NCBI GenBank assembly: GCA_965197475.1
Contig: CBDANF010000003.1
Location: 704,001 to 768,000 of the forward strand
Reading direction: 5' to 3'
Length of the DNA: 64,000 nt
From: Candidatus Poribacteria bacterium
Lineage (GTDB): Bacteria > Poribacteria > WGA-4E > WGA-3G
Within the stretch, counting starts at the first letter, position 1; the number at the start of each line of letters is the position of its first letter. This document shows positions 1 through 64,000 of this stretch, in pieces. The notes below the pieces were generated by a model. The model made no database searches, was not told where the DNA came from, and worked only from the letters and a program-made list of their open reading frames with translations. A program made the translations under genes and the position numbers.

Positions 1-890
1 AGCAGACTGTCGAAATCGCCCGTGTTCAACAACAGCAAATGGTTGAAGAAGCCGAAATTCAACGAAATCTAAGTATTGAAAAAGCTAAGATTGATCAAGA
101 GGCAACTGTCAAGGAAACTGACATTGAACGTAAAATTATACTCCTTGACAAGGAACGTGAAGAAAAAGAAGCTGAGGCACAAAACGCTATTCTGATTTCC
201 CTTAAGGAAAAAGAACTTGAGGCTGCCCTTATTGAACTCTTGCAAGTTTCAGCCGAGAAAGCACGTGCTGAAGCCGCCGTTGAAACAGCTGAAGCAATTG
301 AAAAAGCGGAACGTGAAAGCAAAGTAGAGTTGATTCGTGCCGAACAAGAGGCGGACGAAGAGAGAATTGCTAAGGAAAAGAACGCTGACGCTGAAGCATA
401 CGCTGTTGTTGAAGCTGCAAAAGCGGAACTGGAGGCGGCTCAAGTCCAATCGCAGGCAACAAGAATTCTGGCAGAAGCACTCCTTGTTGAAGCCAAAGCT
501 CAAGCCGATGGTGAAGAGGCATTAATTAACTCGAAAAATCAGGCTGAACCTCAAGTGCTTGTCAGTGATGCTGTACTGGCACTCGTGGAAGTCTTACCTC
601 AAGTCACGAATGAGTTAATGAAACCTGCAGAACGTATTGAAAGCATTCGCGTTCTTGACTTAGGTGGAAATAGCGGTGGCAACGGTGGTTCGGGAGGAAT
701 GAACCGCATCCTTAGCTCTATTGTCAACGCTGGTGCCGCAATGCCACTTCTCAAGGAACTGGTAAACTTCAGTGGTCTTGACACGGCAAAGATTGGGCAG
801 ACTATTCAGGATTATGCAAAGGGATTAAACCGCAGTGCCGTTTCTAATACGGATTCGGATTCTGACGGTTCGGACCCTGTTTCTGATTAA
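1..890 (+). CDS. Flotillin/SPFH-family protein, C-terminal part (5' end lies outside the window)
   Basis: Long Ala/Glu-rich coiled coil (AEAEA-like repeats) followed by the flotillin-type tail LPQVTNELMKPAERIESIRVLDLGG. Confidence 0.8.
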   Translation, partial: QTVEIARVQQQQMVEEAEIQRNLSIEKAKIDQEATVKETDIERKIILLDKEREEKEAEAQNAILISLKEKELEAALIELLQVSAEKARAEAAVETAEAIEKAERESKVELIRAEQEADEERIAKEKNADAEAYAVVEAAKAELEAAQVQSQATRILAEALLVEAKAQADGEEALINSKNQAEPQVLVSDAVLALVEVLPQVTNELMKPAERIESIRVLDLGGNSGGNGGSGGMNRILSSIVNAGAAMPLLKELVNFSGLDTAKIGQTIQDYAKGLNRSAVSNTDSDSDGSDPVSD

Positions 891-1040
891 ATCGGTTAGG
901 TCTTTCGTAGTCTACTTATTTCAAAGCGTTACAGCGTTTGTTGTCGCGCATTTAATTGTGTTTCTTTGAAACTATGAGGATATCTTCATCTTGGAGCAAA
1001 TTCCACTTCGGAGATACCCTTAACGCACAAGGGTGAGCCA

Positions 1041-1451
1041 ATGGTTGATGTTAAAATTGACAGTATCCGTGCCGACAAGAACAACGGAACACCGGTAGTT
1101 GTTTTGGAAGAGATAGATGGAGATCCTAAACGAAAAATGGCGATATGGATCGGTGACAGTGAAGCTTTAGCAATCAAATCTGGCTTGGAAAAGACATCAT
1201 TTCCACGTCCTATGACTCACGATCTGCTCAAGGATATCGTTGATACGCTCTCAGCTACGGTAACTGCTATCTACATCAACGCAGTTGAAGAGTCAACCTT
1301 TTATGCTAAGGTGAAACTCAAATCGAACAGCCAAGAATTCGACATAGATTCGCGACCGAGTGATGCCCTTGCCATCGCAATCCGATATAACGTACCAATC
1401 TATGTGGAAAACAATGTGATTGAAAAAAACGGATTCTTTGAAAAGGAGTAA
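1041..1451 (+). CDS. Bifunctional nuclease family (DUF151) protein, copy 1
   Basis: PVVVLEE, IWIG..EA.AI, RPMTHDL and IDSRPSDALA motifs. Confidence 0.9.
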   Translation: MVDVKIDSIRADKNNGTPVVVLEEIDGDPKRKMAIWIGDSEALAIKSGLEKTSFPRPMTHDLLKDIVDTLSATVTAIYINAVEESTFYAKVKLKSNSQEFDIDSRPSDALAIAIRYNVPIYVENNVIEKNGFFEKE

Positions 1452-1455
1452 TAAT

Positions 1456-1950
1456 ATGGTTGAAGTTAAGATTGAATTTCTTACCATTGATCAGAACACT
1501 AACACACCGGTCGTTGTCTTAAAAGAAAAAGAAGGCGACTCTAAACGGATATTGCTGATATGGATCGGCAGGCCGGAAGCATGGGCAATAGAGGCTTGGC
1601 TTAAAAAAGAGCCTATGCAACGCCCAATGACACACGATCTATTTAAGAATGTGTTTGACGCAATCTCCGGCAAGGTAAATTCCATCTGTATCAATGCTGT
1701 TGAAAAGTCAACCTTCTATGCACAGGTAAGGCTTGAATTGAACGGGCAAGAATTCGACATAGATTCACGACCGAGTGACGCGCTTGCCCTCGCAATTCGG
1801 TGTGAAGCACCAATTTATGTTGAGGAGGAAGTCATTGAAGAAAACGGTTTCCTTGAAGCGGAAGTGAAAAAAGGGAAACCAACACCGCGCGACGCTAAAG
1901 ATGTATTAGAAAATCTGGATGATGAAATTGTAAAACATTACACAGTTTAG
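1456..1950 (+). CDS. Bifunctional nuclease family (DUF151) protein, copy 2
   Basis: Same motifs; ATG at 1456 follows an AAGGAG RBS; extra acidic C-terminal tail. Confidence 0.9.
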   Translation: MVEVKIEFLTIDQNTNTPVVVLKEKEGDSKRILLIWIGRPEAWAIEAWLKKEPMQRPMTHDLFKNVFDAISGKVNSICINAVEKSTFYAQVRLELNGQEFDIDSRPSDALALAIRCEAPIYVEEEVIEENGFLEAEVKKGKPTPRDAKDVLENLDDEIVKHYTV

Positions 1951-2117
1951 CCAGAGACTCGTAGATCAAGAAATCTTTGACGTATCTTCGTGTCCAGGAG
2001 TTTGTTACCGGACTTCCTGAGCATTTGCACGCTGTGTAGAATCCTCTTTTTCCAGTTGTTGCCTTTGTGTCAACAGGCTGACTCCATACGCTGCTTACTG
2101 TTGAAGACGAACTCACC

Positions 2118-3023
2118 ATGGAAAACTCATATAGCAAAAACTGCATCGTGCTCCATGAAAATTGCACAAAAGCCTTGGATACCAGCGACTTTGTCTCAAG
2201 GATAGACCTATCCTTTCTTGATCCACCCTTCAATCAGGACAAGGCGTACAATGCATGGGACGATAATCTGCCGCCAGAGAAATATTGGGAGTGGATGCAA
2301 GTAGTATGTGCCAAAATCTATGCGTTGACTTCCGATGGCGGTGCTATCTATTTTATGCAACGCGAAAAAAATACAGAATTCGTTTTGCAATGCTTACGCG
2401 ATAGTGGATGGGCTTTTCAAAATCTAATCGTCTGGAAAAAGAAAACCTCAGCGATCCCAGGAATAAGTCGTTTTGGCAAACACTATCAAATAATAGCGTT
2501 TGCAACGAAAGGCAAAACACCACGTGTTTTCAATCGTCTACGCATTGATCCACCACTGCCAGCAGATTACAAGTACACGCGTGAAAACGGTATGTATGTT
2601 ACCGACGTATGGGATGATATACGGGAGTTAACTTCTGGTTATTTTGCGGGTGATGAAGCATTACGCGATGCGGAGGGAAATCGCCTGCACAAACAGCAAA
2701 CTCCCATTCAACTTCTTTTACGGATTATCCTCTCCTCCACAAATCCCGGTGATGTTGTTCTTGATCCGTTTGCGGGCTCTGGCACAACGTTTGTTGTGTC
2801 AGAACAATTAGAACGAAAATCGATCGGTATTGAAATTGACTCCCACAACGTAAAACTTATCCAAAACAGACTCGCTGAACAGAGAGAATCGGATGATGTC
2901 TCTCGCTTTCTTAAAGATTATGCATGTACCCCGGACTTAGAAGCAATTTGGGGAAAGGAACAATCAGTGCCACATAATTCGGATTTTTCTAAGCAGATAA
3001 AACTTTTTGAATCAAAGCAATAA
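2118..3023 (+). CDS. Amino-DNA methyltransferase (m6A/m4C), beta-class motif order
   Basis: DPPF catalytic motif near N-terminus, HKQQTP, and LDPFAGSGTT SAM-binding motif near C-terminus. Confidence 0.9.
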   Translation: MENSYSKNCIVLHENCTKALDTSDFVSRIDLSFLDPPFNQDKAYNAWDDNLPPEKYWEWMQVVCAKIYALTSDGGAIYFMQREKNTEFVLQCLRDSGWAFQNLIVWKKKTSAIPGISRFGKHYQIIAFATKGKTPRVFNRLRIDPPLPADYKYTRENGMYVTDVWDDIRELTSGYFAGDEALRDAEGNRLHKQQTPIQLLLRIILSSTNPGDVVLDPFAGSGTTFVVSEQLERKSIGIEIDSHNVKLIQNRLAEQRESDDVSRFLKDYACTPDLEAIWGKEQSVPHNSDFSKQIKLFESKQ

Positions 3024-3884
3024 ATGACTTACTCAATCTACCACTTTTTCGCTCACTTGTGTCAGAAAAAAGAGGAACTCTACTCAGTAGAAAAACTTGA
3101 TAGTTTCCCATTTGATACACAAATGCTCTCTTGTGTTAATACAGGAATTTTTCCAGATTTAGCCATAAAACTCAATAGAGGCAATTTGCAGTTTACTGGT
3201 GGGGAATTAATTGAACTCAAAGATAGCACAAAAGGATATTCAGTCGCTTCTTTTAATTCAACGATTCCGACAGGTGAAAAGGATATTCAAAAATTAACTA
3301 CGGGCACTACGAATACTATTCGAACGCAGATGCAAGAAGCAGGTAATGATATATTTTCCTTGCCGACTCGCCAAGTTTTCTATCTGATTCGTGGGAGAAA
3401 ACAAGTAAATGTAAAAGCATGCTTGACTCACGGAAAATTTTTTGAGACAGTACCAGTTTCAAAACTGATTTCAGAATCATTTTCACAAGCTCTAGAAGAA
3501 CGTTTAGACGAGCTCGGGGAATCTTTGTCGGTACAAATGAGACAAAAATTGTTAGATCTGTTCAGTGAACAACAAACCTTCAGCAGAGTGAGAAACGTAG
3601 ATGATGCCTCAGTGAGGCTCCGTTTTCGTATTATGACCGAAGTTAAAGCTGGGGCAAACATTTTGAATCCGAATCAGTATCCTCAAATTCTTGACAATAC
3701 GCTGAACTTTGGAGTGCCGTGTCATGGTAAAACCGAGCAGAATCAACAACACGATAAAATGAGAATTGCCTTTGAGGAAATGAAATGTGAAAATTTATTT
3801 TCACAAATGCAAGTTTTTAATCTCCAACACCATTTTAATGGGAATTTTCTCATTTTTCAGGCTAATCTATCAGTAGATGTATAA
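3024..3884 (+). CDS. Putative type II restriction endonuclease (PD-(D/E)xK)
   Basis: FPDLAIK...ELIELKD pattern; ATG directly after the MTase stop; flanked by two MTases. Confidence 0.6.
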   Translation: MTYSIYHFFAHLCQKKEELYSVEKLDSFPFDTQMLSCVNTGIFPDLAIKLNRGNLQFTGGELIELKDSTKGYSVASFNSTIPTGEKDIQKLTTGTTNTIRTQMQEAGNDIFSLPTRQVFYLIRGRKQVNVKACLTHGKFFETVPVSKLISESFSQALEERLDELGESLSVQMRQKLLDLFSEQQTFSRVRNVDDASVRLRFRIMTEVKAGANILNPNQYPQILDNTLNFGVPCHGKTEQNQQHDKMRIAFEEMKCENLFSQMQVFNLQHHFNGNFLIFQANLSVDV

Positions 3885-3975
3885 AGGGAATTAGCGCATG
3901 GAATTTCCTTAGGTGATAGTTATGTATTCAATTGGATCATCCACCTAAAACTCTGCTTTTAAATGGACATTATTC

Positions 3976-5133
3976 ATGGCTTCAATGCAATTAGCCTTCG
4001 ATTTCAACCGATCTAACAGTTACGCTGTTCATCTTCCTACCTACACGAACGAATTTTGGACAGCAAAACAACGCGCCGGGCATTCTATTCATGAAATTTC
4101 ATATCGCGCCTGTTACAAGCCGCAATTACCCGCATATTTTATACAAAAGTTCTGCAAACCGGCATCTGTCGTTTACGACCCATTTATGGGACGTGGTACC
4201 ACCTTGATAGAGGCACAACTTCACGGACACAGAGCCATCGGCAATGACATAAACCCATTATCTCAAGTTCTCACATTTTCTCGCCTCAACCCGCCTACGT
4301 TAACTGATATTGAAAAAAGATTGTCTGAGATTGACCTGTCAAACGGTGCCGAAATTGATCCAGACCTCTTAGTCTTTTTCCATGAAGATACACTCAGCGA
4401 AATTTATGGGTGGCAAACTTATTTTCAACAGGAACAACTTGACGCGGTTGATGCATGGTTACAGATGGTCGCGTGTAGTCGTCTCACAGGACACTCTTCA
4501 GGTTTTTTCTCTGTGTTTACCCTGCCACCGAATCTTGCAGCTTCGGTTACTTCCCAGCGGAAAATCAACGAAAAACGGAATCAGAAACCTGAATATCGCG
4601 ATACAAAAGCACTGATATACCGAAAATCAAAGCAGTTGTTACGCCACAGCCTCCCTGAGCATTTTTGGCGGAACGATGCTATACTTCTTATTGAATCTGC
4701 TGATGATACCCCCCAAATCCCAGACGAATCGGTTGATCTCGTTGTCACCTCACCCCCTTTTCTTGATACTGTTGACTATGTGCAGGATAATTGGTTACGG
4801 ATGTGGTTTTGTGGCATAGAAATTGACGCAGGCAAAATTTGGCAATTAAAATCGTTAGAGGATTGGGTTGCGCGGATGACGGATGTCTTTGCGGAACTGC
4901 GACGCGTATTGAAACAGGATGGGCAAATTGCGTTTGAAGTAGGAGAGGTACGGAATGGGAGTGTTTTTTTAGAGAACGCTGTCTTCAAAGCGTCTCTGGA
5001 TGCTGGATTTGTGCCTGATAAGTTGATGATTAACGCACAGCATTTCACGAAAACGGCAAATTGCTGGGGTGTCTCTAATAACAGCAAAGGTACAAACAGC
5101 AATCGGATTGTTATTTTGAGAAAAGATAGTTAA
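3976..5133 (+). CDS. DNA methyltransferase (probably m4C), SAM motif before catalytic motif
   Basis: YDPFMGRGTT near N-terminus and VTSPPF near C-terminus. Confidence 0.85.
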   Translation: MASMQLAFDFNRSNSYAVHLPTYTNEFWTAKQRAGHSIHEISYRACYKPQLPAYFIQKFCKPASVVYDPFMGRGTTLIEAQLHGHRAIGNDINPLSQVLTFSRLNPPTLTDIEKRLSEIDLSNGAEIDPDLLVFFHEDTLSEIYGWQTYFQQEQLDAVDAWLQMVACSRLTGHSSGFFSVFTLPPNLAASVTSQRKINEKRNQKPEYRDTKALIYRKSKQLLRHSLPEHFWRNDAILLIESADDTPQIPDESVDLVVTSPPFLDTVDYVQDNWLRMWFCGIEIDAGKIWQLKSLEDWVARMTDVFAELRRVLKQDGQIAFEVGEVRNGSVFLENAVFKASLDAGFVPDKLMINAQHFTKTANCWGVSNNSKGTNSNRIVILRKDS

Positions 5134-5154
5134 CAAAGGAAGGAGGTTTGCATT

Positions 5155-6858
5155 TTGGATAAATATCGGTATTGGATTCAACTGCATATATTCTGTATCA
5201 CAACATGCCTAATTTTTGGGAGTGTTGACGCATTTTCAAAAGATATACAGATAGACGATGTTCCCAAAGCCATTCAGAAGATAATTTTTCGTGAAATTGG
5301 GGACATACCGATTGATGACATTGACAGGGAAAAAGATGACGGAGAAGTTTACTATGATGTAGAAGCTGAAGCTAAAGGAATAAGGATTGAACTTGAGATC
5401 GCAGAAGATGGTACAATCAAGGAGAGAGATATTAACGAAGAAATTTCTTTCTCCGAGCTTCCAATCCCTGTCCAAGATACAGTGCATCGGCATGTTGGGG
5501 CGTTGGAAATTGATGACGTGGAACGGAAAACGGAACTTGGCAAAGGTGTTTTTTACGATATTGAAGCTGATGATATGGGTGTAGAGATTGACTTTGAGAT
5601 TGCGGCCGATGGAACTCTGATTGATAAGGATATGAGTGATCCCATTGAGCTTAAGGTCAAACTGAGCGCAAAATCTAAACTTCCTATGCTTGAAGATATA
5701 TCACCCTATCGGGAAGCACTCGTATTTTACGAGTACAACCTTCAGAAACGCGTTGATGGCGAATTCAAAGGGAAGAAGCTGCGAGTTGCACATTGGGCAA
5801 TTTACGACAACGAGTCGCAGCCAATTGGCAAAGCTAAAATCGGATCATCAAAGACACTAAAACTCTATCCATACCAACAATTCAAGGAACTTGAAAGCCT
5901 CTATACGAGTGATACGCTTGAATTAGACGTTGACATACCGCTTTATCACGATATTGGACAGAAAATTCATGAAGACCGATCTATGGATGATAGATTTGAC
6001 TATGATTCTATTCTCTCCGAAAAGATGCCGGTTTTCTGGCAACTGAAGGATCAACTGAAACTGATTGCTTTGGGTGACTCGCGCTGTGAATTGGGTATTC
6101 AAGCGGAGTTGTTTTACGGTGCAGAAAACCGTAAAACCCCGGTTGCGTACAACCTTGCAATTTCAGGGGGGTCGTTGGAGTTTCAGAAAATAGTTGTTGA
6201 TGAATATCTTTTGAAAATACCGAACTTAGAGTGGGTGGTTTATCAAATGTCGCCGCGTGTGGTTAACCGACACTTTGAAAGATCGTCCGAGAGGGAATTG
6301 TTAAGAAGCGACGGTTATGAGTTTGATAAGAAACATGCTGCAAGGCTTTGGCGCAAATCCGATAGTGGTGATGACAAAAAGACAGTTGCCGATATTGTTT
6401 CAATACCGTATGTAGGGGCATACTGGTCTGAACGTCCGTGGGGATGGAAGTACAGAAACGAGATTTGGCAAAATCCTGAAACAGATGATTTGAAGCGGAA
6501 GTGGGAGATCTCTGAAAAAAGGTGGGATCGTCTTTCATCAATGATTGACGTATTAAACGAACGAGACGTTCAGATCTTGATATATCTACCACCATTCCAC
6601 CCTATTATGCGCGGCAAGGATGTCGTTGATGATGACGGAACAACCCTGAAAGGCTATCGGGAATTGGTTGATAGATTACAAAAGTTAGAGAATCAGTTTC
6701 CAAACCTTGTTTTCATTGATTTGAATATGGGAGGGAATCACGATTTTTCACCTGAGATGTTCAAAGACCTTGACCACATGAATGCACTTGGCGCAGGAAG
6801 ATTGACGCAGCAATTGGAAGAAATTAGGCAACGTCACACTAAAAAACATCAAAAATAA
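5155..6858 (+). CDS. Secreted protein with two PepSY-like repeats, an unnamed central domain and a C-terminal SGNH-like domain
   Basis: Signal peptide; two P.(A/P)(I/V)Q...YD(V/I)EA...(L/F)EIA.DGT repeats; LGDSR and F.D.DHMN..GA motifs. Confidence 0.7.
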   Translation: MDKYRYWIQLHIFCITTCLIFGSVDAFSKDIQIDDVPKAIQKIIFREIGDIPIDDIDREKDDGEVYYDVEAEAKGIRIELEIAEDGTIKERDINEEISFSELPIPVQDTVHRHVGALEIDDVERKTELGKGVFYDIEADDMGVEIDFEIAADGTLIDKDMSDPIELKVKLSAKSKLPMLEDISPYREALVFYEYNLQKRVDGEFKGKKLRVAHWAIYDNESQPIGKAKIGSSKTLKLYPYQQFKELESLYTSDTLELDVDIPLYHDIGQKIHEDRSMDDRFDYDSILSEKMPVFWQLKDQLKLIALGDSRCELGIQAELFYGAENRKTPVAYNLAISGGSLEFQKIVVDEYLLKIPNLEWVVYQMSPRVVNRHFERSSERELLRSDGYEFDKKHAARLWRKSDSGDDKKTVADIVSIPYVGAYWSERPWGWKYRNEIWQNPETDDLKRKWEISEKRWDRLSSMIDVLNERDVQILIYLPPFHPIMRGKDVVDDDGTTLKGYRELVDRLQKLENQFPNLVFIDLNMGGNHDFSPEMFKDLDHMNALGAGRLTQQLEEIRQRHTKKHQK

Positions 6859-6927
6859 AGATAGACAAATAAAATGGACGCAATTTCATATTTTGTCTAA
6901 CAGTAGCATAAATATTGGGAATTTGGG

Positions 6928-8331
6928 ATGGTTTTCAGTTTGCATATCTTTGTCTACTACTTTCTCCCGATTGCGTTACTCAGCTATTACCTACTTCCTC
7001 GTCAAGCGAAACATTTTGGACTGACACTTCTCAGTTATCTATTTTACGGTTGGGCAAATCCACCTTTTGTGGTGCTGATGTTTGCCTCAACGCTGATTGA
7101 TTATACGTGTGGTCGCGTTATCTCTGGAAGTGGACATCACCGTCATCGAAAAATCGCACTGACAATCTCTATCTGTTCAAACCTATCCCTTTTAGGCTTT
7201 TTCAAATACTTCAATTTCGGCATATCAAACTTTAATGCTATTCTGGACTGGTTGGGATTACCGATATGGGGCAGTGTTCTTGAGGTTACGCTTCCTCTCG
7301 GTATCAGTTTCTATACCTTCCAATCGATGAGTTATACGATAGATGTTTATCGTGGTGATGGCAAAGCAATTCGGAATTTCATAGATTTTGCCTGCTATGT
7401 GTCAATGTTCCCACAACTCGTCGCAGGTCCAATAATTCGGTTTTCAGAGGTTGCCGATCAACTTCAACATCGGACACACACGTTTGAAAAGTTCGCGCGG
7501 GGAATTGCTTTTTTCTCGTTGGGTATGGCGAAGAAGATTTTGTTAGCGAACCCTTGCGGTAAATGTGCCGACACAGTGTTTGATGCAGGTATAGTCAGCA
7601 CTGTTGATGCATGGTATGGCACAATTGCTTACGCCTTTCAAATCTATTTCGATTTTAGCGGTTATTCTGACATGGCGATCGGCTTAGGGTTAATGTTGGG
7701 GTTTACGTTTGCTAAAAACTTTGATGCCCCCTATCGTTCGGAATCTATTACGGAGTTTTGGCGCAAATGGCACATCTCGCTTTCCAGTTGGTTGCGAGAC
7801 TATCTCTATATTCCGCTTGGCGGAAACCGTCGAGGTCGGTCACGAACATATCTCAATTTAGCACTTGTGATGTTACTCGGAGGTTTATGGCACGGCGCAT
7901 CGTGGAATTTTGTTATCTGGGGTGGAATTCATGGTGGCATGCTTGCACTTGAACGAAATCGGGGAAAGACAAGCCACTACGAATCTCTGCCGAAACTTTT
8001 ACGAGTTGTGGCGACGTTTCTACTTGTGCTAATAACTTGGGTTTTCTTCCGAGCAACCGATTTGACGCATGCACTTACTTACCTGCGGTGTATGTTTAGT
8101 GGTGTTGACATCCAACTATCTATCGATTTAATAGCGGGTATTCTGTATCAACCTTACTATCTATTGACAATGTGCGTGGCGGGGATCGTAATCTGGAGTT
8201 TTCCACAGACGTGGGACTGGACACAATGCTTGACACCTATCCGAATAGGTATGTGTCTTCTGCTGTTCTTAGTCTCACTTGCTGTTTTGTCAACACAGAC
8301 GTATAATCCTTTTATCTATTTTATTTTTTAG
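6928..8331 (+). CDS. algI: MBOAT O-acyltransferase, AlgI/DltB family
   Basis: LPLGISFYTFQ, FPQLVAGPI, YFDFSGYSDMAIG, FWRKWHISLS, GLWHGA motifs. Confidence 0.9.
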   Translation: MVFSLHIFVYYFLPIALLSYYLLPRQAKHFGLTLLSYLFYGWANPPFVVLMFASTLIDYTCGRVISGSGHHRHRKIALTISICSNLSLLGFFKYFNFGISNFNAILDWLGLPIWGSVLEVTLPLGISFYTFQSMSYTIDVYRGDGKAIRNFIDFACYVSMFPQLVAGPIIRFSEVADQLQHRTHTFEKFARGIAFFSLGMAKKILLANPCGKCADTVFDAGIVSTVDAWYGTIAYAFQIYFDFSGYSDMAIGLGLMLGFTFAKNFDAPYRSESITEFWRKWHISLSSWLRDYLYIPLGGNRRGRSRTYLNLALVMLLGGLWHGASWNFVIWGGIHGGMLALERNRGKTSHYESLPKLLRVVATFLLVLITWVFFRATDLTHALTYLRCMFSGVDIQLSIDLIAGILYQPYYLLTMCVAGIVIWSFPQTWDWTQCLTPIRIGMCLLLFLVSLAVLSTQTYNPFIYFIF

Positions 8332-8333
8332 AC

Positions 8334-9920
8334 ATGCGAAACTTAGCTGAACACCGTAGAGAAACAGCCATAAAAGAGCTTGGCAACACACTTGTGAAAC
8401 GAAACGTGTGCATAATTAGTGTTTTCATCTTCGGTGTTGCCCTTCTATGTGTGCCATTTTGCCAGTTTATCTCAGAAATTCGACGCGGCGAGTTTCCTCA
8501 GGCTTTTCGCGCTTATGAACTATTGTCAGAGCCTAAACGCGAAGCCATTGAAAAATACGAGGACGTGTTAGAGGACGAATCCGTGCTTACGAATTGGCTG
8601 TTGCCGAGTGTGCAGTCAGTGTTGACGGGGTTGTTTCACACTGGTAACGAACAGGTCTATTTGGGACGTGATGAGTGGTTGTTCTATCGTGCCGATATTG
8701 ATTCGCTGATCGGTCTCAGCAATGATCATTTCCAAACACGACAAAAAATAAGTCAGACGCATGGTAAGTACCACGATGCGCTCAAAGCAATTGTGGATTT
8801 CAAGCGTCAGTTAGAAAAACGTGATATTACACTCATCGTGATGCCGACTCCTGTTAAACCGTCGATTCATCCAGAAAAGTTCTCAGCGCGCCACCAAAAT
8901 CCTAATGCACCGCTACACAATCCCACCTACGCAAAATTTGTTGAGGCACTTGTGTCGAATGGTGTTCTGGTGTATGACCCATCCGAACTTCTCTTTGAAG
9001 CTTCGCGCCAAAATGCACAGTATCTCAAAACAGATACGCATTGGCGGCCGGAAGCAGTGGAAAGCGTCGCAAAAAATCTTGCAATATTTATCGCTGAACG
9101 TGTGGAATTCGCCAATGCTCCAACAGCTGCTTACACTAAAACCGCAACCGAAGTCGTTAACATAGGTGACATCGCAAAAATGCTGAACCTACGAGAGCAT
9201 CAAACCCTGTTTCAGCCTGAACACGTCACATCTCACGTTATCCAGACCCAGGCAGGTGAACCGTGGCAACCCGAACGTAATGCTGAGATTCTGTTTCTGG
9301 GAGACAGTTTCAGTAATATCTATTCGCTTGCTGGCATGGGATGGGGAGAATCGGCGGGCTTCGTTGCACACCTCAGCGCGGAACTCTCGCGACTGATAGA
9401 TAAGATAGTAATTAACGCTGGTGGGGCACTTGCAACCCGCCAAGCACTTGCGCAGCAGGTTGAGAGGCTTGACGGTAAACGTGTCCTTGTCTATCAGTTT
9501 GGGACGCGAGAACTATTTTCTGGCGACTGGAAGCTACTACCGATGCCACAAATTCAATCTGTATCAGTAGGTGAGAATGTAAAACCAACACTACTGAATG
9601 ATGAGATAACCCTTACCGCTTCTGTAAAAGACATAACAAATCCACCTGCTCCGGGTAGCGTGCCATATACTGAATGTATCATAGCGATTCATCTTGAAAA
9701 CGTCAAAATACCTGAACTTCCTGAAGAATTCGTTGTGTTTGTCTGGGGAATGCGTGAAAACAAGTGGACAGAAGCTGCTACATTTAAAGTCGGACAGAAA
9801 GTGAAGTTGCGCCTCCGACCGTGGGATTCCGTTCAAGCAGACTACGAAAGCTACAACCGTAAAGAATTGGAAAATGAAGAGGCATGGTTACTGGATGTCT
9901 ACTGGGGAGAGATTCCGTGA
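8334..9920 (+). CDS. AlgJ/AlgX-like SGNH O-acetyltransferase with an extra C-terminal domain
   Basis: N-terminal TM segment, GRDEWLF, P.PVK..IHPE, KTDTHW, LGDSFS. Confidence 0.85.
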   Translation: MRNLAEHRRETAIKELGNTLVKRNVCIISVFIFGVALLCVPFCQFISEIRRGEFPQAFRAYELLSEPKREAIEKYEDVLEDESVLTNWLLPSVQSVLTGLFHTGNEQVYLGRDEWLFYRADIDSLIGLSNDHFQTRQKISQTHGKYHDALKAIVDFKRQLEKRDITLIVMPTPVKPSIHPEKFSARHQNPNAPLHNPTYAKFVEALVSNGVLVYDPSELLFEASRQNAQYLKTDTHWRPEAVESVAKNLAIFIAERVEFANAPTAAYTKTATEVVNIGDIAKMLNLREHQTLFQPEHVTSHVIQTQAGEPWQPERNAEILFLGDSFSNIYSLAGMGWGESAGFVAHLSAELSRLIDKIVINAGGALATRQALAQQVERLDGKRVLVYQFGTRELFSGDWKLLPMPQIQSVSVGENVKPTLLNDEITLTASVKDITNPPAPGSVPYTECIIAIHLENVKIPELPEEFVVFVWGMRENKWTEAATFKVGQKVKLRLRPWDSVQADYESYNRKELENEEAWLLDVYWGEIP

Positions 9921-11013
9921 TGCTATTGAAAATGAGACCTCTAAAGATGGTCTTGCAAGCTGCATCCTACATGCAATTGTCTATTCTATCTCTGTTATTA
10001 TTAACAGGGGGAGTCTGTCATCCTGATTTTGCGCTTGCTGAACCGGATCTTTTTGTTCAGTCGCTGACTGAAAAAGTTGCTGAAGCAGAAAGACAAAAAA
10101 TAACCGTCGTCACCGGAAAAGAGGGATGGTTATTCTTTGCTCCTGAGCTGCGACATCTGAGTGTTGGACAATTTTGGGGAGACGCTGCAAAGAAAGTCAG
10201 TCAAGCATCAAATCCGGAGTTCGCCGATCCACTTCCGGCAATTCTCGATTTCAAAGCGCAATTGGACACAGCAGGTATCAATCTAATTTTTGTTCCTATA
10301 CCTGCAAAAGCTTCCATTTATCCTGAGATGATTTCGGAACACGGTACAGCAAAACCGCGCACCGATCAACACCATATCAAATTTTACGACGTTTTGCGAG
10401 AAAAGGGTGTTAATGTATTGGATCTAACCGATCTATTTATTCAGAATCGGTTTACTGAAGTGGTCCATTGTATTGCAAACAGGATACGCATTGGTCAGGA
10501 CAGGCATGTGTTCTGGCAGCAGAAGCAATTGCAAAAGCCATCGGCGCACTGCCTTGGATGGCACAAATTCCCAAACGCAAGGCAAAGACTGAAACACGGA
10601 CTGTTGAAATAACTGGCGACCTCTGGAAAGAACTTGGCAATAAAGATTTACAGAAAGAACAATTACAACTTGCTTATGTCATAGAAGATGGAGGATCAAC
10701 TACGAACACACAGCCATTTGGTGCATCGTGGCGATTGAGTCCTGTTGTGCTGTTAGGGGATAGTCATAATCTTGTTTTTCATGCTGGAGGTGATATGCAC
10801 GCGCAGGGGACAGGTTTACCAGACCATCTCGCCCACCAACTTGGGTTTCCCGTGGATGTGGTAGCAGTTCGTGGTTCTGGTGCAACCCCATCCCGATTAA
10901 ACCTGTTCCGGAGGCGTGATAAAATGAAAGGGAAGCGAGTTGTTATCTGGTGTCTCAGCGTTCGAGAGTTCACAGAGGGACAAGGTTGGCATAAGGTTCC
11001 GGTGATAAAATAA
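9920..11013 (+). pseudogene. Second AlgJ/AlgX-like acetyltransferase, split by a 1-nt frameshift near 10460
   Basis: Frame 1 has GKEGWLF and P.PAK..IYPE; the -1 frame continues with YCKQDTHW and LGDSH; TGATG overlap with the upstream stop. Could be an assembly error. Confidence 0.75.
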
Positions 11014-11019
11014 TCGGCA

Positions 11020-11041
11020 GGGCACGGGGACCCCGCCCTAC
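11020..11041 (-). repeat. GTAG-type REP-like element
   Basis: Minus strand reads GTAGGGCGGGGTCCCCGTGCCC, related to the cargo of elements 16710-16799 and 17115-17204. Confidence 0.6.
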
Positions 11042-11101
11042 AATGTTAGCTGGCATTGCAAACGCTAAATTGTAGGCTTCATCCACTGTTTGAGAGGATT
11101 T

Positions 11102-12250
11102 CTAAACATCGCCTGCTGCTTGACGTTCCAACTCCCCGCGCCACCCAAGAACCATTCCAGATTTGATATGCTTAATGTCAAACCCTGTGTATCGATCCTC
11201 AAGGGTATCGCCGAGTTTTTGGGTTTCTACCCAGCGGTCCCAAGCGGTCTTCATCCATTTGTGCGGTAGAGCCTCTCTTACTTCCGGATCAAGTTGCCAC
11301 GCGTGCCGCACGTCCGTTACTGACGGTTCTCCTGTGAATTCGCCTGACCATTTTGACCAACCGATTGACAAAGTATTCCGTTCGCGTTCAGGGACGGTAT
11401 GTCCTGTATGGATCGTAGCACCATTTCGGATGAGTGCTTCTCCTGGCTTCAACCGAATCGCTACTTGCCCGGGTAATGGGTCAACACCGTTCCAACTGGG
11501 TGTGTGCGGAACGCCCTGATCTTTCATCCCTTTAGGCAGAAGTACGTCATGCTCATAAGGGGTTCGCCATCGGTCATGGCTATCCGGAATAAGTTCGTGG
11601 CATTCGTCGTCCGCAAGTGCCAAAAACATGCTCACGCCATTGCGCTCTTTGAGATTCTTAGCATTCCTTTCACGAATTTCTTTCCAGCGGATTCTCTCGA
11701 CTTCTTTGGAATATGCCTCAGGACCATCACCGCGGACCTCCCGTTGAGCGAAGTAGCTCTTTCCCGTGCCCCACCATGTTACGTCTCGGTGCCACCCGAG
11801 TTTGTTCTCATGCGTTCTTGGATTTGCCCACAGCAGCATGCCACTCATTGATAGGTCTTCAGGCTGGAGCCCGTGGCACCAAGAAGCAACGAAGTCTAAG
11901 AAATCTGTTGAACCGTGGAATTCAGCAAAACATGTTTCTCCAAAAGCAGGGTGAATGAGTCCGCGAATTGCCCACGGTTGCTCCTGTCCAGTCCGATGGA
12001 CATACCCTTTTGAACAGTCAATTTTGTCATACTTGTTTTCAGGTGTGCATGCCTCTGTAACGCGTCTGCCTGCCTCCCTAATAATTGGAATCCAAGGATT
12101 ATCAACAAAGTCGTTGATAATGACAAAACCGTGTTCCTTCAAGTGATCTAAACGTTCTGGTGTAGCTCCATGTGCTGAATGTTCAGGATTGAAATCAGCG
12201 AAAGCATTTGCGCGATAAGTTTCCGTTGTCGGTGATTCATTAACGTTCAT
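11102..12250 (-). CDS. Phytanoyl-CoA dioxygenase (PhyH)-family 2OG-Fe(II) oxygenase
   Basis: HGFVII, WHRD, LIPDSH and LKPGEALI...HTG motifs. Confidence 0.75.
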   Translation of the reverse strand: MNVNESPTTETYRANAFADFNPEHSAHGATPERLDHLKEHGFVIINDFVDNPWIPIIREAGRRVTEACTPENKYDKIDCSKGYVHRTGQEQPWAIRGLIHPAFGETCFAEFHGSTDFLDFVASWCHGLQPEDLSMSGMLLWANPRTHENKLGWHRDVTWWGTGKSYFAQREVRGDGPEAYSKEVERIRWKEIRERNAKNLKERNGVSMFLALADDECHELIPDSHDRWRTPYEHDVLLPKGMKDQGVPHTPSWNGVDPLPGQVAIRLKPGEALIRNGATIHTGHTVPERERNTLSIGWSKWSGEFTGEPSVTDVRHAWQLDPEVREALPHKWMKTAWDRWVETQKLGDTLEDRYTGFDIKHIKSGMVLGWRGELERQAAGDV

Positions 12251-12441
12251 TTACATTCCCTCCTTTTGGTGTGTGCTGAGAATGTTGTTTTGCACCGAAG
12301 TCGTCTTAAGCGTATAAGTGATAGATCGAATTTTGTTCTATGTTGCCAAGGCCATGGTGTCGGAATTATGACATTAAATTGTTAATTTGTCAAAATTTAT
12401 AATTTGTGCAAATAGGCAGTGCCGATTATCCAAAAAGCCAC

Positions 12442-12471
12442 TTGACAAAATTCCCGATAAAATGATAAAAT
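12442..12471 (+). promoter_or_regulatory. Sigma70-type promoter
   Basis: TTGACA, 18-nt spacer, TGnTAAAAT; upstream of the ATG at 12503. Confidence 0.6.
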
Positions 12472-12502
12472 TAAACCCTAAACACAAAGAAAGGATAGCA
12501 AT

Positions 12503-13609
12503 ATGGCATCACAAACCGAATTACAATCAATGTTAAACGCACCCATTGCTTTAGCACCGAATACATACTTGCACTTTTACAACGGGGGGAAACTCCGTGC
12601 TGAATTTATGGGTGAACCCGATCCGAAAGATGACTATTACTCTGAAGAATGGATTTTCTCCACAAATAGGGCGATTACCCCCGGCAGAGATAACCCACCA
12701 GAAAAAGGGTTCAGTCTGATTGAACTCCCGAGTGGAGAGGTAGTCTTACTAAAAGAGTTGTTGGATGCATACCCAGAAGAGACGCTTGGTAGCGCGCACA
12801 TAGCGAAATATGACACCGATTTAGGCGTACTTCTCAAGATTTTTGATGTCGGCGAAGGCGCACATATCCCCATCCACTGGCATCCAAACCCAGATTTTGC
12901 ACAGGAACACCTTAACTCACCCTTCGGCAAAAACGAAGCATGGATATTAATCGGTACGCGCCCCGGAGCAAAGGCATGGATAGGTTGGAAGGAAGCTATA
13001 GACAAAGCCGAATTTCGCCGTCTGATGGAAGCACAAGATATCGAAACACTGCGAAGCCTCCTGCACGTCGTTGAACCCAAGGTTGGAGAAGTCTACTTCT
13101 TACGGACACCAATTGTCCATTCACTCGGCACAGGGCTTTGCGTGCTTGAACCGCAGGAACCGACCGACTGGAACATCCTCGCCGAATGGGAAGGATTTCC
13201 ATACAATAGAGAAGATGGACACCTCGGTCTCGGATGGGATTTGGCTGTAGACGCTGCTGAATTTGACAAACTTGAGTTGGACTATCTAAACAACTACATC
13301 CGACGGACACCGGAACTTGTCAGAGCAGAAGGCGATAACCGTGAAGACCGAATCGTACCAGAGGAAGCATCAAAATTCTTCGGATGCTCACGTTTGACGG
13401 TAAACTCAACGATCAGCATGCCATCGGGAAATGGTTTCTATGCGCTCGTAACATTGGGTGGTGAAGGTGTCCTACGTGGTGACTTTGAAGATGTCCCACT
13501 CAAACGCGGCAAATCTGTTTTCATTCCGCGATGCCTATCCAGTTACGTCATCGTCAGTACTGGTGATACACCGATGGAGGTTATCTGTTGCTATCCGCCA
13601 AGTCTTTAA
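12503..13609 (+). CDS. Mannose-6-phosphate isomerase class I-like cupin protein
   Basis: LLKIFD, IHWHP, GKNEAW, HSLG...EPQEPTD motifs. Confidence 0.75.
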   Translation: MASQTELQSMLNAPIALAPNTYLHFYNGGKLRAEFMGEPDPKDDYYSEEWIFSTNRAITPGRDNPPEKGFSLIELPSGEVVLLKELLDAYPEETLGSAHIAKYDTDLGVLLKIFDVGEGAHIPIHWHPNPDFAQEHLNSPFGKNEAWILIGTRPGAKAWIGWKEAIDKAEFRRLMEAQDIETLRSLLHVVEPKVGEVYFLRTPIVHSLGTGLCVLEPQEPTDWNILAEWEGFPYNREDGHLGLGWDLAVDAAEFDKLELDYLNNYIRRTPELVRAEGDNREDRIVPEEASKFFGCSRLTVNSTISMPSGNGFYALVTLGGEGVLRGDFEDVPLKRGKSVFIPRCLSSYVIVSTGDTPMEVICCYPPSL

Positions 13610-13614
13610 AGGCA

Positions 13615-13640
13615 GTAGGCACACGCAGCGTGATGCAACG
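13615..13640 (+). repeat. GTAGGCAC-family REP-like hairpin (degenerate)
   Basis: GTAGGCACACGCAGCGTG...; related copies at 28518-28541 and 45436-45460. Confidence 0.5.
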
Positions 13641-13650
13641 GTAGCACACA

Positions 13651-14868
13651 ATGTTAGACTTTAAGCCTCCGAAACCGAATATGACCGCGATAAAGGTGGC
13701 AAAAGCAATTGTGCCATTTGTCAATCGGTTGTACGTAAACGGGTTAACGTTAGACATCGATTCAGAATCGATTGCGAGGTTAAAATCGACTCATAAACAA
13801 CCTACGTTAATAGCACCAAACCACGCAGCGTTAGCCGACCCAGTGGTCGTGTTTCTGTTGTCAAAACATATATCGCAACCGTTTTACTATTTGGCAGCCA
13901 GAGATACATTTGACAGAGGTAGATTCGGTGGAATCCGTAGTTTTCTGATGCAACGACTTGGTGTTTATTCCATTGTGCGCGGCACTGTTGATAGAAGTGC
14001 TTTCAGAACGACTCGGCAACTATTAACTGAAGGAAAATGGCCACTTGTCATCTTTGGTGAGGGAGAAATATCAAGTCAAAACGACACCGTCCTGCGCTTT
14101 GAGAGAGGTATCATACAACTCTGCTTCTGGGCAATAGACGATATGAAAAAAAGAAACATTGATAAACCCCTCTATGTTGTTCCCCTTGGTATCAAATATC
14201 ACTATACACAAGATATGTGGGATGTCATTGATGATGCGCTCACTGCGTTAGAGCGACACATTCTCCCATCGGCAGCGCGCACACCAATAGAACGGTACCA
14301 ACGACTGAGACGCATCGGAATCGCTGTTCTATCAACACTTGCTGATGAGTATCAATTCAAAATAGAACCCACCGCTTCGCTCAACGAGCAAATTCAGGGA
14401 CTCAAGGAACAGATATTATCTCACGCTGAAAAGGTTATGGGTATCCATTCCGATAACGATGTCCTAACTCGCGTTCGTGCGTTGAAAAATATTGTTGATG
14501 CTGAAGTTTATAAAGATGTTGATGAAATGACGGAGTATGAACGCAAAATACATGAAGAACACCTTCAGAAATTCCAACTATTCTATCCAGATTTGAATAG
14601 GTTAATTAATTTCATCGCTATATCGGATGGGTATGTCGCTGAAGAACATTCTCCAGAACGTTATCTTGAAGTGATATTCAGATTGGAAAAAGAAGTTTTT
14701 GGAACAGCAAAGATGCGGGGACCACGCGTCGCGTCAATACACGCTGGTGAACCGAAAAATCTTTTGGACCACTACGATACTTACAAGACTCAGAAGAGAG
14801 AGACAGTCGAGCAGATCACAATTGAACTGGAGACTGAAGTTCAAAATTTGATTATAGGATTATCATAA
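13651..14868 (+). CDS. Phospholipid/glycerol acyltransferase (PlsC family)
   Basis: PNHAALAD (NHx4D) and IFGEG motifs. Confidence 0.85.
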   Translation: MLDFKPPKPNMTAIKVAKAIVPFVNRLYVNGLTLDIDSESIARLKSTHKQPTLIAPNHAALADPVVVFLLSKHISQPFYYLAARDTFDRGRFGGIRSFLMQRLGVYSIVRGTVDRSAFRTTRQLLTEGKWPLVIFGEGEISSQNDTVLRFERGIIQLCFWAIDDMKKRNIDKPLYVVPLGIKYHYTQDMWDVIDDALTALERHILPSAARTPIERYQRLRRIGIAVLSTLADEYQFKIEPTASLNEQIQGLKEQILSHAEKVMGIHSDNDVLTRVRALKNIVDAEVYKDVDEMTEYERKIHEEHLQKFQLFYPDLNRLINFIAISDGYVAEEHSPERYLEVIFRLEKEVFGTAKMRGPRVASIHAGEPKNLLDHYDTYKTQKRETVEQITIELETEVQNLIIGLS

Positions 14869-14993
14869 AACAGAACCTATTTCAGGAAGTAAAGTGAAAA
14901 TGTCTAAGGTTGTTGAAAACTGAAACCTACTTCCAACATTAGACATTTAGCGGCTTTAGTAGAATTCCTAAATTATTCCTATAGGAGGAAAAC

Positions 14994-15908
14994 ATGGCAA
15001 AAAAATTGTCAATTGGAAGTTGGGCTTACGCATTTGGACCTTATGAAGATAACCCTGTCCCGTTTGATGATGTCGTCAAACGTCTCGGCGAACTCGAATT
15101 TGACGGTGTTGAAATCGGGGCATTTAAACCGCATATTGACATTAACGATTATCCAATGAAAAGCGACCGTGATGCTGTCAAAGGCTTAATTAGTTACTAC
15201 GGCTTGGAAGTATCCGGATTAGCAGCTGATTTCTGGTCGCACCCCGGTCCGGCAACGGACGAAGCACAAGAGGATGATAGGTACTACAAGTTATTTAAGG
15301 AAAACCTTCAACTTGCGCTTGATCTCGGTTCGCCTTCAATACGAGTAGATACTGTTACCGGTGCTGAGGATGAAATTCAGGGTGTTGAGCGAGGAGAAGC
15401 ATGGGATCGGATCGCTTCCGTTTGGAGACGTTGTGCCCAAGTCGCGGAAGACCACGGCGTGCTGATGCTCTGGGAATTTGAACCTGGATTTATGTTCAAT
15501 AAACCCAGCGATATTATCAATATGCCGCAGGCTGTGAATCACCCGAATTTCAAGGTGATGTTTGATACATGCCACGCGCAAATGTGCGCAACTGTTGGTG
15601 CACGGCAGGTCGGTGAAAAGGAGACACTTGGCGATAATGGCGTCATTGAACTCGCGCGGCAACTCAAAGGTGAAATTGGACACTTCCACCTCATTGACTC
15701 CGACAATACGCTCCATGGTGACGAAACCAGCACACATGCACCTTTTGGAGATGGCGTGTTAGACTTTGATGAAATTATCCCTGTCATCATGGATGAAACA
15801 GGATACGATGGTGAGTGGTTTTCAATCGATCTCTGTTTCTGGCCGGAAGCATGGGAAGTCACGGAAAACGCTAAGAAGTTCCTTACGCCTTATTTAGAAA
15901 GGTATTAA
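14994..15908 (+). CDS. Sugar phosphate isomerase/epimerase (xylose isomerase-like TIM barrel)
   Basis: FDGVEI, WEFEPG, FDTCH, HFHLIDSD, PFGDG motifs; AGGAGG RBS. Confidence 0.85.
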   Translation: MAKKLSIGSWAYAFGPYEDNPVPFDDVVKRLGELEFDGVEIGAFKPHIDINDYPMKSDRDAVKGLISYYGLEVSGLAADFWSHPGPATDEAQEDDRYYKLFKENLQLALDLGSPSIRVDTVTGAEDEIQGVERGEAWDRIASVWRRCAQVAEDHGVLMLWEFEPGFMFNKPSDIINMPQAVNHPNFKVMFDTCHAQMCATVGARQVGEKETLGDNGVIELARQLKGEIGHFHLIDSDNTLHGDETSTHAPFGDGVLDFDEIIPVIMDETGYDGEWFSIDLCFWPEAWEVTENAKKFLTPYLERY

Positions 15909-15928
15909 GGATTTTGCAAAGCAGAAAT

Positions 15929-15952
15929 GGCGCGGCTTCAAACCGCGCCTAT
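15929..15952. repeat. REP-like hairpin, possible terminator
   Basis: GGCGCGG-N7-CCGCGCC followed by TAT (ATAG foot on the minus strand). Confidence 0.5.
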
Positions 15953-15970
15953 TAAATAAGGTGTCAAGCA

Positions 15971-16423
15971 GTGAAGAGAGGAAAGAAGCCCAAAAAAAGG
16001 AAACGAGGTCCGGCATCTCGCGCACGAATACGAGCCAATCTTGCACAGTTACGAACCACTAAAATTCTTTTGCAAGAAAGCGAGCGCATACTGAACCGAC
16101 TTAAGGAACTTGAAGAAGAAACTCGGGAATGTTACGAAAGCGTACTCAAACGGTATTCGCTGTCAATGGAAGATCAGGAGGAGTTAGAGCGAGAGTGGAA
16201 ACTCGGTTTGCAGATCATCACTGACTATGAAGATGCAACCCAAGAAGAACTTTCTTACCTTGATATAAGTGTCTATAACTCGGAACCTCTTAGCGATCCT
16301 ATAGATTGGGAAACCTCAGAAGCGTTTTGGCGAGCCAGTTTTGATTTGGCAAATGCGTTAGGACTAGCACTGATTACAATTGACGAGGCAGGAAATATCA
16401 ACGGAGAGATAGTCAACTATTAA
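15971..16423 (+). CDS. Hypothetical protein with a basic N-terminus, coiled coil and acidic C-terminus
   Basis: 150-aa ORF with GTG start; no recognisable motif. Confidence 0.6.
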   Translation: MKRGKKPKKRKRGPASRARIRANLAQLRTTKILLQESERILNRLKELEEETRECYESVLKRYSLSMEDQEELEREWKLGLQIITDYEDATQEELSYLDISVYNSEPLSDPIDWETSEAFWRASFDLANALGLALITIDEAGNINGEIVNY

Positions 16424-16518
16424 AGATGATTTCATGTGTAGATAGGTAAAATTGGAACATTTTGGTATCAATCTAATTTCTTCTATACACTTGCCGGCCG
16501 GCTGAGTTTTTACTACGT

Positions 16519-16703
16519 TAACGTGGGTTTGATAAAAAGATGCAATGACTACTGTCCGTTGGGTAGAACGGAATACACAATAAAATCCGACATCAAAGTG
16601 TGATTCATTCTCCATTTAAACTGAAAACACCGAAAAATAAGTGAAACCCAACTCTTTTTATTTTTTGGATGGTCACTCGGAATCAAATATCGAACTCACG
16701 TTA
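16519..16703. mobile_element. MITE, TAACGTGRGTTYGA family
   Basis: TIRs TAACGTGGGTTTGATA and TATCGAACTCACGTTA; internal GTTGGGT...ACCCAAC remnants. Confidence 0.7.
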
Positions 16704-16709
16704 ATATAA

Positions 16710-16799
16710 TACGCAATTAACGCGATTTGTCCTGTGAGGTCCCCGTGCCTCACAATGCTAACCGCTACGTAGAAAACTTCGAATCAAGTTAATTTGGTA
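16710..16799. mobile_element. 90-bp MITE, TACCAAATTAAC family (copy E1)
   Basis: TIRs TACGCAATTAAC and GTTAATTTGGTA, flanked by TAA on both sides; inverted near-copy of 17115-17204. Confidence 0.85.
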
Positions 16800-16802
16800 T
16801 AA

Positions 16803-17111
16803 TACCAAATTAACGGGATTTGTCTTATTTTCTGGACGGTAGGTGCGGTTTCTAACCGCACCATAGGCGTCAATTTAAGGAAAGAACTCGTTTGTAGTCG
16901 CGCAATTCACGCGCCTCTTATATTCAAAGAAAAGAGGCGCGTGAATTGCGCGACTACGAACGCAGATATTCTCGTCCTTTGCGTTATTTGAGATGTTGGG
17001 ACAAAAAGGAGCAGTTAAGAAACCGCACCTACCGGGTTAGGGACCGCTAAATTGACGCTAATGGTGCGGTTAGAAACCGCACCTACCGAGTGGGATCAAG
17101 TTAATTTGGTA
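16803..17111. mobile_element. 309-bp MITE, TACCAAATTAAC family, carrying nested REP doublets (copy E2)
   Basis: Perfect 12-bp TIRs with TAA flanks; inverted pair of GTAGGTGCGG REPs (16837-16879 / 17046-17088) enclosing a GTAGTCGCGCAAT doublet (16889-16962). Confidence 0.85.
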
Positions 17112-17114
17112 TAA

Positions 17115-17204
17115 TACCAAATTAACGGGATTATTAGTTTTCTACGTAGCGGTTAGCATTGCGAGGCACGGGGACCTCGCGCTACACATCGCGTTAATTG
17201 GGTA
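17115..17204. mobile_element. 90-bp MITE, TACCAAATTAAC family (copy E3)
   Basis: TIRs TACCAAATTAAC and GTTAATTGGGTA with TAA flanks. Confidence 0.85.
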
Positions 17205-17230
17205 TAACACATCGCTTTACGGATATTTAT

Positions 17231-18112
17231 ATGCCTTCTGAAACAGTCGGAAAATTTGGGCAACACATGCTAAATCTGCAGTCAATAGAAGCCTTACTTG
17301 ACCTCGCCTTTGCAGAGGATATCGGTATAGGTGATATTACCACAGAGGCAACAGTGCCACCCTCTCAAAAAGGTATCGGGACACTCTATGCTAAGAGTGA
17401 CGGTATTGTCGCTGGTCTACCGATCGCTGAACGGACCTTTAAGAAATTGGATTCTGGACTTATCTTCAATGCTTTTGTCAGCGATGGAGACGCAATTACT
17501 GCAGGCACCCCTATTGCTGAGATTCAAGGTAGTGCGAAAACAATCCTGATAGGTGAGCGAACTGCTCTCAACTTCCTTCAACGACTGTCTGGTGTAGCAA
17601 CGTTAACATCACAGTTTGTCAAAGCAGTCGCAGACTATGATGTGAAAATAGTTGATACACGAAAGACAACCCCAGGCTGGCGCGCGATTCAGAAATATGC
17701 AGTCCGTGTAGGGGGTGGTGATAACCATCGCTTTGGGCTTTATGACGGCGTGTTAATCAAAGATAACCACATTGTCGCAGCAGGTGGAATTCGAAATGCA
17801 GTTCAACGCGCGCGGTTGATTGCGCCGCATACCACAAAAATTGAAGTTGAAGTTGAAACGATTGAGCAAGTCAACGAAGCACTTGATGTAGGGGCTGACA
17901 TTTTACTTTTAGATAACATGTCCCTTGACACCATGAAACAAGTTGTCAAACTGGTAAACAAACTTGTAGTCACTGAAGCTTCAGGTGGGATAACTTTGGA
18001 ACAGGTGCGAGATGTTGCTGCTATAGGTGTAAACTTAATATCTGTTGGGGCTTTAACGCATTCAGCGATGCCAATGGACATAAGTCTAAGTTTAACACTT
18101 GTTGAGGCATAG
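17231..18112 (+). CDS. nadC: Nicotinate-nucleotide diphosphorylase (carboxylating)
   Basis: EDIG.GDITT, ERTALNFLQRLSG, DTRKTTPG, LIKDNH, EASGGI; start may instead be 17267. Confidence 0.95.
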   Translation: MPSETVGKFGQHMLNLQSIEALLDLAFAEDIGIGDITTEATVPPSQKGIGTLYAKSDGIVAGLPIAERTFKKLDSGLIFNAFVSDGDAITAGTPIAEIQGSAKTILIGERTALNFLQRLSGVATLTSQFVKAVADYDVKIVDTRKTTPGWRAIQKYAVRVGGGDNHRFGLYDGVLIKDNHIVAAGGIRNAVQRARLIAPHTTKIEVEVETIEQVNEALDVGADILLLDNMSLDTMKQVVKLVNKLVVTEASGGITLEQVRDVAAIGVNLISVGALTHSAMPMDISLSLTLVEA

Positions 18113-18169
18113 AATGTTCACATTTGAAACATTTTTATGGTGCTTAGAACAAAGGAAAAATAGATAGCA

Positions 18170-19297
18170 ATGCAAGCCCCTATGAGCCGCGATAATATGA
18201 TTCGCGGCATCCTTCTTTTTATGTTGTTTACGCTGGCCGGGTTATTGCTCAGTTTTTTTTGGAGCGGTACGCAAGACATAAAAAGTGGAACAGAAGATTT
18301 AAAACTAGTCTTTCTGGGGATGCGGTATGAATTTCTGATCGGTACGTGCGTGTGTATGTTAGTAGATTGGTTATGTGGCGGGCTTCGATTCCACATTTTT
18401 GTCCGGATAGTAACTCCGACAATTAAATTCCGGGATAGTTGTCGTGCTATTTTAGCAACAATCTGTGTATCAGCGATTACGCCTTTTCAGACTGGCGGAG
18501 TTGGTCATCTCTATATTTACGCTCGATCCGGCGTTCCACTGTCGGGTGCCATTACAGCCGGTATCGTTGCCTTCCTCTCTACCCTAGTCATTCTCATCCT
18601 CTCTGCAGGCGGTATCTTGTTGTTGTATCCAAGTTCCATACCGGAAGAGACCACGTGGATCATTCTATTAAGTTTTCTGATATTTAGTTTAGTATTTATA
18701 ACGTTCCTTCTGTTGCTTTTCAAACCTGAAATTGTTCTCCGTTTTTTTAATTGGCTCACGAAACTTGTAGGACGCAGGTTTACACCCCTTGCACCTCTCT
18801 TAGAACGTGTGACGTTGAAAGTGGAGCAGCTCACCACTGAACACAAAACTTTTGCCGCAACGCTTCTCCGCAATCATAAATGGGCTTGCCTCTTGAGTTT
18901 ATTCCTCACTTGCGGATTCTTTGGGGCAAGAATTGTTGGCAGTTACTTCGTTGTAAAAGCCCTTGACGCAGAAGCGATACTTTGGGAACTATGTGTTGTT
19001 GGAATGATGCTGAATTTTGTCGTACTGTTCGCGCCAACCCCAGGGGCAAGTGGGGTTGCAGAGGGCACAACAAGCCTATTAATGAAAAATCTTATCAAGG
19101 GGAAATTGATTACTCCCTTTGTGCTGCTAACGCGATTTTTCACCGTCTATTGTGCTGTTGTTATTGGTGGTATTGTAATCGGTTTACAATTGGCAAAAGA
19201 TTTCAGAATTAGTAAAAAAGGCATAGTTGAAGATGCTGTGCCACAAGTGAGAGCTCACCCTATTGGAGAGCTCAAGGATAAAAAAGGGCATAACTGA
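18170..19297 (+). CDS. Lysylphosphatidylglycerol synthase TM-domain (flippase-like) membrane protein
   Basis: Multi-TM protein with ITPFQTGG and [11 protein letters not shown] motifs. Confidence 0.8.
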
Positions 19298-19383
19298 GAA
19301 GATGGCTGTCAGTAAAGACTGTGTTTTTCATAACCTATTACCGACAACCGATTATCATTGGAACTATGTCCGAAAGGAGAAAT

Positions 19384-20289
19384 ATGGAAAAAGTTGATCC
19401 GAAAACAACGAAACTTGGTTGGATTGGTACCGGGGTGATGGGCAGATGGATGTGCCAACACCTTATGGACCTTGGATACAGCATGACTGTCTATAACCGC
19501 ACGAAATCGAAAGCGGAACCGCTCATTGATGATGGCGCAACTTGGGCAGACTCTCCAAGTGAAGTAGCTGCCGCCTCCGATGTCATCTTTACCATTGTCG
19601 GGTTTCCACCTGATGTGCGAGAGGTGTATCTTGGTGATAACGGTATCTTGAAAGGTGCAAAATCTGGAAGTATTGTCGTTGATATGACAACAACTGAACC
19701 TTCCCTCGCACAAGAGGTATACAGTAAAGCAGAGGAACAGAACGTCGCTTCCGTAGACGCTCCTGTTTCAGGTGGGGATGTCGGTGCGCGGGAGGCACGT
19801 CTCTCTATCATGGTTGGCGGTGACGAGGCAGCGGTGCAAGCGGTCATGCCTCTCTTCTCTGCTATGGGGAAAAATATTGTCCATCAAGGCGGTGCAGGTG
19901 CAGGACAACACACCAAGATGTGCAATCAGATTACGATCTCTGGCACAATGATTGGCGTATGTGAAGGTCTACTCTACGGCTATAAAGCGGGTTTGGATTT
20001 GGAAACGATGCTATCTTCAATCAGTGGTGGGGCAGCCGCTTGTTGGTCGTTGGATAACTTAGCACCGCGTGTCCTCAAGCGTGACTTTGATCCGGGCTTC
20101 TTCGTAGAGCACTTCATCAAAGATATGAGCATCGCTTTAGACGAAGCCAGAAAAATGAATTTGAGTCTTCCAGGACTCGCATTGGTGCATCAACTTTATA
20201 CTGCAGTGCAAGCGCAAGGACATGGACGTTTAGGGACACAAGCCTTGTTGCTCGCTTTAGAGCAGATGTCCGGGGCAGAAGTAGGTTAA
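19384..20289 (+). CDS. NAD(P)-dependent beta-hydroxyacid dehydrogenase (3-hydroxyisobutyrate DH / tartronate semialdehyde reductase family)
   Basis: [30 protein letters not shown]; AAAGGAG RBS before 19384. Confidence 0.9.
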
Positions 20290-20303
20290 TTACGCGATGC
20301 TGT

Positions 20304-20390
20304 CTGATAAGGTTCGGCAGTTGACACTCATTTTTAGAAGAAGTTTATTTCTTCCAATAAACGATTGCTAACTGCCGAAAACCTTTCAGA
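20304..20390. terminator. Long imperfect inverted repeat between convergent genes
   Basis: TCTGATAAGGTTCGGCAGTT ... AACTGCCGAAAACCTTTCAGA. Confidence 0.5.
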
Positions 20391-20398
20391 ACGGTTCA

Positions 20399-21502
20399 TT
20401 AGGATCTCAAACGCATCGGTGCAAGGAAACATTTATGTCCATCATCCCCCATAGGTTTAACAATAAGGAAACTAAACTCTCCCGAAAACTCAAGGATTAC
20501 AGATTCCGTTTCAATATGTGTAAAGATTTCTGTTAGTCTATGAGCATCCAAACCGATCCGTACGTTTCCATTACTAGATTCAACAGCGACTGTTTCATGT
20601 GCTTCACCAAGTTCAGGGGTTTCGGTTGAAATTCGAATTTCTTCGGGATCAATCTCTAAACAGATCGCAAAATTTTTCGGATTTGAAAGTAAAGCCACTC
20701 GGCGGGTCGCTCGTAGGATTGATTCCCTTGATACAACCGCCCGACCCTCAGAAAATTCCTGTATAAGCGATTGGTATTTTTGATATTCACCTTCTACCAA
20801 ACGTGTTGTCAAGGTGGCGTTGTTATCGGTAAGAAGAATTTGATTCTTGAGCAGTAAAATCTTAACCTCGGTGGAATTGGCAAAGGTACGCGCAATTTCC
20901 TTGACAGCCTTCAGTGGAACAATAAATTCACTAACATCTTCAGATGTTTTTAGGGGTGAACAATTTGCCAACGCAAGTTTATGTCTATCAGTTGCGACCA
21001 CTTCAGTTCTATCTTCAAGAAGATTGAAAAAAAGCCCGTTCAGCTGGTACTGAAATTCCTCTGTAGATGCCGCAAACGCTGTTTTGTGGATAACAGAGCA
21101 CAAGGTTTCACCATCAATAGTTACACCTTCTCCCTCAGCAGATGGCAGTTGTGGAAAATCTTCATCGGAGAGCCCAATCATTTTGTAAGTACCATCTCCG
21201 CAAGTGAGTTCAACACGGTCATTTGCGGTTGTAACCAAGTTTATCGGCTTATCTCCGGGTAATTCTCGGACGATGTCTGTCAATTTTTTAGCAGAGACCG
21301 TGATAGCCCCTTCTTCCAGGATAGTGCCTACCACTTTAACTCTAATACCGACTTCTAAATCGGTCGCTGCAAATTCAATGTTCCCATCTTGTGCGCGAAT
21401 AAGAACATTTGCGAGAATCGGCAAGGTGTTACGTCCACTTGCTACACCTTGAACTAGTTGTAAGGAATATAAAAGTTCGTCTTTTTCAAAAGTAAGTTCC
21501 AT
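20399..21502 (-). CDS. dnaN: DNA polymerase III beta sliding clamp, divergent paralog (copy B)
   Basis: Full-length clamp (TLPIL.NVL, ATDLEV, DFP.LP, LNG, ATD, PMRL), colinear with the adjacent copy. Confidence 0.9.
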   Translation of the reverse strand: MELTFEKDELLYSLQLVQGVASGRNTLPILANVLIRAQDGNIEFAATDLEVGIRVKVVGTILEEGAITVSAKKLTDIVRELPGDKPINLVTTANDRVELTCGDGTYKMIGLSDEDFPQLPSAEGEGVTIDGETLCSVIHKTAFAASTEEFQYQLNGLFFNLLEDRTEVVATDRHKLALANCSPLKTSEDVSEFIVPLKAVKEIARTFANSTEVKILLLKNQILLTDNNATLTTRLVEGEYQKYQSLIQEFSEGRAVVSRESILRATRRVALLSNPKNFAICLEIDPEEIRISTETPELGEAHETVAVESSNGNVRIGLDAHRLTEIFTHIETESVILEFSGEFSFLIVKPMGDDGHKCFLAPMRLRS

Positions 21503-21539
21503 TGCAATCGCTCCTATTATTTTAGTGTCAAATCATTAA

Positions 21540-21705
21540 TAAGACTTACGGAATTTGTCAGATTTTAATCCAAGCATTCCTTTCCCATATTTTGAGTTAA
21601 TTATACGTTAAAAAATGGAAAAGTCAAGTATTTTTAACAAATGTTAAAATCTGTCAGGTTTGTCATAAGAATCGGGGAAATCCTATCGTCAGCGTAATGT
21701 CTACA
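21540..21705. repeat. Degenerate inverted-repeat element between the dnaN copies
   Basis: TGTCAGATTTTAA / TTAAAATCTGTCA arms; left end AAGACTTACG resembles the CAGGACTTACGCA TIR family. Confidence 0.45.
21600..21627 (-). promoter_or_regulatory. Sigma70-type promoter for dnaN copy B
   Basis: Minus strand TTGACT, 16-nt spacer, TATAAT; about 100 nt upstream of the ATG at 21502. Confidence 0.55.
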
Positions 21706-21732
21706 TCCTGATAAGTAAAACGTATATACGAC

Positions 21733-22851
21733 TTAGGATTCTGATGACGAATTTGTTTCTAAGCGCATCGGCATGATGATACAAATGTGTACATCATCAC
21801 CTACAGGTTTTACAACAAGTGGATTCAACTCTCCAGAAAACTCTAAAACCAGAGATTCAGTCTCAATGTGTGCTAAAACCTCCGTCAACAACCGCGCATC
21901 AAAACCGATCCGAACGCTACCGCTGCCAGATTCTACTGCAAGTGTCTCGTGTGCCTCACCATGTTCAGGCGACTTTGCTGAAACCTGAATCTGTTCGGGG
22001 TCTATATCTAAGCAGATCGAAAAATTTTTCGGATTTGAAAGTAAAGCCACTCGCCGCGTAGCACGTAAAATTGATTCCTTCGATACGACCGTACGACCCT
22101 CAGTAGATTCGGGTATGATCGTCTGATATTTCGGATATTCGCCTTCTACCAAACGTGTTGTCAACGTTGCGTTTTCATCCGCAAAAAGAATTTGATTCTT
22201 GACAAGTGAAATTTTTACCTCAGGGGAATCGGCGAAGGTGCGTTCAATCTCCTTGACAGCTTTCAGCGGGACAATGAATCCGCTGATATCTTCAGGTGCC
22301 TTCATGGGAGCACAATGTGCAAGCGCGAGCTGTTTTCCATCAGTTGCGACCACTTCAGTCTTATCTTCAAGAAGGTTGAAAAAGAGCCCGTTCAAAAAGT
22401 ATCGGACCTCCTCTGTAGATGCAGCGAATTCTGTTTTATGGATAACAGAACACAAAGTTTCACCTTCAATCGTTATAGCCTCACTATCAACAGATGGTAG
22501 TTGTGGAAAATCTTCATCGGAGAGTCCAATAATTTTATAAACACCATCTCCGCAAGTGATTTCAATTCGATCGTTTGCAGTTGTAACGAGTTCGATCGTT
22601 TTATCTGGTAATTCTCTAACAATGTCTACCAATTTTTTAGCAGAAACCGTGATGGATCCTTCTTCTTTGATAGTTCCAATGACTTTGACTTTGATGCCGA
22701 CTTCCAGATCGGTCGCTGTACATTCAATGTTCCCGCCCTCGGCACGAATGAGGACGTTTGAAAGAATTGGCAAGGTATTACGTCCACTTGCCACACTCTG
22801 AACTATCTGTAAGGAATATAAAAGTTCATCTTTTTCAAAAGCAAGTTCCAT
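21733..22851 (-). CDS. dnaN: DNA polymerase III beta sliding clamp, canonical-looking copy (copy A)
   Basis: VRYFLNG, ATDG, GEYPKY and IIMPMRL motifs conserved. Confidence 0.95.
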   Translation of the reverse strand: MELAFEKDELLYSLQIVQSVASGRNTLPILSNVLIRAEGGNIECTATDLEVGIKVKVIGTIKEEGSITVSAKKLVDIVRELPDKTIELVTTANDRIEITCGDGVYKIIGLSDEDFPQLPSVDSEAITIEGETLCSVIHKTEFAASTEEVRYFLNGLFFNLLEDKTEVVATDGKQLALAHCAPMKAPEDISGFIVPLKAVKEIERTFADSPEVKISLVKNQILFADENATLTTRLVEGEYPKYQTIIPESTEGRTVVSKESILRATRRVALLSNPKNFSICLDIDPEQIQVSAKSPEHGEAHETLAVESGSGSVRIGFDARLLTEVLAHIETESLVLEFSGELNPLVVKPVGDDVHICIIMPMRLETNSSSES

Positions 22852-23039
22852 TCCAAGAGCTCCTATTTTTATTGTATCAAGTAAATTAATAACGTGAGTT
22901 TGACTTAAACGCTTCGTGAATTAACACCGAATACATGTATGGTTTTCGGCGGGTTGAACAACGTGAAACCTAATGCTTTTCATGCCTACATTTCCCAGAG
23001 CCATTCAGTTTTCGGTTTTTTGCCTGTTTTAGTCGTAAA

Positions 23040-23097
23040 GTCGCGACCTGCGAATCAACGCCAAATGCACTTATTGCATTTGGCGGGTCGCTCCTAC
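23040..23097 (-). repeat. GTAG REP interrupted by a 33-bp micro-hairpin
   Basis: Removing 23052-23084 restores GTAGGAGCGACC-CGCA-GGTCGCGAC. Confidence 0.7.
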
Positions 23098-23161
23098 AGA
23101 GGAGAAACCTTGAGCAGAAGGTAACAACTACCGGAGAATTGAAGGACTCTGTATTTTCACC

Positions 23162-23190
23162 TTGACAGACTTTTGATTGTTTAGTATAAC
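23162..23190 (+). promoter_or_regulatory. Sigma70-type promoter
   Basis: TTGACA, 17-nt spacer, TATAAC. Confidence 0.7.
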
Positions 23191-23289
23191 ATACTATAGA
23201 AAATATATCCATTATATTTTGGTATATCATCTTTAGCAGTTTCAGAACAGAAATTGTGTCAGCATCTTAATTTCACCCTCCTAACAAGA

Positions 23290-25221
23290 ATGCATCAGAC
23301 AAACTTACAGACTTCGCAGCCAATTTCAAAACGGGCGGTATTGATTGGTACCGTCCTGATCATAGGCAATAGCTACTGGATAGCTTATGTTGAAATGATT
23401 TGGCATACAGCGCACCTGACAACCGTTGCAATGTCTGTGAACGTCATGTTCGGCATTTTTGTTATCACGGTGTTGAACATGTGGATCCGAAGTTTAGCAC
23501 CGAGTGCTGCGCTCACACAGCGCGACCTGATCGTTGTTTACAGCATGCTTGCAGTCGGCAGTGCATTTTCAGGACACGATTGTATTCCGCGGCTTATGGG
23601 ACTTATTCCGTACGCCTTTCGCTTTGCTACTGCTGAAAATGATTGGGAAGCACTGCTTTTTCATCATCTTCCTGAATGGCTTGTCGTCAAACATCCGAAA
23701 ACGGTCAACGATTTCTACGAGGGTAACGTCAACTTTTTTACCGAAGGGTATGTGCAATACTGGATTGTCCCTATTCTTTCATGGTCGGCGGTTATCTTTC
23801 TTTTGATGTTGATCTTTCTTTGCTTGACTGCCTTGATTCGCAAGCAATGGATAGAAAGCGAAAAACTCGCGTATCCGATTATCCAAATCCCACTTGAGAT
23901 TACTACGAACCGCCGCATCTTCAGAAAACGTCTCCTCTGGATCGGCTTCGGGGTAGCAGTAGGGATAAACCTACTCAACGGGTTACATTTCTTTTTTCCG
24001 ATGCTACCGGAAATTCCTGTCAGAAAATATAACCTTAATATCTACTTCACACAAAAGCCGTGGAACGCGATAGGTAGCACACCGCTTCGGTTTCATCCTT
24101 ACCTAATAGGCTTTTCGTTTATTCTGCCGCTGGATTTAGCGTTTTCGTGTTCGTTTTTCTACTTAATGAAGAAGGTGCAGCTCTTATTTGGAAGTGCGAC
24201 AGGTGTATCAAAATCACCGGGGTACCCATTTTTAGGGGAGCAAGGTGCAGGCGCGTTGCTTGCGCTTCTTGCTGTAGCATGTTGGAATGGACGAAAGCAT
24301 TTTGCATTCGTGTTTTCACAAGTGATTCGACCAAATCGTGCGGAGGCACAAAATGAAGCGTTTTCCTATCGCAGCACCTTAATTACATTAGCATTATCCC
24401 TGTTTTTACTTGCTGTTTTCTGTATTCGAGGTGGCATGTCGTTATGGGCATTTGCCGTTTTCATCGGCATCTACCTGCTGATTGTTGTCGGTCTAACACG
24501 GATGCGTGCAGAACTTGGTCCCCCGATACACGCAATCGGCTACCTAACCCCACAATATATGATGATTTCACTCCTCGGCACACGGAGACTACGGGCGGGC
24601 AATCTCACGATGCTATCATTGATGAATTGGCTGAGTGGTGCCAGTTATGCCTCATTCCGCACCCATCCAATGCCTGATCAGTTGGAAGCGTTCAAACTGG
24701 CGGAGCGGACCAGTATTCGAAATCGAACGATGTTCACGGTGTTAGTCATCGCAAGCCTCGTCGGTATCTTGTCAAGCCTAATTCTCTATCCGTATGCAAT
24801 CTATCGCGAAGGAGTGGCTGCAGGTTCCGAGCAGATTCACGCCGGTGGCGCAGATACATATAATTTCTTGTCATCATGGTTAGTAAATCCGAAACCGATG
24901 GACTGGTTAGCAACAACTGTGCTTGGGGTAACGTTCATAGCAAATTTGGGCATCATGCTGCTTCGATCACGCTTTGTGTGGTGTCCACTGCATCCAGCGG
25001 GATATGTTATAGGCGTTGCGCCTGGAACAACAGATATAATCTGGTTCCCGCTGCTTATCGCGATGGTAACGAAATGGATTATCTTACGGAATGGCGGCAT
25101 AAAAGCGTATCGACGGGCAATACCGTTTTTCATCGGGTTGGTTTTGGGGGAAGCGTTGATGGGCTGTTTCTGGCCTCTATTGAGCTTAATTTTGCGGTCA
25201 GCGGTGTATAGTTGGATCTGA
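23290..25221 (+). CDS. Polytopic membrane protein, DUF6785/DUF6784-like (putative transporter)
   Basis: Many TM segments; RKQW...EKL.YPI..IP, R.RAE.G.P and W.PLHP.GY motifs; start uncertain (23254 or 23290). Confidence 0.65.
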   Translation: MHQTNLQTSQPISKRAVLIGTVLIIGNSYWIAYVEMIWHTAHLTTVAMSVNVMFGIFVITVLNMWIRSLAPSAALTQRDLIVVYSMLAVGSAFSGHDCIPRLMGLIPYAFRFATAENDWEALLFHHLPEWLVVKHPKTVNDFYEGNVNFFTEGYVQYWIVPILSWSAVIFLLMLIFLCLTALIRKQWIESEKLAYPIIQIPLEITTNRRIFRKRLLWIGFGVAVGINLLNGLHFFFPMLPEIPVRKYNLNIYFTQKPWNAIGSTPLRFHPYLIGFSFILPLDLAFSCSFFYLMKKVQLLFGSATGVSKSPGYPFLGEQGAGALLALLAVACWNGRKHFAFVFSQVIRPNRAEAQNEAFSYRSTLITLALSLFLLAVFCIRGGMSLWAFAVFIGIYLLIVVGLTRMRAELGPPIHAIGYLTPQYMMISLLGTRRLRAGNLTMLSLMNWLSGASYASFRTHPMPDQLEAFKLAERTSIRNRTMFTVLVIASLVGILSSLILYPYAIYREGVAAGSEQIHAGGADTYNFLSSWLVNPKPMDWLATTVLGVTFIANLGIMLLRSRFVWCPLHPAGYVIGVAPGTTDIIWFPLLIAMVTKWIILRNGGIKAYRRAIPFFIGLVLGEALMGCFWPLLSLILRSAVYSWI

Positions 25222-25328
25222 TTGTGTTTATTAGAAATCGTCTCTGTTTTTACAAAGATTGCCATTTTATTAAAGTTTTGATATTATACTCTATTGAAAA
25301 TCCAAATTAATCAAAAGAAGGAGAATAA

Positions 25329-26231
25329 ATGCAACCACAATTACCCGATGCGCGAAATGAAAATATCTTAATCCACGTCGGTGGGGAATTACTACCCCGT
25401 GAAGATGCGAAAATCTCTGTGTTTGATAGCCTTGCACAAGGTGGAGATGGTGTATGGGAGGGACTACGTATCTATAAAGGTAAAATTTTTGCACTGGATG
25501 TGCACCTTGACAGATTGGTGGACTCCGCACACGCGATGGCGTTCGAAGGAATTCCATCTCGCGACGAAATCAAAACCGCTATCTTTGAAACGCTCCAAGC
25601 AAACGGGATGCGCGATGAAGTTCATATCCGCTTAACACTCAGCCGTGGGAAAAAAGTGACCTCCAGCATGAATCCGAAGGTAAACCAATATGGCACTTGT
25701 TTAATTGTTTTGGCAGAATGGAAAGCACCGATTTATGCAAGCACAGGGATTCGGTTGATTACTTCAGCAATTCGGCGGAATCCTGCCCAGTGTATTGATT
25801 CAAAGATTCATCATAATAATTTGATTAACAATATTCTCGCTAAAATAGAAGCGAACGTCGCTGGCGTAGATGATGCGATTATGCTTGACATTTTCGGTTT
25901 TGTCTCTGAAACAAATGCAACAAATATCTTTATAGTGAAAAAAGGGCAAGTCCTTACCCCACATGCGGATAGCTGCCTGCCTGGGATTACGCGTGGTAAC
26001 GTCGTCCATCTGGCGCGCGAAGCGCAGATTCCGTTGGTAGAACGGAACGTCTCCCTGACAGAGGTTTACACAGCAGATGAGATGTTTACGACCGGCACTG
26101 TTGGTGAGTTAAGCTCTGTGTTAGAGGTAGATGGCAGACAGATTGGTACAGGGAGTCCTGGGCCGATGACAGGACGTTTGCAAGAACTTTACGCCGAAAT
26201 GATAGCACGTGAAGGCGTTCCGATACCGTAG
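25329..26231 (+). CDS. Class IV aminotransferase (branched-chain/D-amino acid family)
   Basis: GDGVWEGLR, HLDRL, E...TNIFIV, LPGITR, ADEMF.TGT motifs. Confidence 0.9.
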   Translation: MQPQLPDARNENILIHVGGELLPREDAKISVFDSLAQGGDGVWEGLRIYKGKIFALDVHLDRLVDSAHAMAFEGIPSRDEIKTAIFETLQANGMRDEVHIRLTLSRGKKVTSSMNPKVNQYGTCLIVLAEWKAPIYASTGIRLITSAIRRNPAQCIDSKIHHNNLINNILAKIEANVAGVDDAIMLDIFGFVSETNATNIFIVKKGQVLTPHADSCLPGITRGNVVHLAREAQIPLVERNVSLTEVYTADEMFTTGTVGELSSVLEVDGRQIGTGSPGPMTGRLQELYAEMIAREGVPIP

Positions 26232-26242
26232 AAAATTGATCG

Positions 26243-27337
26243 CTATTGGTTCTGCAATGTTTCCATGAGAACTGCCGCTCCGTCAGTGATGATTAATTCA
26301 ACGGCTAATACAACTATCGGTAATTTTGTGGAAAGAGATGCTAACTTTTGTTCGTCCTTCTGTGTCGTGACAACCCACTCAGCACTACAACGTTTCATCC
26401 GTTGTTGAATTTGCAGTAAATCAGATTCGGTGTAGACATGGTGGTCAGGGAAGGCGAACAATTCCACTGCCTCTGGATTATACTTCTCAAGTGTTGCGAC
26501 AAACGCTTTCGGGTTGCCAATTCCGCACACAGCCAGAAGTCTTTTACCCGTAAGGTTTTTTATCGGCATTGTAGGATGTTTGCCTGGTTGATTTAGCCAG
26601 TACAAAGATGTTGGTTGATGAATACTTTCCAAGATCGGTATATTAGGTGTCAATCGATTCAGTTCCGCTTTCAAATCTGAAACTTGTGTGCCAACTGCAT
26701 CTGTCCGAGTCAATAGAATTATATCAGCACGTTGTAGTGCAGATATGGGTTCCCTTAAAGTGCCAACTGGCAGCAGCGCACCAGTACCGTAAGGTTGCGT
26801 TGCATCAATCGTAAGAATATCAACATCGCGTGCCAATTGGCGGTGTTGATAACCGTCATCCAGGATTAAGATATTGCTTTTAAAGCGATCAAGAGCGGTT
26901 TTTCCTACGAAATAACGTCGTTTTCCAATGACAATCGGAATATTGGTGAGTTGGCGCGCAAGCATATTTGCTTCATCACCGCTTTCTGCTCGAGAGCAGA
27001 GCAGATTTTCACCATCCGAGACGACCGTTATCTCCTCACTGCTGCGTCGCTTATAGCCTCGAAGAAGAATTGCTACCTGAAAACCTTTATTCTGGAGCAG
27101 TTTAGCGATTGCGGCAGAAGCAGGCGTTTTACCTGTTCCTCCTACGACGATATTGCCAACACTAATAACGGTGCAAGGCAGTCGTTTCTGTTTGATTACG
27201 CCGATCATAAAGCAGTAATTTCGTATCCAGACAGCGGCACTGTAGAGCCAACACAGTGGTATTAGCAGAATGCGGAAGAGTGTGGGGAAAACACCGCGTT
27301 GTTGGGTAGTGATGAAAGTGTAGAGTCTACGTTTCAT
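26243..27337 (-). CDS. lpxK: Tetraacyldisaccharide 4'-kinase
   Basis: VGNIVVGGTGKTP, RGY, LDDGYQH, G.LREP, FPDHH, TTQKD motifs. Confidence 0.95.
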   Translation of the reverse strand: MKRRLYTFITTQQRGVFPTLFRILLIPLCWLYSAAVWIRNYCFMIGVIKQKRLPCTVISVGNIVVGGTGKTPASAAIAKLLQNKGFQVAILLRGYKRRSSEEITVVSDGENLLCSRAESGDEANMLARQLTNIPIVIGKRRYFVGKTALDRFKSNILILDDGYQHRQLARDVDILTIDATQPYGTGALLPVGTLREPISALQRADIILLTRTDAVGTQVSDLKAELNRLTPNIPILESIHQPTSLYWLNQPGKHPTMPIKNLTGKRLLAVCGIGNPKAFVATLEKYNPEAVELFAFPDHHVYTESDLLQIQQRMKRCSAEWVVTTQKDEQKLASLSTKLPIVVLAVELIITDGAAVLMETLQNQ

Positions 27338-28502
27338 TAGGTGAATTACGCGGGATGGGATTACGTGCCGATGCAATCTGTTCCAATACTAACTGTGCCG
27401 TTCTTTCTGCCGCACCAGACTCACCTAATTGTTGATAAACAGAATGGAGGGCATCACGTTGCGCATCACGTTTTTTGGGGTTTCGGAGTAGGTCTAAGGT
27501 AAGTTCTGTTAACGTATCGGGTGTCAATTCATCTTGCAGAAGTTCAGGTACAATGCGTTTTTTGGCAATGAGATTCGGCAATCCGCTATGCTCTAACGGG
27601 GTTAATGCGTTAATCATTCGCCAATTGAACCACGAAGTGCGATATAGAATGATCATTGGCACCCCAATGCACGCAGCTTCAAGCGTGGCGGTTCCAGATG
27701 TAATAAGCATCAACGTTGCTGCACGCATTGCCGTGTAAGTTTTACCTTGTAATAGTTTTATAGTCGGCAGACCTGTGATTCCATCCTTGCAGTCATCTAT
27801 CCGTTCCTGTGAAATACCGAGGGCGAGAGGAAGAATCCATTCTGTATCTGGATAAACTTGCGCAATGTTTGCAGCTGCCTTTAGCATAATTGGAAGAAGA
27901 CGTTCTATTTCGGACCGTCGGCTTCCGGGCATTAAACCAACGACATGTGTATCGCTTTGTAACCCGAGTTTTTCACGTGCTTGTGTAGGTGCAAGATCGG
28001 TTTTCGCAAAATCAACCAACGGATGCCCTACGAATTCGGCAAGTGCGCCCGCATTCTGATAAAATTCTGTTTCAAAAGGGAAAATTGAGGCAACGACGTT
28101 GGCGCGCTTCGCAAGTTTTTTTGCCCTACCAGCGCGCCATGCCCAGGCTTTAGGTGGAATATAGTAGACCACAGGAATACCTTGTCCATGGGCATACTTT
28201 GCCAAAGGCATGTTAAATTCAGCAAAATCTACAAGGAGCAGCACATCCGGACTTTGTTGACGGATTCGTTCTTTTAACAACGCCTGTTTTTTTAGAAACT
28301 TTGGAAGGACAGCAAAAGCTTCAACGATACCCATGACAGCAGAATCTCGGATGTGTATGTCAAGACATACGCCTGATTCTTCCATCATATCACCGCCCAT
28401 GCCGTAGAGCGATATTTCTGGATGTTGTGCTTTGAGGGCTTGGACGACATGTGAGGCGTGCAGGTCGCCAGACGGTTCGCCTGCGACAATCATAAGTTCC
28501 AT
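27327..28502 (-). CDS. lpxB: Lipid-A-disaccharide synthase
   Basis: AGEPSGD, P..WAWR, FPFE, VGHP, PGSR..E, SGTATLE, LPNLI motifs. Confidence 0.95.
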   Translation of the reverse strand: MELMIVAGEPSGDLHASHVVQALKAQHPEISLYGMGGDMMEESGVCLDIHIRDSAVMGIVEAFAVLPKFLKKQALLKERIRQQSPDVLLLVDFAEFNMPLAKYAHGQGIPVVYYIPPKAWAWRAGRAKKLAKRANVVASIFPFETEFYQNAGALAEFVGHPLVDFAKTDLAPTQAREKLGLQSDTHVVGLMPGSRRSEIERLLPIMLKAAANIAQVYPDTEWILPLALGISQERIDDCKDGITGLPTIKLLQGKTYTAMRAATLMLITSGTATLEAACIGVPMIILYRTSWFNWRMINALTPLEHSGLPNLIAKKRIVPELLQDELTPDTLTELTLDLLRNPKKRDAQRDALHSVYQQLGESGAAERTAQLVLEQIASARNPIPRNSPNET

Positions 28503-28517
28503 TAAGATTTGTAATTG

Positions 28518-28541
28518 TAACGGCACACAGCGTGTGCCTAT
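28518..28541 (-). repeat. GGCAC-family REP-like hairpin
   Basis: GGCACAC-AGC-GTGTGCC hairpin with an ATAG foot, lying between argC and lpxB. Confidence 0.6.
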
Positions 28542-28549
28542 TGCCGTAA

Positions 28550-29593
28550 CTATGGCATTAATCCTGGTGCTTTCAGACCGTCTGTTTCGTCGTAGCCGAA
28601 CATCAAATTAAGATTTTGCAAAGCAGCTCCAGCCGCACCTTTCCCGAGATTATCAAGTGCTGCCATCGCAACAACACGTTGTGTCCGTTCGTCAACCTCA
28701 ACCCCGACATCACAATAGTTGCTTCCGAGTACTTCTTTAGTTTGCGGATATTCGTCCTTGTCAAGAACACGGATGAACGGTTCGTTTTCGTAAAAAGTGG
28801 CATATATCCCAAGCAAGGTTTCGGTGTCAAGTGGTTGTTTCAGACGTGCGTAGACAGTGCTGAGGATGCCTCGTGTCATCGGAACTAAATGCGGGGTGAA
28901 AGTTACACAAACTGTTTCTCCCGCAACCGCGCTTAACTCCTGTTCAATCTCTGGTGTGTGGCGGTGTATTCCGATGTTGTAAGCAACAACGTTAGATTCA
29001 CGATTCGGATAGTGAGTAGTGTCCTTGGGTTTCGGTCCTGCTCCCGAAATACCTGATTTTGAATCGACAACTATTGATTCTAATTCGATGAGTCTATTGT
29101 TAAGCAGCGGCATCGTGGCAAGGATAGCACTAGTCGGGTAACATCCGGGATTCGCTACGAGTTTAGCTTCTCGGATTTTCTCACGGTAACGTTCTGGCAA
29201 CCCGTACACCGCATTCTGAATAAGTTCGGGACTGGTGTGATCAACGTGGTACCAGTCGCTGTAGGTCTGTGCATCACGGAGACGGTAATCTGCGCTGAAA
29301 TCAACGACACGCAACCCTTGTGCAATAATTTGCGGGGCGTAAGTCATCGCTACTTTGTGCGGTACAGCTAACACAACAACGTCTACCCGGTCTTTAAGTG
29401 AATCAATGTCTAACGGCTCAAATACAAGGTCAATGAAATTGCGAAGATGCGGTAAGACTCGGTCAACGCGCTGCCCTGCGTAGGTTTCGGATGTGGCGAG
29501 TTCCACGCGTAGTCCGCCGGAATGGTGGACCAAAAATCTTACTAATTCGCTGCCGCTATAACCGGATGCACCAACAATTCCGATCTTTGTCAT
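28550..29593 (-). CDS. argC: N-acetyl-gamma-glutamyl-phosphate reductase
   Basis: GASGYSG, VYGLPE, ANPGCYPT, HRH.PEI, PHLVPMTRG, DNLGKGAAG motifs. Confidence 0.97.
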   Translation of the reverse strand: MTKIGIVGASGYSGSELVRFLVHHSGGLRVELATSETYAGQRVDRVLPHLRNFIDLVFEPLDIDSLKDRVDVVVLAVPHKVAMTYAPQIIAQGLRVVDFSADYRLRDAQTYSDWYHVDHTSPELIQNAVYGLPERYREKIREAKLVANPGCYPTSAILATMPLLNNRLIELESIVVDSKSGISGAGPKPKDTTHYPNRESNVVAYNIGIHRHTPEIEQELSAVAGETVCVTFTPHLVPMTRGILSTVYARLKQPLDTETLLGIYATFYENEPFIRVLDKDEYPQTKEVLGSNYCDVGVEVDERTQRVVAMAALDNLGKGAAGAALQNLNLMFGYDETDGLKAPGLMP

Positions 29594-29622
29594 CTTTCTT
29601 ACCTTTGGACATTTTTACCCCT

Positions 29623-29899
29623 ACTAAACTTTGGACAATTTTAGAGTGCTTGTGTGGTAACAGGGGTAATAGAAACACCTTGTACATCAAAATAAGATTT
29701 GTTTATACACATTTCGCCCGCTGGGACTTACTCCGTTAAGGTTATCGTTTTCTATAAACATTCCGTCCTGCTGGGGCTGCTCTTTGCTGCACACGAAATA
29801 CTTTTTTCTGCGAGTTACGAACCTGAACAAAACTTGCAGAAAATAGAAACATATTTGAAAACTCAACATCAAATAGACAAAAATTGTCCTAACTTTAGT
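29623..29899. mobile_element. MITE, ACTAAASTTWGGACAATTT family
   Basis: 19-bp imperfect TIRs; internal CTATAAACATT...GCTGGGGCT repeats; homologous to 46555-46971. Confidence 0.8.
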
Positions 29900-29908
29900 T
29901 TTCCTTAA

Positions 29909-29937
29909 ATAATAGCATGAAATGTCTTGGTTGTCAA
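29909..29937 (-). promoter_or_regulatory. Probable promoter of the argC-lpxB-lpxK operon
   Basis: Minus strand TTGACA, 17-nt spacer, TGcTATTAT. Confidence 0.65.
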
Positions 29938-29956
29938 GATTATACATGAAGTCGTA

Positions 29957-30939
29957 TTGAGTAAAACATAAGGATGTGGTAAAATAGGGAAAAAAGGGTA
30001 TAATTTATGTCCCTTTCTTTCCACTTCAGATACCGCTTTACTTTATGAAAGGTGTTATTATGGCAAACGAGGCTCAAAAATCACCAAAATACAACTGTAT
30101 TCCCAAACAGGTTTCCCGTAAAGATTTCAATCGTTATATCTTACCACATTTAGCGAAACGAGTCAAAGGCCCGAAACCGAAACTCTCCTTGGACAAGATA
30201 TTCAACTATATCCTCTATGTTTTACATACGGGTATTCAATGGGATCAACTCCGAACCCGGCATCCTGAACTCCATTGGTCTAATATCTATAAATGGCATA
30301 ATCGGTGGTCAAAAGATGGCTCGTATCAGAAACTTTTTGAGGCATCAGTGATACACGTGCTTGACACCGACCAACTTGACACCTCTCAACTTCATGGAGA
30401 TGGGTCAAATACCGTCGTGAAAAAAGGGGTGACAGCATCGGTTATTCAGGCCACAAACATCAAAAAGGTGAAAAAGAGTTGACCATCACTGACAATCAGG
30501 GGTTCATCATCGGTCCGATAACCATCAAACCTGTCAACCAACATGGGACAAAGATTTTGCCCGAAGCATTCACCGATCTTATCGCCTTTGCTAATCGTAT
30601 TGGAATGGATCTTAGTGCTTCCGTTCTAACACTGGATTCCGGTTTTGATTCCAAAGAGAATCATAAGATTATCAAACAACACGGGCTGCTCCCGGTGATC
30701 TATCCGAACCGGCGGAATGCCAAAGAACCTATTGTAATTGCCCGTCCGTTCCGGTGGTTTAACAAGAAAATGGACAAAGACCGATATAAAGTGGAACGAA
30801 CTTTTGGTTGGCAAGGGACTTATCGGAAGCTCGCCCTTAGTTATGATAAACTGAAAGAAACCCGTTTAGGTTTTCGTAATTTAGCATATTCAATGATAAA
30901 CTTTCGGAGAACTTTCAATGATTCTTAGCTCTTACTCGC
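29957..30939 (+). mobile_element. IS5-family insertion sequence
   Basis: Imperfect TIRs (GAGTAAAACATAAG vs GAGTAAGAGCTAAG); TA on both flanks; encloses a split DDE transposase. Confidence 0.8.
30045..30928 (+). CDS. IS5-family DDE transposase in two ORFs joined by a -1 frameshift at AAAAAAGGGG (30420-30429)
   Basis: ILYVLHTGIQW and HNRWSKDG; the shifted join reads KKGGDSIGYSGHKHQKG; D(GDGS), D(LDSGF), E(VERTF) triad. Confidence 0.85.
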
Positions 30940-31754
30940 TATGAGTTTTTTATGTCTTGAAAAAGTCCCGAACTTGTCCCAAATTTGACTAATTGTTGCT
31001 TCAGCACCTCCCATTCCTTTTTTTGAGTAGCTTCTATCCGCGTTAGTAGCATTGGAACATCGCTACCTTCTGGATCGTTAAATTCCCGTGCCGGATCGTA
31101 AGTTCGATTAGGTCGTGACCTAATCGGCGATGTACTAAATACAGATAAACTACCAAAGGTAGCCCACGGTCGGTATTGGCTTATTCCAATATAGTGACTC
31201 TTTTTTCTCAAATATTCGTCTAAAGCAATTTCTCTATCAGATTCCCCTCTAAAAATGGGTGAAAGTAAGTTAATAGGAGGTGGGGCTAAGGTGTCAGTAC
31301 CACAAATTATTTGATATTGATTTCGTTTTTCATCATAAGAGGCTAAACGCACAATCTTTTCGATTTGTTCCTCGGTTTCAAGAATGATTTCACCATCAAC
31401 GAATTTTACTCTTATTGAACTGACAGTCGGTTCAATTCTTCCTTTTTTCTCAACAAATTCAACTGTCACTTCGGCATCTTCATTGTTGTATGTGCCAGCA
31501 AACCCAAGTTTAAAGTTTTTCTCTCTTTTTTTACTGTTTCTGACAATATCCTTAAAGGTGCCTAATGAATAAAGATCCGAATTAAAATCTAATTCCCTAT
31601 ATCGTAAATAATCCACTAATACTTGGAAACAAGCGAGCGCAGTCGTCTTGCCGGTACTATTTTCACCAACTAAAAACGTTAGCGGGCGAATTTCAAGTGT
31701 CTGACGTTCTCCGAAACAGCGAACCTCTTCCATTGTAAACTGGGTAATGCTCAT
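30939..31754 (-). pseudogene. Truncated ABC/AAA_21-type ATPase
   Basis: LVGENSTGKT Walker A present; no signature, Walker B or HLHP region; stop codon formed at the IS junction. Confidence 0.7.
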
Positions 31755-32015
31755 CTTGTCACCTCCTCAATCATCATTTGAGACCATGATTTTAAGTATA
31801 ACATATCCTATAAAGGAACTTAAGTTAATTTTCAATTCAAAATTACCTGTACTTTAAAGCTAAAGCGTTTCTATAAACATTCTACCCCGCTGAAACTAAT
31901 TCCAATACAAAAATTAACGCACAATCAAAATGATTACCATTTAATATGGATCTTAAGTTATAATAATTGATTATAGGGGAGAACTACAGAATAAATAAAA
32001 ATCGCAGGAGAAAAA

Positions 32016-33014
32016 ATGAAATCTGTTACATTCCACGGAATTGTCGCTGCAAGGCAAATCATAAATCAGTTTTTACAACCAACACCCTTGAGATACTATC
32101 ATGAATTATCAGAAAAACTCGGATTTGAAGTCTATATAAAACATGAAAACCATCTACCGACAAGAAGTTTTAAGGTGCGCGGCGGCATTAATTTTATGCA
32201 TAATCTGCCTGCTGATCAGAAAAAACAAGGGGTTCTTACAGCAACACGCGGCAATCACGGACAATCTATTGCTTATGCGGCGGCACAGTTTGGTGTAAAA
32301 GCAACAATCGTTGTGCCGCGTGGAAACAACCGAGAAAAAAACAGTGCGATGCGCGTATTCGGTGCTGAACTGATTGAACACGGAAAAGATTTTGATGAGG
32401 CACTCGAATTATGTGACACCCTTCAAGCGGAACGGGGTCTATATTACATTCACCCGTGCATGGAACCAGCTCTCGTCCACGGTGTAGGCACTTATTCCCT
32501 TGAGATTTTTGAGAACCTTCCTAATGTACATACAATTATAGTTCCTATAGGTGGTGGTAGCGGTGTTTGTGGGGCGATCACCGTCGCGAAAGCGATTAAT
32601 CCGAATGTTAAGATCATCGGGGTTCAAGCAGAGAACGCACCAGCGGTGTACCGTTCATGGAAAGCAGGAAAGCATGTAGAGACCGACTCTTGTAATACAG
32701 TCGCAGACGGTCTTGCGACGCGTGTACCGTTCCCGATTCCGTTCTCTATCATTAAAAACGGTATAGACGACATCGTGTTGGTTAGCGAGGAGGAACTCCA
32801 CGAAGCGATTCGATCAGCATTGCGATACACACACAATTTAGCTGAGGGAGCAGGTGCCGCGGCACTTGCGGCGGCGTTTAAACTGTCTGACACGTTGGCA
32901 GGGCAGAACGTGGCAATTGTAATGAGCGGCGGCAATTTGGATATGGAGACTCTTAAGGAAGTCCTAATCGTACCAGTTGTGAATCACGTAAACAGGGGCG
33001 GATTCTTCAATTAA
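32016..33014 (+). CDS. PLP-dependent threonine/serine dehydratase (catabolic type, no ACT domain)
   Basis: KHEN..PTRSFKVRG, TRGNHGQ, PIGGGSG, EGAGAA, SGGN motifs. Confidence 0.9.
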   Translation: MKSVTFHGIVAARQIINQFLQPTPLRYYHELSEKLGFEVYIKHENHLPTRSFKVRGGINFMHNLPADQKKQGVLTATRGNHGQSIAYAAAQFGVKATIVVPRGNNREKNSAMRVFGAELIEHGKDFDEALELCDTLQAERGLYYIHPCMEPALVHGVGTYSLEIFENLPNVHTIIVPIGGGSGVCGAITVAKAINPNVKIIGVQAENAPAVYRSWKAGKHVETDSCNTVADGLATRVPFPIPFSIIKNGIDDIVLVSEEELHEAIRSALRYTHNLAEGAGAAALAAAFKLSDTLAGQNVAIVMSGGNLDMETLKEVLIVPVVNHVNRGGFFN

Positions 33015-33686
33015 TTGGAGTTCCGCCCATTCCGCTGCTTCAACAAATTCGTTCCGCAGCGCATTTGTTAAGTCTGGATGAATATGTAAAGATGCCAAGT
33101 TCCAACGCAGGTTTTGACTGTTTTCTACAAGGACGTTGGCTTCTTCCGCTATGAGGGAGACACGCTGCAAACCGCTGTTTTTTCGGGTTAACCTTAATTT
33201 TGATAATACATAGTGGATCGTTTGTTGCGGGTCTCGCATTTCGGCTTTGTAGTCGGAGTGCTTATCGTTCACGAGATAATGACTGAACCGCATCAGTTTT
33301 AGATTTCCGAGAAACTGATCGGTCTCATATTCTTCAGGACGTGGTAACCCGCCATACAGGATAAGATGTCGGCAGTTATAGGTATCTAACGCGTACTTGA
33401 CAGCTAACTGTCCGTCTGTGTAATCCTTACCTATTTGTCCTATCCATTTCTCAACGATATGTTTCGCTTTAGTTGTGCTTCCTTCGATTGAATCCATATC
33501 CCCAATAAGGACATCTGGCGTAAGGAGCTTGTCCTTGCCAAGATTTAATTCGTCAAATATTCGGATACCTCCATCGGCACAGATAAGAGGGTAACCTTTT
33601 TTTACCGCAAATCCGATTTCTTGCTGGTAAAAGTCCAGATGACGTGTGTCGTAGTATCCGTTAAGGAAGATCAGAGTTGTTTTCAT
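32964..33686 (-). CDS. Thiamine pyrophosphokinase-like protein (divergent)
   Basis: ICADGG, PDVLIGDMDS, KDYTDGQLA motifs. Confidence 0.7.
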   Translation of the reverse strand: MKTTLIFLNGYYDTRHLDFYQQEIGFAVKKGYPLICADGGIRIFDELNLGKDKLLTPDVLIGDMDSIEGSTTKAKHIVEKWIGQIGKDYTDGQLAVKYALDTYNCRHLILYGGLPRPEEYETDQFLGNLKLMRFSHYLVNDKHSDYKAEMRDPQQTIHYVLSKLRLTRKNSGLQRVSLIAEEANVLVENSQNLRWNLASLHIHPDLTNALRNEFVEAAEWAELQLIEESAPVYVIHNWYD

Positions 33687-34587
33687 AAATATTGTATGAT
33701 GGTATCAATTGCGTAGGATGATAGGAGCGTTTAACGCGTTTTAAATTCTCTAATCCTGAATCATCCATAGCGTTTATCCACTTGTAGTTACCCATCAACT
33801 CCATGCAAAATTCTCGGTAAATAAACTGAGCCAGTCCTTTTATAGATAGGTCAGATATTTCAAACAGCACACAAAACGTCTCACTGTTCAATTCGTATCC
33901 GAAAGTATAAGCGCGTATCTCTCCTTTGATACGGACAACCCTACCAACGAGTCCTAATTCCTCCGCATGTGTTATTCCAATCCGATGTGCTGATTTTGAG
34001 TCATCAAGCATCGCTTGATAGATTGCGTCACCATATTTTTCCGAACGTGACATTCGCCATGTCCCATAGAGATTCAAACATGCATCTCTATCAGTCGGTT
34101 GATACGGATCGCATGTTATCGAAGGGAATTGTTTTATAAAAACATTGTAAGCATGCCGTTGCTGTTTGTAACGATCCCCTCGCAACTCACTTAAATCTTC
34201 TATCCTGTAGACATATTCAGTCTCTTTTTGGATGGCATGAAAACCCTGATTTTTAATAGTTGGGAGAAGCTCCTGTGGAACATTCTCAAAACGTGCAATC
34301 TGAGGATTCCGATTTGATTCCAACATAAATTGATACGCATCGCGAACCACATTTAAATAGGCAGGATCCCCGACAGCACAAGGTATCGGCAGAATTGGCA
34401 TAAAATAGTCCTCACCCTGTTTAGCAAAAACACAGAGGTGGTCATGCAGCAGTGTCCAATAAAACTGAAAATGATTTCGCCACACATAAATCGGTGCGAA
34501 CGCATAACTGGATAGGTGAGTGTGCATTTGAGACGCATACACCTCAAAAATGGATTTATCATCAAGGGTTAGGGGATGGAGTTGCAT
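33661..34587 (-). CDS. DUF2156 / phosphatidylglycerol lysyltransferase-like GNAT-domain protein
   Basis: EYVY...DL.EL.G..Y...R, FE......KGL.QFI, IN.MDD.GLENLK..K.SYHP motifs. Confidence 0.8.
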   Translation of the reverse strand: MQLHPLTLDDKSIFEVYASQMHTHLSSYAFAPIYVWRNHFQFYWTLLHDHLCVFAKQGEDYFMPILPIPCAVGDPAYLNVVRDAYQFMLESNRNPQIARFENVPQELLPTIKNQGFHAIQKETEYVYRIEDLSELRGDRYKQQRHAYNVFIKQFPSITCDPYQPTDRDACLNLYGTWRMSRSEKYGDAIYQAMLDDSKSAHRIGITHAEELGLVGRVVRIKGEIRAYTFGYELNSETFCVLFEISDLSIKGLAQFIYREFCMELMGNYKWINAMDDSGLENLKRVKRSYHPTQLIPSYNIYENNSDLP

Positions 34588-35131
34588 GTGTCACATTTTG
34601 ATTGAGCATATAGAAAACCTTTACCGTGTCTTGATAATCGCCTATGAGGCTCCAGTTCTCGGCAATCTGTTTTCTAACTGCTTCTGATTCAACGTAATCA
34701 ATAACGTGCTGCACATGTAACTGAAATGCCTCGGTGTTCAGATGTGCTTCACCAAACGGGCAGAGCATATCCACCCCCAAAACAACACGGCTCCTGTCCT
34801 CATTGAACATAAGAGCAAACGGATAGAGTTGACAGTCAAGTGGACGATTTGCGTAGATAGTACATCTACTCGTTTCCGGTTCAAAGAAAGGGCAAATGTA
34901 AAAATCTTGATACGGTTTTAACCGAATTTGTGTGCTTTTTCCGTCTGCTTGAGGTTGGAATAGAGTGGGGTCTGTACCTTGAGAGATCGCCTGTTGTTTC
35001 TCATTTTCGGTAAAAATAGGCGCGAGCGGACTGTCCGCCTCCAAAAATCGGCAGCACACATCACACGAGAAGCATACTTCACTCGGAATGATTTGGTAGA
35101 GTTTAGGGTTCAACATGCTGTGTTTTTCCAT
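34562..35131 (-). CDS. YkgJ-family cysteine-cluster protein
   Basis: CFSCDVCC, CPFF, CTIYANRPLDCQLYPF. Confidence 0.85.
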   Translation of the reverse strand: MEKHSMLNPKLYQIIPSEVCFSCDVCCRFLEADSPLAPIFTENEKQQAISQGTDPTLFQPQADGKSTQIRLKPYQDFYICPFFEPETSRCTIYANRPLDCQLYPFALMFNEDRSRVVLGVDMLCPFGEAHLNTEAFQLHVQHVIDYVESEAVRKQIAENWSLIGDYQDTVKVFYMLNQNVTHATPSPNP

Positions 35132-35164
35132 ATCTCAACAAGAATAACACATCAATCTGTCACA

Positions 35165-36310
35165 TTATGATTTGAGTACACTTCTGATAGCATCAACCAC
35201 AAGATGCACATCCGATTCAGTCAGCCCTGGATGGAGCGGCAGACTCACGACACGTTCAAAAACTTCCTCAGCATGCGGAAAATCACCGACACTGTAGCCG
35301 TACTGCTTCTGATAGAAATTGAAAAGGTGTAGCGGAATATAGTGGACACTACATTCAATATTTTCTTCGCGCAAGGCTTCAACAAATTCATCACGGTCGC
35401 CAGTGTGCAGTTGAATGATGTAAAGATGCCAAGCATGCTCTGAAGAATCATCTGGTACAAACGGGATGCTGATTTGAGAAACTTTAGCCAATTCTGTTTG
35501 ATAGATATGCGCAAAATTCTGACGACGTTCATGCTGTTTGTTAAGTTTCATTAACTGGCACAATCCCATCGCTGCCTGAATATCTGTCATGTTGTATTTA
35601 TAGCCTTCAGTTGTAATATCATATCTCCAAATGCTACGTCGAGACTGCCGTGCCCATGCGTCTTTGTCAATACCGTGGAGCCGCATTGTTCGGAGTGGTT
35701 CGGCGAGTGCGTCGTCATTAGTGGTTATCATTCCGCCTTCCCCCGTAGTTATATTTTTATTTGCATAAAAACTGAAGGCAGAAAGATCGCCAAGGGTTCC
35801 GATGTATTGCCCCTTATATTCAGTGGGAATAGCGTGTGCTGCATCGTCTATAAGCACGAGATTATAGGTTTGACATATCTCCCGCAATGCATCCATATCA
35901 CACGCAAGACCAGCGATGTGGACAGGCATTATCGCTTTAGTGCACGGGGTTATCGCCTGCTCAATTTTGGTGACATCAATGTTCAATGTTTCGGGATCAA
36001 TGTCTACGAAAACAGGTTTTGCACCGACATATCGGATTGCTTCGGCAGTAGCAGTAAAGGTATAGGGTGTTGTGATGACTTCGTCCCCGACACCGATACC
36101 GGTAACAACAAGGCTAAGATGTAATGCTGCGGTGCAAGAACTCACTGCGATTGCGTGTTGGACACCGAGATATTCGGCAAAAGCACGTTCAAACTCACGC
36201 ACTCTTGCACCAGTACTAATCCATTTAGAAGCAAGCACTTGGCTAACGGCTTCAATTTCAGTTTCGTCAATCCACGGACGACTAAAAGGTATAAACGGCT
36301 TTTGTTCCAC
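35165..36310 (-). CDS. DegT/DnrJ/EryC1/StrS sugar aminotransferase
   Basis: SSCTAALHL, DDAAHA, FSFYANKNITTGEGG, SLPLHP; GTG start. Confidence 0.92.
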   Translation of the reverse strand: MEQKPFIPFSRPWIDETEIEAVSQVLASKWISTGARVREFERAFAEYLGVQHAIAVSSCTAALHLSLVVTGIGVGDEVITTPYTFTATAEAIRYVGAKPVFVDIDPETLNIDVTKIEQAITPCTKAIMPVHIAGLACDMDALREICQTYNLVLIDDAAHAIPTEYKGQYIGTLGDLSAFSFYANKNITTGEGGMITTNDDALAEPLRTMRLHGIDKDAWARQSRRSIWRYDITTEGYKYNMTDIQAAMGLCQLMKLNKQHERRQNFAHIYQTELAKVSQISIPFVPDDSSEHAWHLYIIQLHTGDRDEFVEALREENIECSVHYIPLHLFNFYQKQYGYSVGDFPHAEEVFERVVSLPLHPGLTESDVHLVVDAIRSVLKS

Positions 36311-36326
36311 AAGTGATTCCTTTCAA

Positions 36327-36791
36327 TCATTTATCTAAATTTTCGGTTTCTTTCGGACCAAGAATATGAATCATCGCCTCAAGGGCAAGGATATAACTAT
36401 ACGCACCAAAACCCCCAATGACACCTACCGAAACGCCTGATATATACGAATGATGTCGAAATTCCTCGCGCGCATAAATATTAGAGAGGTGAATTTCAAT
36501 AACAGGCAATGCGACAGTAGAGAGGGCATCACGGATCGCAATGCTGGTATGTGTATAAGCAGCAGGATTAATTAGAATGCCATCTGCCCAGTCAATGTGA
36601 TCTCCGATAATGGAAACAAGTTCACCTTCATGGTTAGATTGCAAGATTTTTAGCGTAACATCGTGAGGCGATGCTGCTACAAACTGATCAAGTGCAGTAT
36701 TGATATCCTTCAATGTTTGGTGTCCGTAAATCTCCGGTTGTCGTTTACCTAAGAGATGTAGATTCGGACCGTGGAGGACGAGGATATTCAT
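36327..36791 (-). CDS. aroQ: Type II 3-dehydroquinate dehydratase
   Basis: LHGPNL.LLG.R.P.IYG, QSNHEG, NPAAYTHTS, EIHLSN...RE.FRH.S. Confidence 0.97.
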   Translation of the reverse strand: MNILVLHGPNLHLLGKRQPEIYGHQTLKDINTALDQFVAASPHDVTLKILQSNHEGELVSIIGDHIDWADGILINPAAYTHTSIAIRDALSTVALPVIEIHLSNIYAREEFRHHSYISGVSVGVIGGFGAYSYILALEAMIHILGPKETENLDK

Positions 36792-36810
36792 ATAACGACT
36801 TCCTTATATA

Positions 36811-36961
36811 CAGGACTTACGCATTCCCCCTTGATAAGGGGGTTAGGGGGTTAAATAGGCAGAATTTGGTGCTTTTATCTCCCCGGACGCTATCGCTATG
36901 GGGCCCCGCCCCCTAAATCCCCCTTATCAGTGGGACTTTTAAACACATTGCGTAAGTCCTG
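36811..36961. mobile_element. MITE, CAGGACTTACGCA family
   Basis: Perfect 13-bp TIRs; ATATA on both flanks; internal GGGGGTTAGGGGG / CCCCCTAAATCCCCC hairpin. Confidence 0.85.
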
Positions 36962-37064
36962 ATATATTTGAATCTTCTGACAATAGTATTGATTTATATC
37001 TAATGTTTAATTTGTGATTGCATTATATTAGAGATACGGTTTGAAATCAACAGAATTTTAATTA

Positions 37065-37198
37065 TGGTGAAATCTATAATTAATGAGACACTAATTCTGT
37101 CCGAGCGATCTCCGAATCGCGACCAACCGCTTTGATAGTCGGGAATCGGAGTTCCCTCCTACAGATCAATGATGTCTAATTAATTCTAAAATCTACCA
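37065..37198. mobile_element. MITE-like element with REP cargo
   Basis: Imperfect TIRs TGGTGAAATCTATAATTAATGAGACA / TGTCTAATTAATTCTAAAATCTACCA; TTA and TAA flanks; internal GGGAATCGGAGTTCCCTCCTAC REP. Confidence 0.65.
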
Positions 37199-37278
37199 TA
37201 ATGTTTGGTTTGTGTGTTGCCTCAATGTTTCGTAGAACGGTTGCCTTCACTGTCAAACTGATGTCGCTTATTGCATGA

Positions 37279-37319
37279 AAAATAACCTACACGTTTTACA
37301 TTTACATGTAGGTTATTTT
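37279..37319. terminator. Intrinsic terminator-like hairpin after the lipoprotein gene
   Basis: AAAATAACCTACA ... TGTAGGTTATTTT. Confidence 0.6.
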
Positions 37320-37339
37320 GTATATCTCCTATTCTAAGG

Positions 37340-38488
37340 TTATTGCTTTGTAAGCCATTCCTTAGCCCATTTGAGGCGGTTAGGTGCGATGATTTTTCCT
37401 CTTTTATTTTCCCATCGACCTATACTCCAGTAGTAGGCGCAGGTCTCCGCCGCGTTTTCATGAAGTTTGGAGGAAAAATACTCAGACCAGTCAAAACCAT
37501 GCTTTCCATGCTCTTCCCAGTCTTTATCTCTCGCTTCTTTGTATGCTTTTCCCTCATCTGTCTCTTCCCAGTTGTGTGTAGTAGCATCTTGCCAATTACC
37601 ATCAATAGCGACGAGAGCGGCTTGGTGGGCATGGGCGATTTCGTGAGCCAGGGTTGACAGAGCTGAATTTGCTGCCCGTGGACCACGAACGGCGAGATCA
37701 CTATCTACTGCAGCTATTCCGTTACCATAACCTCCGAAAATACTTTCATCAAATGATGCCTGAATATACAGCAGGTCATATGGTAACAGTGTTTGCTGTA
37801 GAATGAACCGTACTTTTTCCGGCCACACTTGACCCATCAGTATGTTGCCAGGAGTTTGTTGTGGATCTCTTTCGTAATTTGGAGTAATGCCACCCGGTAG
37901 AGAAGTTGGGCGTGATCTGTGCACTATGACTTCTTTCGTCTCCATGTGCTCTTTCTCAACACGAAGATGCAGCTCATCCCCATCAACGTTTGAGAAGATG
38001 TACTGACCATCTTCATGGGTGGTAGTGGTTTCCCCTGATCTTGGTCCTGATACAATAGTCACAGTAACACCAGATAGGGGGTATGCATAGTAGCGTCTGA
38101 GAGCACGTATAAAATTCTCAGTTTCTACTTTTGGATAAACTTTCGGAATAAAAACACATCCAACAAAGTCTGTTTCATTTTGTGCTAATTCTTCTTTTGT
38201 GTGTTCCGATGCTAACTTGTCACTTGTTCCATCACCATGTGTGAAAAAAACGAAGTGTTCTTCAGGAATTTCTGGCTCAGGCTCAGGCGTTACCGGTTCT
38301 TCCGGCTTTTTCATCTCACCCATCATGCCTGAATCTATCGGTGGTTTTTCTTCTGGCGGTTCAGGTTCTGTGGGTTCCTTAACGGTATGGTTTTCCACAA
38401 CTGGTCCCACCATATCCATTCCTTCATCACATCCACCTATGAATGCCACTATCATTAGTACACTCAAAAACAATGCAAAAACCTTCAT
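37340..38488 (-). CDS. Lipoprotein with Pro/Glu linker, carboxypeptidase-regulatory-like domain and putative zincin domain
   Basis: Signal peptide ending IGGC; PLSGVTVTI...TT..DGQY.F; HEIAH plus downstream ENAAE. Confidence 0.7.
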   Translation of the reverse strand: MKVFALFLSVLMIVAFIGGCDEGMDMVGPVVENHTVKEPTEPEPPEEKPPIDSGMMGEMKKPEEPVTPEPEPEIPEEHFVFFTHGDGTSDKLASEHTKEELAQNETDFVGCVFIPKVYPKVETENFIRALRRYYAYPLSGVTVTIVSGPRSGETTTTHEDGQYIFSNVDGDELHLRVEKEHMETKEVIVHRSRPTSLPGGITPNYERDPQQTPGNILMGQVWPEKVRFILQQTLLPYDLLYIQASFDESIFGGYGNGIAAVDSDLAVRGPRAANSALSTLAHEIAHAHQAALVAIDGNWQDATTHNWEETDEGKAYKEARDKDWEEHGKHGFDWSEYFSSKLHENAAETCAYYWSIGRWENKRGKIIAPNRLKWAKEWLTKQ

Positions 38489-38727
38489 TTTTGCAACCTC
38501 CTTGTAATTCTTTAGATATTATAACAATTTATAAAATACTGTTTTAGCAGTGTCTCATCAATAGGTTTTACTACGTTTCGCATAATGCTATCTTTAACAT
38601 CAGCTGCCGCTTTTCTCTCAGCTGCCATATCGTTCCAATACGAGAACACGTACGCTACGGCAAACACGATCAAGAAGGCAACGACACCGAGAAATACTTA
38701 TTTGTAAGAAAATCACGATGTATCTTA

Positions 38728-38947
38728 TACCAAACAGGACTTACGCATTCCCCCTTGATAAGGGGGTTAGGGGGGTTAAAAAGTCGCTGTTTCAGTGATT
38801 TAACCCCCTAAATCCCCCTTATCAGAGGGACTTTAAGAAAAAATGCGTAAGTCCTGACCAAATTAACCTGATTTGTCGCGCGAGGTCTCTGGGTTCTCCT
38901 CGCAATGCTGCCTTTATCAGAAAAATAATAATCACGTTAATTTGGTA
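38728..38947. mobile_element. TACCAAATTAAC-family MITE whose left TIR is interrupted by another MITE
   Basis: T-ACCAAA[insert]ACCAAA-TTAAC ... GTTAATTTGGTA; body homologous to E1/E3. Confidence 0.8.
38735..38856. mobile_element. MITE, CAGGACTTACGCA family
   Basis: Perfect 13-bp TIRs; 6-bp target duplication ACCAAA; near-copy of 36811-36961. Confidence 0.9.
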
Positions 38948-38950
38948 TAA

Positions 38951-39107
38951 TAACCCAAGTTGCCACCTTTGTAGCATAATCTGTTAGATTGTGCCTATAA
39001 GTGCGCAAACTGACATTGGACGCTACAAAACTTTCGCAAATAATGCACTATTTTTGATTAAAACAGTGTCTACATGTCTAAAATCTTATAGGTAGCAACT
39101 TGGGTTA
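38951..39107. mobile_element. MITE, TAACCCAAGTTGC family, with a GTAG doublet
   Basis: TIRs TAACCCAAGTTGCCACCT / AGGTAGCAACTTGGGTTA; TAA on both flanks; internal TTTGTAGC...GCTACAAA. Confidence 0.8.
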
Positions 39108-39300
39108 TAATATAGCATTGCTCCGCAGAATTAATCTTATTAAGCCCAATATTATATTTTTTATATTTCTATATTATTAGACTTAATAAGATTAATTTTA
39201 CCATATTAAGCAGATAAAGCAAGCAAAAAATGAAATTTAATGTAATTTGGGGGAAATATAGTTGAAATTTGAGGGAATTTAGACTATTTTTTTGCAAATA

Positions 39301-39433
39301 TAGCGAAACCAAAAATTACTGATACACTGTGTTAGGTTCGGTTTCCTAACCGAACCGTGTTTATCCAGGCTCCAGATGCGGTTAGGAAACCGCATCTACC
39401 AGAGTAGTGTTCATATATTCTTAGGTTTTACTA
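39301..39433. mobile_element. MITE-like element, TAGTAAAACC family, with a REP doublet
   Basis: Imperfect TIRs TAGCGAAACC / GGTTTTACTA; hairpins GGTTCGGTT..AACCGAACC and GATGCGGTT..AACCGCATCTAC. Confidence 0.65.
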
Positions 39434-39522
39434 AAAATCAGTTAGAAATCATCAACCGAATCATCAACCTGTCTAAACCCTTATGTATTGTAGGTTTTTA
39501 GTATAATCATCAACTAAATTCG

Positions 39523-40569
39523 TTAGAAATCATCAACCAGTACATAATAGGTTCCTCTCGCTTTACCCTTTTTATTTAACAACCCACTTTGTACCAATGT
39601 CAACAATTCTTTATGAGCCGTTGCATGTGAAAGATCGGCAAGTTGCTGTAATTCCCGATTGGTAATTCGTCCATGCTTTTCGATATAGGCGAGAATAGCC
39701 AGCTGTCGTTCTGAAAGTGCCACTTGTCCAATTTTATCTCGTAAAGCTCTATCCCTGCTGTGGGTCAAGACCAATTCTTTAATCTTCTGCATTTCAGCTG
39801 CAATGCCAGCAGTAAAATACGCCAACCATGTTGTCAGTACGCCTGTTATCCGGACACTCTGCAAAGCTTCATAATAACCAGCTGGGTTCACATCGTAATA
39901 TTCTTCAAGAGAAAAGAGTTTTTTGATGTCGTAACCTGCATGGTAAAGAATGAGATTTGCAAGTGCGCGTGCTGTTCTTCCGTTACCATCAAGAAATGGA
40001 TGAATATCAACTAACTGGTAGTGAGCGATGCCTGCCTTAAGTAACGGGGATAGTTGATTTGCTTCGTCTGAACGCAACCAATCAACCAATTCAAGCATCA
40101 GAATCGGTACTTCAGAAGCAGGAGGAGGTGTGTAGATGACCTCTTTAGTTTTGTTGTTTACGACATAATTCTGGATTTTGCGAAATTCACCCGGTTCATA
40201 ACCTCCCTCAATCCCACCAAGTGTCAAGTAATGTATATGCCGAATCGTGCGGAGATCGAGTTCCATGTTAGGATCGCCATAAACTTCATCTATGAAGGCA
40301 GCGACTTTCAAATAATTGCGAACCTCTTGTATGTCTCGCTCTCGTGCTACAACGGTCTTGTCATCAATGAGGTCTCGAACCTGTTGTATAGTGAGTTGAG
40401 TCCCTTCAATCCGAGTAGTGTGATGTGCTTGACGGACTAACGCTTCCTTTTGAAGACGTGACTGCCAAACGGGAAGGATGGAAGAGTTTTCAATTACCTC
40501 TTTCGCACCTTCAATGTTCATCAGGTCTCTAACAATACTGTGTGTATATTCGAATTTAGGTGTAAACAT
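39523..40569 (-). CDS. Fic-domain protein with a C-terminal wHTH
   Basis: HPFLDGNGRTAR Fic motif; N-terminal TTRIEG inhibitory motif; ITNREL...G..RGTYY HTH. Confidence 0.92.
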   Translation of the reverse strand: MFTPKFEYTHSIVRDLMNIEGAKEVIENSSILPVWQSRLQKEALVRQAHHTTRIEGTQLTIQQVRDLIDDKTVVARERDIQEVRNYLKVAAFIDEVYGDPNMELDLRTIRHIHYLTLGGIEGGYEPGEFRKIQNYVVNNKTKEVIYTPPPASEVPILMLELVDWLRSDEANQLSPLLKAGIAHYQLVDIHPFLDGNGRTARALANLILYHAGYDIKKLFSLEEYYDVNPAGYYEALQSVRITGVLTTWLAYFTAGIAAEMQKIKELVLTHSRDRALRDKIGQVALSERQLAILAYIEKHGRITNRELQQLADLSHATAHKELLTLVQSGLLNKKGKARGTYYVLVDDF

Positions 40570-40578
40570 AATGTGACC

Positions 40579-41433
40579 TCAATCTATTTGTGGGTCAAGC
40601 GCGTCTCGCAGCGCATCTCCAAGTAAGTTGAAACCTAAGACGATGAGAAAGATTGCCATGCCGGGAGCAGTAACAGCCAACGGTGCTTTGCGAATATACT
40701 TTGTATTTTCATTCAACATTGCCCCCCATTCAGGCACACCAACCTCCGCACCGAGTCCGAGAAAACTGAGTCCAGCAGCATCTAAAATCGCAGCACCGAT
40801 ACCCAAAGTGGCTTGGACAATCAACGGGGCAAGACAGTTCGGTAGAACGGTCGTAACCAGAATCCGGATGTCGCTTGCGCCAATAACTTTCGCTGCGGTA
40901 ACGTAATCTAACTCGCGCACCTTGAGAACGGAGGCGCGTAAAATCCGCGCATACTGTGGAATATAGACAATAGAAACAGCGATAATTGCATTGGTAAGAC
41001 TCTGCCCCAAAATAGTGACAATGACCATCGCGAGAAGAATACTCGGCATGGCAAGTAACATATCCATCACACGCATGAGCAAGTTGTCTAACCATCCACC
41101 AAAATAGCCGGCGATTGCGCCGAACAGGGTGCCGAGTCCAAGCGAAAAGGTGATCGCGATAAAACCGACTTTCAGAGAGATACGGGAACCGTAAACGACT
41201 CGACTAAACACATCACGTCCGGTGCCATCTGTGCCAAGGTGGTACTCACTAGACCTGCCTTTGAGACGTTTCGCGATATCAGTTCTCATCGGATCGTGCG
41301 TTGCTAAAAGCGGCGCGAAGATTGCTACGATAATGAAAAAGAGGATAATTGATGCACCGATAGTAGCAGAGCGGTGTCGCAAGAGTTTTCTAAAGACGTG
41401 GTGTTGACCAGTTGATGCTGAAGGCGTGTTCAT
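40579..41433 (-). CDS. Peptide ABC transporter permease (DppC/OppC)
   Basis: HLGTD..GRD.FSR..YG.RISL, EAA-like loop, NLLGDALRDALDP. Confidence 0.92.
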   Translation of the reverse strand: MNTPSASTGQHHVFRKLLRHRSATIGASIILFFIIVAIFAPLLATHDPMRTDIAKRLKGRSSEYHLGTDGTGRDVFSRVVYGSRISLKVGFIAITFSLGLGTLFGAIAGYFGGWLDNLLMRVMDMLLAMPSILLAMVIVTILGQSLTNAIIAVSIVYIPQYARILRASVLKVRELDYVTAAKVIGASDIRILVTTVLPNCLAPLIVQATLGIGAAILDAAGLSFLGLGAEVGVPEWGAMLNENTKYIRKAPLAVTAPGMAIFLIVLGFNLLGDALRDALDPQID

Positions 41434-42452
41434 TTTGCTTCGTCTCCGACTCGGATGCGTGGATCAAAGTAAGCATACAGTAGGTCAACAATGAGGTTGA
41501 CAAACATAAAAAGAGCAGAAACGAAAAGCACGCCGCCCTGGACAGCGCGGACATCGCGTGCTTCAACAGCATCGCGTAACCATGAACCGAGACCGGGCCA
41601 TGAGAAAATATGTTCGGTTAAGATTGCCCCTCCCATTAGATAGCCGAATTCAAGACCTATGACTGTCAAAATAGGGACCATACTATTTTTCAGTGCATGT
41701 TTGATAATAACTGTCCATTTCGATAAGCCTTTGGCATAAGCCGTAGTAATGTATGGTTGATTTAAAACCTCAAGCAGACTTGAACGGGTCATCCGGGCAA
41801 TAATTGCTAACGGAATTGTACCTAAGGTAATTGCGGGGAGTATAAGGTGTGCGATGGCATCCTTAAATGCGACGAAATTGCCCACAAGTAAGGTGTCAAT
41901 CAGATAGAATCCTGTGCGAGATTCTATGTCTAAACTCAAAATGGTATCCAAACGCCCAGTGGCAGGAAAAATATTTAAATAATAGGAAAAAAGCAGAATG
42001 AGCATCAACCCAAGCCAGAATATCGGCATAGAGATGCCCGCAAGAGATGTGGACATTGAAAAATAGTCCCAAAATCTGCCACGATAGACAGCCGCTATGA
42101 TTCCTGCCGTTATGCCGAAAAAGATGGAGAATACCATGGCTGCGAGAGTTAATTCAGCGGTTGCGGGAAAATAACGTTTGATTTCGTCAATAACGAGCTG
42201 TTTTGTTTTAAAGGAGCGTCCTAAGTCAAGATGCACAAGATCCCAAAGGAATTTTCCGTATTGGTAGAACAGTGGTTTATCAAGTCCAATATCCTCACGG
42301 ATTTGTTTGAGAACTTCTTCGGTAGCCCGTTCTCCAGCAATCGTGAGGGCTGCATCGCCAGGAATCAGATGGACCATCAAGAATACAAGGAGGGATACTC
42401 CAAGAAGTGATAAACCGATGGAGAGAAAACGTTGGACTAAATACGACAGCAA
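41430..42452 (-). CDS. Peptide ABC transporter permease (DppB/OppB)
   Basis: GLDKPL..QY, SMPIFWLG, Y..TA.AKGL, HALKN, DLLYA..DPR; TTG start. Confidence 0.92.
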   Translation of the reverse strand: MLSYLVQRFLSIGLSLLGVSLLVFLMVHLIPGDAALTIAGERATEEVLKQIREDIGLDKPLFYQYGKFLWDLVHLDLGRSFKTKQLVIDEIKRYFPATAELTLAAMVFSIFFGITAGIIAAVYRGRFWDYFSMSTSLAGISMPIFWLGLMLILLFSYYLNIFPATGRLDTILSLDIESRTGFYLIDTLLVGNFVAFKDAIAHLILPAITLGTIPLAIIARMTRSSLLEVLNQPYITTAYAKGLSKWTVIIKHALKNSMVPILTVIGLEFGYLMGGAILTEHIFSWPGLGSWLRDAVEARDVRAVQGGVLFVSALFMFVNLIVDLLYAYFDPRIRVGDEAK

Positions 42453-42509
42453 TATTCAAGCCTCACACAGCACAGACAAGGAACCTGCACGCCTACGCAG
42501 TTTGTGAAC

Positions 42510-43337
42510 TTAGAAAAATGGATTGTGTAATTTTTCTTCACCCACGGTAGTTGCCGGACCGTGACCTGGAAAAAGTCTCACATCATCTGGAAGCGTGAGC
42601 AGATTATCTCGAACACTATTAATTTCATCTTGATATGAGATGTTTGGACCTCCAACAGAACCCGCGAAAATAGCATCACCAACAAAAGCAGCCGTTTGCG
42701 TAAGAAAACTACAACCGCCCGGGGTATGTCCTGGAGTATCAAGCACAGTCACCATGAGCGCACCGATTTCAACAACATCCGAATGAACAAGTTCCCGCAA
42801 TTTGCCAGCACTCCGGGGTTTCGGTTCATTCTTATGGATATATGCTTGGCATCCGGTAGCGTTTTGGAGTTGTGGTAATCCATCGGCGTGATCTTTGTGT
42901 GAGTGGGTCAGAAGGATCGCTGTTGGGTTAACTTTATGTGCATCAAGTTTTTCCAAAATTAGGTCAGGGTGTGCGACGGTGTCAATAATTGCGGCTTCGT
43001 CTGTGGCTTTGCAGATCAAGAGGTAGGCGTTGACTGGCCATCCACCAACAGGCGCGCTCACTGTAATAACATCAAGGTTTGCGGCATCAAGCTGCTGAAC
43101 AGGATCAGGCTCCCACTGTTCTGTAGCAATGGCAAGTAGTTTGGTGCCATCTAAATTAAGCACATCTGCAAGTTTATAGACTTGCGCTTTTGTCGGTTTT
43201 AAGGTATACTTTTCCATACGAGATAGATCCGACTCTGCAATTCCAGCAGCTGTGGCAGTTTCACGCTGAGACATGTTTTGTCCACGTCGGGCTTTACCAA
43301 TGATGTCACCAAATTCGTCTTCAAGTGCGTATGCCAT
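42510..43337 (-). CDS. XRE-type HTH fused to a metallo-beta-lactamase-fold hydrolase (glyoxalase II-like)
   Basis: N-terminal IGKARR..NMSQ.E.A...GI....LSRME; THSHKDH, TPGHTPG, GDAIF, PGHGP. Confidence 0.85.
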   Translation of the reverse strand: MAYALEDEFGDIIGKARRGQNMSQRETATAAGIAESDLSRMEKYTLKPTKAQVYKLADVLNLDGTKLLAIATEQWEPDPVQQLDAANLDVITVSAPVGGWPVNAYLLICKATDEAAIIDTVAHPDLILEKLDAHKVNPTAILLTHSHKDHADGLPQLQNATGCQAYIHKNEPKPRSAGKLRELVHSDVVEIGALMVTVLDTPGHTPGGCSFLTQTAAFVGDAIFAGSVGGPNISYQDEINSVRDNLLTLPDDVRLFPGHGPATTVGEEKLHNPFF

Positions 43338-43435
43338 GAATGTTGTTCTCCTTTATTGTAGGTTGACAGAAATTATAGCAAATAAATCGGTATAAAGCAA
43401 TTCAAAATAGAAAGAGTGGAAGAAGGAGGAATCTT

Positions 43436-44008
43436 ATGCACGTTCCAAAAAACGGTTATGAACAGGCTGAGATATCGCTTGCGCCAATAAAAACTGATAT
43501 GACATTAGAAGAATTCCTTCAAAATGATATAGAGGGATATGAATACGTTAAAGGAGAATTAGTGCCGATGTCCCCACCGACGATGGAGCATGGTGAAATA
43601 AGTATGAGCCTTATTTTGCCTTTAGGTACATATATTCGTGAAAAACAGTTAGGTTGTCTGTACCCCGCAGATACAACATTTAAATTGGGTGACAGATTAG
43701 TGAAACCTGATATTGCGTTCGTTTCAAAAGAACGATTGCCTGAAAACAGACGTCAAGGATCACCCGTGCCTCCTGACCTGGCAGTTGAAGTGATTTCACC
43801 GACAGATTCCCAGTCTAAGGTTGTTGAAAAGGCTCTTGCTTATCTGGAAGCTGGGACACAGATAGTTTGGGTTCTCGAACCCAGATCGAAAACGGTAACC
43901 GTGTTTCGGTCGGAAACAGATATCAAAATACTCACACGCAAAGACATGCTCACAGGAGAGGATGTTGTTGAAGGCTTTTCCTGTCCGGTAGCACAACTTT
44001 TTGAATAG
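43436..44008 (+). CDS. Uma2-family endonuclease-like protein, copy 1
   Basis: YE...GEL, H, PD.AFV, PPDLAVEVISP, YLEAGT..VWV motifs. Confidence 0.9.
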   Translation: MHVPKNGYEQAEISLAPIKTDMTLEEFLQNDIEGYEYVKGELVPMSPPTMEHGEISMSLILPLGTYIREKQLGCLYPADTTFKLGDRLVKPDIAFVSKERLPENRRQGSPVPPDLAVEVISPTDSQSKVVEKALAYLEAGTQIVWVLEPRSKTVTVFRSETDIKILTRKDMLTGEDVVEGFSCPVAQLFE

Positions 44009-44049
44009 AGAAGATTGAAAGTAAATAAACACATTACAGAGGAAGGAAA

Positions 44050-44619
44050 ATGAACTCACAAGAAGTCCAAGAATACCCGCAAGAAATGCCCCCGTCAGAA
44101 CAAAGCACGATGACGTTGGATGAATTCCTTGAAAGCGATTTGGAGGGATATGAATACATTAAAGGAGAAATAATTCGGATGCCAGCTGCGTCATTGGAGC
44201 ACGGCTTAATTTGCTCAAGGGTCTTTTCACGTTTGGTTTTATATGTACAGGAACATCAACTTGGTGAAGTGGTGACACCGGACACGGGTTTCCAGGTGGG
44301 CGAACGCGTGCTGAAACCAGATGTTGCCTTCCTTTCTAAAGAGCGTCTGCCTGATGATACGAGTAGGGCATGCCCTGTACCACCTGACCTTGCTGTTGAA
44401 GTTATTTCCAAGTCAGATATTTCACTGAGGATTATTGAAAAAACATTCGCTTATCTGGAAGCTGGCACACAGATCGTTTGGGTTCTTGAACCTATTGGCA
44501 AGACAGTAACCGTATATCGATCGGAAACAGACATTAAGTTGCTCACACGCAAAGACACGCTCACTGGAGAGAATATCATTGAAGGATTTTCATGTCCAGT
44601 AGCACAACTTTTTGAATAA
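44050..44619 (+). CDS. Uma2-family endonuclease-like protein, copy 2
   Basis: Same motifs; C-terminus nearly identical to copy 1. Confidence 0.9.
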   Translation: MNSQEVQEYPQEMPPSEQSTMTLDEFLESDLEGYEYIKGEIIRMPAASLEHGLICSRVFSRLVLYVQEHQLGEVVTPDTGFQVGERVLKPDVAFLSKERLPDDTSRACPVPPDLAVEVISKSDISLRIIEKTFAYLEAGTQIVWVLEPIGKTVTVYRSETDIKLLTRKDTLTGENIIEGFSCPVAQLFE

Positions 44620-44628
44620 GGAGAATTT

Positions 44629-45387
44629 ATGAAACTTGGTTTAGTTACATATAATATGGCAAAAGATTGGGATATTCCCACGATCATTGAACGGTGTTCT
44701 GAAACAGGATTTGCAGGTGTTGAGTTGCGGACAACACACGCACACGGCGTTGAAGTTAGCCTCTCTGCAAGCGAACGTGCTGAAGTAAAACAACAGTTTG
44801 AGGATTCACCTATTGAGATTGCAGGTTTAGGATCCGCGTTTGACTATCATTCAGTTGATCAGGCAGCAGTTCGTAAGAATATAGATGGCACGAAAGAGTA
44901 TTCTCAGTTGGCAGCAGATGTGGGGGCACCGGGCGTAAAGGTCCGTCCGAATGGTCTCCCCGGTGAAGTTTCTGTCGAAAAAACGTTAGAACAAATAGGA
45001 TTGGCATTGCGAGAGTGTGGAGAATTTGCTGCTGATCTCGGTGTCCAGATTCGGTTAGAAGTACACGGCGGTGGCACCTCCGAACTCAGGCATATACGGA
45101 CTATTATTGATGTTGCTGATAATGATAATGTTTATGTATGTTGGAATTCTAACTTCAAAGAAGTTGAAAACGGATCTATCCAGAAAAACTTCAATTACGT
45201 CAAAGGTAGAATTGGCTTGGTTCATATCACAGAAATACACCGGAGGGAGTATCCATGGCGAGAACTTTTCACATCCTTGAAAGAGTCTGGATATTCGGGC
45301 TACACCTTGGCAGAAATTGCTGGGAGTTCTGATCCGGTAAGAGTGATGAATTTCTATCGGGCGTTATGGGAAGAATATAACAGATAA
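44629..45387 (+). CDS. Sugar phosphate isomerase/epimerase (TIM barrel)
   Basis: GFAGVELR, RLEVHG and GYSG...AE motifs. Confidence 0.8.
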   Translation: MKLGLVTYNMAKDWDIPTIIERCSETGFAGVELRTTHAHGVEVSLSASERAEVKQQFEDSPIEIAGLGSAFDYHSVDQAAVRKNIDGTKEYSQLAADVGAPGVKVRPNGLPGEVSVEKTLEQIGLALRECGEFAADLGVQIRLEVHGGGTSELRHIRTIIDVADNDNVYVCWNSNFKEVENGSIQKNFNYVKGRIGLVHITEIHRREYPWRELFTSLKESGYSGYTLAEIAGSSDPVRVMNFYRALWEEYNR

Positions 45388-45435
45388 TTGAGGAGTGCAC
45401 ATAAATAATTCGATGTGAATGTGCACTTAAAAGTA

Positions 45436-45460
45436 GTAGGCACGCTCCGCGTGCCGTAAC
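45436..45460 (+). repeat. GTAGGCAC REP-like hairpin
   Basis: GTAG-GCACGC-TCC-GCGTGC-CGTAAC. Confidence 0.65.
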
Positions 45461-45531
45461 CCAATTCGAAGAGGCGCAATTTATTGCGAAATCAATGCCA
45501 TTAGAGGCAATTGAAAAGGAGAATAATCTAA

Positions 45532-45641
45532 TACCATTTCTCAAAAATAACTTCTCTTAAAAAAATAGACAGTTCGTAGTCGCGCAATTCATTGCGCCTC
45601 TTACATTTTTTCAAAAGAGAAAATAATTTATAGAATTGGTA
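45532..45641. mobile_element. MITE, TACCAWTTCT family, carrying a GTAGTCGCGCAAT REP
   Basis: TIRs TACCATTTCTCAAAAATA / TAATTTATAGAATTGGTA; TAA on both flanks. Confidence 0.75.
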
Positions 45642-45645
45642 TAAG

Positions 45646-46407
45646 ATGAAAAATCTAATACTGATACTTTGTCTCACGAGTCTGATGATAATTTCTTTCA
45701 ACAATATTGATGCTGCAATTAATCCAGATTCGATTGTCGGTATCTGGCTCCTTGACGAAGGGCAAGGAGACACCGTCAAAGACACTTCTGGAAATGGGAA
45801 TGACGGAAAAATTATTAATGCCAAATGGACTAACGGGAAATTTGGAAAGGCACTTGAGTTTAATGGATCTGCTCGTGTAGAGATACCCCCAAGTGAATCT
45901 ATTGACGATTTTTGTGACGGGTTCACTTATCTGCTATGGGTAAAACCGACCGCCGCCCCTCCGAACGTTAACACACGCGTTATTGAACGTGATTGGCACA
46001 ATCCCACAATCCAAATTGGACCGGCTGATTTTTACGGAAGTATAGCGGTAAATGGTGACCAAGGCGCAACACACGTACGAGGCGGAACATGGGAACAGGG
46101 TGAGTGGAGTTTTGTTGCAATAACTCATGATGGAAACACACTTAAACTTTACGTAGACGGTGAATCTGTTGGTGAAAAGGCAGTCGGGAAACCTGACGAT
46201 AAACCAAATGGTCAACTTCGGCTTGCGTCTTGGAAAGATCCAGGTTGGACTTTTATTGGAATACTTGATGATGTTGGTGTTTTTAATACCCCGCTTTCTG
46301 ACAATGACATCAAGCAGATCATGGACAACGGTCTTGAAGAATCTTTAGCAGTTTCTGCTGTTGGCAAATTGGCAACGACATGGGCGCGTGTTAAAGAGAT
46401 GAGATAG
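45646..46407 (+). CDS. Secreted LamG-like jellyroll protein
   Basis: Signal peptide; W.LDEG.G....D.SGNGNDG, GKFGKALEF.G, W.FVA.T.DG....LYVDG, G.LDDV.VFN..L. Confidence 0.9.
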   Translation: MKNLILILCLTSLMIISFNNIDAAINPDSIVGIWLLDEGQGDTVKDTSGNGNDGKIINAKWTNGKFGKALEFNGSARVEIPPSESIDDFCDGFTYLLWVKPTAAPPNVNTRVIERDWHNPTIQIGPADFYGSIAVNGDQGATHVRGGTWEQGEWSFVAITHDGNTLKLYVDGESVGEKAVGKPDDKPNGQLRLASWKDPGWTFIGILDDVGVFNTPLSDNDIKQIMDNGLEESLAVSAVGKLATTWARVKEMR

Positions 46408-46443
46408 CAGACATGCGCGTACCGTAAAGTTATTCCTATTTTA

Positions 46444-46549
46444 TAGTTAAATCTAAGTGCGTATACAATTCCTTGTAGGCGCGCTTTATAGGCGCGCTTA
46501 CAAAGCGCGCCTCCCGTTAGTAGTGTTCAAGCAATTATGGGTTTTACTA
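46444..46549. mobile_element. MITE-like element, TAGTAAAACC family, with a GTAGGCGCGC REP
   Basis: Ends TAGTTAAATC / GGTTTTACTA with TTA and TAA flanks; right end similar to 39301-39433. Confidence 0.6.
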
Positions 46550-46554
46550 TAATC

Positions 46555-46971
46555 TACTAAAGTTTGGACAATTTTAGAGTTCTTGTGTCATAACTTAGGT
46601 TGATGGAACACCTTAGGTATTAACTGGATTATACTATACACCTGTCGCCCGTTGGGGCTTTAGACTGAGGCAATAGCCTTGTTCTATACACCTATCGCCC
46701 GCGGGGCTAATATTTGATCCTCTATCATTTATATTTTCTGCGATTTTGCTGACTGAAAGAGCTCGTAGAAAAATACTTTTGGGCAGCCCCAGCCAAATCA
46801 ACGCCAAATGCGCGTGTGGCATTTGGCGGGGCGGAATGTTTATAGAAAAGTGGTGTTCCAGGATACGGAGACCCAGCGGGGCGACAAGTGTCCAGCATTT
46901 TTTACTTTATACACCTAATAGTCTCTCAGCAAGTCCACTTGAACAGCGTGTAAATTGTCCAAACTATAGTA
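46555..46971. mobile_element. MITE, ACTAAAGTTTGGACAATTT family (long form)
   Basis: TIRs TACTAAAGTTTGGACAATTT / AAATTGTCCAAACTATAGTA; two forward and two reverse CTATA...GGGGCT repeats. Confidence 0.8.
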
Positions 46972-47020
46972 TAATCCTAATAGTCCGTTTAATGCAAAAT
47001 ATGAGTGATCAGGAGAAGTT

Positions 47021-47410
47021 ATGAATCAACTTGAATTTTATCAAGCAAAGTTAGAATATGAGACTGATTCTTGGGATCTCAGTGAAGCACTCAATAACGG
47101 AGAAGACATAGTTGTTATAGATACCCGTTCACCGGAGGCTTATGCACTTGAACACACACCAACATCAATTAATATCCCTCACAGATTGATGTGTAAGGCA
47201 ACTACAAGTCAGCTTGATAAATCAAAGTTGTACGTTACTTATTGTGACGGTATCGGTTGTAATGCTTCTACTAAAGGTGCATTGAATATGGCAAATTTAG
47301 GTTTTAATGTTAAAGAATTGCTCGGCGGCTTAGATTGGTGGCGGCGGGATGGTTATGAAACGAAAGGCAAGCAGGGCGTTCAGGGTAAGGAAATTAAATG
47401 TGGGTGTTGA
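47021..47410 (+). CDS. Rhodanese-like domain protein
   Basis: VIDTR, H.P.SINIP, YCDGIGCNAS, L.GG...W motifs; AGGAG RBS. Confidence 0.9.
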   Translation: MNQLEFYQAKLEYETDSWDLSEALNNGEDIVVIDTRSPEAYALEHTPTSINIPHRLMCKATTSQLDKSKLYVTYCDGIGCNASTKGALNMANLGFNVKELLGGLDWWRRDGYETKGKQGVQGKEIKCGC

Positions 47411-47434
47411 AATCAATAAAAAGTGCATTTTTAT

Positions 47435-47463
47435 TTGCAATTGGGTATATGATAATGTATAAT
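47435..47463 (+). promoter_or_regulatory. Promoter of the tRNA gene
   Basis: TTGCAA, 17-nt spacer, TATAAT. Confidence 0.7.
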
Positions 47464-47487
47464 TAAGATGCAATATCTGATTCATAT

Positions 47488-47560
47488 TCCCTCATAGCTC
47501 AGTTGGTAGAGCAGATGGCTGTTAACCATCGTGTCGGCGGTTCGAGTCCGTCTGGGGGAG
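47488..47560 (+). tRNA. tRNA-Asn (GTT); CCA not encoded
   Basis: Cloverleaf: acceptor TCCCTCA/TGGGGGA, D arm GCTC/GAGC, anticodon arm GATGG-CTGTTAA-CCATC, T loop TTCGAGT. Confidence 0.97.
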
Positions 47561-47564
47561 TTTC

Positions 47565-47607
47565 AAGTGATGCTGATGGATTTTAAAGTTCGTCAGCATC
47601 ACTTTTT
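47565..47607 (+). terminator. Intrinsic terminator (possibly bidirectional)
   Basis: AAGTGATGCTGA ... TCAGCATCACTTTTT. Confidence 0.8.
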
Positions 47608-47637
47608 AAATTAGGGATTTCTTAAAATCTATTCAAC

Positions 47638-49266
47638 TTAGGATTCACGGAGTGCATCTGCTTTCAGCCAGCCAATAGAGTCAATAATTTTATCCTGATG
47701 CTCCCGCATCATCACCTCAATGAGTGCCGGTTTTTCAGCAGCAAGCGCGTCCCGTAAGATCGGCTTAAAATCCTCCAAATTTTCAACCTTCCGAGCATAA
47801 GCCCCGAAAGACTGCGCGAATTTGACAAAATCGGGATTCCGCAGGTCTGTGTCAATAGTACGTCCCTCAAATCCTTTCAATTGAGATCCTTTAATCGCTG
47901 ACAACGCATCATCATTCACTACAATTGCCACGACATTGATGCCATATTTCATGGCGGTTGCCATTTCCATTGCTCCCATTAGAAAACCTCCATCGCCACT
48001 AAAACAGATTACCGGACGGTCCGGATACGCGACTTTGGCACCGATAGCTGCAGGATAGGCGTATCCTAATGCAACACCGATATTCGGGTAGAGGAAGGTA
48101 CACGGATCGTAAATAGGAAACTCAGCAAATGACGCATAACCAAGTGAGTGAACATCAATTGAATAGATGGTATCTCGTGGCAGAACATCTTGCAGTTCGT
48201 GAATGATAGGCAAAGGCGGCTGCGTATCAAACTTAGCGCGAAGTTGCGGTAGCACGGCATCCCATCCATTTCGATCAGTGGATATATCCTCAATAAGTGC
48301 CTGCAAGGTAAGTTTTAAATCACCTACAACACCTATTTCACACGGATATTCTCGTCCAATTTCGTTTTCATCTTCGTCAATTTGGATAAACGGCTGCGGC
48401 AGTCTCATGCTCCAGCTTCCCGTATCAATGGATGTAAACCTCGGTCCAATACCAATTAAACAGTCAGCATGCTTGAGAACCTCTTGACCTAAAAAGCCGT
48501 AGCAGACTTGCAACGCTAACGGATGGTCTTCCGACAAAGTACCTTTTGCACAACGGGAGACAATAACAGGTGCTTTCAATTTTTCTGCAAGCAGTCTTAA
48601 CTCATTTCTGGCATTGGCATGAATCACAGCGGAACCGGCAAAAATCAGGGGCATTTTCGCATTGCGTATCTTATTAACCGCGGTACTTAGGATGGAATCA
48701 TCGGGTGGAGGTAATTCGGTGCGTTCGATTCGTGGCGGAATTCGGACTTCACTTTCTTCAGTGATTACGTCCATTGGGAATTCCAACACCGTTGGTCCTG
48801 GTCTACCGTTACGCATCGCCTTAAAGGCGTTTTCAACGACATCAGGAATCTCGGAGACAGTATGCGCAATAGCACAATACTTGGTGAGTGGTTCAAAAAA
48901 GCGCATTTGGTCCAAGCCGTGGAACATCTTACTCGGATGTCTGCTGTAAGAATCAGAATGGCTCTGTCCAGTAATGAGTAATACTGGCACACAATCGGTA
49001 AAAGCCTCCAAAATCCCTGTAGAAGCATTGCTTGCCCCCGGACCAGGCACGGTGATGGCAACGCCGACCTCACCTGTTGCGCGAGCGAACCCGTCTGCCA
49101 TTTGTGTCGCGGCGTACTCGTGTCGGACAAGAAAATGATTGATTGAACCCGTTCCGCGGCGGAGCAGGGAATCGTAGATTTGCATGTTTTGAGTTCCTGG
49201 CATTCCGAAAACTGCCGTAACCCCTTGTGCTTTCAAACATTCAATCAGAATATCTCCACCTTTCAC
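47638..49266 (-). CDS. Thiamine pyrophosphate-binding protein (acetolactate synthase large-subunit-like)
   Basis: VFGMPG, RHE..A..MADG.AR, GPG.SN, GDGGF...N motifs. Confidence 0.9.
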   Translation of the reverse strand: MKGGDILIECLKAQGVTAVFGMPGTQNMQIYDSLLRRGTGSINHFLVRHEYAATQMADGFARATGEVGVAITVPGPGASNASTGILEAFTDCVPVLLITGQSHSDSYSRHPSKMFHGLDQMRFFEPLTKYCAIAHTVSEIPDVVENAFKAMRNGRPGPTVLEFPMDVITEESEVRIPPRIERTELPPPDDSILSTAVNKIRNAKMPLIFAGSAVIHANARNELRLLAEKLKAPVIVSRCAKGTLSEDHPLALQVCYGFLGQEVLKHADCLIGIGPRFTSIDTGSWSMRLPQPFIQIDEDENEIGREYPCEIGVVGDLKLTLQALIEDISTDRNGWDAVLPQLRAKFDTQPPLPIIHELQDVLPRDTIYSIDVHSLGYASFAEFPIYDPCTFLYPNIGVALGYAYPAAIGAKVAYPDRPVICFSGDGGFLMGAMEMATAMKYGINVVAIVVNDDALSAIKGSQLKGFEGRTIDTDLRNPDFVKFAQSFGAYARKVENLEDFKPILRDALAAEKPALIEVMMREHQDKIIDSIGWLKADALRES

Positions 49267-49430
49267 GTTTTACTCTCCTTTGTGCTTTTTCAGGAAATCT
49301 TCCAACCAAGCATCCGGATCACGTCCAAGTTTCCGCAGAAACTGACATCCTATTTTCTTAACAAAATTGGGAAGTAGGTTAAAAAGTCTTAGTTGCCAAC
49401 TCATAATAGTTCCTATAAAGGATACACAAG

Positions 49431-50561
49431 TTAATTCAGTAATGCCGCGCCTGTAACTTTGTCAAAAAGATGGATACGTTCAGGCACAAACGTAACATAG
49501 AGATACTGTCCAATTTCCGTATCAAAATTAGGGGATGTGCGGGATTTAAGGATCGTATGCGCGCCAGATGCATCTGTACCGAGCGTCAACTCAACTATCG
49601 TTTCTGCACCGAGCGGTTCAACGCTATAAACTTCAGTCTGAAAAGCATTCGGAACGGATTGATGGCTAACGAGCACATCTTCAGGATAAACCCCAAAGAC
49701 TAAGTTCTGGTTTGTACCATTTTCGGATACAGTTTTAGCGATACGGGAATCTTCAATAGAAAAACAATTGTTTTCTGTCGTGTCACCAGATAGAGTCAAT
49801 TGGAGGTTGCCGTTACTGCTTGAGATTTCACACGGGATACAGTTCATATTTGGACTGCCGATGAAACCCGCAACGAACAGATTCGTAGGGTGATTGTAAA
49901 TATCGGAGGGCGTTCCTAACTGCTGAATCCTGCCCGCTTCAAGCACAGCGATACGGTCTGCCATGGACATCGCTTCCACCTGATCATGTGTAACATAGAA
50001 TGTGGTAGTACCGAGTTCGCGTTGCCGCCACCTGATTTCAGCACGCATTTCGGTCCGAAGTTTCGCGTCAAGATTTGAAATCGGTTCATCCATCAGAAAC
50101 ACCTGTGGATGGCGCACCATTGCTCTGCCGAGTCCAACGCGCTGCGTCTCACCACCGCTCAACTGGTTCGGTGTCCGCATAAGTAGATGCTCAATATGTA
50201 ACATCTGCGCAATATCCTTGACACGCCGGTCAATCTCTTCAGCAGACAGATTGCGGGGGTGTAATGGGAATGCCATGTTCTCGTAGACAGAAAGGTGAGG
50301 ATAGAGAATATGAGATTGAAAGACAAAGGCGACATCACGCTCAGCAGGTGTTTTGTCGTTCACGCGAATACCGTCTAAGTAAATACTGCCTTCTTCGGGT
50401 TTGTCCAATCCGGCGACACACCGCAGCGTTGTCGTTTTCCCTGCCCCGGTCTGACCGAGTAGCACAAAGAACTCTTCATCTTTCACATCAAGTGTGATGT
50501 CGTCCAAAGCGATGAGCTCGCCGAACCGTTTTGTAACGTTTTCCAGTTTTACTGTTGCCAT
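49431..50561 (-). CDS. Sugar ABC transporter ATP-binding protein (MalK-like)
   Basis: GQTGAGKT, LSGGE.QR, LMDEP.SNLDAKLR, VTHDQ, C-terminal TOBE domain. Confidence 0.92.
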   Translation of the reverse strand: MATVKLENVTKRFGELIALDDITLDVKDEEFFVLLGQTGAGKTTTLRCVAGLDKPEEGSIYLDGIRVNDKTPAERDVAFVFQSHILYPHLSVYENMAFPLHPRNLSAEEIDRRVKDIAQMLHIEHLLMRTPNQLSGGETQRVGLGRAMVRHPQVFLMDEPISNLDAKLRTEMRAEIRWRQRELGTTTFYVTHDQVEAMSMADRIAVLEAGRIQQLGTPSDIYNHPTNLFVAGFIGSPNMNCIPCEISSSNGNLQLTLSGDTTENNCFSIEDSRIAKTVSENGTNQNLVFGVYPEDVLVSHQSVPNAFQTEVYSVEPLGAETIVELTLGTDASGAHTILKSRTSPNFDTEIGQYLYVTFVPERIHLFDKVTGAALLN

Positions 50562-50731
50562 ATTGGTATGTGATTGTTATCAGGTTATATTTTATTATTG
50601 CATGAATTGCAATTGGATGTCAATAGAAATAGGGTTCATTGTTCATTTCTCCACCATCTATGAGATTTGTCTTTTACTGCTCTTTGTGCTATAATAGATT
50701 TCAGCATTTACCTCACTGCTAAGGAAACACC

Positions 50732-51796
50732 ATGTTACATCGCGGTTTAAAAAACGGAGAAACGCTTCCTAACATTGATAAAATACTCATCATCCGCGCT
50801 GATGGTATCGGCGATTTGCTGAACTCAACACCAGCGATAGCGTTGTTGCGGCAGAACTACCCATCAGCAGAGATTACGGTGCTGGCGCGTCCACTCAATG
50901 CACCATTGCTACTCGGAAACCCTGATGTTGATAAGGTACTTGTATTTGATCGACAGGGGGGTCATCGTCATTTATCGGAGCAACTCCAATTCTACCACGC
51001 CCTACGTCGTGAGGGGTTTCATCTCGTTGTCGCGATGCAAACCGCTACGTGGCCACATTTCGTTGCTTTTCTTTCAGGTGCTCCCTATCGCTTAGGTCGC
51101 TATCAGAAACGGTTTAAGTCTACACTCACGCATGTGTGGCACGGCAAGTATCAAAAAGGCGAAACCCATGAAGTTGATAGAAACTTGGAATTAGTGAGGT
51201 TAATCTGCCAAGGTGAAGGCACACGACAACTTGTTTTCAATCTGTTGCCTGATGAAATTGCGAATGCCGAAACACACCTTGCATCTTGGCGTGTGGGTGA
51301 TGGGACTTTTCTAATCGGCATTCATCCTGGAGGAAGTTCTTTTGATAAACGTTGGCCCGAAAAGCAGTATGCGGAGCTTGCTGACAGGCTAGTACATCAT
51401 TACAACGCCACGATTCTCCTCTTATGTGGCCCCGACGAATCTGCGTTAGCGCAGAATATCCAGGAAGCGATGCAGTCAAATGCTATCGTTCACGCGCCAA
51501 AGACAATTCGTGAGTTAGGTGCCCTGCTTTCCCGCTGCGGCTTGGTACTGTGTAATGATTCAGGTCCAATGCACCTTGCGGCAGCAGTAGACGTGCCGAC
51601 GGTAGCGATCTTCGGCCCCACCGATCATGTTGCGTGGCATCCGATGAGTGAGAACGCATCTGTTGTGCGGAGAGATATGCCGTGCTGGCCCTGTAGTGCG
51701 CATAAGTGTAAAATCGGATGGGAATGCACCAAGAAATTGCCTATTGAAACGGTTTGGAATACAACGACTATGACCGTAGAAGCGAGTCGAAAATGA
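50732..51796 (+). CDS. Glycosyltransferase family 9 (LPS heptosyltransferase-like)
   Basis: IGD....P, HPG.S...KRWP, NDSGPMHLAAA...PTVAIFGPT, CxPC. Confidence 0.9.
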   Translation: MLHRGLKNGETLPNIDKILIIRADGIGDLLNSTPAIALLRQNYPSAEITVLARPLNAPLLLGNPDVDKVLVFDRQGGHRHLSEQLQFYHALRREGFHLVVAMQTATWPHFVAFLSGAPYRLGRYQKRFKSTLTHVWHGKYQKGETHEVDRNLELVRLICQGEGTRQLVFNLLPDEIANAETHLASWRVGDGTFLIGIHPGGSSFDKRWPEKQYAELADRLVHHYNATILLLCGPDESALAQNIQEAMQSNAIVHAPKTIRELGALLSRCGLVLCNDSGPMHLAAAVDVPTVAIFGPTDHVAWHPMSENASVVRRDMPCWPCSAHKCKIGWECTKKLPIETVWNTTTMTVEASRK

Positions 51797-53037
51797 AAAT
51801 AGCCATAGCAACCTGGGGAACAACAGGAGATGTCTATCCTCTTTTAGCACTCACAGAACGTCTGCTGAAAAAAGATCATCAGGTACGTGTGTGCGCGCCA
51901 TCCATCTATAAAGGCAAGGTTGGCAACATCGGCGCGGACTTCTATGAGGTAGGAGTCGCTTTTGAGTTAGCAGAATTTCATCAAAAGATGGATACCGTCA
52001 TTGCGATGCGCGATCCTATTGCACCACTGTTGCTTATTGCAAAGGAAGGGATTCTGCAAAGTGGTGAAAAGTGGTATACCGATTGCCTTGAAGCAATGAA
52101 AGGATACGATCTGGTTATATGTCATTCCATAGATATCCCTGGACAAGAGGCAGCTATCCGAAACGAGTTGCCATGGCTGACTGTGACGTATTGCCCAGGC
52201 TTCATTAAAATACCTGATAACGCGCCGTATCCGTTTCCGAATTGGGGACGAACATTCAACGCTATCGTGTGGAATTTGGTAAGACTCCGTCTCCGATACG
52301 TTGTTGATCCTCTTTTTAATCAATTTATCACATCTGTCGGTGGAAAACCGAGAGCAACGGTGGCATTAGATGAAATGTATTCGCCACATCTGAACCTCAT
52401 CGCGGCATCCCCTACGCTCTGTCCATCAGCCAATTTTCCTCTGAACCACAAGTTTACAGGTGTGTGGCATCTCGCGCAGCCAAACTACGTGCCGCCACCT
52501 GAACTCACAGATTTTTTAGCAGACGGACCGCCGCCTATCGTCGTTACGTTTGGATCTATGGGTGGAAGCAAAGGTCGTGAAACAACGGAAATTTTAATTG
52601 ATGCCATCAAAATGACAAGACAGCGTGCTATAATTCAAGCAGGATGGGGACTTTTAGGTGCTCAGGATACTGGAGAGAACATTTTTTGCACGGAGTATGT
52701 ACCGCATCGGTGGTTGTTTCCGAAGGCGAGTTGTGTTGTCCATCACGGCGGCGCAGGCACTACAGCATCAGTATGTTATGCCAAAGTTCCGTCAGTCGTT
52801 GTGCCACACATCGCCGATCAACCCTATTGGGGAAAGCGACTCTTTGACTTGGGAGTTGCGCCAAAAAGCCTGCACAGACGTAAACTAACTGCTAAACATC
52901 TTGCCAGACGGATTGAACAGGTTTTAGGAACGCCGACTATGGCTGAACGTGCAAAGACCTTAGGGACACAAATGGAATCTGAAGATGGTTTGACAACTGC
53001 AGTTGACCTGATTGAATCTTTTCATCTATCTGAATAA
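51793..53037 (+). CDS. GT1/GT28 glycosyltransferase (sterol glucosyltransferase-like)
   Basis: GT.GDV.P, FGSM, VPH.WLF, HHGGAGTT, P..ADQPYW; ATGA overlap with the upstream gene. Confidence 0.9.
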   Translation: MKIAIATWGTTGDVYPLLALTERLLKKDHQVRVCAPSIYKGKVGNIGADFYEVGVAFELAEFHQKMDTVIAMRDPIAPLLLIAKEGILQSGEKWYTDCLEAMKGYDLVICHSIDIPGQEAAIRNELPWLTVTYCPGFIKIPDNAPYPFPNWGRTFNAIVWNLVRLRLRYVVDPLFNQFITSVGGKPRATVALDEMYSPHLNLIAASPTLCPSANFPLNHKFTGVWHLAQPNYVPPPELTDFLADGPPPIVVTFGSMGGSKGRETTEILIDAIKMTRQRAIIQAGWGLLGAQDTGENIFCTEYVPHRWLFPKASCVVHHGGAGTTASVCYAKVPSVVVPHIADQPYWGKRLFDLGVAPKSLHRRKLTAKHLARRIEQVLGTPTMAERAKTLGTQMESEDGLTTAVDLIESFHLSE

Positions 53038-54023
53038 TGAAAAAAATACTTGTTTTCAGTTTCAGTTTCATCGGTGATGCAGTGCTGTCTACTGCCGTTA
53101 TCCAACCTCTACGCAAACATTTCCCAAATACCCACATTACCTTTCTCGTTGGACCGCTCGCGTTTGATCTCCTTGCCAACGACCCTCAACTTGATGCTAC
53201 CCTCGTTTACGACAACCGTGGTGAACACGCCGGTTTGAAAGGGCGAATGAAACTTATAAAAACGTTACGCCGAGAGAAGTTTGATCTCGTTGTGAATCTT
53301 CGAGATAGTTTCACTGCACGGTGTATAGGCGCGGAACATTGGGGTTTGGTGCGTGGAGATGGGAATCGACACGCTGTTACCCGATACTTGGAAGTCCTTA
53401 GTCATCACGGTCTTGGGACAACAGATGCACATCCTCACTTACAGTTGACTGAAGCAGCGCATGCCACAGCATCCCGTTTTCTTGCCAAGGCAGGACTTAC
53501 GTCTGAACGTTTGTTGATTGGTATTCATCCAGGCGGAAATTGGGAATACAAGTTGTGGCGTGTTGAGAAATATGCGCAACTCGCGACCGCTTTATGTGAA
53601 AGACAGAACGCTTCGATTCTACTTTTTGCGGGACCAAATGAGCGGAAACTCCAATCACAGGTTGCGGATATGATGGATACCTCACCGATCCTTGTTGAAA
53701 CGGATAACCTACGAGAAGTCACGGCGTTGATTGCAGCGTGTGATATCTACATTGGCAACGACACGGGGCCGATGCACATCGCTGCTGCAGTCGGGACGCC
53801 TGTGGTTGCACTTTTCGGTTCAACAAACCACATTCGGAGCGGTCCCTATGGTGACGAGCATACAGTTGTGCAGAGTGGGATTGATTTGGGATGTAATCCG
53901 TGTCACCCTGGTCGGCATCCAGGAGGGTGTGGGGTTGGTAGTTGTGCTGTGATTGATGGAATTACAGTGGAACAGGTGTTATACCAAATTAACTTGATCC
54001 CACTCGGTAGGCGCGCTTTGTAA
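53037..54023 (+). CDS. Glycosyltransferase family 9; last 13 codons come from a MITE
   Basis: IGDAVL, HPGG....K.W, NDTGPMHIAAAVGTPVVALFG, CNPC. Confidence 0.9.
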   Translation: MKKILVFSFSFIGDAVLSTAVIQPLRKHFPNTHITFLVGPLAFDLLANDPQLDATLVYDNRGEHAGLKGRMKLIKTLRREKFDLVVNLRDSFTARCIGAEHWGLVRGDGNRHAVTRYLEVLSHHGLGTTDAHPHLQLTEAAHATASRFLAKAGLTSERLLIGIHPGGNWEYKLWRVEKYAQLATALCERQNASILLFAGPNERKLQSQVADMMDTSPILVETDNLREVTALIAACDIYIGNDTGPMHIAAAVGTPVVALFGSTNHIRSGPYGDEHTVVQSGIDLGCNPCHPGRHPGGCGVGSCAVIDGITVEQVLYQINLIPLGRRAL

Positions 54024-54070
54024 GCGCGCTGTCTGCCCAGAAAAACAAGGCTAATCCCGTTAATTTGGTA
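53982..54070. mobile_element. 89-bp MITE, TACCAAATTAAC family, with a GTAGGCGCGC REP
   Basis: Perfect 12-bp TIRs; TTA target duplication (53979-81 and 54071-73). Confidence 0.9.
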
Positions 54071-54128
54071 TTAGAGGTAGTAGATTGTTTTTTAGAAGGT
54101 GCGGTTGTTCCTTAGGTTACATGGCATA

Positions 54129-56354
54129 TTATGATTTCTTCCATTGCAACCGCAGACTATTCAGCACAACAGACACACTACTAAACGCCATCGCAAACGC
54201 AGCAAGCATCGGATGCAACTCGCGTAACATCAATGGCAAAAACGCAAGCGGGAATAGCACGCCTGCAGCAACAGGAATTAATAGCACATTGTAAAAAAAT
54301 GCCCAAAACAGATTCTGTTTGATGGTGCGGAGTGTGGCACGGCTTAGTCGAATAGCATCGGGAATAGTACGTAAGTCACCGCGCATCAACGTCAAATCAG
54401 CTGTTTCCATAGCAATATCAGTTCCCGTGCCGAGTGCCATCCCAACATCTGCTTGTGCTAACGCAGGCGCATCGTTGATACCATCCCCTACCATAGCTAC
54501 AAATCCATTCGTCTCTTCTTGCGCTTTTTTAACAGCAGCCGCTTTATCTTCAGGCAGAAGTTCCGCCATAACATCGGTAATTCCAACATTTTTTGCGATA
54601 GCCGTGGCGGTGCTATGGTTGTCACCGGTCATCATTGTCACTTCGCATCCGAGTTGTCGGAGTTCTGTCACGGTATCTTTCGCTTCCGACTTTACCGTAT
54701 CCGCAACAGCAAGGATCCCCCTTACCTCTAAATCAATTGCTACCCACAACACCGTTTTAGCATCTGCTTGTAACTGTTCCGCTTCTGCTTCAAACGCCTG
54801 AGTCGGAATTTGATGTTGTTCCATTAAGGACAGATTTCCTATTATTACTTTATTTTCGTTGAGTTTTGCAATGATGCCGTTGCCGGCAACAGCAGTGAAT
54901 TTCGTAGGAACGATAGTGTCAATTACGCGTTCAGAAGCAGCAGAAACGATCGCTTTTCCGATAGGATGTTCACTGCCACGTTCTGCAGAAGCAGCTATCT
55001 GAAGTAATCGATTCTCGTCTCCATCGTCCGCAATAATGTCTGTAAGCGTAAGTTGTCCTTGCGTTAAGGTGCCAGTTTTATCAAGTACAATTCGCGATAA
55101 TGCACCTACATGTTCTAACGCTTCACTATTCCGAAAAAGGATGCCGCGATGCGCCCCTATTCCTATGCTGACCATAATCGCAGTCGGTGTGGCAAGCCCT
55201 AACGCACATGGACACGCAATGACCAATACCGCCACTAACCTAAGCATCGCAGATGTGAATCCATCTCCAACGACAAACCACCACAATAGGAACGTCACAA
55301 CGGCAATACATAAGACAACAGGCACAAACACACTTGCGACCGCATCCGCAGTGCGTTGAATAGGTGCTTTACTCTGTTGTGTTGCTTGGACTAATTGAAC
55401 AAGTCTTGCAAGGGAGGTTTCTGAACCAACACGTGTTGCCGCAATCGTGAGCATACCACTCTGATTAATTGTAGCACTGGCAACAGTGTCGCCTGCAGTT
55501 TTATCTATAGGCATGCTTTCACCAGTGAATAGACTTTCGTCAATAGCACTTGAACCTTCGCGTACGATGCCATCAACAGGCATGCTTTCGCCAGGACGAA
55601 CAATGAGTAGGTCACCGACGGCAACTTGTTCAATCGGAATGTGCTGTTCTTCACCATCTTTGAGGAGACACGCTGTTTTCGGAGAAAGGCGCATCAGTTT
55701 TTTGAGAGCAGCACTCGTCTGCCCTTTCGCGCGCGCCTCCAGAAGTTTGCCAAGTTTAATAAGTGTAATGATAACAGCAGCAGTCTCAAAATAGACGTGG
55801 TTTCCAAACTCTTGTAGATTTAATGTAGGAGCAATCATCACAACGACACTATAGAGAAATGCCACAGATGACCCCATCGCAACGAGCACATCCATATTTG
55901 CAGAACGATTACGCAATGCCTTAACACTACCGACATAATAATCCCAACCGACATAGAACTGCACCGGAAATGCCAAACCGAACATAATCCAATTAACCCA
56001 AGAGACATTTGCCCACCCACCTATCAACCCCATATCTCTACCCATGCTGAGCAGAAATAGAGGAAGTGTGAAAAGGATACCTACACTGAATTGGAACTTT
56101 TGTCGTCTGAACTCTTCAGCACGTGCGGATGCTTCAGAATCAGCATCAACAACGTCAAACCCGAGGGAACGGATCTTGTCAACGATTACTGCCTCACTAA
56201 GAGCAGACGGATTAAAGGTGATCGCCGCCTGCTCCGTTGCGATGCTAACATTTGCTGCAAAGATACCCGCCATCTCCTCAAGATTTCGGCTGATAGTGGC
56301 AGCGCAGTTTTCACAATGCATGCCGGTTATGGGAAGGTTAATCTGCTGTTGCAT
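54129..56354 (-). CDS. copA: Copper-translocating P1B-type ATPase
   Basis: GMHCENC HMA domain, [29 protein letters not shown] and MAFSS motifs. Confidence 0.93.
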
Positions 56355-56378
56355 TTGTATTCCGACAAAGGTTGGTAT

Positions 56379-57347
56379 TTACGTCAGATGAACAGGATCA
56401 CCAGTTGCCAAAGATTGGTTCGCAGCGATAGACAATATCGCGGTTTTAGCGGCATCAGGATACGGGGAACGGATTGCACTACCATCCCCTGTACGGACAG
56501 CCTCAATAAAGGTACTATCCATGTCGATTGTACAGTTATTTTCGGGTTTCCATGTTTCTGTCCCGTCAGTAGTAGATAAGACAAGGGCTCGGCGCAGGTG
56601 GTATTCCAGCGATCCGTCTTCACAGAAGATGTCTAACCCGGAACGCCGTAGTCCATTTGTCGTGAAGCACGCAGAGAACATAATGCCAAACACGCCGCTC
56701 TCAAATTGCAATGAAACAGCAGATGCTTCTTCAATATCGTAATCGGTATCAGGAATGAGGTCATATCTTGCAACAGCATAGACGGTTTTGACTTCGCCAA
56801 AAAGATAGCGCGCCATATCAAATTCGTGTGTCGTCTGCTCCATGAGTTGACCACCAGATTTTGCTTTCTCGCGCCACCATCCACCGGGCATGCCACCCAT
56901 CCAGTAGCCCATAAAAAAGCCGACACGTCGTGAAGCGAGTAGTTCCTGCGCCTTGTCAATAATATCAAGGTAACGTTCCTGATATCCGCAGGCAGTAATG
57001 ATGCCTTTGTCCTCAATTTGGGCAGCAATCTCCTTTGCTTCGTCTGTATCCATGTGGACAGGTTTTTCGACAAACATTGGGAGTCCAGCAGCAACAACAG
57101 CCTTCTCAGGTGCACCGTGTGCGAATGGTGGAATTGAGATATAAACTGCATCCAATTCCTCATTTGCGAGCATCTCATTGTAATCCGCATAAGCTTTGCC
57201 ACCGTACTGTTCAACGGCACGTTCCGCTTTTTCGATTACAATATCACAAAAAGCAACGAATTTGTTGCCACCGATTTGGGTTAATTCACGCAAGTGACGA
57301 TTCATGTTGCCACCTGTGCCGATGAAACCTAATCTTACGTCTGACAT
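56379..57347 (-). CDS. Gfo/Idh/MocA oxidoreductase
   Basis: GFIGTG, EKP, SGG.L.EQ..H..D motifs. Confidence 0.9.
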   Translation of the reverse strand: MSDVRLGFIGTGGNMNRHLRELTQIGGNKFVAFCDIVIEKAERAVEQYGGKAYADYNEMLANEELDAVYISIPPFAHGAPEKAVVAAGLPMFVEKPVHMDTDEAKEIAAQIEDKGIITACGYQERYLDIIDKAQELLASRRVGFFMGYWMGGMPGGWWREKAKSGGQLMEQTTHEFDMARYLFGEVKTVYAVARYDLIPDTDYDIEEASAVSLQFESGVFGIMFSACFTTNGLRRSGLDIFCEDGSLEYHLRRALVLSTTDGTETWKPENNCTIDMDSTFIEAVRTGDGSAIRSPYPDAAKTAILSIAANQSLATGDPVHLT

Positions 57348-57381
57348 AGATTCTCCTATATGAAATATGTGAACACCTCTG

Positions 57382-57532
57382 GTAGGCGCGCTTTCTAAGC
57401 GCGCCGAACTATGTATGATTACTTACATTTGTGTCTTATCTTTCTTGTGGGAGGGGTTTTCAACCCCGATTGTAAGCGTGCTATCAACTGAAGTACGAGG
57501 ACCTTGTCCTACAAGTCCGCGTTAATTTAATA
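57382..57532. repeat. Cluster of REP-like hairpins with a degenerate TIR
   Basis: GTAGGCGCGCTTTCTAAGCGCGCC; GGGGTT..AACCCC; GTCCTAC..CGCGTTAATTT. Confidence 0.55.
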
Positions 57533-58480
57533 TTACCATTCAAATACAGTGCCAAGCAATCGCATTGGCTCATCACGAAGCCAGCGGTATATCTGCGATG
57601 CTTCATTGACGCTTACTCGGTGTCGAATAAGTGGTGCAATTTTAATTGATCCCTGACGCAGAAAACGGCATAGGTTTTCCAGATCGTCACGGGTGAAATG
57701 GCTACAATGCAAAATGTTGATTTCCTTGAATTGCCCAATGTTGAAGGTATAGTTTACATCAAAACGTCCAGCGACCAAAAGCAAACGACCACGAGTTTTG
57801 CAGGCGCGGATCATTGGCGTGACCATATCTGGCGCACCAGCAAAATCCATCACAACATCAAAACTACCTTCACCAATATACTTGTTCCATCCATCACCGC
57901 TCGTATTGAAAACCTGTTCGGCTATACCGAGTTGGCGCGTTTCTTCTAATCGGGATTCATCAATGTCACATACGGAAACGCGTGCTCCCATCGCGTAGGC
58001 AATCTGTGCAGCAAACATGCCGATACATCCTTGCCCGACGATAAGTACTTTTTCGCCGATACGAGGATCAACTCTACGGCAACAGTGCATCGCTACACCC
58101 GATATACCGAAAAGCGCAGCTTCAGCAGGATCAACGTCATCTGGCAATTTTAGCAATAACCCGTTTTCCTGAATAGTGAACCGTTCGACATGATCTACGC
58201 TGGCATAAATAAGGTCACCGATCTGAAGTTGTGTTACGTCAGGTCCTGTTTCAATGACCCGTCCGACGTTCTGGTAGCCGCCACCACTCGGTAAATTTTC
58301 ATCAGATGGAGCATAGTTTCCACCGATAAGCTGGTTACGTTCAGTGCCGTTTGTGAGACCTGTGAAAACTGACTCACACAACACCTCATTCCGCATAGGT
58401 GAGGCAGGTTCTTTCCAATCGGTGACGACGGTCTTTTCGCGCCGTTTATCGGACAATAGTTTGATAACAATTGCTTTCAC
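57533..58480 (-). CDS. Medium-chain (zinc-binding type) dehydrogenase
   Basis: GTE, GY..VG.V...G.DV, G.G.IG Rossmann motif; GTG start. Confidence 0.85.
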   Translation of the reverse strand: MKAIVIKLLSDKRREKTVVTDWKEPASPMRNEVLCESVFTGLTNGTERNQLIGGNYAPSDENLPSGGGYQNVGRVIETGPDVTQLQIGDLIYASVDHVERFTIQENGLLLKLPDDVDPAEAALFGISGVAMHCCRRVDPRIGEKVLIVGQGCIGMFAAQIAYAMGARVSVCDIDESRLEETRQLGIAEQVFNTSGDGWNKYIGEGSFDVVMDFAGAPDMVTPMIRACKTRGRLLLVAGRFDVNYTFNIGQFKEINILHCSHFTRDDLENLCRFLRQGSIKIAPLIRHRVSVNEASQIYRWLRDEPMRLLGTVFEW

Positions 58481-58610
58481 AATATTAATGACTCCTACAG
58501 AGATATGTTAAGTAGAGAAAAAAGATGCGTGCTTTACCTTATTAACTTAACCTATTCCTGCTAAATTGTCAAGCAGTTTGGAAATGCTAAACAATAATCC
58601 CAAAATTCTG

Positions 58611-58640
58611 TTGACAGATTGTAAGATTTTGCTATAAGAT
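58611..58640 (+). promoter_or_regulatory. Sigma70-type promoter
   Basis: TTGACA followed by TGcTATAAG/TAAGAT at 16-18 nt. Confidence 0.5.
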
Positions 58641-58717
58641 TAAGTTCATAAAGCAACTATAGATACGTGCCCCGCTATTCAAAATCTGTTTTATGGGGCT
58701 TTTGAAGGAGCATCACG

Positions 58718-59596
58718 ATGCCCAATCGGGTTAATAAAGCGATTGAATTGTTAGCAGCAGATCAACCGGTTTTCTACACAGGAAGCCACACAGGTGCGGA
58801 TTTAAACTATGATGCGGGTTTCGCAATGGCAAAAACGTGGGCAGATTATATCAATGTCGGCATGGAGCACGGTTGTTTTGATATGTCCGGGTTAGATAGT
58901 TTTATGCGGGGACTTGCAGATGGAGGTCCCACCAATAGTGGACACAAAACACCTGCAGTGATTGTTGAGTTGCCAGTAGACGGAGTGAGTGCGGATGTGA
59001 TCCGCGCCAACGGTTGGCAAATGCGACAACTATTGGCGCGCGGGGTGCATGGTCTGCTGCTCTGCCACGCAGAGTCACCGATGGCAGTTAAAGCATTTGT
59101 AGAGGCGTGCCGTTATCCTTTTCAGGCAATTGGGGTAGGAACGCAATTGGATGTCGGTAGACGCGGTTCCGCCGGGCAGAGTTCCGCCTCACCTATCTGG
59201 GGTGTTTCTGTTGACCAATACCTTGATACCGCTGATCCGTGGCCCTTGAACCCGAACGGCGAATTGCTCCTTGGTCTGAAGTTTGAAAATAAGCGAGCGT
59301 TAGCCAACGTTGAAGTGACCGCACGGGTGCCAGGAATCGCTTTTGCAGAATGGGGTCCAGGTGATATGAGCATGTCGTTCGGTTATAAACATCTACCAAA
59401 CCCGCGTCCACAGGAATTACAGGATGCAAGGGATCGCGTGTTTGCGGCATGCAAATCGGTAGGTCTTAGGTTTTTGGAAAGCATATCGCCAGGGACGATT
59501 GAGGCAAGTATTGATGCTGGTGTGAGAATCTGTGGTTCAGGTGAAGAAACGGCGCGTGTTGGACGTGCTTATGCAGGCAGGACAATGCCTGTCTAA
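58718..59596 (+). CDS. HpcH/HpaI aldolase-family protein
   Basis: MEHG, RYP..G.RG, KFE, GPGDMS.S.G motifs. Confidence 0.8.
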   Translation: MPNRVNKAIELLAADQPVFYTGSHTGADLNYDAGFAMAKTWADYINVGMEHGCFDMSGLDSFMRGLADGGPTNSGHKTPAVIVELPVDGVSADVIRANGWQMRQLLARGVHGLLLCHAESPMAVKAFVEACRYPFQAIGVGTQLDVGRRGSAGQSSASPIWGVSVDQYLDTADPWPLNPNGELLLGLKFENKRALANVEVTARVPGIAFAEWGPGDMSMSFGYKHLPNPRPQELQDARDRVFAACKSVGLRFLESISPGTIEASIDAGVRICGSGEETARVGRAYAGRTMPV

Positions 59597-59635
59597 TTGA
59601 ACTTGGAAAGACCCGTCCAAAAAATGAGGTAAACT

Positions 59636-60370
59636 ATGGCATTAACAGAACAGGAAATGTTAGCAGAATTGCGTAAATTTGACACACCATCAATAACAAA
59701 CGTGGTTGCAACTTATCCGGGAAATCCGCTTTGTCTCGGACTTTACAACCCGTGGACGGAAAATTGGTACACGGACACCACTATCCGTTGCATGTATCCA
59801 GAGTTAGGAGCAGTTGCGGGGTATGCGGTGACATGTGTCTACGGTTTGCCGGACCCTGGTTTTTCTCAGCTTTCTTTCATGGACGTCATTGATGCGTTGG
59901 ACGCATCCAAAAAACCGGCAATTCTGGCATTGCAGCAAAAGTTCCCACCGGAATTAGCAAATAAAGTTGGTTTAGCAGGCGGAAATATGACGGCGGCAAT
60001 GAAATCTGTGGGTTGTTTAGGAGCGGTTTCAAACGGACCTTCGCGCGATATTGATGAAATCCGTCCAATGGAATTTCAATATCTATTGAGTGGGATTTCA
60101 CCCGGTCATGGTGGAATGGCGGTGCAGGCAGTTAATGTCCCTGTCTCTATAGCAGGGATGGATGTGTCACCGGGCGAGATTATCCACATGGATGAGAACG
60201 GAGCATGTAAGTTTCCAGGGGATAAGTTGGAAGCGGTGTTGACAAATGTTAAGGCTTTGCTGAAAGAGGAAGGCGACCGAATTGGGCAATTGTTGTCAGG
60301 CCCAAAAACGGCGAAACAGGTTCGGGCAATTTTCAGTGGGCATTCTTATGCTGAAGACGAGGATGAATAG
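59636..60370 (+). CDS. RraA / HMG-aldolase-family protein
   Basis: DTPSI.N, GYAVT, GGNM, G..RD.DEI, V.PGE..H.DENG motifs. Confidence 0.85.
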   Translation: MALTEQEMLAELRKFDTPSITNVVATYPGNPLCLGLYNPWTENWYTDTTIRCMYPELGAVAGYAVTCVYGLPDPGFSQLSFMDVIDALDASKKPAILALQQKFPPELANKVGLAGGNMTAAMKSVGCLGAVSNGPSRDIDEIRPMEFQYLLSGISPGHGGMAVQAVNVPVSIAGMDVSPGEIIHMDENGACKFPGDKLEAVLTNVKALLKEEGDRIGQLLSGPKTAKQVRAIFSGHSYAEDEDE

Positions 60371-60445
60371 AACACGGCAGAGCAGATATTGTCTGCCGCC
60401 CGAAAACGCGACACTGAGTCGTGATTTCATAAGCAAGGTGAAAAA

Positions 60446-62062
60446 GTGAGAAGTTTTGGAACCCGAGGACGGGTATATCCTAACAAGCACTATATTGTGT
60501 CGCGCACCGAAGAGATAGCGGATTTCATCAATCGCATCAAAGAAGGACGGTACATCGTCCTCTTCGCGCCGCGCCAAACAGGCAAAACTACCTTTTTCCG
60601 ATTCGCTGTTGAGACACTCACAACTGAAGAGCGAAACTATTTCCCAATTCAACTGAATTTTGAGGAGTATGAGGACTACTCCAGTACTGATTTTTATGCC
60701 TCCTTCTACAGAGAAATACGCAAAGAAATTGAGAGAGTTTTTCAAAGACGCGGAGATATTCCTTCAGACGCTTTAACAGAATTCCTTACGGACGCGAAAA
60801 TAATTGATCATATTTCAATGCGAGAGTTTTTTCAACATTTGACAAATTTTCTGGATTCTCAATATGGAATTGAGCAGAAGGTTGTCCTCATCATTGATGA
60901 GTTCGATGCTATCCCTACAGATGCTGTGAAGGGATTTCTTCATTCGCTCCGCTACATCTATTTATCCGATGAGGAACAATGCCCGCACAGTATTAGCATC
61001 GTTGGGGTCAAAAGCATCACGCAACTCAACTATGATCGTTCCATCTCACCTTTCAATATCCAAGATGAGTTCAACTTGTCAAACTTCACTTTGGAACAGT
61101 TGCACGAACTGCTTTCGCAATATACAGATGAAGTTGGCCAAGCCTTCACAACAGAAGTGATTGAAACCCTCCACAAACAGACTGCCGGGCAACCGTTCCT
61201 TGTCAACCGATTTGCGCAGATTCTCACAGAGGAATTAGATATTCCTAAAACAGAAACAATACGGATGGAACACTTTTTAACTGCGCACGCACAGATGCTT
61301 CAAGAACAGAATACCAACATCCAGCACCTTCTAACTAATATTCGTAGGGACCGACGGTTTGAAAAACTTCTCATGAAAATTACCTCTTATGAAAGAGGAG
61401 TACCATTCATTCTTGATAATGAACTCATCAATGAACTTGCTATGTATGGTGTGATTAAGAAAAGCCATGACAGGATGTGTGAAATTGTCAATCCGATCTA
61501 TCAACACCGTATCATGCAAGCATTTAAACCGATAGTAAACGGGTTGGAGGAGACGTATTTTCCTGAAGACTCGGATACAGATTTTATTGATTACATTTCA
61601 TCTTCCGGTGCAATTGAACTGGAAGCACTACTTGACAATTTCAAGGATTTCATTGCACGCGCAGGATTTCGTATATTGCAAGTACCAGAGACACCTAAAG
61701 AATACGTTGGACAAAACTTACTGTACGCCTATCTCGATCAATTTATCCGCATCGTCAACGCCGATATGTTTCTTGAAGTGCAAACTGGACGTGGGAGAAT
61801 CGACCTTCTCATTATCCACAACGGACAAAAATACATTGTTGAAACTAAGATATGGGAAGGAGAAAGGTATTATCAAGCAGGTAAAAAGCAGCTCGTAGCG
61901 TATCTCAAATCTGAAAAAGCTGACGAGGGATACTATGTCGTGTTTGATCACCGCACGAATCCAGAATCGCGCGTTGAAACAGAGACATTAGAGGGAATGA
62001 CAATTCGGAGTTATATAATTCCTGTGATGCAAGAAAAACCTTCATCGGTTTCTCATTTTTAG
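60446..62062 (+). CDS. AAA-like ATPase with a C-terminal PD-(D/E)xK-like nuclease domain
   Basis: APRQTGKTT, LIIDEFD, SPFNI, T.GQP.LV; C-terminal GRIDL...VETKIW...G.KQL..Y; GTG start. Confidence 0.8.
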   Translation: MRSFGTRGRVYPNKHYIVSRTEEIADFINRIKEGRYIVLFAPRQTGKTTFFRFAVETLTTEERNYFPIQLNFEEYEDYSSTDFYASFYREIRKEIERVFQRRGDIPSDALTEFLTDAKIIDHISMREFFQHLTNFLDSQYGIEQKVVLIIDEFDAIPTDAVKGFLHSLRYIYLSDEEQCPHSISIVGVKSITQLNYDRSISPFNIQDEFNLSNFTLEQLHELLSQYTDEVGQAFTTEVIETLHKQTAGQPFLVNRFAQILTEELDIPKTETIRMEHFLTAHAQMLQEQNTNIQHLLTNIRRDRRFEKLLMKITSYERGVPFILDNELINELAMYGVIKKSHDRMCEIVNPIYQHRIMQAFKPIVNGLEETYFPEDSDTDFIDYISSSGAIELEALLDNFKDFIARAGFRILQVPETPKEYVGQNLLYAYLDQFIRIVNADMFLEVQTGRGRIDLLIIHNGQKYIVETKIWEGERYYQAGKKQLVAYLKSEKADEGYYVVFDHRTNPESRVETETLEGMTIRSYIIPVMQEKPSSVSHF

Positions 62063-62072
62063 GGACAGTTCG

Positions 62073-63380
62073 TTATTTTTCAGACGCTTTGCTTTGCCGT
62101 GCCTGCCATACCCACCATAGTATTGCTGGAATGAGTGGAAGAGTAGTCATTCCCCACAAGACAAGACGGACACCAAACATGTCCATCATTGCACCGACGA
62201 TCGCCGTCGCAACAGCACCCATAAGCGTAAAAAGAGCAAACTCAGTGCCAAATATCCGTCCCCGAATCTCGTTAGGGGCACGTTGGAGGAGCAGTTGTGT
62301 TGAAAATACCCAAGCAATTCCCCCACCAACACTCCGGACGAAACCACCGAAAACCACAGTTGTTAGACTCAAAAGCGGTGCAGCAATCGCGAGTCCAACC
62401 GTTCCAATCAAATAACCGAGACTGATGCTCCGTCGAAGCGGTCTATCCCTATCACCTGTCCAATGTCTTGCGACAATAGGTCCTATACCACTGCCAACAC
62501 CGCCCATACAATACATCAATCCTAAACTGATAGCACCACCTTTGCCAATAACGAAGTGAGATTTTGCAATCTCAACCTGTGCAACCATAAATCCAGAAGA
62601 TAAAAGAAGTGCTATGGCTGCTTTATGTAACGATATGAAGAAAATATCAGGATGCCGGAACATATAACGTAGGGTCGTAAACTTTGAACTTCCTCGGACC
62701 TCTGCTTTAGAGTCAGAACGGTTCGGCAGTTTAATCTGTAGCAGAAGTCCAGCGGAAACGAAAAAAGTTAATCCATCGATAATAAAGGCGGTATGAACCC
62801 CAAAGAGTCCTGCTGTGAATCCACCGATAGCGGCACCAAGGGCAAGCATGACTGACCATGTTGTAGCACTCAAGGCATTCGCTGTACCGAGTTCTTGCCG
62901 TGAGGTAAGATCCGGTAGAATTGCACTGCGAGCAGGACTGAAAAAGCCGCTTATCCCAAATAGGAGTGCCACAAGGAAATAAAGCAGCAAGATGTCGTTT
63001 TCGTCTCGGACAAAGAGAAATCCTAAAACAAGTAGTCCTCTTACAATATCCGTAATGATAAGGAGATGCTTTCGGTTGTAGCGATCCGCGCATATCCCAG
63101 CGATCGGGGCTACAAAGAAAGGGGCAAGCATACGGATCGTAAACAACAAACCTAATGCTAACCCTGAATCTGTCAGATTGCGAATCAGTATTGCGGAAGC
63201 GATGATATTAAACCAATCACCTAAGAGACTGACAACCTGTCCTGCCCAAAGCCACCGAAAGTTCGGATTCGTTCGGATCAGTTTAAAGTAACCGACAATT
63301 TTTTCGCGATCTCTCTTTTGAGGATTCTGTTTAATGACTTTATCAGGCATAGTGGCGGCAACTTGTTCTTTGTTGGACAA
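62073..63380 (-). CDS. MFS transporter (DHA3/H+ antiporter-like)
   Basis: FR.LW.GQ.VS.LGDW, G..ADRY.RK motif, about 12 TM segments. Confidence 0.9.
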   Translation of the reverse strand: MSNKEQVAATMPDKVIKQNPQKRDREKIVGYFKLIRTNPNFRWLWAGQVVSLLGDWFNIIASAILIRNLTDSGLALGLLFTIRMLAPFFVAPIAGICADRYNRKHLLIITDIVRGLLVLGFLFVRDENDILLLYFLVALLFGISGFFSPARSAILPDLTSRQELGTANALSATTWSVMLALGAAIGGFTAGLFGVHTAFIIDGLTFFVSAGLLLQIKLPNRSDSKAEVRGSSKFTTLRYMFRHPDIFFISLHKAAIALLLSSGFMVAQVEIAKSHFVIGKGGAISLGLMYCMGGVGSGIGPIVARHWTGDRDRPLRRSISLGYLIGTVGLAIAAPLLSLTTVVFGGFVRSVGGGIAWVFSTQLLLQRAPNEIRGRIFGTEFALFTLMGAVATAIVGAMMDMFGVRLVLWGMTTLPLIPAILWWVWQARQSKASEK

Positions 63381-64000
63381 CTATAACTCCCACCGTTCAT
63401 TGATCGGTTTCTGATAAACCTCAACGTCCCCTGATACTACATCTTCGTAATTGACTGCTTGTCCGCATGCGTTGGATTCGTAGATGGATTCGCAGATTGA
63501 TTTTGCGCGGAGTCCTGCTTCAGCATCCAGTTCCGGTGGACGGTTGTTTTCAATTGCATCTACAAAGTCGTAGCATTCAAGCACTACACCATCGGTGAAA
63601 TTGTGCGGAAAAAGTTGGAGTTTCTGTTCTTCAGAGAGGCTTTCCATATATTCAGAGATGAGACTTTCCATTGCATAGTGGGAACCATCCTTGAGAATTA
63701 CTTCTGCACCATCAAACGGTCCGTGGAAAATATCCCCATTATCAAGCAGACACCCCTCGCTCCCATAATAAACGACGTGATTAAACCCGTGTCCAACTGC
63801 TGCCCATGTGCATGTCCACAGTCCGATGACGCCGTTTTCGAAGTTAATTGTCACCACCCACGTGTCCTCTTGTTCGTTCTTAACAATCTCACCAGCCTTT
63901 GTAGCCTCAAGATTCTCAAATTGACAGACGCGTCCATAAACGGTGGTAGGATCGCCAAAGAGAAAACGTAAAGTATCGCAATAATGTGCGCCGGAGTCCA
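63381..64000 (-). CDS. Gfo/Idh/MocA oxidoreductase, C-terminal part (5' end lies outside the window)
   Basis: Frame open to the window edge: DSGAHYCDTLRFLFG...EDT...FENG..G...YGSEG. Confidence 0.8.
   Translation of the reverse strand, partial: DSGAHYCDTLRFLFGDPTTVYGRVCQFENLEATKAGEIVKNEQEDTWVVTINFENGVIGLWTCTWAAVGHGFNHVVYYGSEGCLLDNGDIFHGPFDGAEVILKDGSHYAMESLISEYMESLSEEQKLQLFPHNFTDGVVLECYDFVDAIENNRPPELDAEAGLRAKSICESIYESNACGQAVNYEDVVSGDVEVYQKPINERWEL

Follow-up and report, generated by a model that had tools for sequence, protein, structure and literature searches.

The window analysed here, a 64,000-nucleotide stretch of DNA, belongs to a sponge-symbiont genome of Candidatus Poribacteria (completeness 92.7%) whose intergenic spaces are packed with miniature transposons (MITEs). 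The interior of these elements is made of hairpin repeats that come from a different, unrelated mobile-DNA system, and one selfish DNA is thus copied around by another. The seven families of terminal inverted repeats (TIRs), or shells, and the GTAG hairpins of the original prediction are present at the positions claimed for them and are strongly repeated across the genome. The elements of the window are the following.

16520..16702: shell E-type MITE-like element, assigned by the match of its ends (AACGTGGGTTTGAT and ATCGAACTCACGTT) to the shell E TIR family; degenerate R5-like hairpin halves
16710..16799, plus strand, 90 bp: shell A MITE, subfamily A3; R4 hairpin core with GTCC foot variant; TAA on both sides
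16803..17111, 309 bp: shell A MITE with expanded core; inverted 41-nt arms at 16837-16877 and 17048-17088
17115..17204, minus strand, 90 bp: shell A MITE, subfamily A3, in the opposite orientation to 16710-16799; foot GTAG
29623..29899, 277 bp: shell F MITE (row C3 733623); two P7 modules, with GCCCGCTGGG-type hairpin and ATGTnTATAG-type tail
36811..36961, 151 bp: shell B MITE; core a long CCCCCTTGATAAGGGGG / GGGGTTAGG palindrome without GTAG foot
38735..38856, 122 bp: shell B MITE; core class as in the 36811-36961 copy
38857..38947, plus strand: shell A MITE, subfamily A3, fused directly to the end of the 38735..38856 shell B copy; first T absent (GACC... for TACC...)
38951..39107, 157 bp: shell D MITE; TAA on both sides; core an inverted R10 REP pair, GTAGCATAATCTGTTAGATTGTGC and GCGCAAACTGACATTGGACGCTAC
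45532..45641, 110 bp: shell C MITE (row C3 749531); TAA on both sides; R3 core GTAGTCGCGCAATTCATTGCGCC
46444..46549: shell G-type MITE; ends TATAGTTAAATC and GGTTTTACTATA, with which a full-length IS exists; two R1 hairpins
46556..46970, 415 bp: shell F MITE; several P7 modules, one hairpin of which is split by a 34-nt mini-element (46794-46827)
53982..54070, plus strand, 89 bp: shell A MITE, subfamily A1, inserted within the last codons of ORF 53037-54023; R1 core GTAGGCGCGCTTTGTAAGCGCGC; TTA at 53979-53981 and 54071-54073
57382..57409, plus strand: solo R1 REP, GTAGGCGCGCTTTCTAAGCGCGCC, not within any shell

The element at 16520..16702, which exceeds its flanks 10-100-fold in word depth among short-read contigs, adjoins an array of three shell A copies. 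In the middle copy of this array each 41-nt arm consists of an R1/GTGCGG REP and a ATAGGCGTCAATTTA tail, and the arms enclose a 74-nt R3 palindrome (16889-16962), which is missing in other copies, as contig joints skip 74-76 nt from 16888/16890 to 16965. Short-read contigs of four runs join 16704 to 17203 over a common TATAA, the allele so formed lacking the three shell A copies.

Among the TIR words of the window, TACCAAATTAAC provides seven exact ends, or nine with at most one mismatch against 0.53 expected, belonging to five elements, and none of 100 shuffles reached nine ends. CAGGACTTACGCA has four ends, corresponding to two elements, ACTAAASTTTGGAC marks two elements, TAACCCAAGTTGC one pair, TACCATTTCT one exact end with an imperfect partner and TAACGTGAG three ends; the three window ends of TAGTAAAACC all lie on the minus strand and therefore form no exact pairs. 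Set against rough, composition-based expectations, exact genome-wide counts of TIR words reach 152 (1.4 expected), 117 (0.13), 31 (0.17), 113 (17) and 128 (46), TAGTAAAACC being weak as a 10-mer (25 against 17), and those of the hairpin words reach 119 for GTAGGCGCGC (4.5 expected), 65 for GTAGTCGCGC (5.9) and 90 for GTAGGTGCGG (5.9). Perfect 7-bp GC-rich hairpins carry GTAG no more than 9 nt to their 5' side in 299 of 1631 cases, where 70.7 would be expected, and GTAG and TAGG are the most enriched tetramers beside GC-rich hairpins. GTAG hairpins are about five times denser within shells than in the remaining non-ORF DNA, in line with the original prediction.

Full-length ISs with the same ends were found for shells A, B, C, E and G, which bears out the proposal that the shells derive from DDE transposons. 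The parents of shells A, C and G are of the IS630 family: a 1064-1069-bp IS630-type element (DDE_3) for shell A, present as two copies and one deletion copy, all broken; a 1144-1156-bp element for shell C (10 pairs in the size bin); and a 911-912-bp element for shell G (16 pairs). Those of shells B and E belong to the DDE_Tnp_1 family and measure 1090-1092 bp (five copies) and 1008-1018 bp (six copies), respectively. The shells are thus classical MITEs, and each may be described as both ends, of about 17-40 nt apiece, of a DDE IS probably still living elsewhere in the genome. The statement that the window holds no matching transposase stands as regards the shells, though the window does contain, at approximately 29948-30947, an IS of the IS5 family that is unrelated to them.

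The shells are flanked by target duplications, TWA for shells A, C and D and 5 bp for shells B and E. Of 116 shell A elements, 100 have TWA on both sides and 84 of these 100 have the same TWA. In the related genomes G017 and G020 the locus orthologous to 53982-54070 is an empty site with the unbroken sequence GTG-TTA/G-GAGG, in contrast to TTA-MITE-TTA in the window, and the window copy is therefore a TTA-duplicating insertion; both results fit the claim of TIRs with a target duplication. The duplicated TAA of a resident copy is a frequent landing site for new ones, which gives rise to arrays such as 16710-17204. Near-identical copies, hairpin included, make up 21 of the 90 aligned shell A elements, showing that shell and cargo are cut and pasted as a single piece. 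The whole composite would be moved by the IS transposase acting in trans, although the broken state of all three copies of the shell A parent, set beside these 21 near-identical copies, counts against such a picture.

As regards the cargo, three RAYT-like genes were found in the genome, all with readable HUH and Tyr motifs and each flanked by inverted copies of one cargo class (R5, R10 or R4-like), in agreement with the view that the cargo hairpins belong to HUH/RAYT systems as their REPs. Against NF047646 (cut-off 80) RAYT-1 reaches a score of 205 bits; a single REP GTAGGTTGGGTTGAG..AACCCAAC flanks it at one end and three inverted copies flank it at the opposite end, an arrangement which recurs in 11 of 22 related loci. 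The second gene is flanked by GTAGCACAATCT / GCGCAAACTG..CGCTAC arrays, which are the R10 core of shell D, and the third by GTAGGGCGGGGTCTCCGTGCCCCGCAATGC and inverted relatives, identical by eye to the shell A3 core at 27 of 30 positions. For the commonest cargos, R1 and R3, the genome yielded no RAYT gene with these hairpins at its sides. Cargo classes also occur alone, since 46 of 170 perfect R1 hairpins and 23 of 69 R5 hairpins lie in unique DNA, end sharply at GTAGG/CCTAC and lack a TIR. Inspected by eye, the first and last 95 nt of the parent ISs contain no REP-like hairpin, so the MITE cores are foreign to them. The cargo is therefore genuine REP DNA, and the RAYT-like genes would account for its origin, the movement of the composites being explicable without them.

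The original prediction further held that the cargo is interchangeable, which is true only in part. Positions 53982-54011 are indeed the exact reverse complement of 17082-17111, after which one copy continues with GTAGGCGCGC and the other with GTAGGTGCGG, and cargo words recur in different surroundings, GTAGTCGCGCAAT at 16894 (plus), 16945 (minus) and 45576 (plus) and GTAGGCGCGCTTT at 46475, 54007 and 57382. R1 was found in shells A, E and G, R3 in shells C and G and nested in A, R5 in shells C and A (with E copies too), R6 in shells B and C (with E copies too, by eye) and P7 in shells D, E and F. Nevertheless, a tree of 90 shell A copies built from the arms only requires 9 changes of cargo class, whereas 1000 label shuffles require 37.9 on average and never fewer than 29. 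Cargo class thus tracks arm phylogeny and does not interchange freely in shell A, which indicates that cargo is seldom acquired and is then amplified together with its shell; congruent shell and cargo trees had been named as evidence against the prediction, and the outcome for this shell is mostly simple descent after a few acquisitions. Only small variants of the foot and the loop dinucleotide assort freely: for both variants tested the arms tree has 8 changes against 8.2 in shuffles, and independence from the arms indicates that some exchange confined to the core does occur.

We consider that these elements are a set of composite non-autonomous transposons, each an IS-end shell around a cargo that is foreign to the parent IS, either a REP or REPIN hairpin or some other small hairpin module, and give this reading a probability of about 0.6. 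A system of two chemistries, in which a RAYT cuts at the GTAG foot and moves or swaps cassettes between shells while a DDE enzyme moves the shells, would lead to continual reassortment and appears unlikely. It accommodates the many-to-many relation of shells and cargos (R1, R3, R5, R6, P7), the three RAYT-like genes with matching REPs and the apparently random spread of the foot (GTAG/GTCC) and loop (AA/CC) variants over the arms tree, the GTAG/GTCC dimorphism being seen also in short-read contigs of other runs (places 16954-16955). It also accommodates the solo REP of 57382..57409, whose orthologues have the stem GGCGCGC in G000, G022 and G049 but GGTGTGG..CCGCACC in G006; at this locus G020 and G010 lack a REP. 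However, at the coarse level cargo class agrees with the arms, the commonest cargos lack a RAYT gene flanked by them and truncated cores are slippage deletions between palindrome arms, not clean foot excisions. Moreover, in the relative G021 the shell A hairpin GTAGGGGCAGGG.. has eight hits at seven places, all within shell A copies and none of them solo.

For the composite reading, how hairpins entered the shells is a step that we infer, as no pair of otherwise identical shells with and without a cleanly present GTAG REP was found. Entry would have happened only a few times, through nested insertion in a MITE already in place or through capture during IS miniaturisation, after which hairpins would be inherited along with the arms to form subfamilies, their foldability presumably being kept by compensatory change or short-patch conversion. 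Hairpins may accumulate in shells because insertions into MITE interiors are free of cost and each transposition of a shell copies the hairpin. Nested insertion is common in this genome: a 34-nt element sits within the hairpin loop of three shell A3 copies and in several P7 and R3 hairpins, shell A copies lie within shell F copies, and one shell C copy is located within the shell A parent IS. Capture of filler DNA at MITE birth, when interrupted gap repair after IS excision switched template through short homologies into a nearby REP, would make the REP the mark of a deletion junction, never inserted by itself. The core does sit precisely where the IS interior is missing, and in subfamily A1c GGCGCGC follows directly on the first 25 nt of the left end of the IS (..ATTATTCTTGTA), the IS's own TTGTA providing most of the GTAG foot as in a microhomology junction; GC-rich palindromes are also plausible stalling sites. 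Even so we regard this explanation as quite improbable, as hairpin cores in shells of unrelated IS families would require many such accidents, nested insertions of small hairpin elements can be demonstrated here, and shells C, D and E hold complete REPIN pairs, spacers included.

In 12 of 25 genomes of the genus a GTAG hairpin is held at the same place of shell A with stems that differ but covary, and the element could therefore need its hairpin instead of carrying it as a mere passenger. That the hairpin is a native part of the MITE, serving for example in folding or as a terminator, with free hairpins being debris of decayed MITEs and not REPs, would fit this fixed place, the restriction of the G021 hairpin to shells and the GC-rich hairpin core of nearly all shell subfamilies, but is very improbable given the sharply bounded, TIR-free R1 and R5 hairpins in unique DNA, the inverted hairpins of the same classes around RAYT-like genes and the parent ISs free of such hairpins near their ends.

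The IS630-derived Correia/NEMIS elements of Neisseria and RUP of Streptococcus, which PMC2817692 and PMC3733652 name, are likewise short, non-coding, foldable, present in many copies between genes, and share TIRs with a co-resident IS630-family IS (DDE_3) and a short AT-rich target duplication. They differ from the elements described here, whose centre is a GTAG REP of another transposase system and whose architecture is common to at least five shells of a single genome, three of IS630 type and two of DDE_Tnp_1 type. IS630 elements usually duplicate TA, whereas the duplication here is the 3-bp TWA. The hairpins resemble REP/REPIN-RAYT systems (Nunvar 2010, PMC2817692; Bertels and Rainey 2011, PMC3116915; Di Nocera 2013, PMC3733652) in being extragenic, GC-rich and imperfectly palindromic, with GTAG on the 5' side, in hundreds of copies and inverted doublets, with single-copy RAYT genes that have HUH and Tyr motifs and are flanked by inverted cognate REPs. 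In contrast to those systems, a large share of the hairpins lies within TIR-bounded DDE MITEs and is amplified along with them, several REP classes coexist with three divergent RAYT-like genes, and the two commonest classes have no RAYT gene flanked by them. The BIMEs of enterobacteria, which PMC2817692 mentions, are REP mosaics with fixed linker motifs and share higher-order arrangements of alternating orientation with recurring linker modules; there, however, the outer modules are linkers, and here they are transposon TIRs with target duplications. The mosaics of this genome arise through nested transposition. In 2008 Elhai et al. reportedly described larger repeats of Nostoc in which very small dispersed ones are nested; the 34-nt loop-splitting element seems to resemble these tiny hairpin elements, although phylum and sequences differ. 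Finally, DDE or other ISs are physically associated with REPs in IS1397 and ISPpu9 (PMC3116915, PMC12288879), which target them, but the topology is the inverse, as there the IS interrupts the REP and here the REP lies within an IS-derived element.

The elements studied here are REP-cored MITEs, in which two known kinds of mobile DNA are combined and move as units by DDE transposition. The original prediction had described TIR shells carrying interchangeable REP hairpins and joining two mobilisation chemistries; its observation is confirmed and its interpretation is partly supported. The sequence 53982-54011 is indeed the exact reverse complement of 17082-17111, after which one copy continues with GTAGGCGCGC and the other with GTAGGTGCGG. 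Likewise, GTAGTCGCGCAAT recurs at 16894(+), 16945(-) and 45576(+), and GTAGGCGCGCTTT at 46475, 54007 and 57382.

Shells A to G, the TIR families, are short, non-coding and dispersed in many copies, with 91 TIR pairs of 80-99 bp for shell A and 13 to 85 pairs per family for shells B to G. Full-length ISs with the same TIRs are present in the same genome for shells A, B, C, E and G, as expected of DDE-transposase elements, and carry DDE_3 or DDE_Tnp_1 domains (40 DDE_3 and 68 DDE_Tnp_1 matches in the genome). These partner ISs were found by pairing TIRs at IS-like distances, and the DDE matches fall within the resulting elements; an automatic TIR finder run around the DDE_3 matches was noisy, and its rows were kept only if the TIR-pair scan agreed. 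A de novo scan for TWA-flanked TIRs at strict settings gave 78 elements and served only for naming families.

Shell families, their TIRs and full-length IS partners or candidates
Shell A: TIR TACCAAATTAAC; parent IS of 1064-1069 bp, two copies and one deletion copy, frame fragments matching DDE_3 (IS630-type domain)
Shell B: TIR CAGGACTTACGCA; partner IS of 1090-1092 bp, 5 copies, 5-bp duplications, DDE_Tnp_1
Shell C: TIR TACCATTTCT; partner IS of 1144-1156 bp, 10 pairs in that size bin, IS630-type
Shell D: TIR TAACCCAAGTTGC; a single candidate IS, family not assigned
Shell E: TIR AACGTGAGYTC; partner IS of 1008-1018 bp, 6 copies, DDE_Tnp_1
Shell F: TIR ACTAAASTTTGGACAAT; a single candidate IS, family not assigned
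Shell G: TIR TATAGTAAAACC; partner IS of 911-912 bp, 16 pairs, IS630-type

The TIR words are well above chance. With up to one mismatch, TACCAAATTAAC occurs 9 times in the window against 0.53 expected, a count reached in none of 100 shuffles, and genome-wide the TIR words occur 20-152 times against about 0.1-46 expected; only the bare 10-mer TAGTAAAACC is weak (25 against 17 expected in the genome). The stretch shared between MITE arms and IS ends is about 17-40 nt long. Judged from these shared ends, the shells are ordinary MITEs, that is, non-autonomous derivatives of DDE ISs with their autonomous partners outside the window.

TWA stands on both sides of 100 of the 116 shell A elements examined and is identical in 84 of these 100 (46 TAA/TAA and 38 TTA/TTA), a 3-bp direct duplication, and 5-bp target duplications were read for shells B and E. 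TA is the usual IS630 target duplication; the IS630-type (DDE_3) lineage of shell A makes a 3-bp TWA duplication. An empty site for the shell A copy at 53982-54070 is seen at the orthologous locus of two related genomes (G017 and G020), where the upstream gene runs unbroken through ..GTGTTR-GARGT.., and at the same locus of the window GTG-TTA precedes the 89-bp copy and TTA-GAGG follows it. This copy sits in the 3' end of the ORF at 53037-54023, a gene with a different 3' end in relatives and whose last 14 codons and stop are here MITE-derived.

An allele that lacks the array of three shell A copies at 16710-17204 has modest support: in contigs from four public runs, 16704 is joined to 17203 over a common TATAA, with only 26-31 nt on either side. 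Short-read contigs break inside repeats and none spans 16710-17204, so that the internal order of the array rests on the assembly. The three copies are parted by single TAA triplets (GGTA-TAA-TACC), and GGTATAATACC has 21 occurrences in the genome; the duplicated triplet of a copy already in place is therefore a frequent landing site for new ones, and this accounts for the arrays. Shell and core composites have thus demonstrably been transposed as units by DDE transposition, and an IS transposase would move the MITEs in trans.

A shell B end is also joined to a shell A copy lacking its first T (junction ..GTCCTG/ACCAAATTA..) at three loci, which suggests either that a B+A composite was copied or that the insertion point is a preferred one.

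Loci of the B/A junction
Window 38847-38867
Source genome, contig C3: 2701967
Source genome, contig C3: 1023741

The cores are recognisable as REP DNA: GC-rich palindromes of 20-40 nt with a 5' GTAG foot, extragenic and in high copy. A genome-wide census by vectorised 7-mer matching found 1631 perfect hairpins with GC-rich 7-bp stems, and among all tetramers GTAG (299 of 1631 against 70.7 expected) and TAGG (290 of 1631 against 53.9) showed the strongest enrichment within 9 nt upstream. Inspection by eye of the terminal 95 nt at each end of the parent ISs showed no GC-rich GTAG hairpin, and thus the cores are foreign to the ISs.

The original prediction had also looked to RAYT genes flanked by the cargo REPs. 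Genes so flanked by inverted cognate REPs were found for the hairpin classes R5, R10 and R4-like, and HUH and Tyr motifs are readable in all three RAYT-like proteins.

Y1 HUH transposase genes of the source genome (contig C3) and their REPs
968 kb: RAYT-1, 205 bits to NF047646 (cut-off 80); flanked by R5 GTAGGTTGGGTTGAGCTTGCGAAACCCAAC, with one copy on one side and three inverted copies on the other
3466 kb: RAYT-like 2, 62 bits, below cut-off; flanked by R10 arrays GTAGCACAATCT..AGATTGTG and GCGCAAACTG..CGCTAC
601 kb: RAYT-like 3, Pfam Y1_Tnp 26.5 bits (cut-off 23); R4-like GTAGGGCGGGGTCTCCGTGCCCCGCAATGC upstream, inverted relatives downstream

The RAYT-1/REP arrangement was found again in 11 of 22 related loci, and the best 21 loci among RAYT-1 relatives are all Candidatus Poribacteria MAGs, at 64-91% identity. 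Two of these REPs lead back to the shells: R10 is the core of the shell D copy of the window (38951-39107), and the R4-like REP of RAYT-like 3 is identical to the core of the shell A subfamily A3 at 27 of 30 positions, including the 3' AATGC, in a by-eye count. For the commonest cores, R1 (GTAGG-GYGCGS..) and R3 (GTAGTCGCGCAATTCA), the expectation failed, as in the flanks read they flank no Y1-type gene found; the GTAGG foot common to R1 and the RAYT-1 REP is only a hint. Within the genus, a protein search detected RAYT-1 homologues in 7 of 40 genomes, R1 hairpins are present in 38 of 40, and a family search returned other RAYT lineages above cut-off in four of five apparent RAYT-1 negatives.

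At the RAYT-1 locus (C3:966677-970039), one neighbour gene has weak similarity (29 bits, far below cut-off) to MAD3, a methylation-associated defence ATPase, and the other is a 416-aa frame without NCBIfam match; RAYT-1 may lie in a defence-island setting. The RAYT-like 2 locus (C3:3465045-3468437) holds tandem R10-bearing units of about 33-44 nt, five before the gene and four after it.

Tandem R10 units, positions within the RAYT-like 2 locus
1040-1215
2060-2180

The relation between shells and cargo is many-to-many, and the same cargo does occur in different shells, as had been predicted. Shell A has R1 (54 copies) or R4 (47) as its core, shell C has R3 (11), R9 (9), R6 (5) or R5 (2), and shell E, under a looser TIR match, has R1, R8, R6 or R5 pairs. 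Among 170 perfect R1 hairpins, a GTAG/CTAC foot stands on one or both sides of 142; 46 of the 170 have unique flanks on either side, 36 are flanked on both sides by the shell A cluster, and the remainder are in shell E or other repeated contexts. Under stricter patterns R5 is largely free, with 66 of 69 copies outside shells, R3 is found both within shells (13) and outside (18), and most R6 (66 of 99) belongs to shell B. P7, in which an ATGTnTATAG tail comes after the hairpin, was found in shells D, E and F as well as other repeats. REPs also proved commoner within shells than in other non-ORF DNA: GTAG-footed hairpins reach 1.11 per kb in shells A-F (53 in 47.9 kb), 0.22 per kb in other non-ORF DNA (186 in 843 kb) and 0.012 per kb in long open frames (60 in 4.8 Mb). 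The fivefold excess of shells over other non-ORF DNA counts amplified copies rather than independent events.

Hairpins of more than one class (R1/GTGCGG and R5) are followed by the same conserved tail, YATAGGYGTCAATTTARG, at 16837-16877, 17048-17088 and many other loci of the source genome; this tail behaves like one more shared module next to interchangeable stems.

Whether shell and cargo assort independently was judged on a tree of shell A arms, built from the first 19 and last 34 nt of 90 copies of 84-93 bp (longer, shorter and nested copies excluded), whose cargo was R1-GCGCGC in 43, R4 in 31, R1-GTGCGG in 10 and other in 6. Cargo class changes 9 times on this tree, where 1000 shuffles of the labels average 37.9 changes and never give fewer than 29, and a few of the 9 changes are copies wrongly oriented by the orientation rule. 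A single near-identical subfamily, hairpin included, accounts for 21 shell A copies. By the standard that the original prediction itself had set, its free interchange of cargo classes did not hold up in shell A: the history is mostly one of few acquisitions followed by descent, and independent assortment survived for two dinucleotide variants only. The R1 loop variant TTTGTAA/TTTGTCC (31 and 10 copies) changes 8 times against 8.18 in shuffles, and the R4 foot variant GTAG/GTCC (24 and 8 copies) 8 times against 8.21, a spread over the arms tree as good as random. Cores seldom change their REP class, and the exchange seen is fine-scale, at foot and loop.

Variant sites in the window
16726-16731: TTGTCC variant
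16954-16955: site of the GTAG/GTCC alternative

At 16954-16955 the GTAG/GTCC alternative also appears in other runs, whose short-read contigs show it at 49%, 44%, 0.7% and 0.2% of depth, so that an artefact of this assembly is not the explanation. The solo REP at 57382 varies at its orthologous site between the same flanks, with a GGCGCGC stem in three genomes (the source genome, G022 and G049) and GGTGTGG..CCGCACC in G006; it is absent from that site in G020 and G010. R1 occurs in four stem combinations that all still pair, and thus the hairpins are kept up either through compensatory change or through short conversion templated on other copies. Genome-wide, the R1, R3 and R4 families repeatedly show the two-base alternative of TTGTAG or TTGTAA versus TTGTCC, in foot or loop.

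A more far-reaching account would treat the cores as cassettes open to exchange. A resident MITE would have its core rewritten and its arms left alone, either through RAYT-type cutting at the (T)TGTAG foot or through very short conversion tracts copied from other REPs; the arm-independent swap from TTGTAG/TTGTAA to TTGTCC would be the footprint, switching a core on or off as RAYT substrate, and DDE MITEs would be a second, RAYT-independent route by which REPs multiply and cross genomes. We hold this account to be unlikely as a whole. Foot excision was also considered for truncated shell A cores and was rejected, as these look like slippage between palindrome arms.

As to how the cores entered the shells, nested insertion is plainly common in this genome. 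Shell A copies were found inside shell F copies, all three copies of the shell A parent IS are broken, one of them by a shell C copy inside it, and a 74-nt R3 palindrome is missing from other copies of the composite at 16803-17111. Simple nesting of a REP in a ready-made shell is countered by subfamily A1c, in which 25 nt of the IS left end (..CTTGTA) are joined straight to GGCGCGC, a joint that looks like a microhomology junction left by IS miniaturisation. No clean pair of copies with and without a GTAG REP was found among the shells.

Hairpin loops are themselves split by a 34-nt element, made up of CAAATCAACG and then a hairpin whose stem is 8 bp, which sits between C and GGGG in the loops. 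Three shell A3 copies carry it and the other aligned A3 copies do not; P7, R3 and R5-type hairpins are split too. It looks like a very small mobile element targeting hairpin loops. Very small nested repeats were reportedly described in Nostoc by Elhai et al. in 2008.

Loci of the 34-nt element, among others
Window 46794-46827
Source genome, contig C2: 1197464
Source genome, contig C2: 1300584
Source genome, contig C3: 1941591

With exact TIRs, shell A was found in 12 of 41 genomes searched, the source genome included, among them 11 of 24 of the same genus and none of 16 in three other families. In relatives a footed hairpin is always at the same place and the stems differ. One such core, GTAGGGGCAGGG.. 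of G021, was not found in four other genomes searched and has 8 matches at 7 places in its own, all in shell A copies.

It is customary to regard REPs and MITEs as distinct classes of small bacterial repeats with an enzyme each; in this one genome, REP hairpins make up the cores of MITEs belonging to at least five IS lineages. Our full-text literature search, with passages of PMC3733652, PMC3184786, PMC2817692, PMC3116915 and PMC10969869, turned up neither REP cores in DDE-type MITEs nor a repeat survey of Poribacteria. In Di Nocera et al. (PMC3733652), RAYTs are flanked by long TIRs, which is a different arrangement. Were such composites general, DDE transposases could spread REPs and the abundance of REPs need not follow RAYT activity, classification of repeats by hairpin or by TIR alone would misfile them, and the genus would offer natural material for studying the role of hairpin cores in MITE transposition and the editing of cores by RAYTs.

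The source genome, in which the window occupies C3:704001-768000, comprises 5.70 Mb in three contigs, with 43% G+C, 92.7% completeness and 7% contamination, and sponge metagenomes are among the public runs containing the stretch. A cyanobacterial origin was considered and rejected, as the HIP1 word GCGATCGC occurs 64 times in the genome against about 95 expected and the RAYT-1 relatives come from Poribacteria; the genome is taken here to be poribacterial. The sole Rfam match in the window is a tRNA at 47488-47560. An IS5-family IS of about 1002 bp, at about 29948-30947 in the window, has two overlapping frames (DUF4096 and DDE_Tnp_1_2) and about 13 near-full-length copies in the genome, and is unrelated to the shells of the original prediction.

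Follow-up and report, generated by a model that had tools for sequence, protein, structure and literature searches.

A tandem second beta-clamp gene with a putatively retuned docking pocket in a sponge-symbiont Candidatus Poribacteria genome

The window analysed here, a stretch of 64,000 nucleotides from a Candidatus Poribacteria genome, carries two adjacent dnaN genes on the same strand (Table 1). With moderate confidence we regard the second of them, copy B, as a working second beta-clamp subunit with a retuned pocket, which would have originated by tandem duplication in place and then been inherited vertically under purifying selection. The pocket of copy B is most likely retuned and not blocked. 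According to the available text of PMC3290774 and PMC11703123, few protein-protein interaction sites in bacteria are as conserved as this pocket, which is what makes it a drug target. The whole sponge-symbiont genus has lifted the constraint on the pocket: its genomes hold two to four clamp paralogs (two in the genome of the window) with differing pockets, alongside standard replicase and loader motifs.

Table 1. Features of the tandem dnaN locus (positions in the window)
Feature	Position	Strand	Remarks
dnaN copy A	21733..22851	-	372 aa; first gene of the array; TIGR00663 290.3 bits
dnaN copy B	20399..21502	-	367 aa; second gene; B clade; TIGR00663 247.2 bits
A-B spacer	21503..21732	-	230 bp; mostly unconserved in relatives
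Sigma-70-like promoter match upstream of B	21600..21627	-	TTGACT-16-TATAAT, 11/12
GGAG ribosome-binding motif	21511..21514	-	8 nt upstream of B ATG; 4/4 aligned spacers

Both genes are intact. The first-pass annotation had described two full-length, colinear beta clamps, and the open reading frames lie exactly where it had placed them, with all three Pfam clamp domains (PF00712, PF02767 and PF02768) present and in order in each copy. The full-length TIGR00663 matches of both are above the dnaN equivalog cut-off of 137.65 bits, and solved clamps were matched over the full length with best E values of 6.9e-57 for copy A and 4.3e-53 for copy B. The two proteins align colinearly with one gap and are identical at 277 of 367 positions (75%). 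This sponge-symbiont genome, which is 92.7% complete, has no other dnaN gene, and copy A is presumably the main replicative clamp. The earlier remark that dnaA, recF and gyrB are not nearby holds for dnaA, and for recF and gyrB over the 21 flanking ORFs scanned, as the sole Bac_DnaA match of the genome lies on a different contig and the 21 flanking ORFs (6.9-38.5 kb) are housekeeping genes, for example nadC, lpxK, lpxB, asd and genes for aminotransferases and membrane proteins. An assembly artefact or contamination was ruled out, since both copies lie on one 4.17-Mb contig and such arrays recur in many relatives, some of them with single-contig genomes. We also rejected recent gene conversion between the copies; a near-identity tract is absent, and nucleotide identity in 30-codon windows ranges from 0.67 to 0.89.

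Where do the two copies differ? The motif strings that the first-pass annotation had quoted for copies A and B are all present in the translations, and its mapping of them to E. coli R152, G174-R176, P242, N320/Y323, V344-S346 and M362 agrees with our alignment against DnaN of E. coli K-12. We checked the canonical pocket list R152, T172, G174, H/R175, L177, P242, V/I247, M362 and P363-L366. The pocket of copy A is near-ancestral (R152, G174-K-Q, P242, M362-PMRL) and keeps the whole list but for R175K, a basic residue like H175 of E. coli. The KQ of copy A, which had been called unusual in place of HR, is indeed there, but it is a minor departure beside the one-residue insertion that the orthologs of copy A have in the same loop; such an insertion occurs at column 174 in clades A1, A2 and E. 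Compared with the sister-family consensus, copy B carries R152Q, G174R, R175H, R176K, P242Q, I247L, A346F, L360F and M362A, and it retains T172, L177 and P363-L366 (the C-terminal PMRL) of the canonical pocket.

These differences are concentrated in the pocket, as had been proposed, and the excess is above chance under two independent pocket definitions. In the literature-derived set the copies differ at 7 of 13 positions versus 78 of 349 elsewhere (Fisher p=0.016), and in the contact set of the complex model described below at 12 of 24 versus 77 of 342 (p=0.004). The divergence is also asymmetric. At sites conserved in the order, copy B has 15 private replacements, five of them in the 12 pocket columns (p=0.0015); copy A has three, none of them in the pocket. 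Judged from the sequences, copy B is the derived copy. Residues R152, T172, G174, H175, P242, R246, V247 and M362 are touched by ligands or inhibitors in the available parts of PMC11703123, PMC3335792, PMC2685083 and PMC3716654. The last of these sources, as far as its available text goes, also reports DNA contacts for R152 and G174, so R152Q and G174R might alter DNA handling and not partner choice.

The order DUF6785 - dnaN(s) - HIBADH-like - LPG-synthase TM - nadC is common to the window and to the single-dnaN relatives L030, L031 and L037; by this gene order, and with no further dnaN gene in the genome, the duplication appears to have been made in place at the ancestral dnaN locus. It is also old. 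The B clade has support of 99 in a tree of 10 rows and 98 in a second tree of 14 rows. Clamp data cover 24 genomes of the genus, that of the window among them; 13 have a clamp of this clade, and seven a second-gene clamp of the D clade, whose pocket is like that of B (Q152, R174, S362). Grouping of B and D as a single lineage was not rejected (p-AU 0.20). The arrays are of the types A-B, A-C-B and A-D, and the derived copies B, C and D are accompanied by a first-gene clamp in 19 of 20 genomes.

The dN/dS values between orthologs were 0.04-0.17 for A, 0.04-0.19 for B and 0.10-0.18 for C, with omega of about 0.1 over dS of about 0.7-1.1. The clamp clades are under purifying selection (omega about 0.04-0.19). 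The first-pass annotation had suggested a dN/dS comparison across related genomes, and by the ortholog values copy B, conserved under purifying selection, is neither neutral nor decaying. In the sister families no part of the protein is as constrained as the pocket (parsimony N/S 4/50 versus 703/1431 in the rest). In this genus the two values are 66/154 and 1751/3933 (0.43 versus 0.45); the pocket evolves no faster than the rest, and parsimony N/S gives no sign of pervasive positive selection on it. Columns 176, 174 and 175 rank 1, 3 and 4 in entropy among 366 columns, with 13, 12 and 11 replacements in the genus versus one each in the sister families. For the rim positions 174, 175, 176 and 362 together the range is 8-13 versus 0-1. 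Within each clade the pocket states are fixed.

The dimer interface is kept. We used the interface residues given in the available text of PMC12269063 (E. coli K74, R103/R105, R269, I272/L273 and the E298-E304 region). At 18 of 20 interface columns the two copies have the same residue, and they match the sister families at K74, R269, L272, L273, E298, E301 and E304. The earlier statement that they share the dimer-interface segments thus stands with 2 of 20 positions differing, and copy B appears to keep the features required to form a ring. The interface columns are alike in clades A0, A1, A2, B, C, D and E and in the sister families, and across these seven clades we found no subunit-specific or complementary interface changes. 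Because the interface is unchanged, nothing in it would hinder mixed A/B rings. Such rings may plausibly form beside the homodimers A2 and B2, and would be expected from the matching interfaces and from the adjacency of the genes on one strand.

It is possible, and we propose it only tentatively, that the clamp of this genus is a small multigene family with a common interface and differing pockets, which gives mixed rings with two non-equivalent docking sites. If so, it would be a dimeric bacterial counterpart of heterotrimeric PCNA, with rings of A/B or of A, C and B in combination. One ring could then hold two different clients in a defined arrangement, and it might remain usable with one pocket type blocked. 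If either mixed rings or differing client preferences are real, the textbook symmetric homodimer with two equal sites needs qualification. Natural variants of this kind could also reveal which pocket residues can change without loss of replication, and so bear on the evolution of resistance to pocket-binding antibiotics.

The partners that dock in this pocket have stayed standard. For the internal motif of DnaE1, 20 of 24 genus rows read QMNLF and all 31 rows examined fit Q-x-x-L-F; the delta wedge Y-P-x-M is intact in every one of 30 rows. Delta is single-copy in the genome of the window; a match was obtained in 23 genus relatives, of which 22 also have one copy and G015 has two. In these 31 and 30 rows, neither the replicase motif nor the loader wedge was seen to vary with the type of pocket. 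A complex model of copy B with a 65-aa segment of DnaE1 gave an ipSAE of 0.72 versus 0.00 for the best control, a pass that may reflect memory of clamp-peptide complexes already solved; 58 of 80 solved complexes reach this mark, as do 2 of 110 mismatched pairs. Contacts agree to at least 94% among the three runs, in which pLDDT is about 90-91 for the copy B chain and at least 58 for the partner, and which bring QMNLF into contact with residues 171-176, 241-246, 343-345 and 359-364 of copy B.

The complete genome G022 is instructive, as both of its clamps belong to the B clade, no other is present, and its replicase QMNLF and standard loader wedge are retained. The existence of such a genome, together with the docking of QMNLF in modelled copy B, speaks against the earlier proposal of a blocked pocket or a decoy clamp. 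The clamps of G022 keep R152 and have S or M at 174 and D or P at 242, versus Q152, R174, H175, K176 and Q242 in copy B of the window; as the pocket subtypes differ, G022 is no proof that the pocket of this copy B supports replication. No Y-family polymerase was found in the genome of the window (92.7% complete). The idea that clamp number tracks polymerase number was rejected, since G021 has three clamps and G009 two, each with one alpha. An obvious specialised partner is therefore not in view.

We suggest the following course of events. Tandem duplication at the native dnaN locus would have taken place in the ancestor of this Candidatus Poribacteria genus. Copy A would have kept the ancestral docking pocket, and copy B would have kept its three domains, the head-to-tail interface and the C-terminal PMRL strand, with side chains lining or rimming its peptide-docking pocket first replaced and afterwards kept constant. 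The single clamp loader, by which copy B would also be loaded, and the replicase would have retained their standard docking motifs; because these motifs stayed standard, copy B most likely still accepts motifs of the QxxLF type. Its changed rim chemistry may alter the affinities for them. The cell would thereby gain docking sites of a second kind, set apart by their ranking of partners, by their sensitivity to pocket binders, or by both.

Canonical clamps are encoded by one gene and form a homodimer with a near-invariant pocket. Both copies resemble canonical DnaN (E. coli 2POL/1MMI) in their three domains, full-length equivalog match, head-to-tail interface and C-terminal P-M-R-L. They depart from it in that there are two clamp genes (2-4 in the genus) and that B replaces R152, G174, P242 and M362. 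In Bacillus the second clamp gene, dnaN-2, lies at a separate locus. It is likewise a second chromosomal clamp, apparently replication-competent, with about 40% homology to dnaN-1, according to the available text of PMC3290774, citing Yang & Miller 2008. Copy B, by contrast, is 75% identical to A, in tandem with it, and derived from a lineage-specific Poribacteria duplication. The same text reports that dnaN-2 is deletable without phenotype, which together with the similarity and colinearity of A and B would suit a redundant duplicate without a role of its own, kept for dosage or drifting slowly as a spare. We consider this highly improbable here, given the low omega over substantial dS, the pocket states fixed in each clade, and the asymmetric, pocket-focused divergence of copy B, which misfits drift.

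A different explanation is an escape or insurance clamp, in which the altered rim of B and of the other derived paralogs is insensitive to an attacker of the canonical pocket, so that replication continues with A blocked. The attacker could be a cyclic-peptide natural product present in the sponge holobiont, or else a protein of phage origin or a toxin directed at clamps. The changes of copy B do fall on the ligand and inhibitor contacts listed above, rim changes are repeated across the genus, and unchanged motifs of the essential partners are what antagonist pressure, and not partner co-evolution, would leave. Resistant second clamps also exist: GriR and MypR share with copy B the idea of a second DnaN whose pocket differs from that of the housekeeping clamp (PMC10817943). 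In the available text of that source, however, griR and mypR lie within the antibiotic biosynthetic clusters of griselimycin and mycoplanecin producers and next to transposases. Copy B follows copy A at the native dnaN locus, has housekeeping genes for neighbours and is vertically inherited across the genus; no NRPS, PKS, biosynthetic cluster, transposase or mobile element was found among the 21 neighbouring ORFs, and A, B and a C-clade clamp had no match among PADLOC defence families. In this respect B is unlike GriR, and the earlier comparison with GriR-like resistance clamps is not supported. The paralog is moreover old, its states are fixed per clade, its pocket N/S is not above the gene average and the attacker remains hypothetical, so we find the escape explanation rather doubtful.

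Copy B could also be an obligate heteromeric clamp, working only as half of an A/B ring or in A/C/B combinations in triple arrays, each subunit with its own docking site. In bacteria it would parallel the heterotrimeric PCNA1-2-3 of Sulfolobus (PMC1636371, PMC3321178), which is the closest analogy for mixed rings, as it has several clamp paralogs per cell with different docking surfaces. The adjacency of the genes on one strand, the conserved order A-(C)-B, the ability of A and B to pair and the steady company of a first-gene clamp all agree with such an arrangement. Sulfolobus PCNA, though, belongs to another clamp family, and its subunits have interfaces so specialised that the order of assembly is fixed. 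Here the interfaces are unspecialised. Their columns do not differ among the clades or from the sister families, so homodimers should form too and nothing enforces heteromers; complementary changes were not seen, and G022 has B-clade clamps only. An obligate heteromer thus seems unlikely, and a working subunit with a retuned pocket remains our preferred reading of copy B.

No published account of the Poribacteria clamp family was found in the searchable literature, where the one match for Poribacteria and dnaN was unrelated. On clamp paralogs or duplications only Bacillus dnaN-2 and GriR/MypR turned up, and the terms paralog, heterodimer and duplicat are all absent from the text of a 2024 beta-clamp review.

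Parts of copy B are represented in sponge metatranscriptome contigs (one study, at least 99% identity) in all four runs and parts of copy A in two of the four; as contigs from RNA libraries these cannot rank A against B, may include DNA carry-over and are uninformative for uncovered parts such as 21483-21937. A terminator-like site was not found in the A-B spacer. The promoter scan yielded 9 sites versus 6.8 +/- 2.7 expected in shuffles, and the function of the promoter-like site upstream of B is uncertain because it is not conserved in the three other genomes with an A-B pair that were aligned. A conserved private promoter for B was thus ruled out; of the two signals in the spacer, GGAG alone is kept.

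The second of the two tandem dnaN genes, B, encodes a conserved and probably functional clamp subunit, in which the peptide-docking pocket has been rebuilt but is probably still usable. The first-pass annotation had described two full-length, colinear beta clamps here, and both open reading frames were found exactly where it had placed them. The products of the first gene, A, and of B share 277/367 residues in an alignment with one gap. Each has the three Pfam clamp domains, matches solved beta clamps end to end and exceeds the cut-off (137.65) of the dnaN equivalog TIGR00663, A with 290.3 bits and B with 247.2 bits. They are the only dnaN matches in the genome G000 (5.7 Mb, 92.7% complete), whose sole DnaA match lies on another contig, C2; the window itself occupies G000:C3:704001-768000.

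Coordinates of the clamp genes and of other features in the window, its genome (G000) and its relatives
Feature	Location	Strand	Description
dnaN copy A	window 21733..22851	-	ORF, 372 aa
dnaN copy B	window 20399..21502	-	ORF, 367 aa; adjoins A, same strand
Membrane protein	window 23254-25221	+	655 aa; DUF6785 + DUF6784; divergent from dnaN A
Low-GC stretch	window 30001-32000		GC 0.387 (elsewhere ~0.44)
ATPase ORF	window 30939-31754	-	matches AAA_23/AAA_15; within the stretch 30001-32000
Low-GC stretch	window 38001-40000		GC 0.385
DnaE-core frame	G000:C2:686917-691221 (= L171:118-4422)	+	stop-free, 1435 aa; outside the window
Sigma-clamp fusion	L098:634-2388 (G019)	+	ECF sigma factor (regions 2, 4) fused to beta clamp
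Very divergent clamp	L083:411-1607 (G004)	-	three clamp domains

A dnaN match was present in 40 of the 41 genomes surveyed in the order. Genomes of the window's genus mostly carry two to four dnaN genes, generally arranged in tandem, and those of the other families mostly carry a single one. The array of the window's subclade is flanked by DUF6785 on one side and by HIBADH-like, LPG-synthase TM and nadC genes on the other. Flanks identical in kind surround the single dnaN of three relatives (loci L030, L031 and L037), indicating that the duplication took place in situ. The DUF6785/DUF6784 protein is a conserved neighbour of dnaN at many Poribacteria loci. Another family of the order has an independent tandem pair (L108, genome G037) with almost canonical pockets, one copy having G174A and L155M; this pair suggests that tandem dnaN duplication has recurred within the order.

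In the genome-resolved set, first-gene clamps form the clades A0 (window), A1, A2 and E, later-gene clamps the clades B, C and D, and there are one sigma-fused and one very divergent clade. The B clade was recovered in two trees (10 rows at 99, 14 rows at 98). The repertoires are A1-C-B (4 genomes), A1-B (2), A2-B (1), E-B (4), A0-B (the window's genome), A2-D (7, two of them also with a sigma-fused clamp), E plus a divergent clamp (2), B-B (G022) and an odd clamp only (two genomes, both fragmented). Topology tests rejected neither B+D (p-AU 0.20) nor B+C+D (p-AU 0.21) as a single lineage, and either group may be one old lineage. Within the window's subclade, ortholog dN/dS of 0.04-0.17 (A), 0.04-0.19 (B) and 0.10-0.18 (C) indicates purifying selection on all three paralog clades; dS between A and B is ~0.7-1.15.

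The A-B spacer has no terminator-like site. It contains a promoter-like site (11/12) that is not conserved in three relatives, and the GGAG ribosome-binding site before B is kept in 4/4. Sponge metatranscriptome contigs (four runs, one study) with a match of at least 99% cover parts of B in 4/4 runs and parts of A in 2/4, which is only a hint of transcription.

The claim that A/B differences cluster in the pocket held under two definitions. With residues numbered as in E. coli K-12 DnaN, 7/13 positions of a set drawn from four papers differ, against 78/349 elsewhere (p=0.016); for the contact list of a complex model the counts are 12/24 and 77/342 (p=0.004). These papers name R152, G174 and H175 (PMC3716654), L177, P242, V247, M362, P363, M364 and L366 (PMC2685083), and V247, P242, R152, R246, M362 and T172 (PMC3335792), and describe M362 as the gate, G174, R365 and P363 as backbone contacts and R152/H175 as the rim (PMC11703123). 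The divergence is asymmetric. Among 170 columns conserved in at least 15/17 sister-family clamps, 12 of them in the pocket, private replacements number 15 in B, with five at pocket columns (R152Q, G174R, P242Q, I247L, M362A; p=0.0015), and three in A, all outside the pocket.

In clamps of the sister families no other part of the protein is as constrained as the pocket (parsimony N/S 4/50, rest 703/1431). This extra constraint is lost in the window's genus, where the pocket (66/154) evolves no faster than the rest (1751/3933). Columns 176, 174, 175, 345 and 362 rank 1, 3, 4, 5 and 12 in entropy among 366; columns 174, 175, 176 and 362 underwent 12, 11, 13 and 8 replacements in the genus and 0-1 in sister families. 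D173, L177, Y244 and R365 have not changed, and pocket states are fixed inside each paralog clade. The 174 loop (173-177) of clades A1, A2 and E has one additional residue (T-D-G/A-x-R-Q/H-L, e.g., L093, L078, L089), so even the "ordinary" first-gene clamps are non-canonical there in most genus members. Window A lacks this insertion, and its T-D-G-K-Q-L is the closest to the canonical T-D-G-R-R-L. The C clade has lost the C-terminal P-M-R-L and has S-L-H-K/R instead.

The motifs of the pocket's partners have remained constant. G000 has one DnaE1 (1183-aa frame, internal motif GQMNLFE) and a single delta, and no match to a Y-family (IMS) polymerase was found in this 92.7% complete genome; alpha and clamp copy numbers do not correspond. 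QMNLF occurs in 20/24 DnaE1 rows of the genus, the four E-B genomes having QTSLF, QLNLF (twice) and QMTLF, and Q-x-x-L-F is present in 31/31 rows, including that of G022, a single-contig genome whose only clamps are two of the B clade. Delta is single-copy in the window's genome and in 22/23 genus relatives with a match (two in G015), and its wedge Y-P-x-M is retained in 30/30 rows. A complex model of B with a 65-residue DnaE1 segment placed QMNLF in the pocket with an ipSAE of 0.72 (best control 0.00); 58/80 solved complexes and 2/110 mismatched pairs attain this score, and the runs gave contact agreement of at least 94% and partner pLDDT of at least 58. The model indicates likeness rather than binding, and it may reproduce clamp-peptide complexes that have already been solved. 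Sister families have a second alpha class of ~1030-1060 aa, putatively DnaE2-like judging by length only, which was not found in the genus genomes searched.

The proposal of a blocked pocket or decoy clamp is weakened by G022, by the constant partner motifs and by the complex model. GriR-like resistance did not pass the context test: the 21 ORFs surrounding A/B have housekeeping roles, and neither an NRPS or PKS nor a transposase occurs among them. PADLOC families gave no match for A, B or a C-clade clamp. Bacillus dnaN-2 (PMC3290774) and GriR/MypR (PMC10817943) are known clamp paralogs, but unlike A/B in context and degree; our literature search on clamp paralogs and duplications found no paper on tandem clamp families with rebuilt pockets.

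A serious rival is that B serves as an escape from antagonists targeting the pocket, as partner motifs stay constant and rim residues have been altered repeatedly. As to ring composition, A and B are unlike at only 2/20 dimer-interface positions (list from PMC12269063). Because the ring interface is unaltered, mixed A/B rings should form, provided that A and B are both expressed. It is unlikely that the heteromer is obligate, since no feature enforces it and G022 has no A-type clamp.

Sigma-fused clamps (585-594 aa; also at L102 in G021 and L107 in G024) have a complete three-domain clamp part with diverged dimer-interface columns, and none was found in the window's genome. The very divergent clamps (also L105 in G023 and L097 in G018) have all three clamp domains, score ~143-172 bits to A and B and lie off the main dnaN locus; in the fragmented assembly G018 such a clamp is the only one found. 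In the frame of 1435 aa, sigma-70 region 4 is joined to an FtsZ/tubulin GTPase domain with FtsZ_C and to the catalytic core of DnaE (PHP, pol III alpha, finger, HhH); the frame stops short of the clamp-binding motif and OB fold of DnaE1, and frames of equal length are present in G002, G006, G012, G017 and G022.

Follow-up and report, generated by a model that had tools for sequence, protein, structure and literature searches.

A 34-nt, apparently mobile hairpin element lands beside G-runs and within REP repeats of sponge-symbiont Poribacteria

Two repeat hairpins from unrelated families, interrupted by the same short sequence, raise the question of whether this sequence is a mobile element in its own right and, if so, what determines where it lands. 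Both hairpins lie in the window, i.e. the whole 64,000-nt stretch of DNA that was analysed, which corresponds to C3:704001-768000 of a sponge-symbiont Poribacteria genome (G000, hereafter the source genome; 5.70-Mb assembly, three contigs, 43.5% G+C). A first-pass annotation had described two copies with a shared leader and 9-bp stem and with differing loops, and both copies are real (Table 1). The unit, here called element E, is a 33-34-nt sequence with asymmetric ends and a single hairpin, composed of a YR-AATCAAC leader, a 9-bp stem and a 7-nt loop with the consensus GCGTATG. No match to AATCAAC-GCCAAATGC-N7-GCATTTGGC was obtained in 100 dinucleotide shuffles of the window. Folded as single-stranded DNA, the region of copy 1 (23036-23100) forms nested hairpins (-19.2 kcal/mol, z -6.5); the fold of the copy 2 region is less distinctive (z -1.7) because its leader CCAAAT has the 3' arm as an alternative pairing partner. 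The accompanying claim that the element follows a GC and ends in GC applies to the two window copies and fails genome-wide, where only 4-6 of 49 dereplicated copies have this feature.

Table 1. Element E and its host repeats in the window (positions are those of the window).
Feature	Position	Strand	Remarks
E copy 1, 34 nt	23051..23084	+	CG + AATCAAC + GCCAAATGC + loop ACTTATT + GCATTTGGC; core from 23053
E copy 2, 34 nt	46794..46827	+	CA + AATCAAC + GCCAAATGC + loop GCGTGTG + GCATTTGGC; core from 46796
Copy 1 host REP, 5' arm GCGACC	23043..23048	+	pairs with 23086-23091
Copy 1 host REP, 3' arm GGTCGC + TCCTAC	23086..23097	+	read on the minus strand, GTAG tag of a GTAG-type REP (GTAGGAGCGACC); CTAC at 23094-23097
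Copy 1 host, MITE-like repeat (~122 nt + 34-nt insert)	22996..23151	.	multi-copy in the source genome and congeners
Copy 2 host, 5' side GCAGCCCC + loop AGC	46783..46793	+	GCCCC at 46786-46790, AGC at 46791-46793
Copy 2 host, 3' arm GGGGC + conserved tail GGAATGTTTATAG	46828..46849	+	GGGGC at 46828-46832
Second, uninterrupted hairpin of the composite host of copy 2	46872..46883	+	ACCC-AGC-GGGG variant

The two hosts are repeats that also exist without the element. For the host of copy 1, whose REP sequence GTAGGAGCGACC has 20 occurrences on one strand of the source genome and 16 on the other, eight empty paralogues of the form GCGACC-GRGA-GGTCGC are listed, and matches to the surrounding MITE-like repeat often consist of two halves that lie only a few nt apart (query 247-297 and 337-402 of 247-402). 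The family of the copy 2 host, GCAGCCCC-AGC-GGGGCGRAATGT, has 55 matches, 52 of them empty and three filled, and mostly forms doublets with a second GCCCC-AGC-GGGGC hairpin about 45 nt downstream; the uninterrupted hairpin that the annotation had pointed out in this region is a real variant of that downstream partner. Both insertion sites are intergenic, copy 1 lying between a dnaN-like gene and a DUF6785 gene and copy 2 between a Laminin_G_3 gene and a rhodanese gene. The orthologous spacer of copy 1 measures 69-95 nt in the relatives G016, G015 and G010 versus ~268-296 nt in the source genome, and that of copy 2 measures 22 nt in G006 versus 614 nt; in each case the whole repeat block is missing. 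Other features of the window and genome were recorded alongside. Two tandem ORFs on the minus strand at 20399-21502 and 21733-22851 (367 and 372 aa) share ~79% DNA identity, the second being a full DNA polymerase III beta clamp with several tandem matches to its end in relatives, which suggests a dnaN paralogue array. A ~1-kb repeat at ~29936-30947, with copies 93-98% identical on contigs C2 and C3, is probably an insertion sequence; very high contig depth was seen at 29526-29800. Contigs C2 and C3 also share a 6.4-kb stretch at 99% identity.

Element E is widespread in the source genome, which holds about 60-100 copies in total. Exact-stem copies are found at 12 loci (24 matches, since either strand presents an identical stem), a fuzzy search returned 75 matches and a structural search 97, versus 11 in a reversed-genome control. 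If only the leader and loop are searched and pairing is not required, 107 distinct copies present at least five of nine Watson-Crick pairs; a looser first census with 322 matches consisted mostly of noise and was discarded. Only two of 59 copies fall inside a crude ORF mask spanning 82% of the genome, and with the figures of the structural search this makes E a short intergenic high-copy palindrome, a trait that it shares with REPs. Its position relative to genes followed no consistent pattern at the loci examined, and its orientation is mixed (11+/10- on C2, 16+/22- on C3), with a GC skew too weak to place the replichores. Among individual loci, a fully palindromic copy (AATTAAC...GTTAATT) is located ~430 nt upstream of a dnaA gene (C2:1171430-1172764) on the 1.5-Mb contig C2, and the same degenerate copy follows each of three tandem ~2.4-kb units (C3:993246, 995615 and 997978), each of which encodes a WD40 protein of ~690 aa.

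The distribution of E is confined to one lineage. Among 101 sampled Poribacteria genomes, searched with the E pattern at up to one mismatch and with a reversed-pattern control that gave zero in every genome, the element is present in 28 of 30 congeners, with counts from 0 to 156 (G006 156, G040 129, G047 86, G002 83, G001 and G038 0). The sister genus carries 1-6 copies in 15 of its 32 genomes, and at the same threshold none was detected in the 34 sampled genomes of other Poribacteria families. A search against one genome per prokaryote species yielded at least 114 loci, and those listed all belong to metagenome-assembled genomes titled Poribacteria or, for a few, 'uncultured bacterium'. This distribution, together with the 64 occurrences of HIP1 in the source genome, which are close to chance expectation (an estimate) and hence no enrichment, speaks against the cyanobacterial framing initially given to the element.

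That E is or was a mobile insert is very probable. For 25 of 59 copies, both flanks recur abutting each other elsewhere in the source genome (our own count from the list), and comparison with empty paralogues defines a precise insert of 34 nt (YR + 32 nt) in most host families and of 33 nt in two; copy 2, for example, adds exactly 34 nt between AGC and GGGGC. The corresponding empty-site junctions read GCCCC-AGC|GGGGC, GTCCC-TAC|GGGAC, GCGAGGCAC|GGGGACCTCGC, CATCCAGC|GGGGTAGAAC and, at the apex of a REPIN, CGTGTC|GGGTTTCGC. Precise and constant boundaries are maintained in at least ten unrelated flank families, and hosts contain E in both orientations: copy 1 is reversed with respect to C3:3070312 when read on the GTAG strand, and copy 2 with respect to C2:1381992, relative to the CTATAAACAT tail. 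The element also occurs once in the loop of another E (C3:3847541) and as a tandem pair (C2:84532/84566). No target-site duplication accompanies it, as 2-4-nt repeats between the two flanks are found in 0-4 of 49 contexts, approximately the shuffled mean. In addition, the congener G038 possesses the host REPs (17 and 4 copies) and no E at up to one mismatch, so the element is not an integral part of its hosts. The empty hosts, both orientations and self-nesting thus bear out the proposal of a discrete micro-element in unrelated host repeats, and with eight listed empty hairpins for the first host and 52 for the second the existence of the empty hosts that it presupposed is established. A read check, which relied on Logan contigs from three runs (two samples, a single study), yielded no filled/empty difference at an orthologous site. 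Copy 1 is spanned in its filled form, without any difference, by a 720-nt contig of X1. Contig joints 23047>23086 (+GGGA) and 23048>23086 (+GAGA), whose sides extend over only 22-53 nt, match the loops of paralogous empty hosts; their interpretation as empty alleles of the copy 1 locus was rejected, since the paralogous empty hosts fit.

Not every copy needs to reflect a separate insertion. Many arose through duplication of filled hosts, as seen in higher-order REP arrays at a Y1 locus of G040 (L139, described below) and in a 353-nt stretch that the host of copy 2 shares with a filled paralogue, and the number of insertion events is therefore smaller than the number of copies. Taken further, these duplications would allow E to be a loop or linker variant without mobility of its own, a 'mosaic motif' as in BIMEs or long REP loops, that is spread by composite REP/MITE duplication or gene conversion. 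REP loops whose inner parts are self-complementary over as much as 27 bp have been reported (PMC3733652). In L139 the filled REPs are repeated within higher-order tandem units, each of the two window copies has filled paralogues with which it shares a longer host, and a repeated flank is present in 28 of 49 contexts of the source genome versus 119 of 400 random sites. This explanation is nevertheless improbable: the other 21 of 49 contexts have no repeated flank, the same boundaries recur across the unrelated flank families, one host family contains both orientations, E lies inside E and G038 has the hosts without the element.

For the landing site, 111 dereplicated flank contexts (49 in the source genome and 62 in other genomes) were compared. 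Base +1 is G in 41/49 and 53/62 contexts (94/111), usually as part of GGG, with G at +2 and +3 in 31 and 33 of 49 contexts in the source genome and in 46 and 47 of 62 in the others. Base -1 is a purine in 47/49 and 62/62 contexts, and base -2 a pyrimidine in 43/49 and 53/62. Empty sites already carry the GGG, and the site is accordingly read as N|GGG. The first-pass annotation had instead proposed that the element targets hairpin structure rather than sequence, a statement that missed this cue. In such a scenario E would recognise extruded hairpins of any sequence and insert into their loops, and there is some signal in this direction: six or more unrelated families of hairpin hosts have E in their loop, in every case at the junction of loop and 3' arm, and the junction lies in a hairpin loop in 14 of the 49 contexts of the source genome, compared with control rates of 12.4% for noncoding C|GGG sites and 12.7% for noncoding sites taken at random. 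Helix-associated junctions (at the start of an arm or inside a helix) amount to 19/49 and 31/62, versus 25% of noncoding Y|GGG sites. In the other genomes, however, only 9/62 junctions are in loops (23/111 in total), which is about the control rate, no helix is found at 30/49 and 31/62 sites, and the downstream GGG is kept alike in structured and unstructured contexts, coinciding in the hosts with the start of a stem arm. By the annotation's own criterion, the position of most copies outside loops counts against targeting by structure alone. Even the enrichment that is seen is overstated, because contexts from related genomes are not independent. Targeting by structure is therefore unlikely.

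Two further counts refine this comparison. A strict flank test, which demands a perfect contiguous stem touching E, misses imperfect stems and was replaced by the fold-based tests given above, detected stems of 5 bp or more in 6/49 contexts versus 3.5% and 3.4% of controls and stems of 4 bp or more in 11/49 versus 11-12%. Insertion directly after GTAG is observed in 7/111 contexts, compared to 0.73% of noncoding |GGG sites. There is some enrichment of E in structured or repeat DNA, and the sequence cue is much stronger. As REP stems in these genomes have the form CCC...GGG, landing 5' of GGG amounts to landing at the junction of loop and 3' arm or of tag and 5' arm.

The hairpin of E itself is conserved in structure. 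The stem covaries, with base pair 4 being GC in 41, AT in 28 and TA in eight copies, and a subfamily with the stem GCAGCGTGC/GCACGCTGC retains the leader and loop unchanged; the loop and the stem ends are better conserved than the middle of the stem. Mismatches show no strand asymmetry (G:T 57 vs A:C 61) and thus no sign of selection on one RNA strand. With 231 of 963 stem cells deviating from Watson-Crick pairing, inserted copies seem simply to decay. In the congeners G018, G033, G036, G059 and G010, the commonest variant has the 3' arm GCATTTGTC, which creates a C:T mismatch at base pair 2 of the stem and recalls the stem mismatch that TnpAREP of E. coli is reported to require in its own REP. 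The source genome also encodes leaderless sister hairpins that share the loop (GCGTATG and variants) and the stem ends, e.g. at C2:216159, C3:1231517 and C3:2371955. About 24 of them read GCAGCATGC...GCATGCTGC followed by ATGAGG and about 12 read GCAGAATAC...GTATTCTGC followed by ATGATT; altogether, 76 hairpins of the E-loop design were counted versus none in the reversed-genome control, and only 30 of the 76 have the AATCAAC leader. The hairpin module may be the common recognised part of E and these sister hairpins.

Conservation of this kind could also indicate that the host maintains E mainly for a function under selection, as a hairpin that binds a protein or acts in regulation, and that its mobility is incidental. 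The stability of loop and stem ends relative to the mid-stem agrees with such a role, as do a compensated A:T/G:C pair difference between two filled paralogues of the copy 2 host, found against a background that is ~15% diverged, and the palindromic copy upstream of a dnaA gene. A range from 0 to 156 copies among congeners, the decay of many copies and their inconsistent placement relative to genes at the loci examined render a selected function very improbable as the main explanation. Spread through RNA, by retro-type insertion of a small hairpin RNA, has reportedly been proposed for the SDR elements of cyanobacteria and would account for the stem covariation, which shows that the hairpin matters for propagation, and for the fixed polarity of E; the symmetric mismatches and the lack of a poly-A, a terminator-like end or an Rfam match in E make it very doubtful here.

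Several other classes were considered and set aside. A MITE of a DDE transposon was rejected on account of the asymmetric ends, the missing duplication and a trailing GTTGATT-type arm in only eight census entries (four loci, both strands), and readings as a CRISPR repeat or an integron attC-like site were rejected as the copies are dispersed and not arrayed. Rfam gave no match to E, its sole hit being a chance-level CRISPR-DR27 match outside the element (23121-23145, E-value 0.91). An autonomous partner was sought among the genes between close E copies, which encode a metallo-beta-lactamase-fold protein, an AIR carboxylase, an RraA-like protein, DnaA, an IS1595-type transposase and WD40 proteins; none of these is plausible.

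The hosts of E are genuine REPs that flank genes for RAYT (Y1/HUH) transposases. At C3:968177-968539 of the source genome (L128), a RAYT-like Y1 gene has three tandem GTAG-GTTGGGTT-N10-AACCCAAC units upstream and one inverted unit downstream, and this locus is a classical REPtron in a Poribacteria genome. At L139 (G040:C21:2456548-2459892), long arrays of REPs of the form CTATAAACATAGC-GTCCC-TAC-GGGAC surround a 162-aa Y1 gene, and seven REP units within the higher-order tandem units are filled with E at TAC|GGGAC. This REP is present in 760 copies in G040, 82 in G006, 14 in G047, four in G038 and none in G001. G047 presents a RAYT gene followed by a GTAG REP array, with E located in an upstream REP between the tag and the G-rich arm. 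The nesting announced as a 'third tier' is real in this sense, the hosts being REPs that flank RAYT genes. Across 26 Y1 loci of five genomes (G000, G006, G040, G047 and G038), E is found on both sides of a Y1 gene in none and in the neighbourhood of four, where it sits in or beside host REPs or 1.4 kb off; for both Y1 genes of the source genome, the census is empty of E out to 20 kb. The source genome also has an IS200-type TnpA gene at C3:1868465-1868800. Y1 counts do not track E counts, with G038 having five Y1 matches and no E.

The explanation that we tentatively prefer as a whole, at less than even confidence, is a non-autonomous mobile element with entry on the GGG side and movement as single-stranded DNA, provided in trans by a Y1 HUH enzyme. 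According to this proposal, E is a discrete DNA element that has multiplied in one Poribacteria lineage and that enters directly 5' of a G-run (N|GGG), in fixed polarity to the cue and with no target duplication. It would move in single-stranded form, and cutting and rejoining would be carried out by a Y1 HUH enzyme of the RAYT or IS200 type, which would read the hairpin and 5' leader of E as such enzymes read REPs and IS200/IS605 ends. Given CCC...GGG stems and GTAG|GGG junctions, E often comes to lie where the loop of a REP hairpin meets its 3' arm, or at the 5' foot of the hairpin, and the resulting nesting is RAYT > REP > E > E. We infer Y1 HUH chemistry from the exact ends, the absence of duplication, the asymmetry, the structure-conserved hairpin with its conserved loop, the one-sided motif in fixed polarity and the association with REPs; the assignment of the moving enzyme to the Y1/HUH class, taken by itself, is possible rather than probable. 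A precedent for such activity is TnpAREP of E. coli, for which strand exchange and cleavage both in linkers and to either side of a REP are reported (PMC3333891; PMC8266576). It is rather unlikely, although conceivable, that E is a hyperparasite of the REP/RAYT system, a 34-nt ssDNA element with a single hairpin and with ends set by the enzyme, which borrows RAYT-type HUH enzymes and lands at single-strand/duplex junctions (N|GGG) of extruded REP hairpins; if so, it would constitute a true third tier (RAYT > REP > E) and be among the smallest elements with demonstrable insertion boundaries.

The spread of REP-like micro-repeats is poorly understood, and E offers exact boundaries, many empty sites, a clear cue and a copy number that varies from 0 to 156 among congeners, a combination that makes its insertion directly testable with short oligonucleotides and candidate Y1 enzymes. 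For uncultured sponge symbionts, intergenic DNA that is layered with nested repeats also bears on genome assembly and comparison. A literature search, judged partly by title, returned no published description of REP-type repeats in Poribacteria.

Among known systems, REPs and REPINs resemble E in being intergenic, high-copy hairpins of 20-40 nt with a conserved single-stranded 5' tag and a copy number that varies between relatives; single-stranded HUH chemistry would leave no target duplication, and RAYT loci with REP arrays exist in these genomes. In contrast to REPs, E begins with YR-AATCAAC and lacks a GTAG or CGTC tag, GTAG being that of its hosts, and it brackets no RAYT gene (no REPtron at the 26 Y1 loci) and inserts into REPs instead. 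IS200/IS605 elements and their miniature derivatives are comparable with respect to asymmetric ends, a hairpin that would be recognised by its structure, a one-sided short fixed motif in fixed polarity and the absence of target duplication; they differ in carrying a subterminal hairpin at each end, whereas E has one hairpin, which on the GGG side lies too close to the target for a guide sequence to fit between them. IS1397/ISKpn1-type elements are complete insertion sequences that encode a transposase and duplicate their target. They share with E the use of REPs, which can serve as landing pads for such insertions or as partners of other short motifs, as in BIMEs (works cited in PMC3116915; loop variants, PMC3733652); E is only 34 nt long and in 21/49 contexts lies outside any repeat. 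Another near likeness is to the SDR elements of heterocystous cyanobacteria, which are said to measure 21-27 nt. SDR1-8 are reportedly likewise dispersed units of very small size that sit within other repeats and within copies of themselves, are restricted to one lineage and show compensatory hairpin changes. E is set apart from SDRs by description, being a Poribacteria element of 33-34 nt whose cue is N|GGG next to REP stems; the landing site of SDRs is HIP1 (GCG|ATCGC), as known from papers citing the original work (Elhai et al., 2008, Genome Res 18:1484). E ranks among the smallest DNA elements that appear to be mobile, and it belongs with the very small dispersed hairpin repeats, i.e. REPs and cyanobacterial SDRs, within which its landing rule is unusually well defined and its three-level nesting clear.
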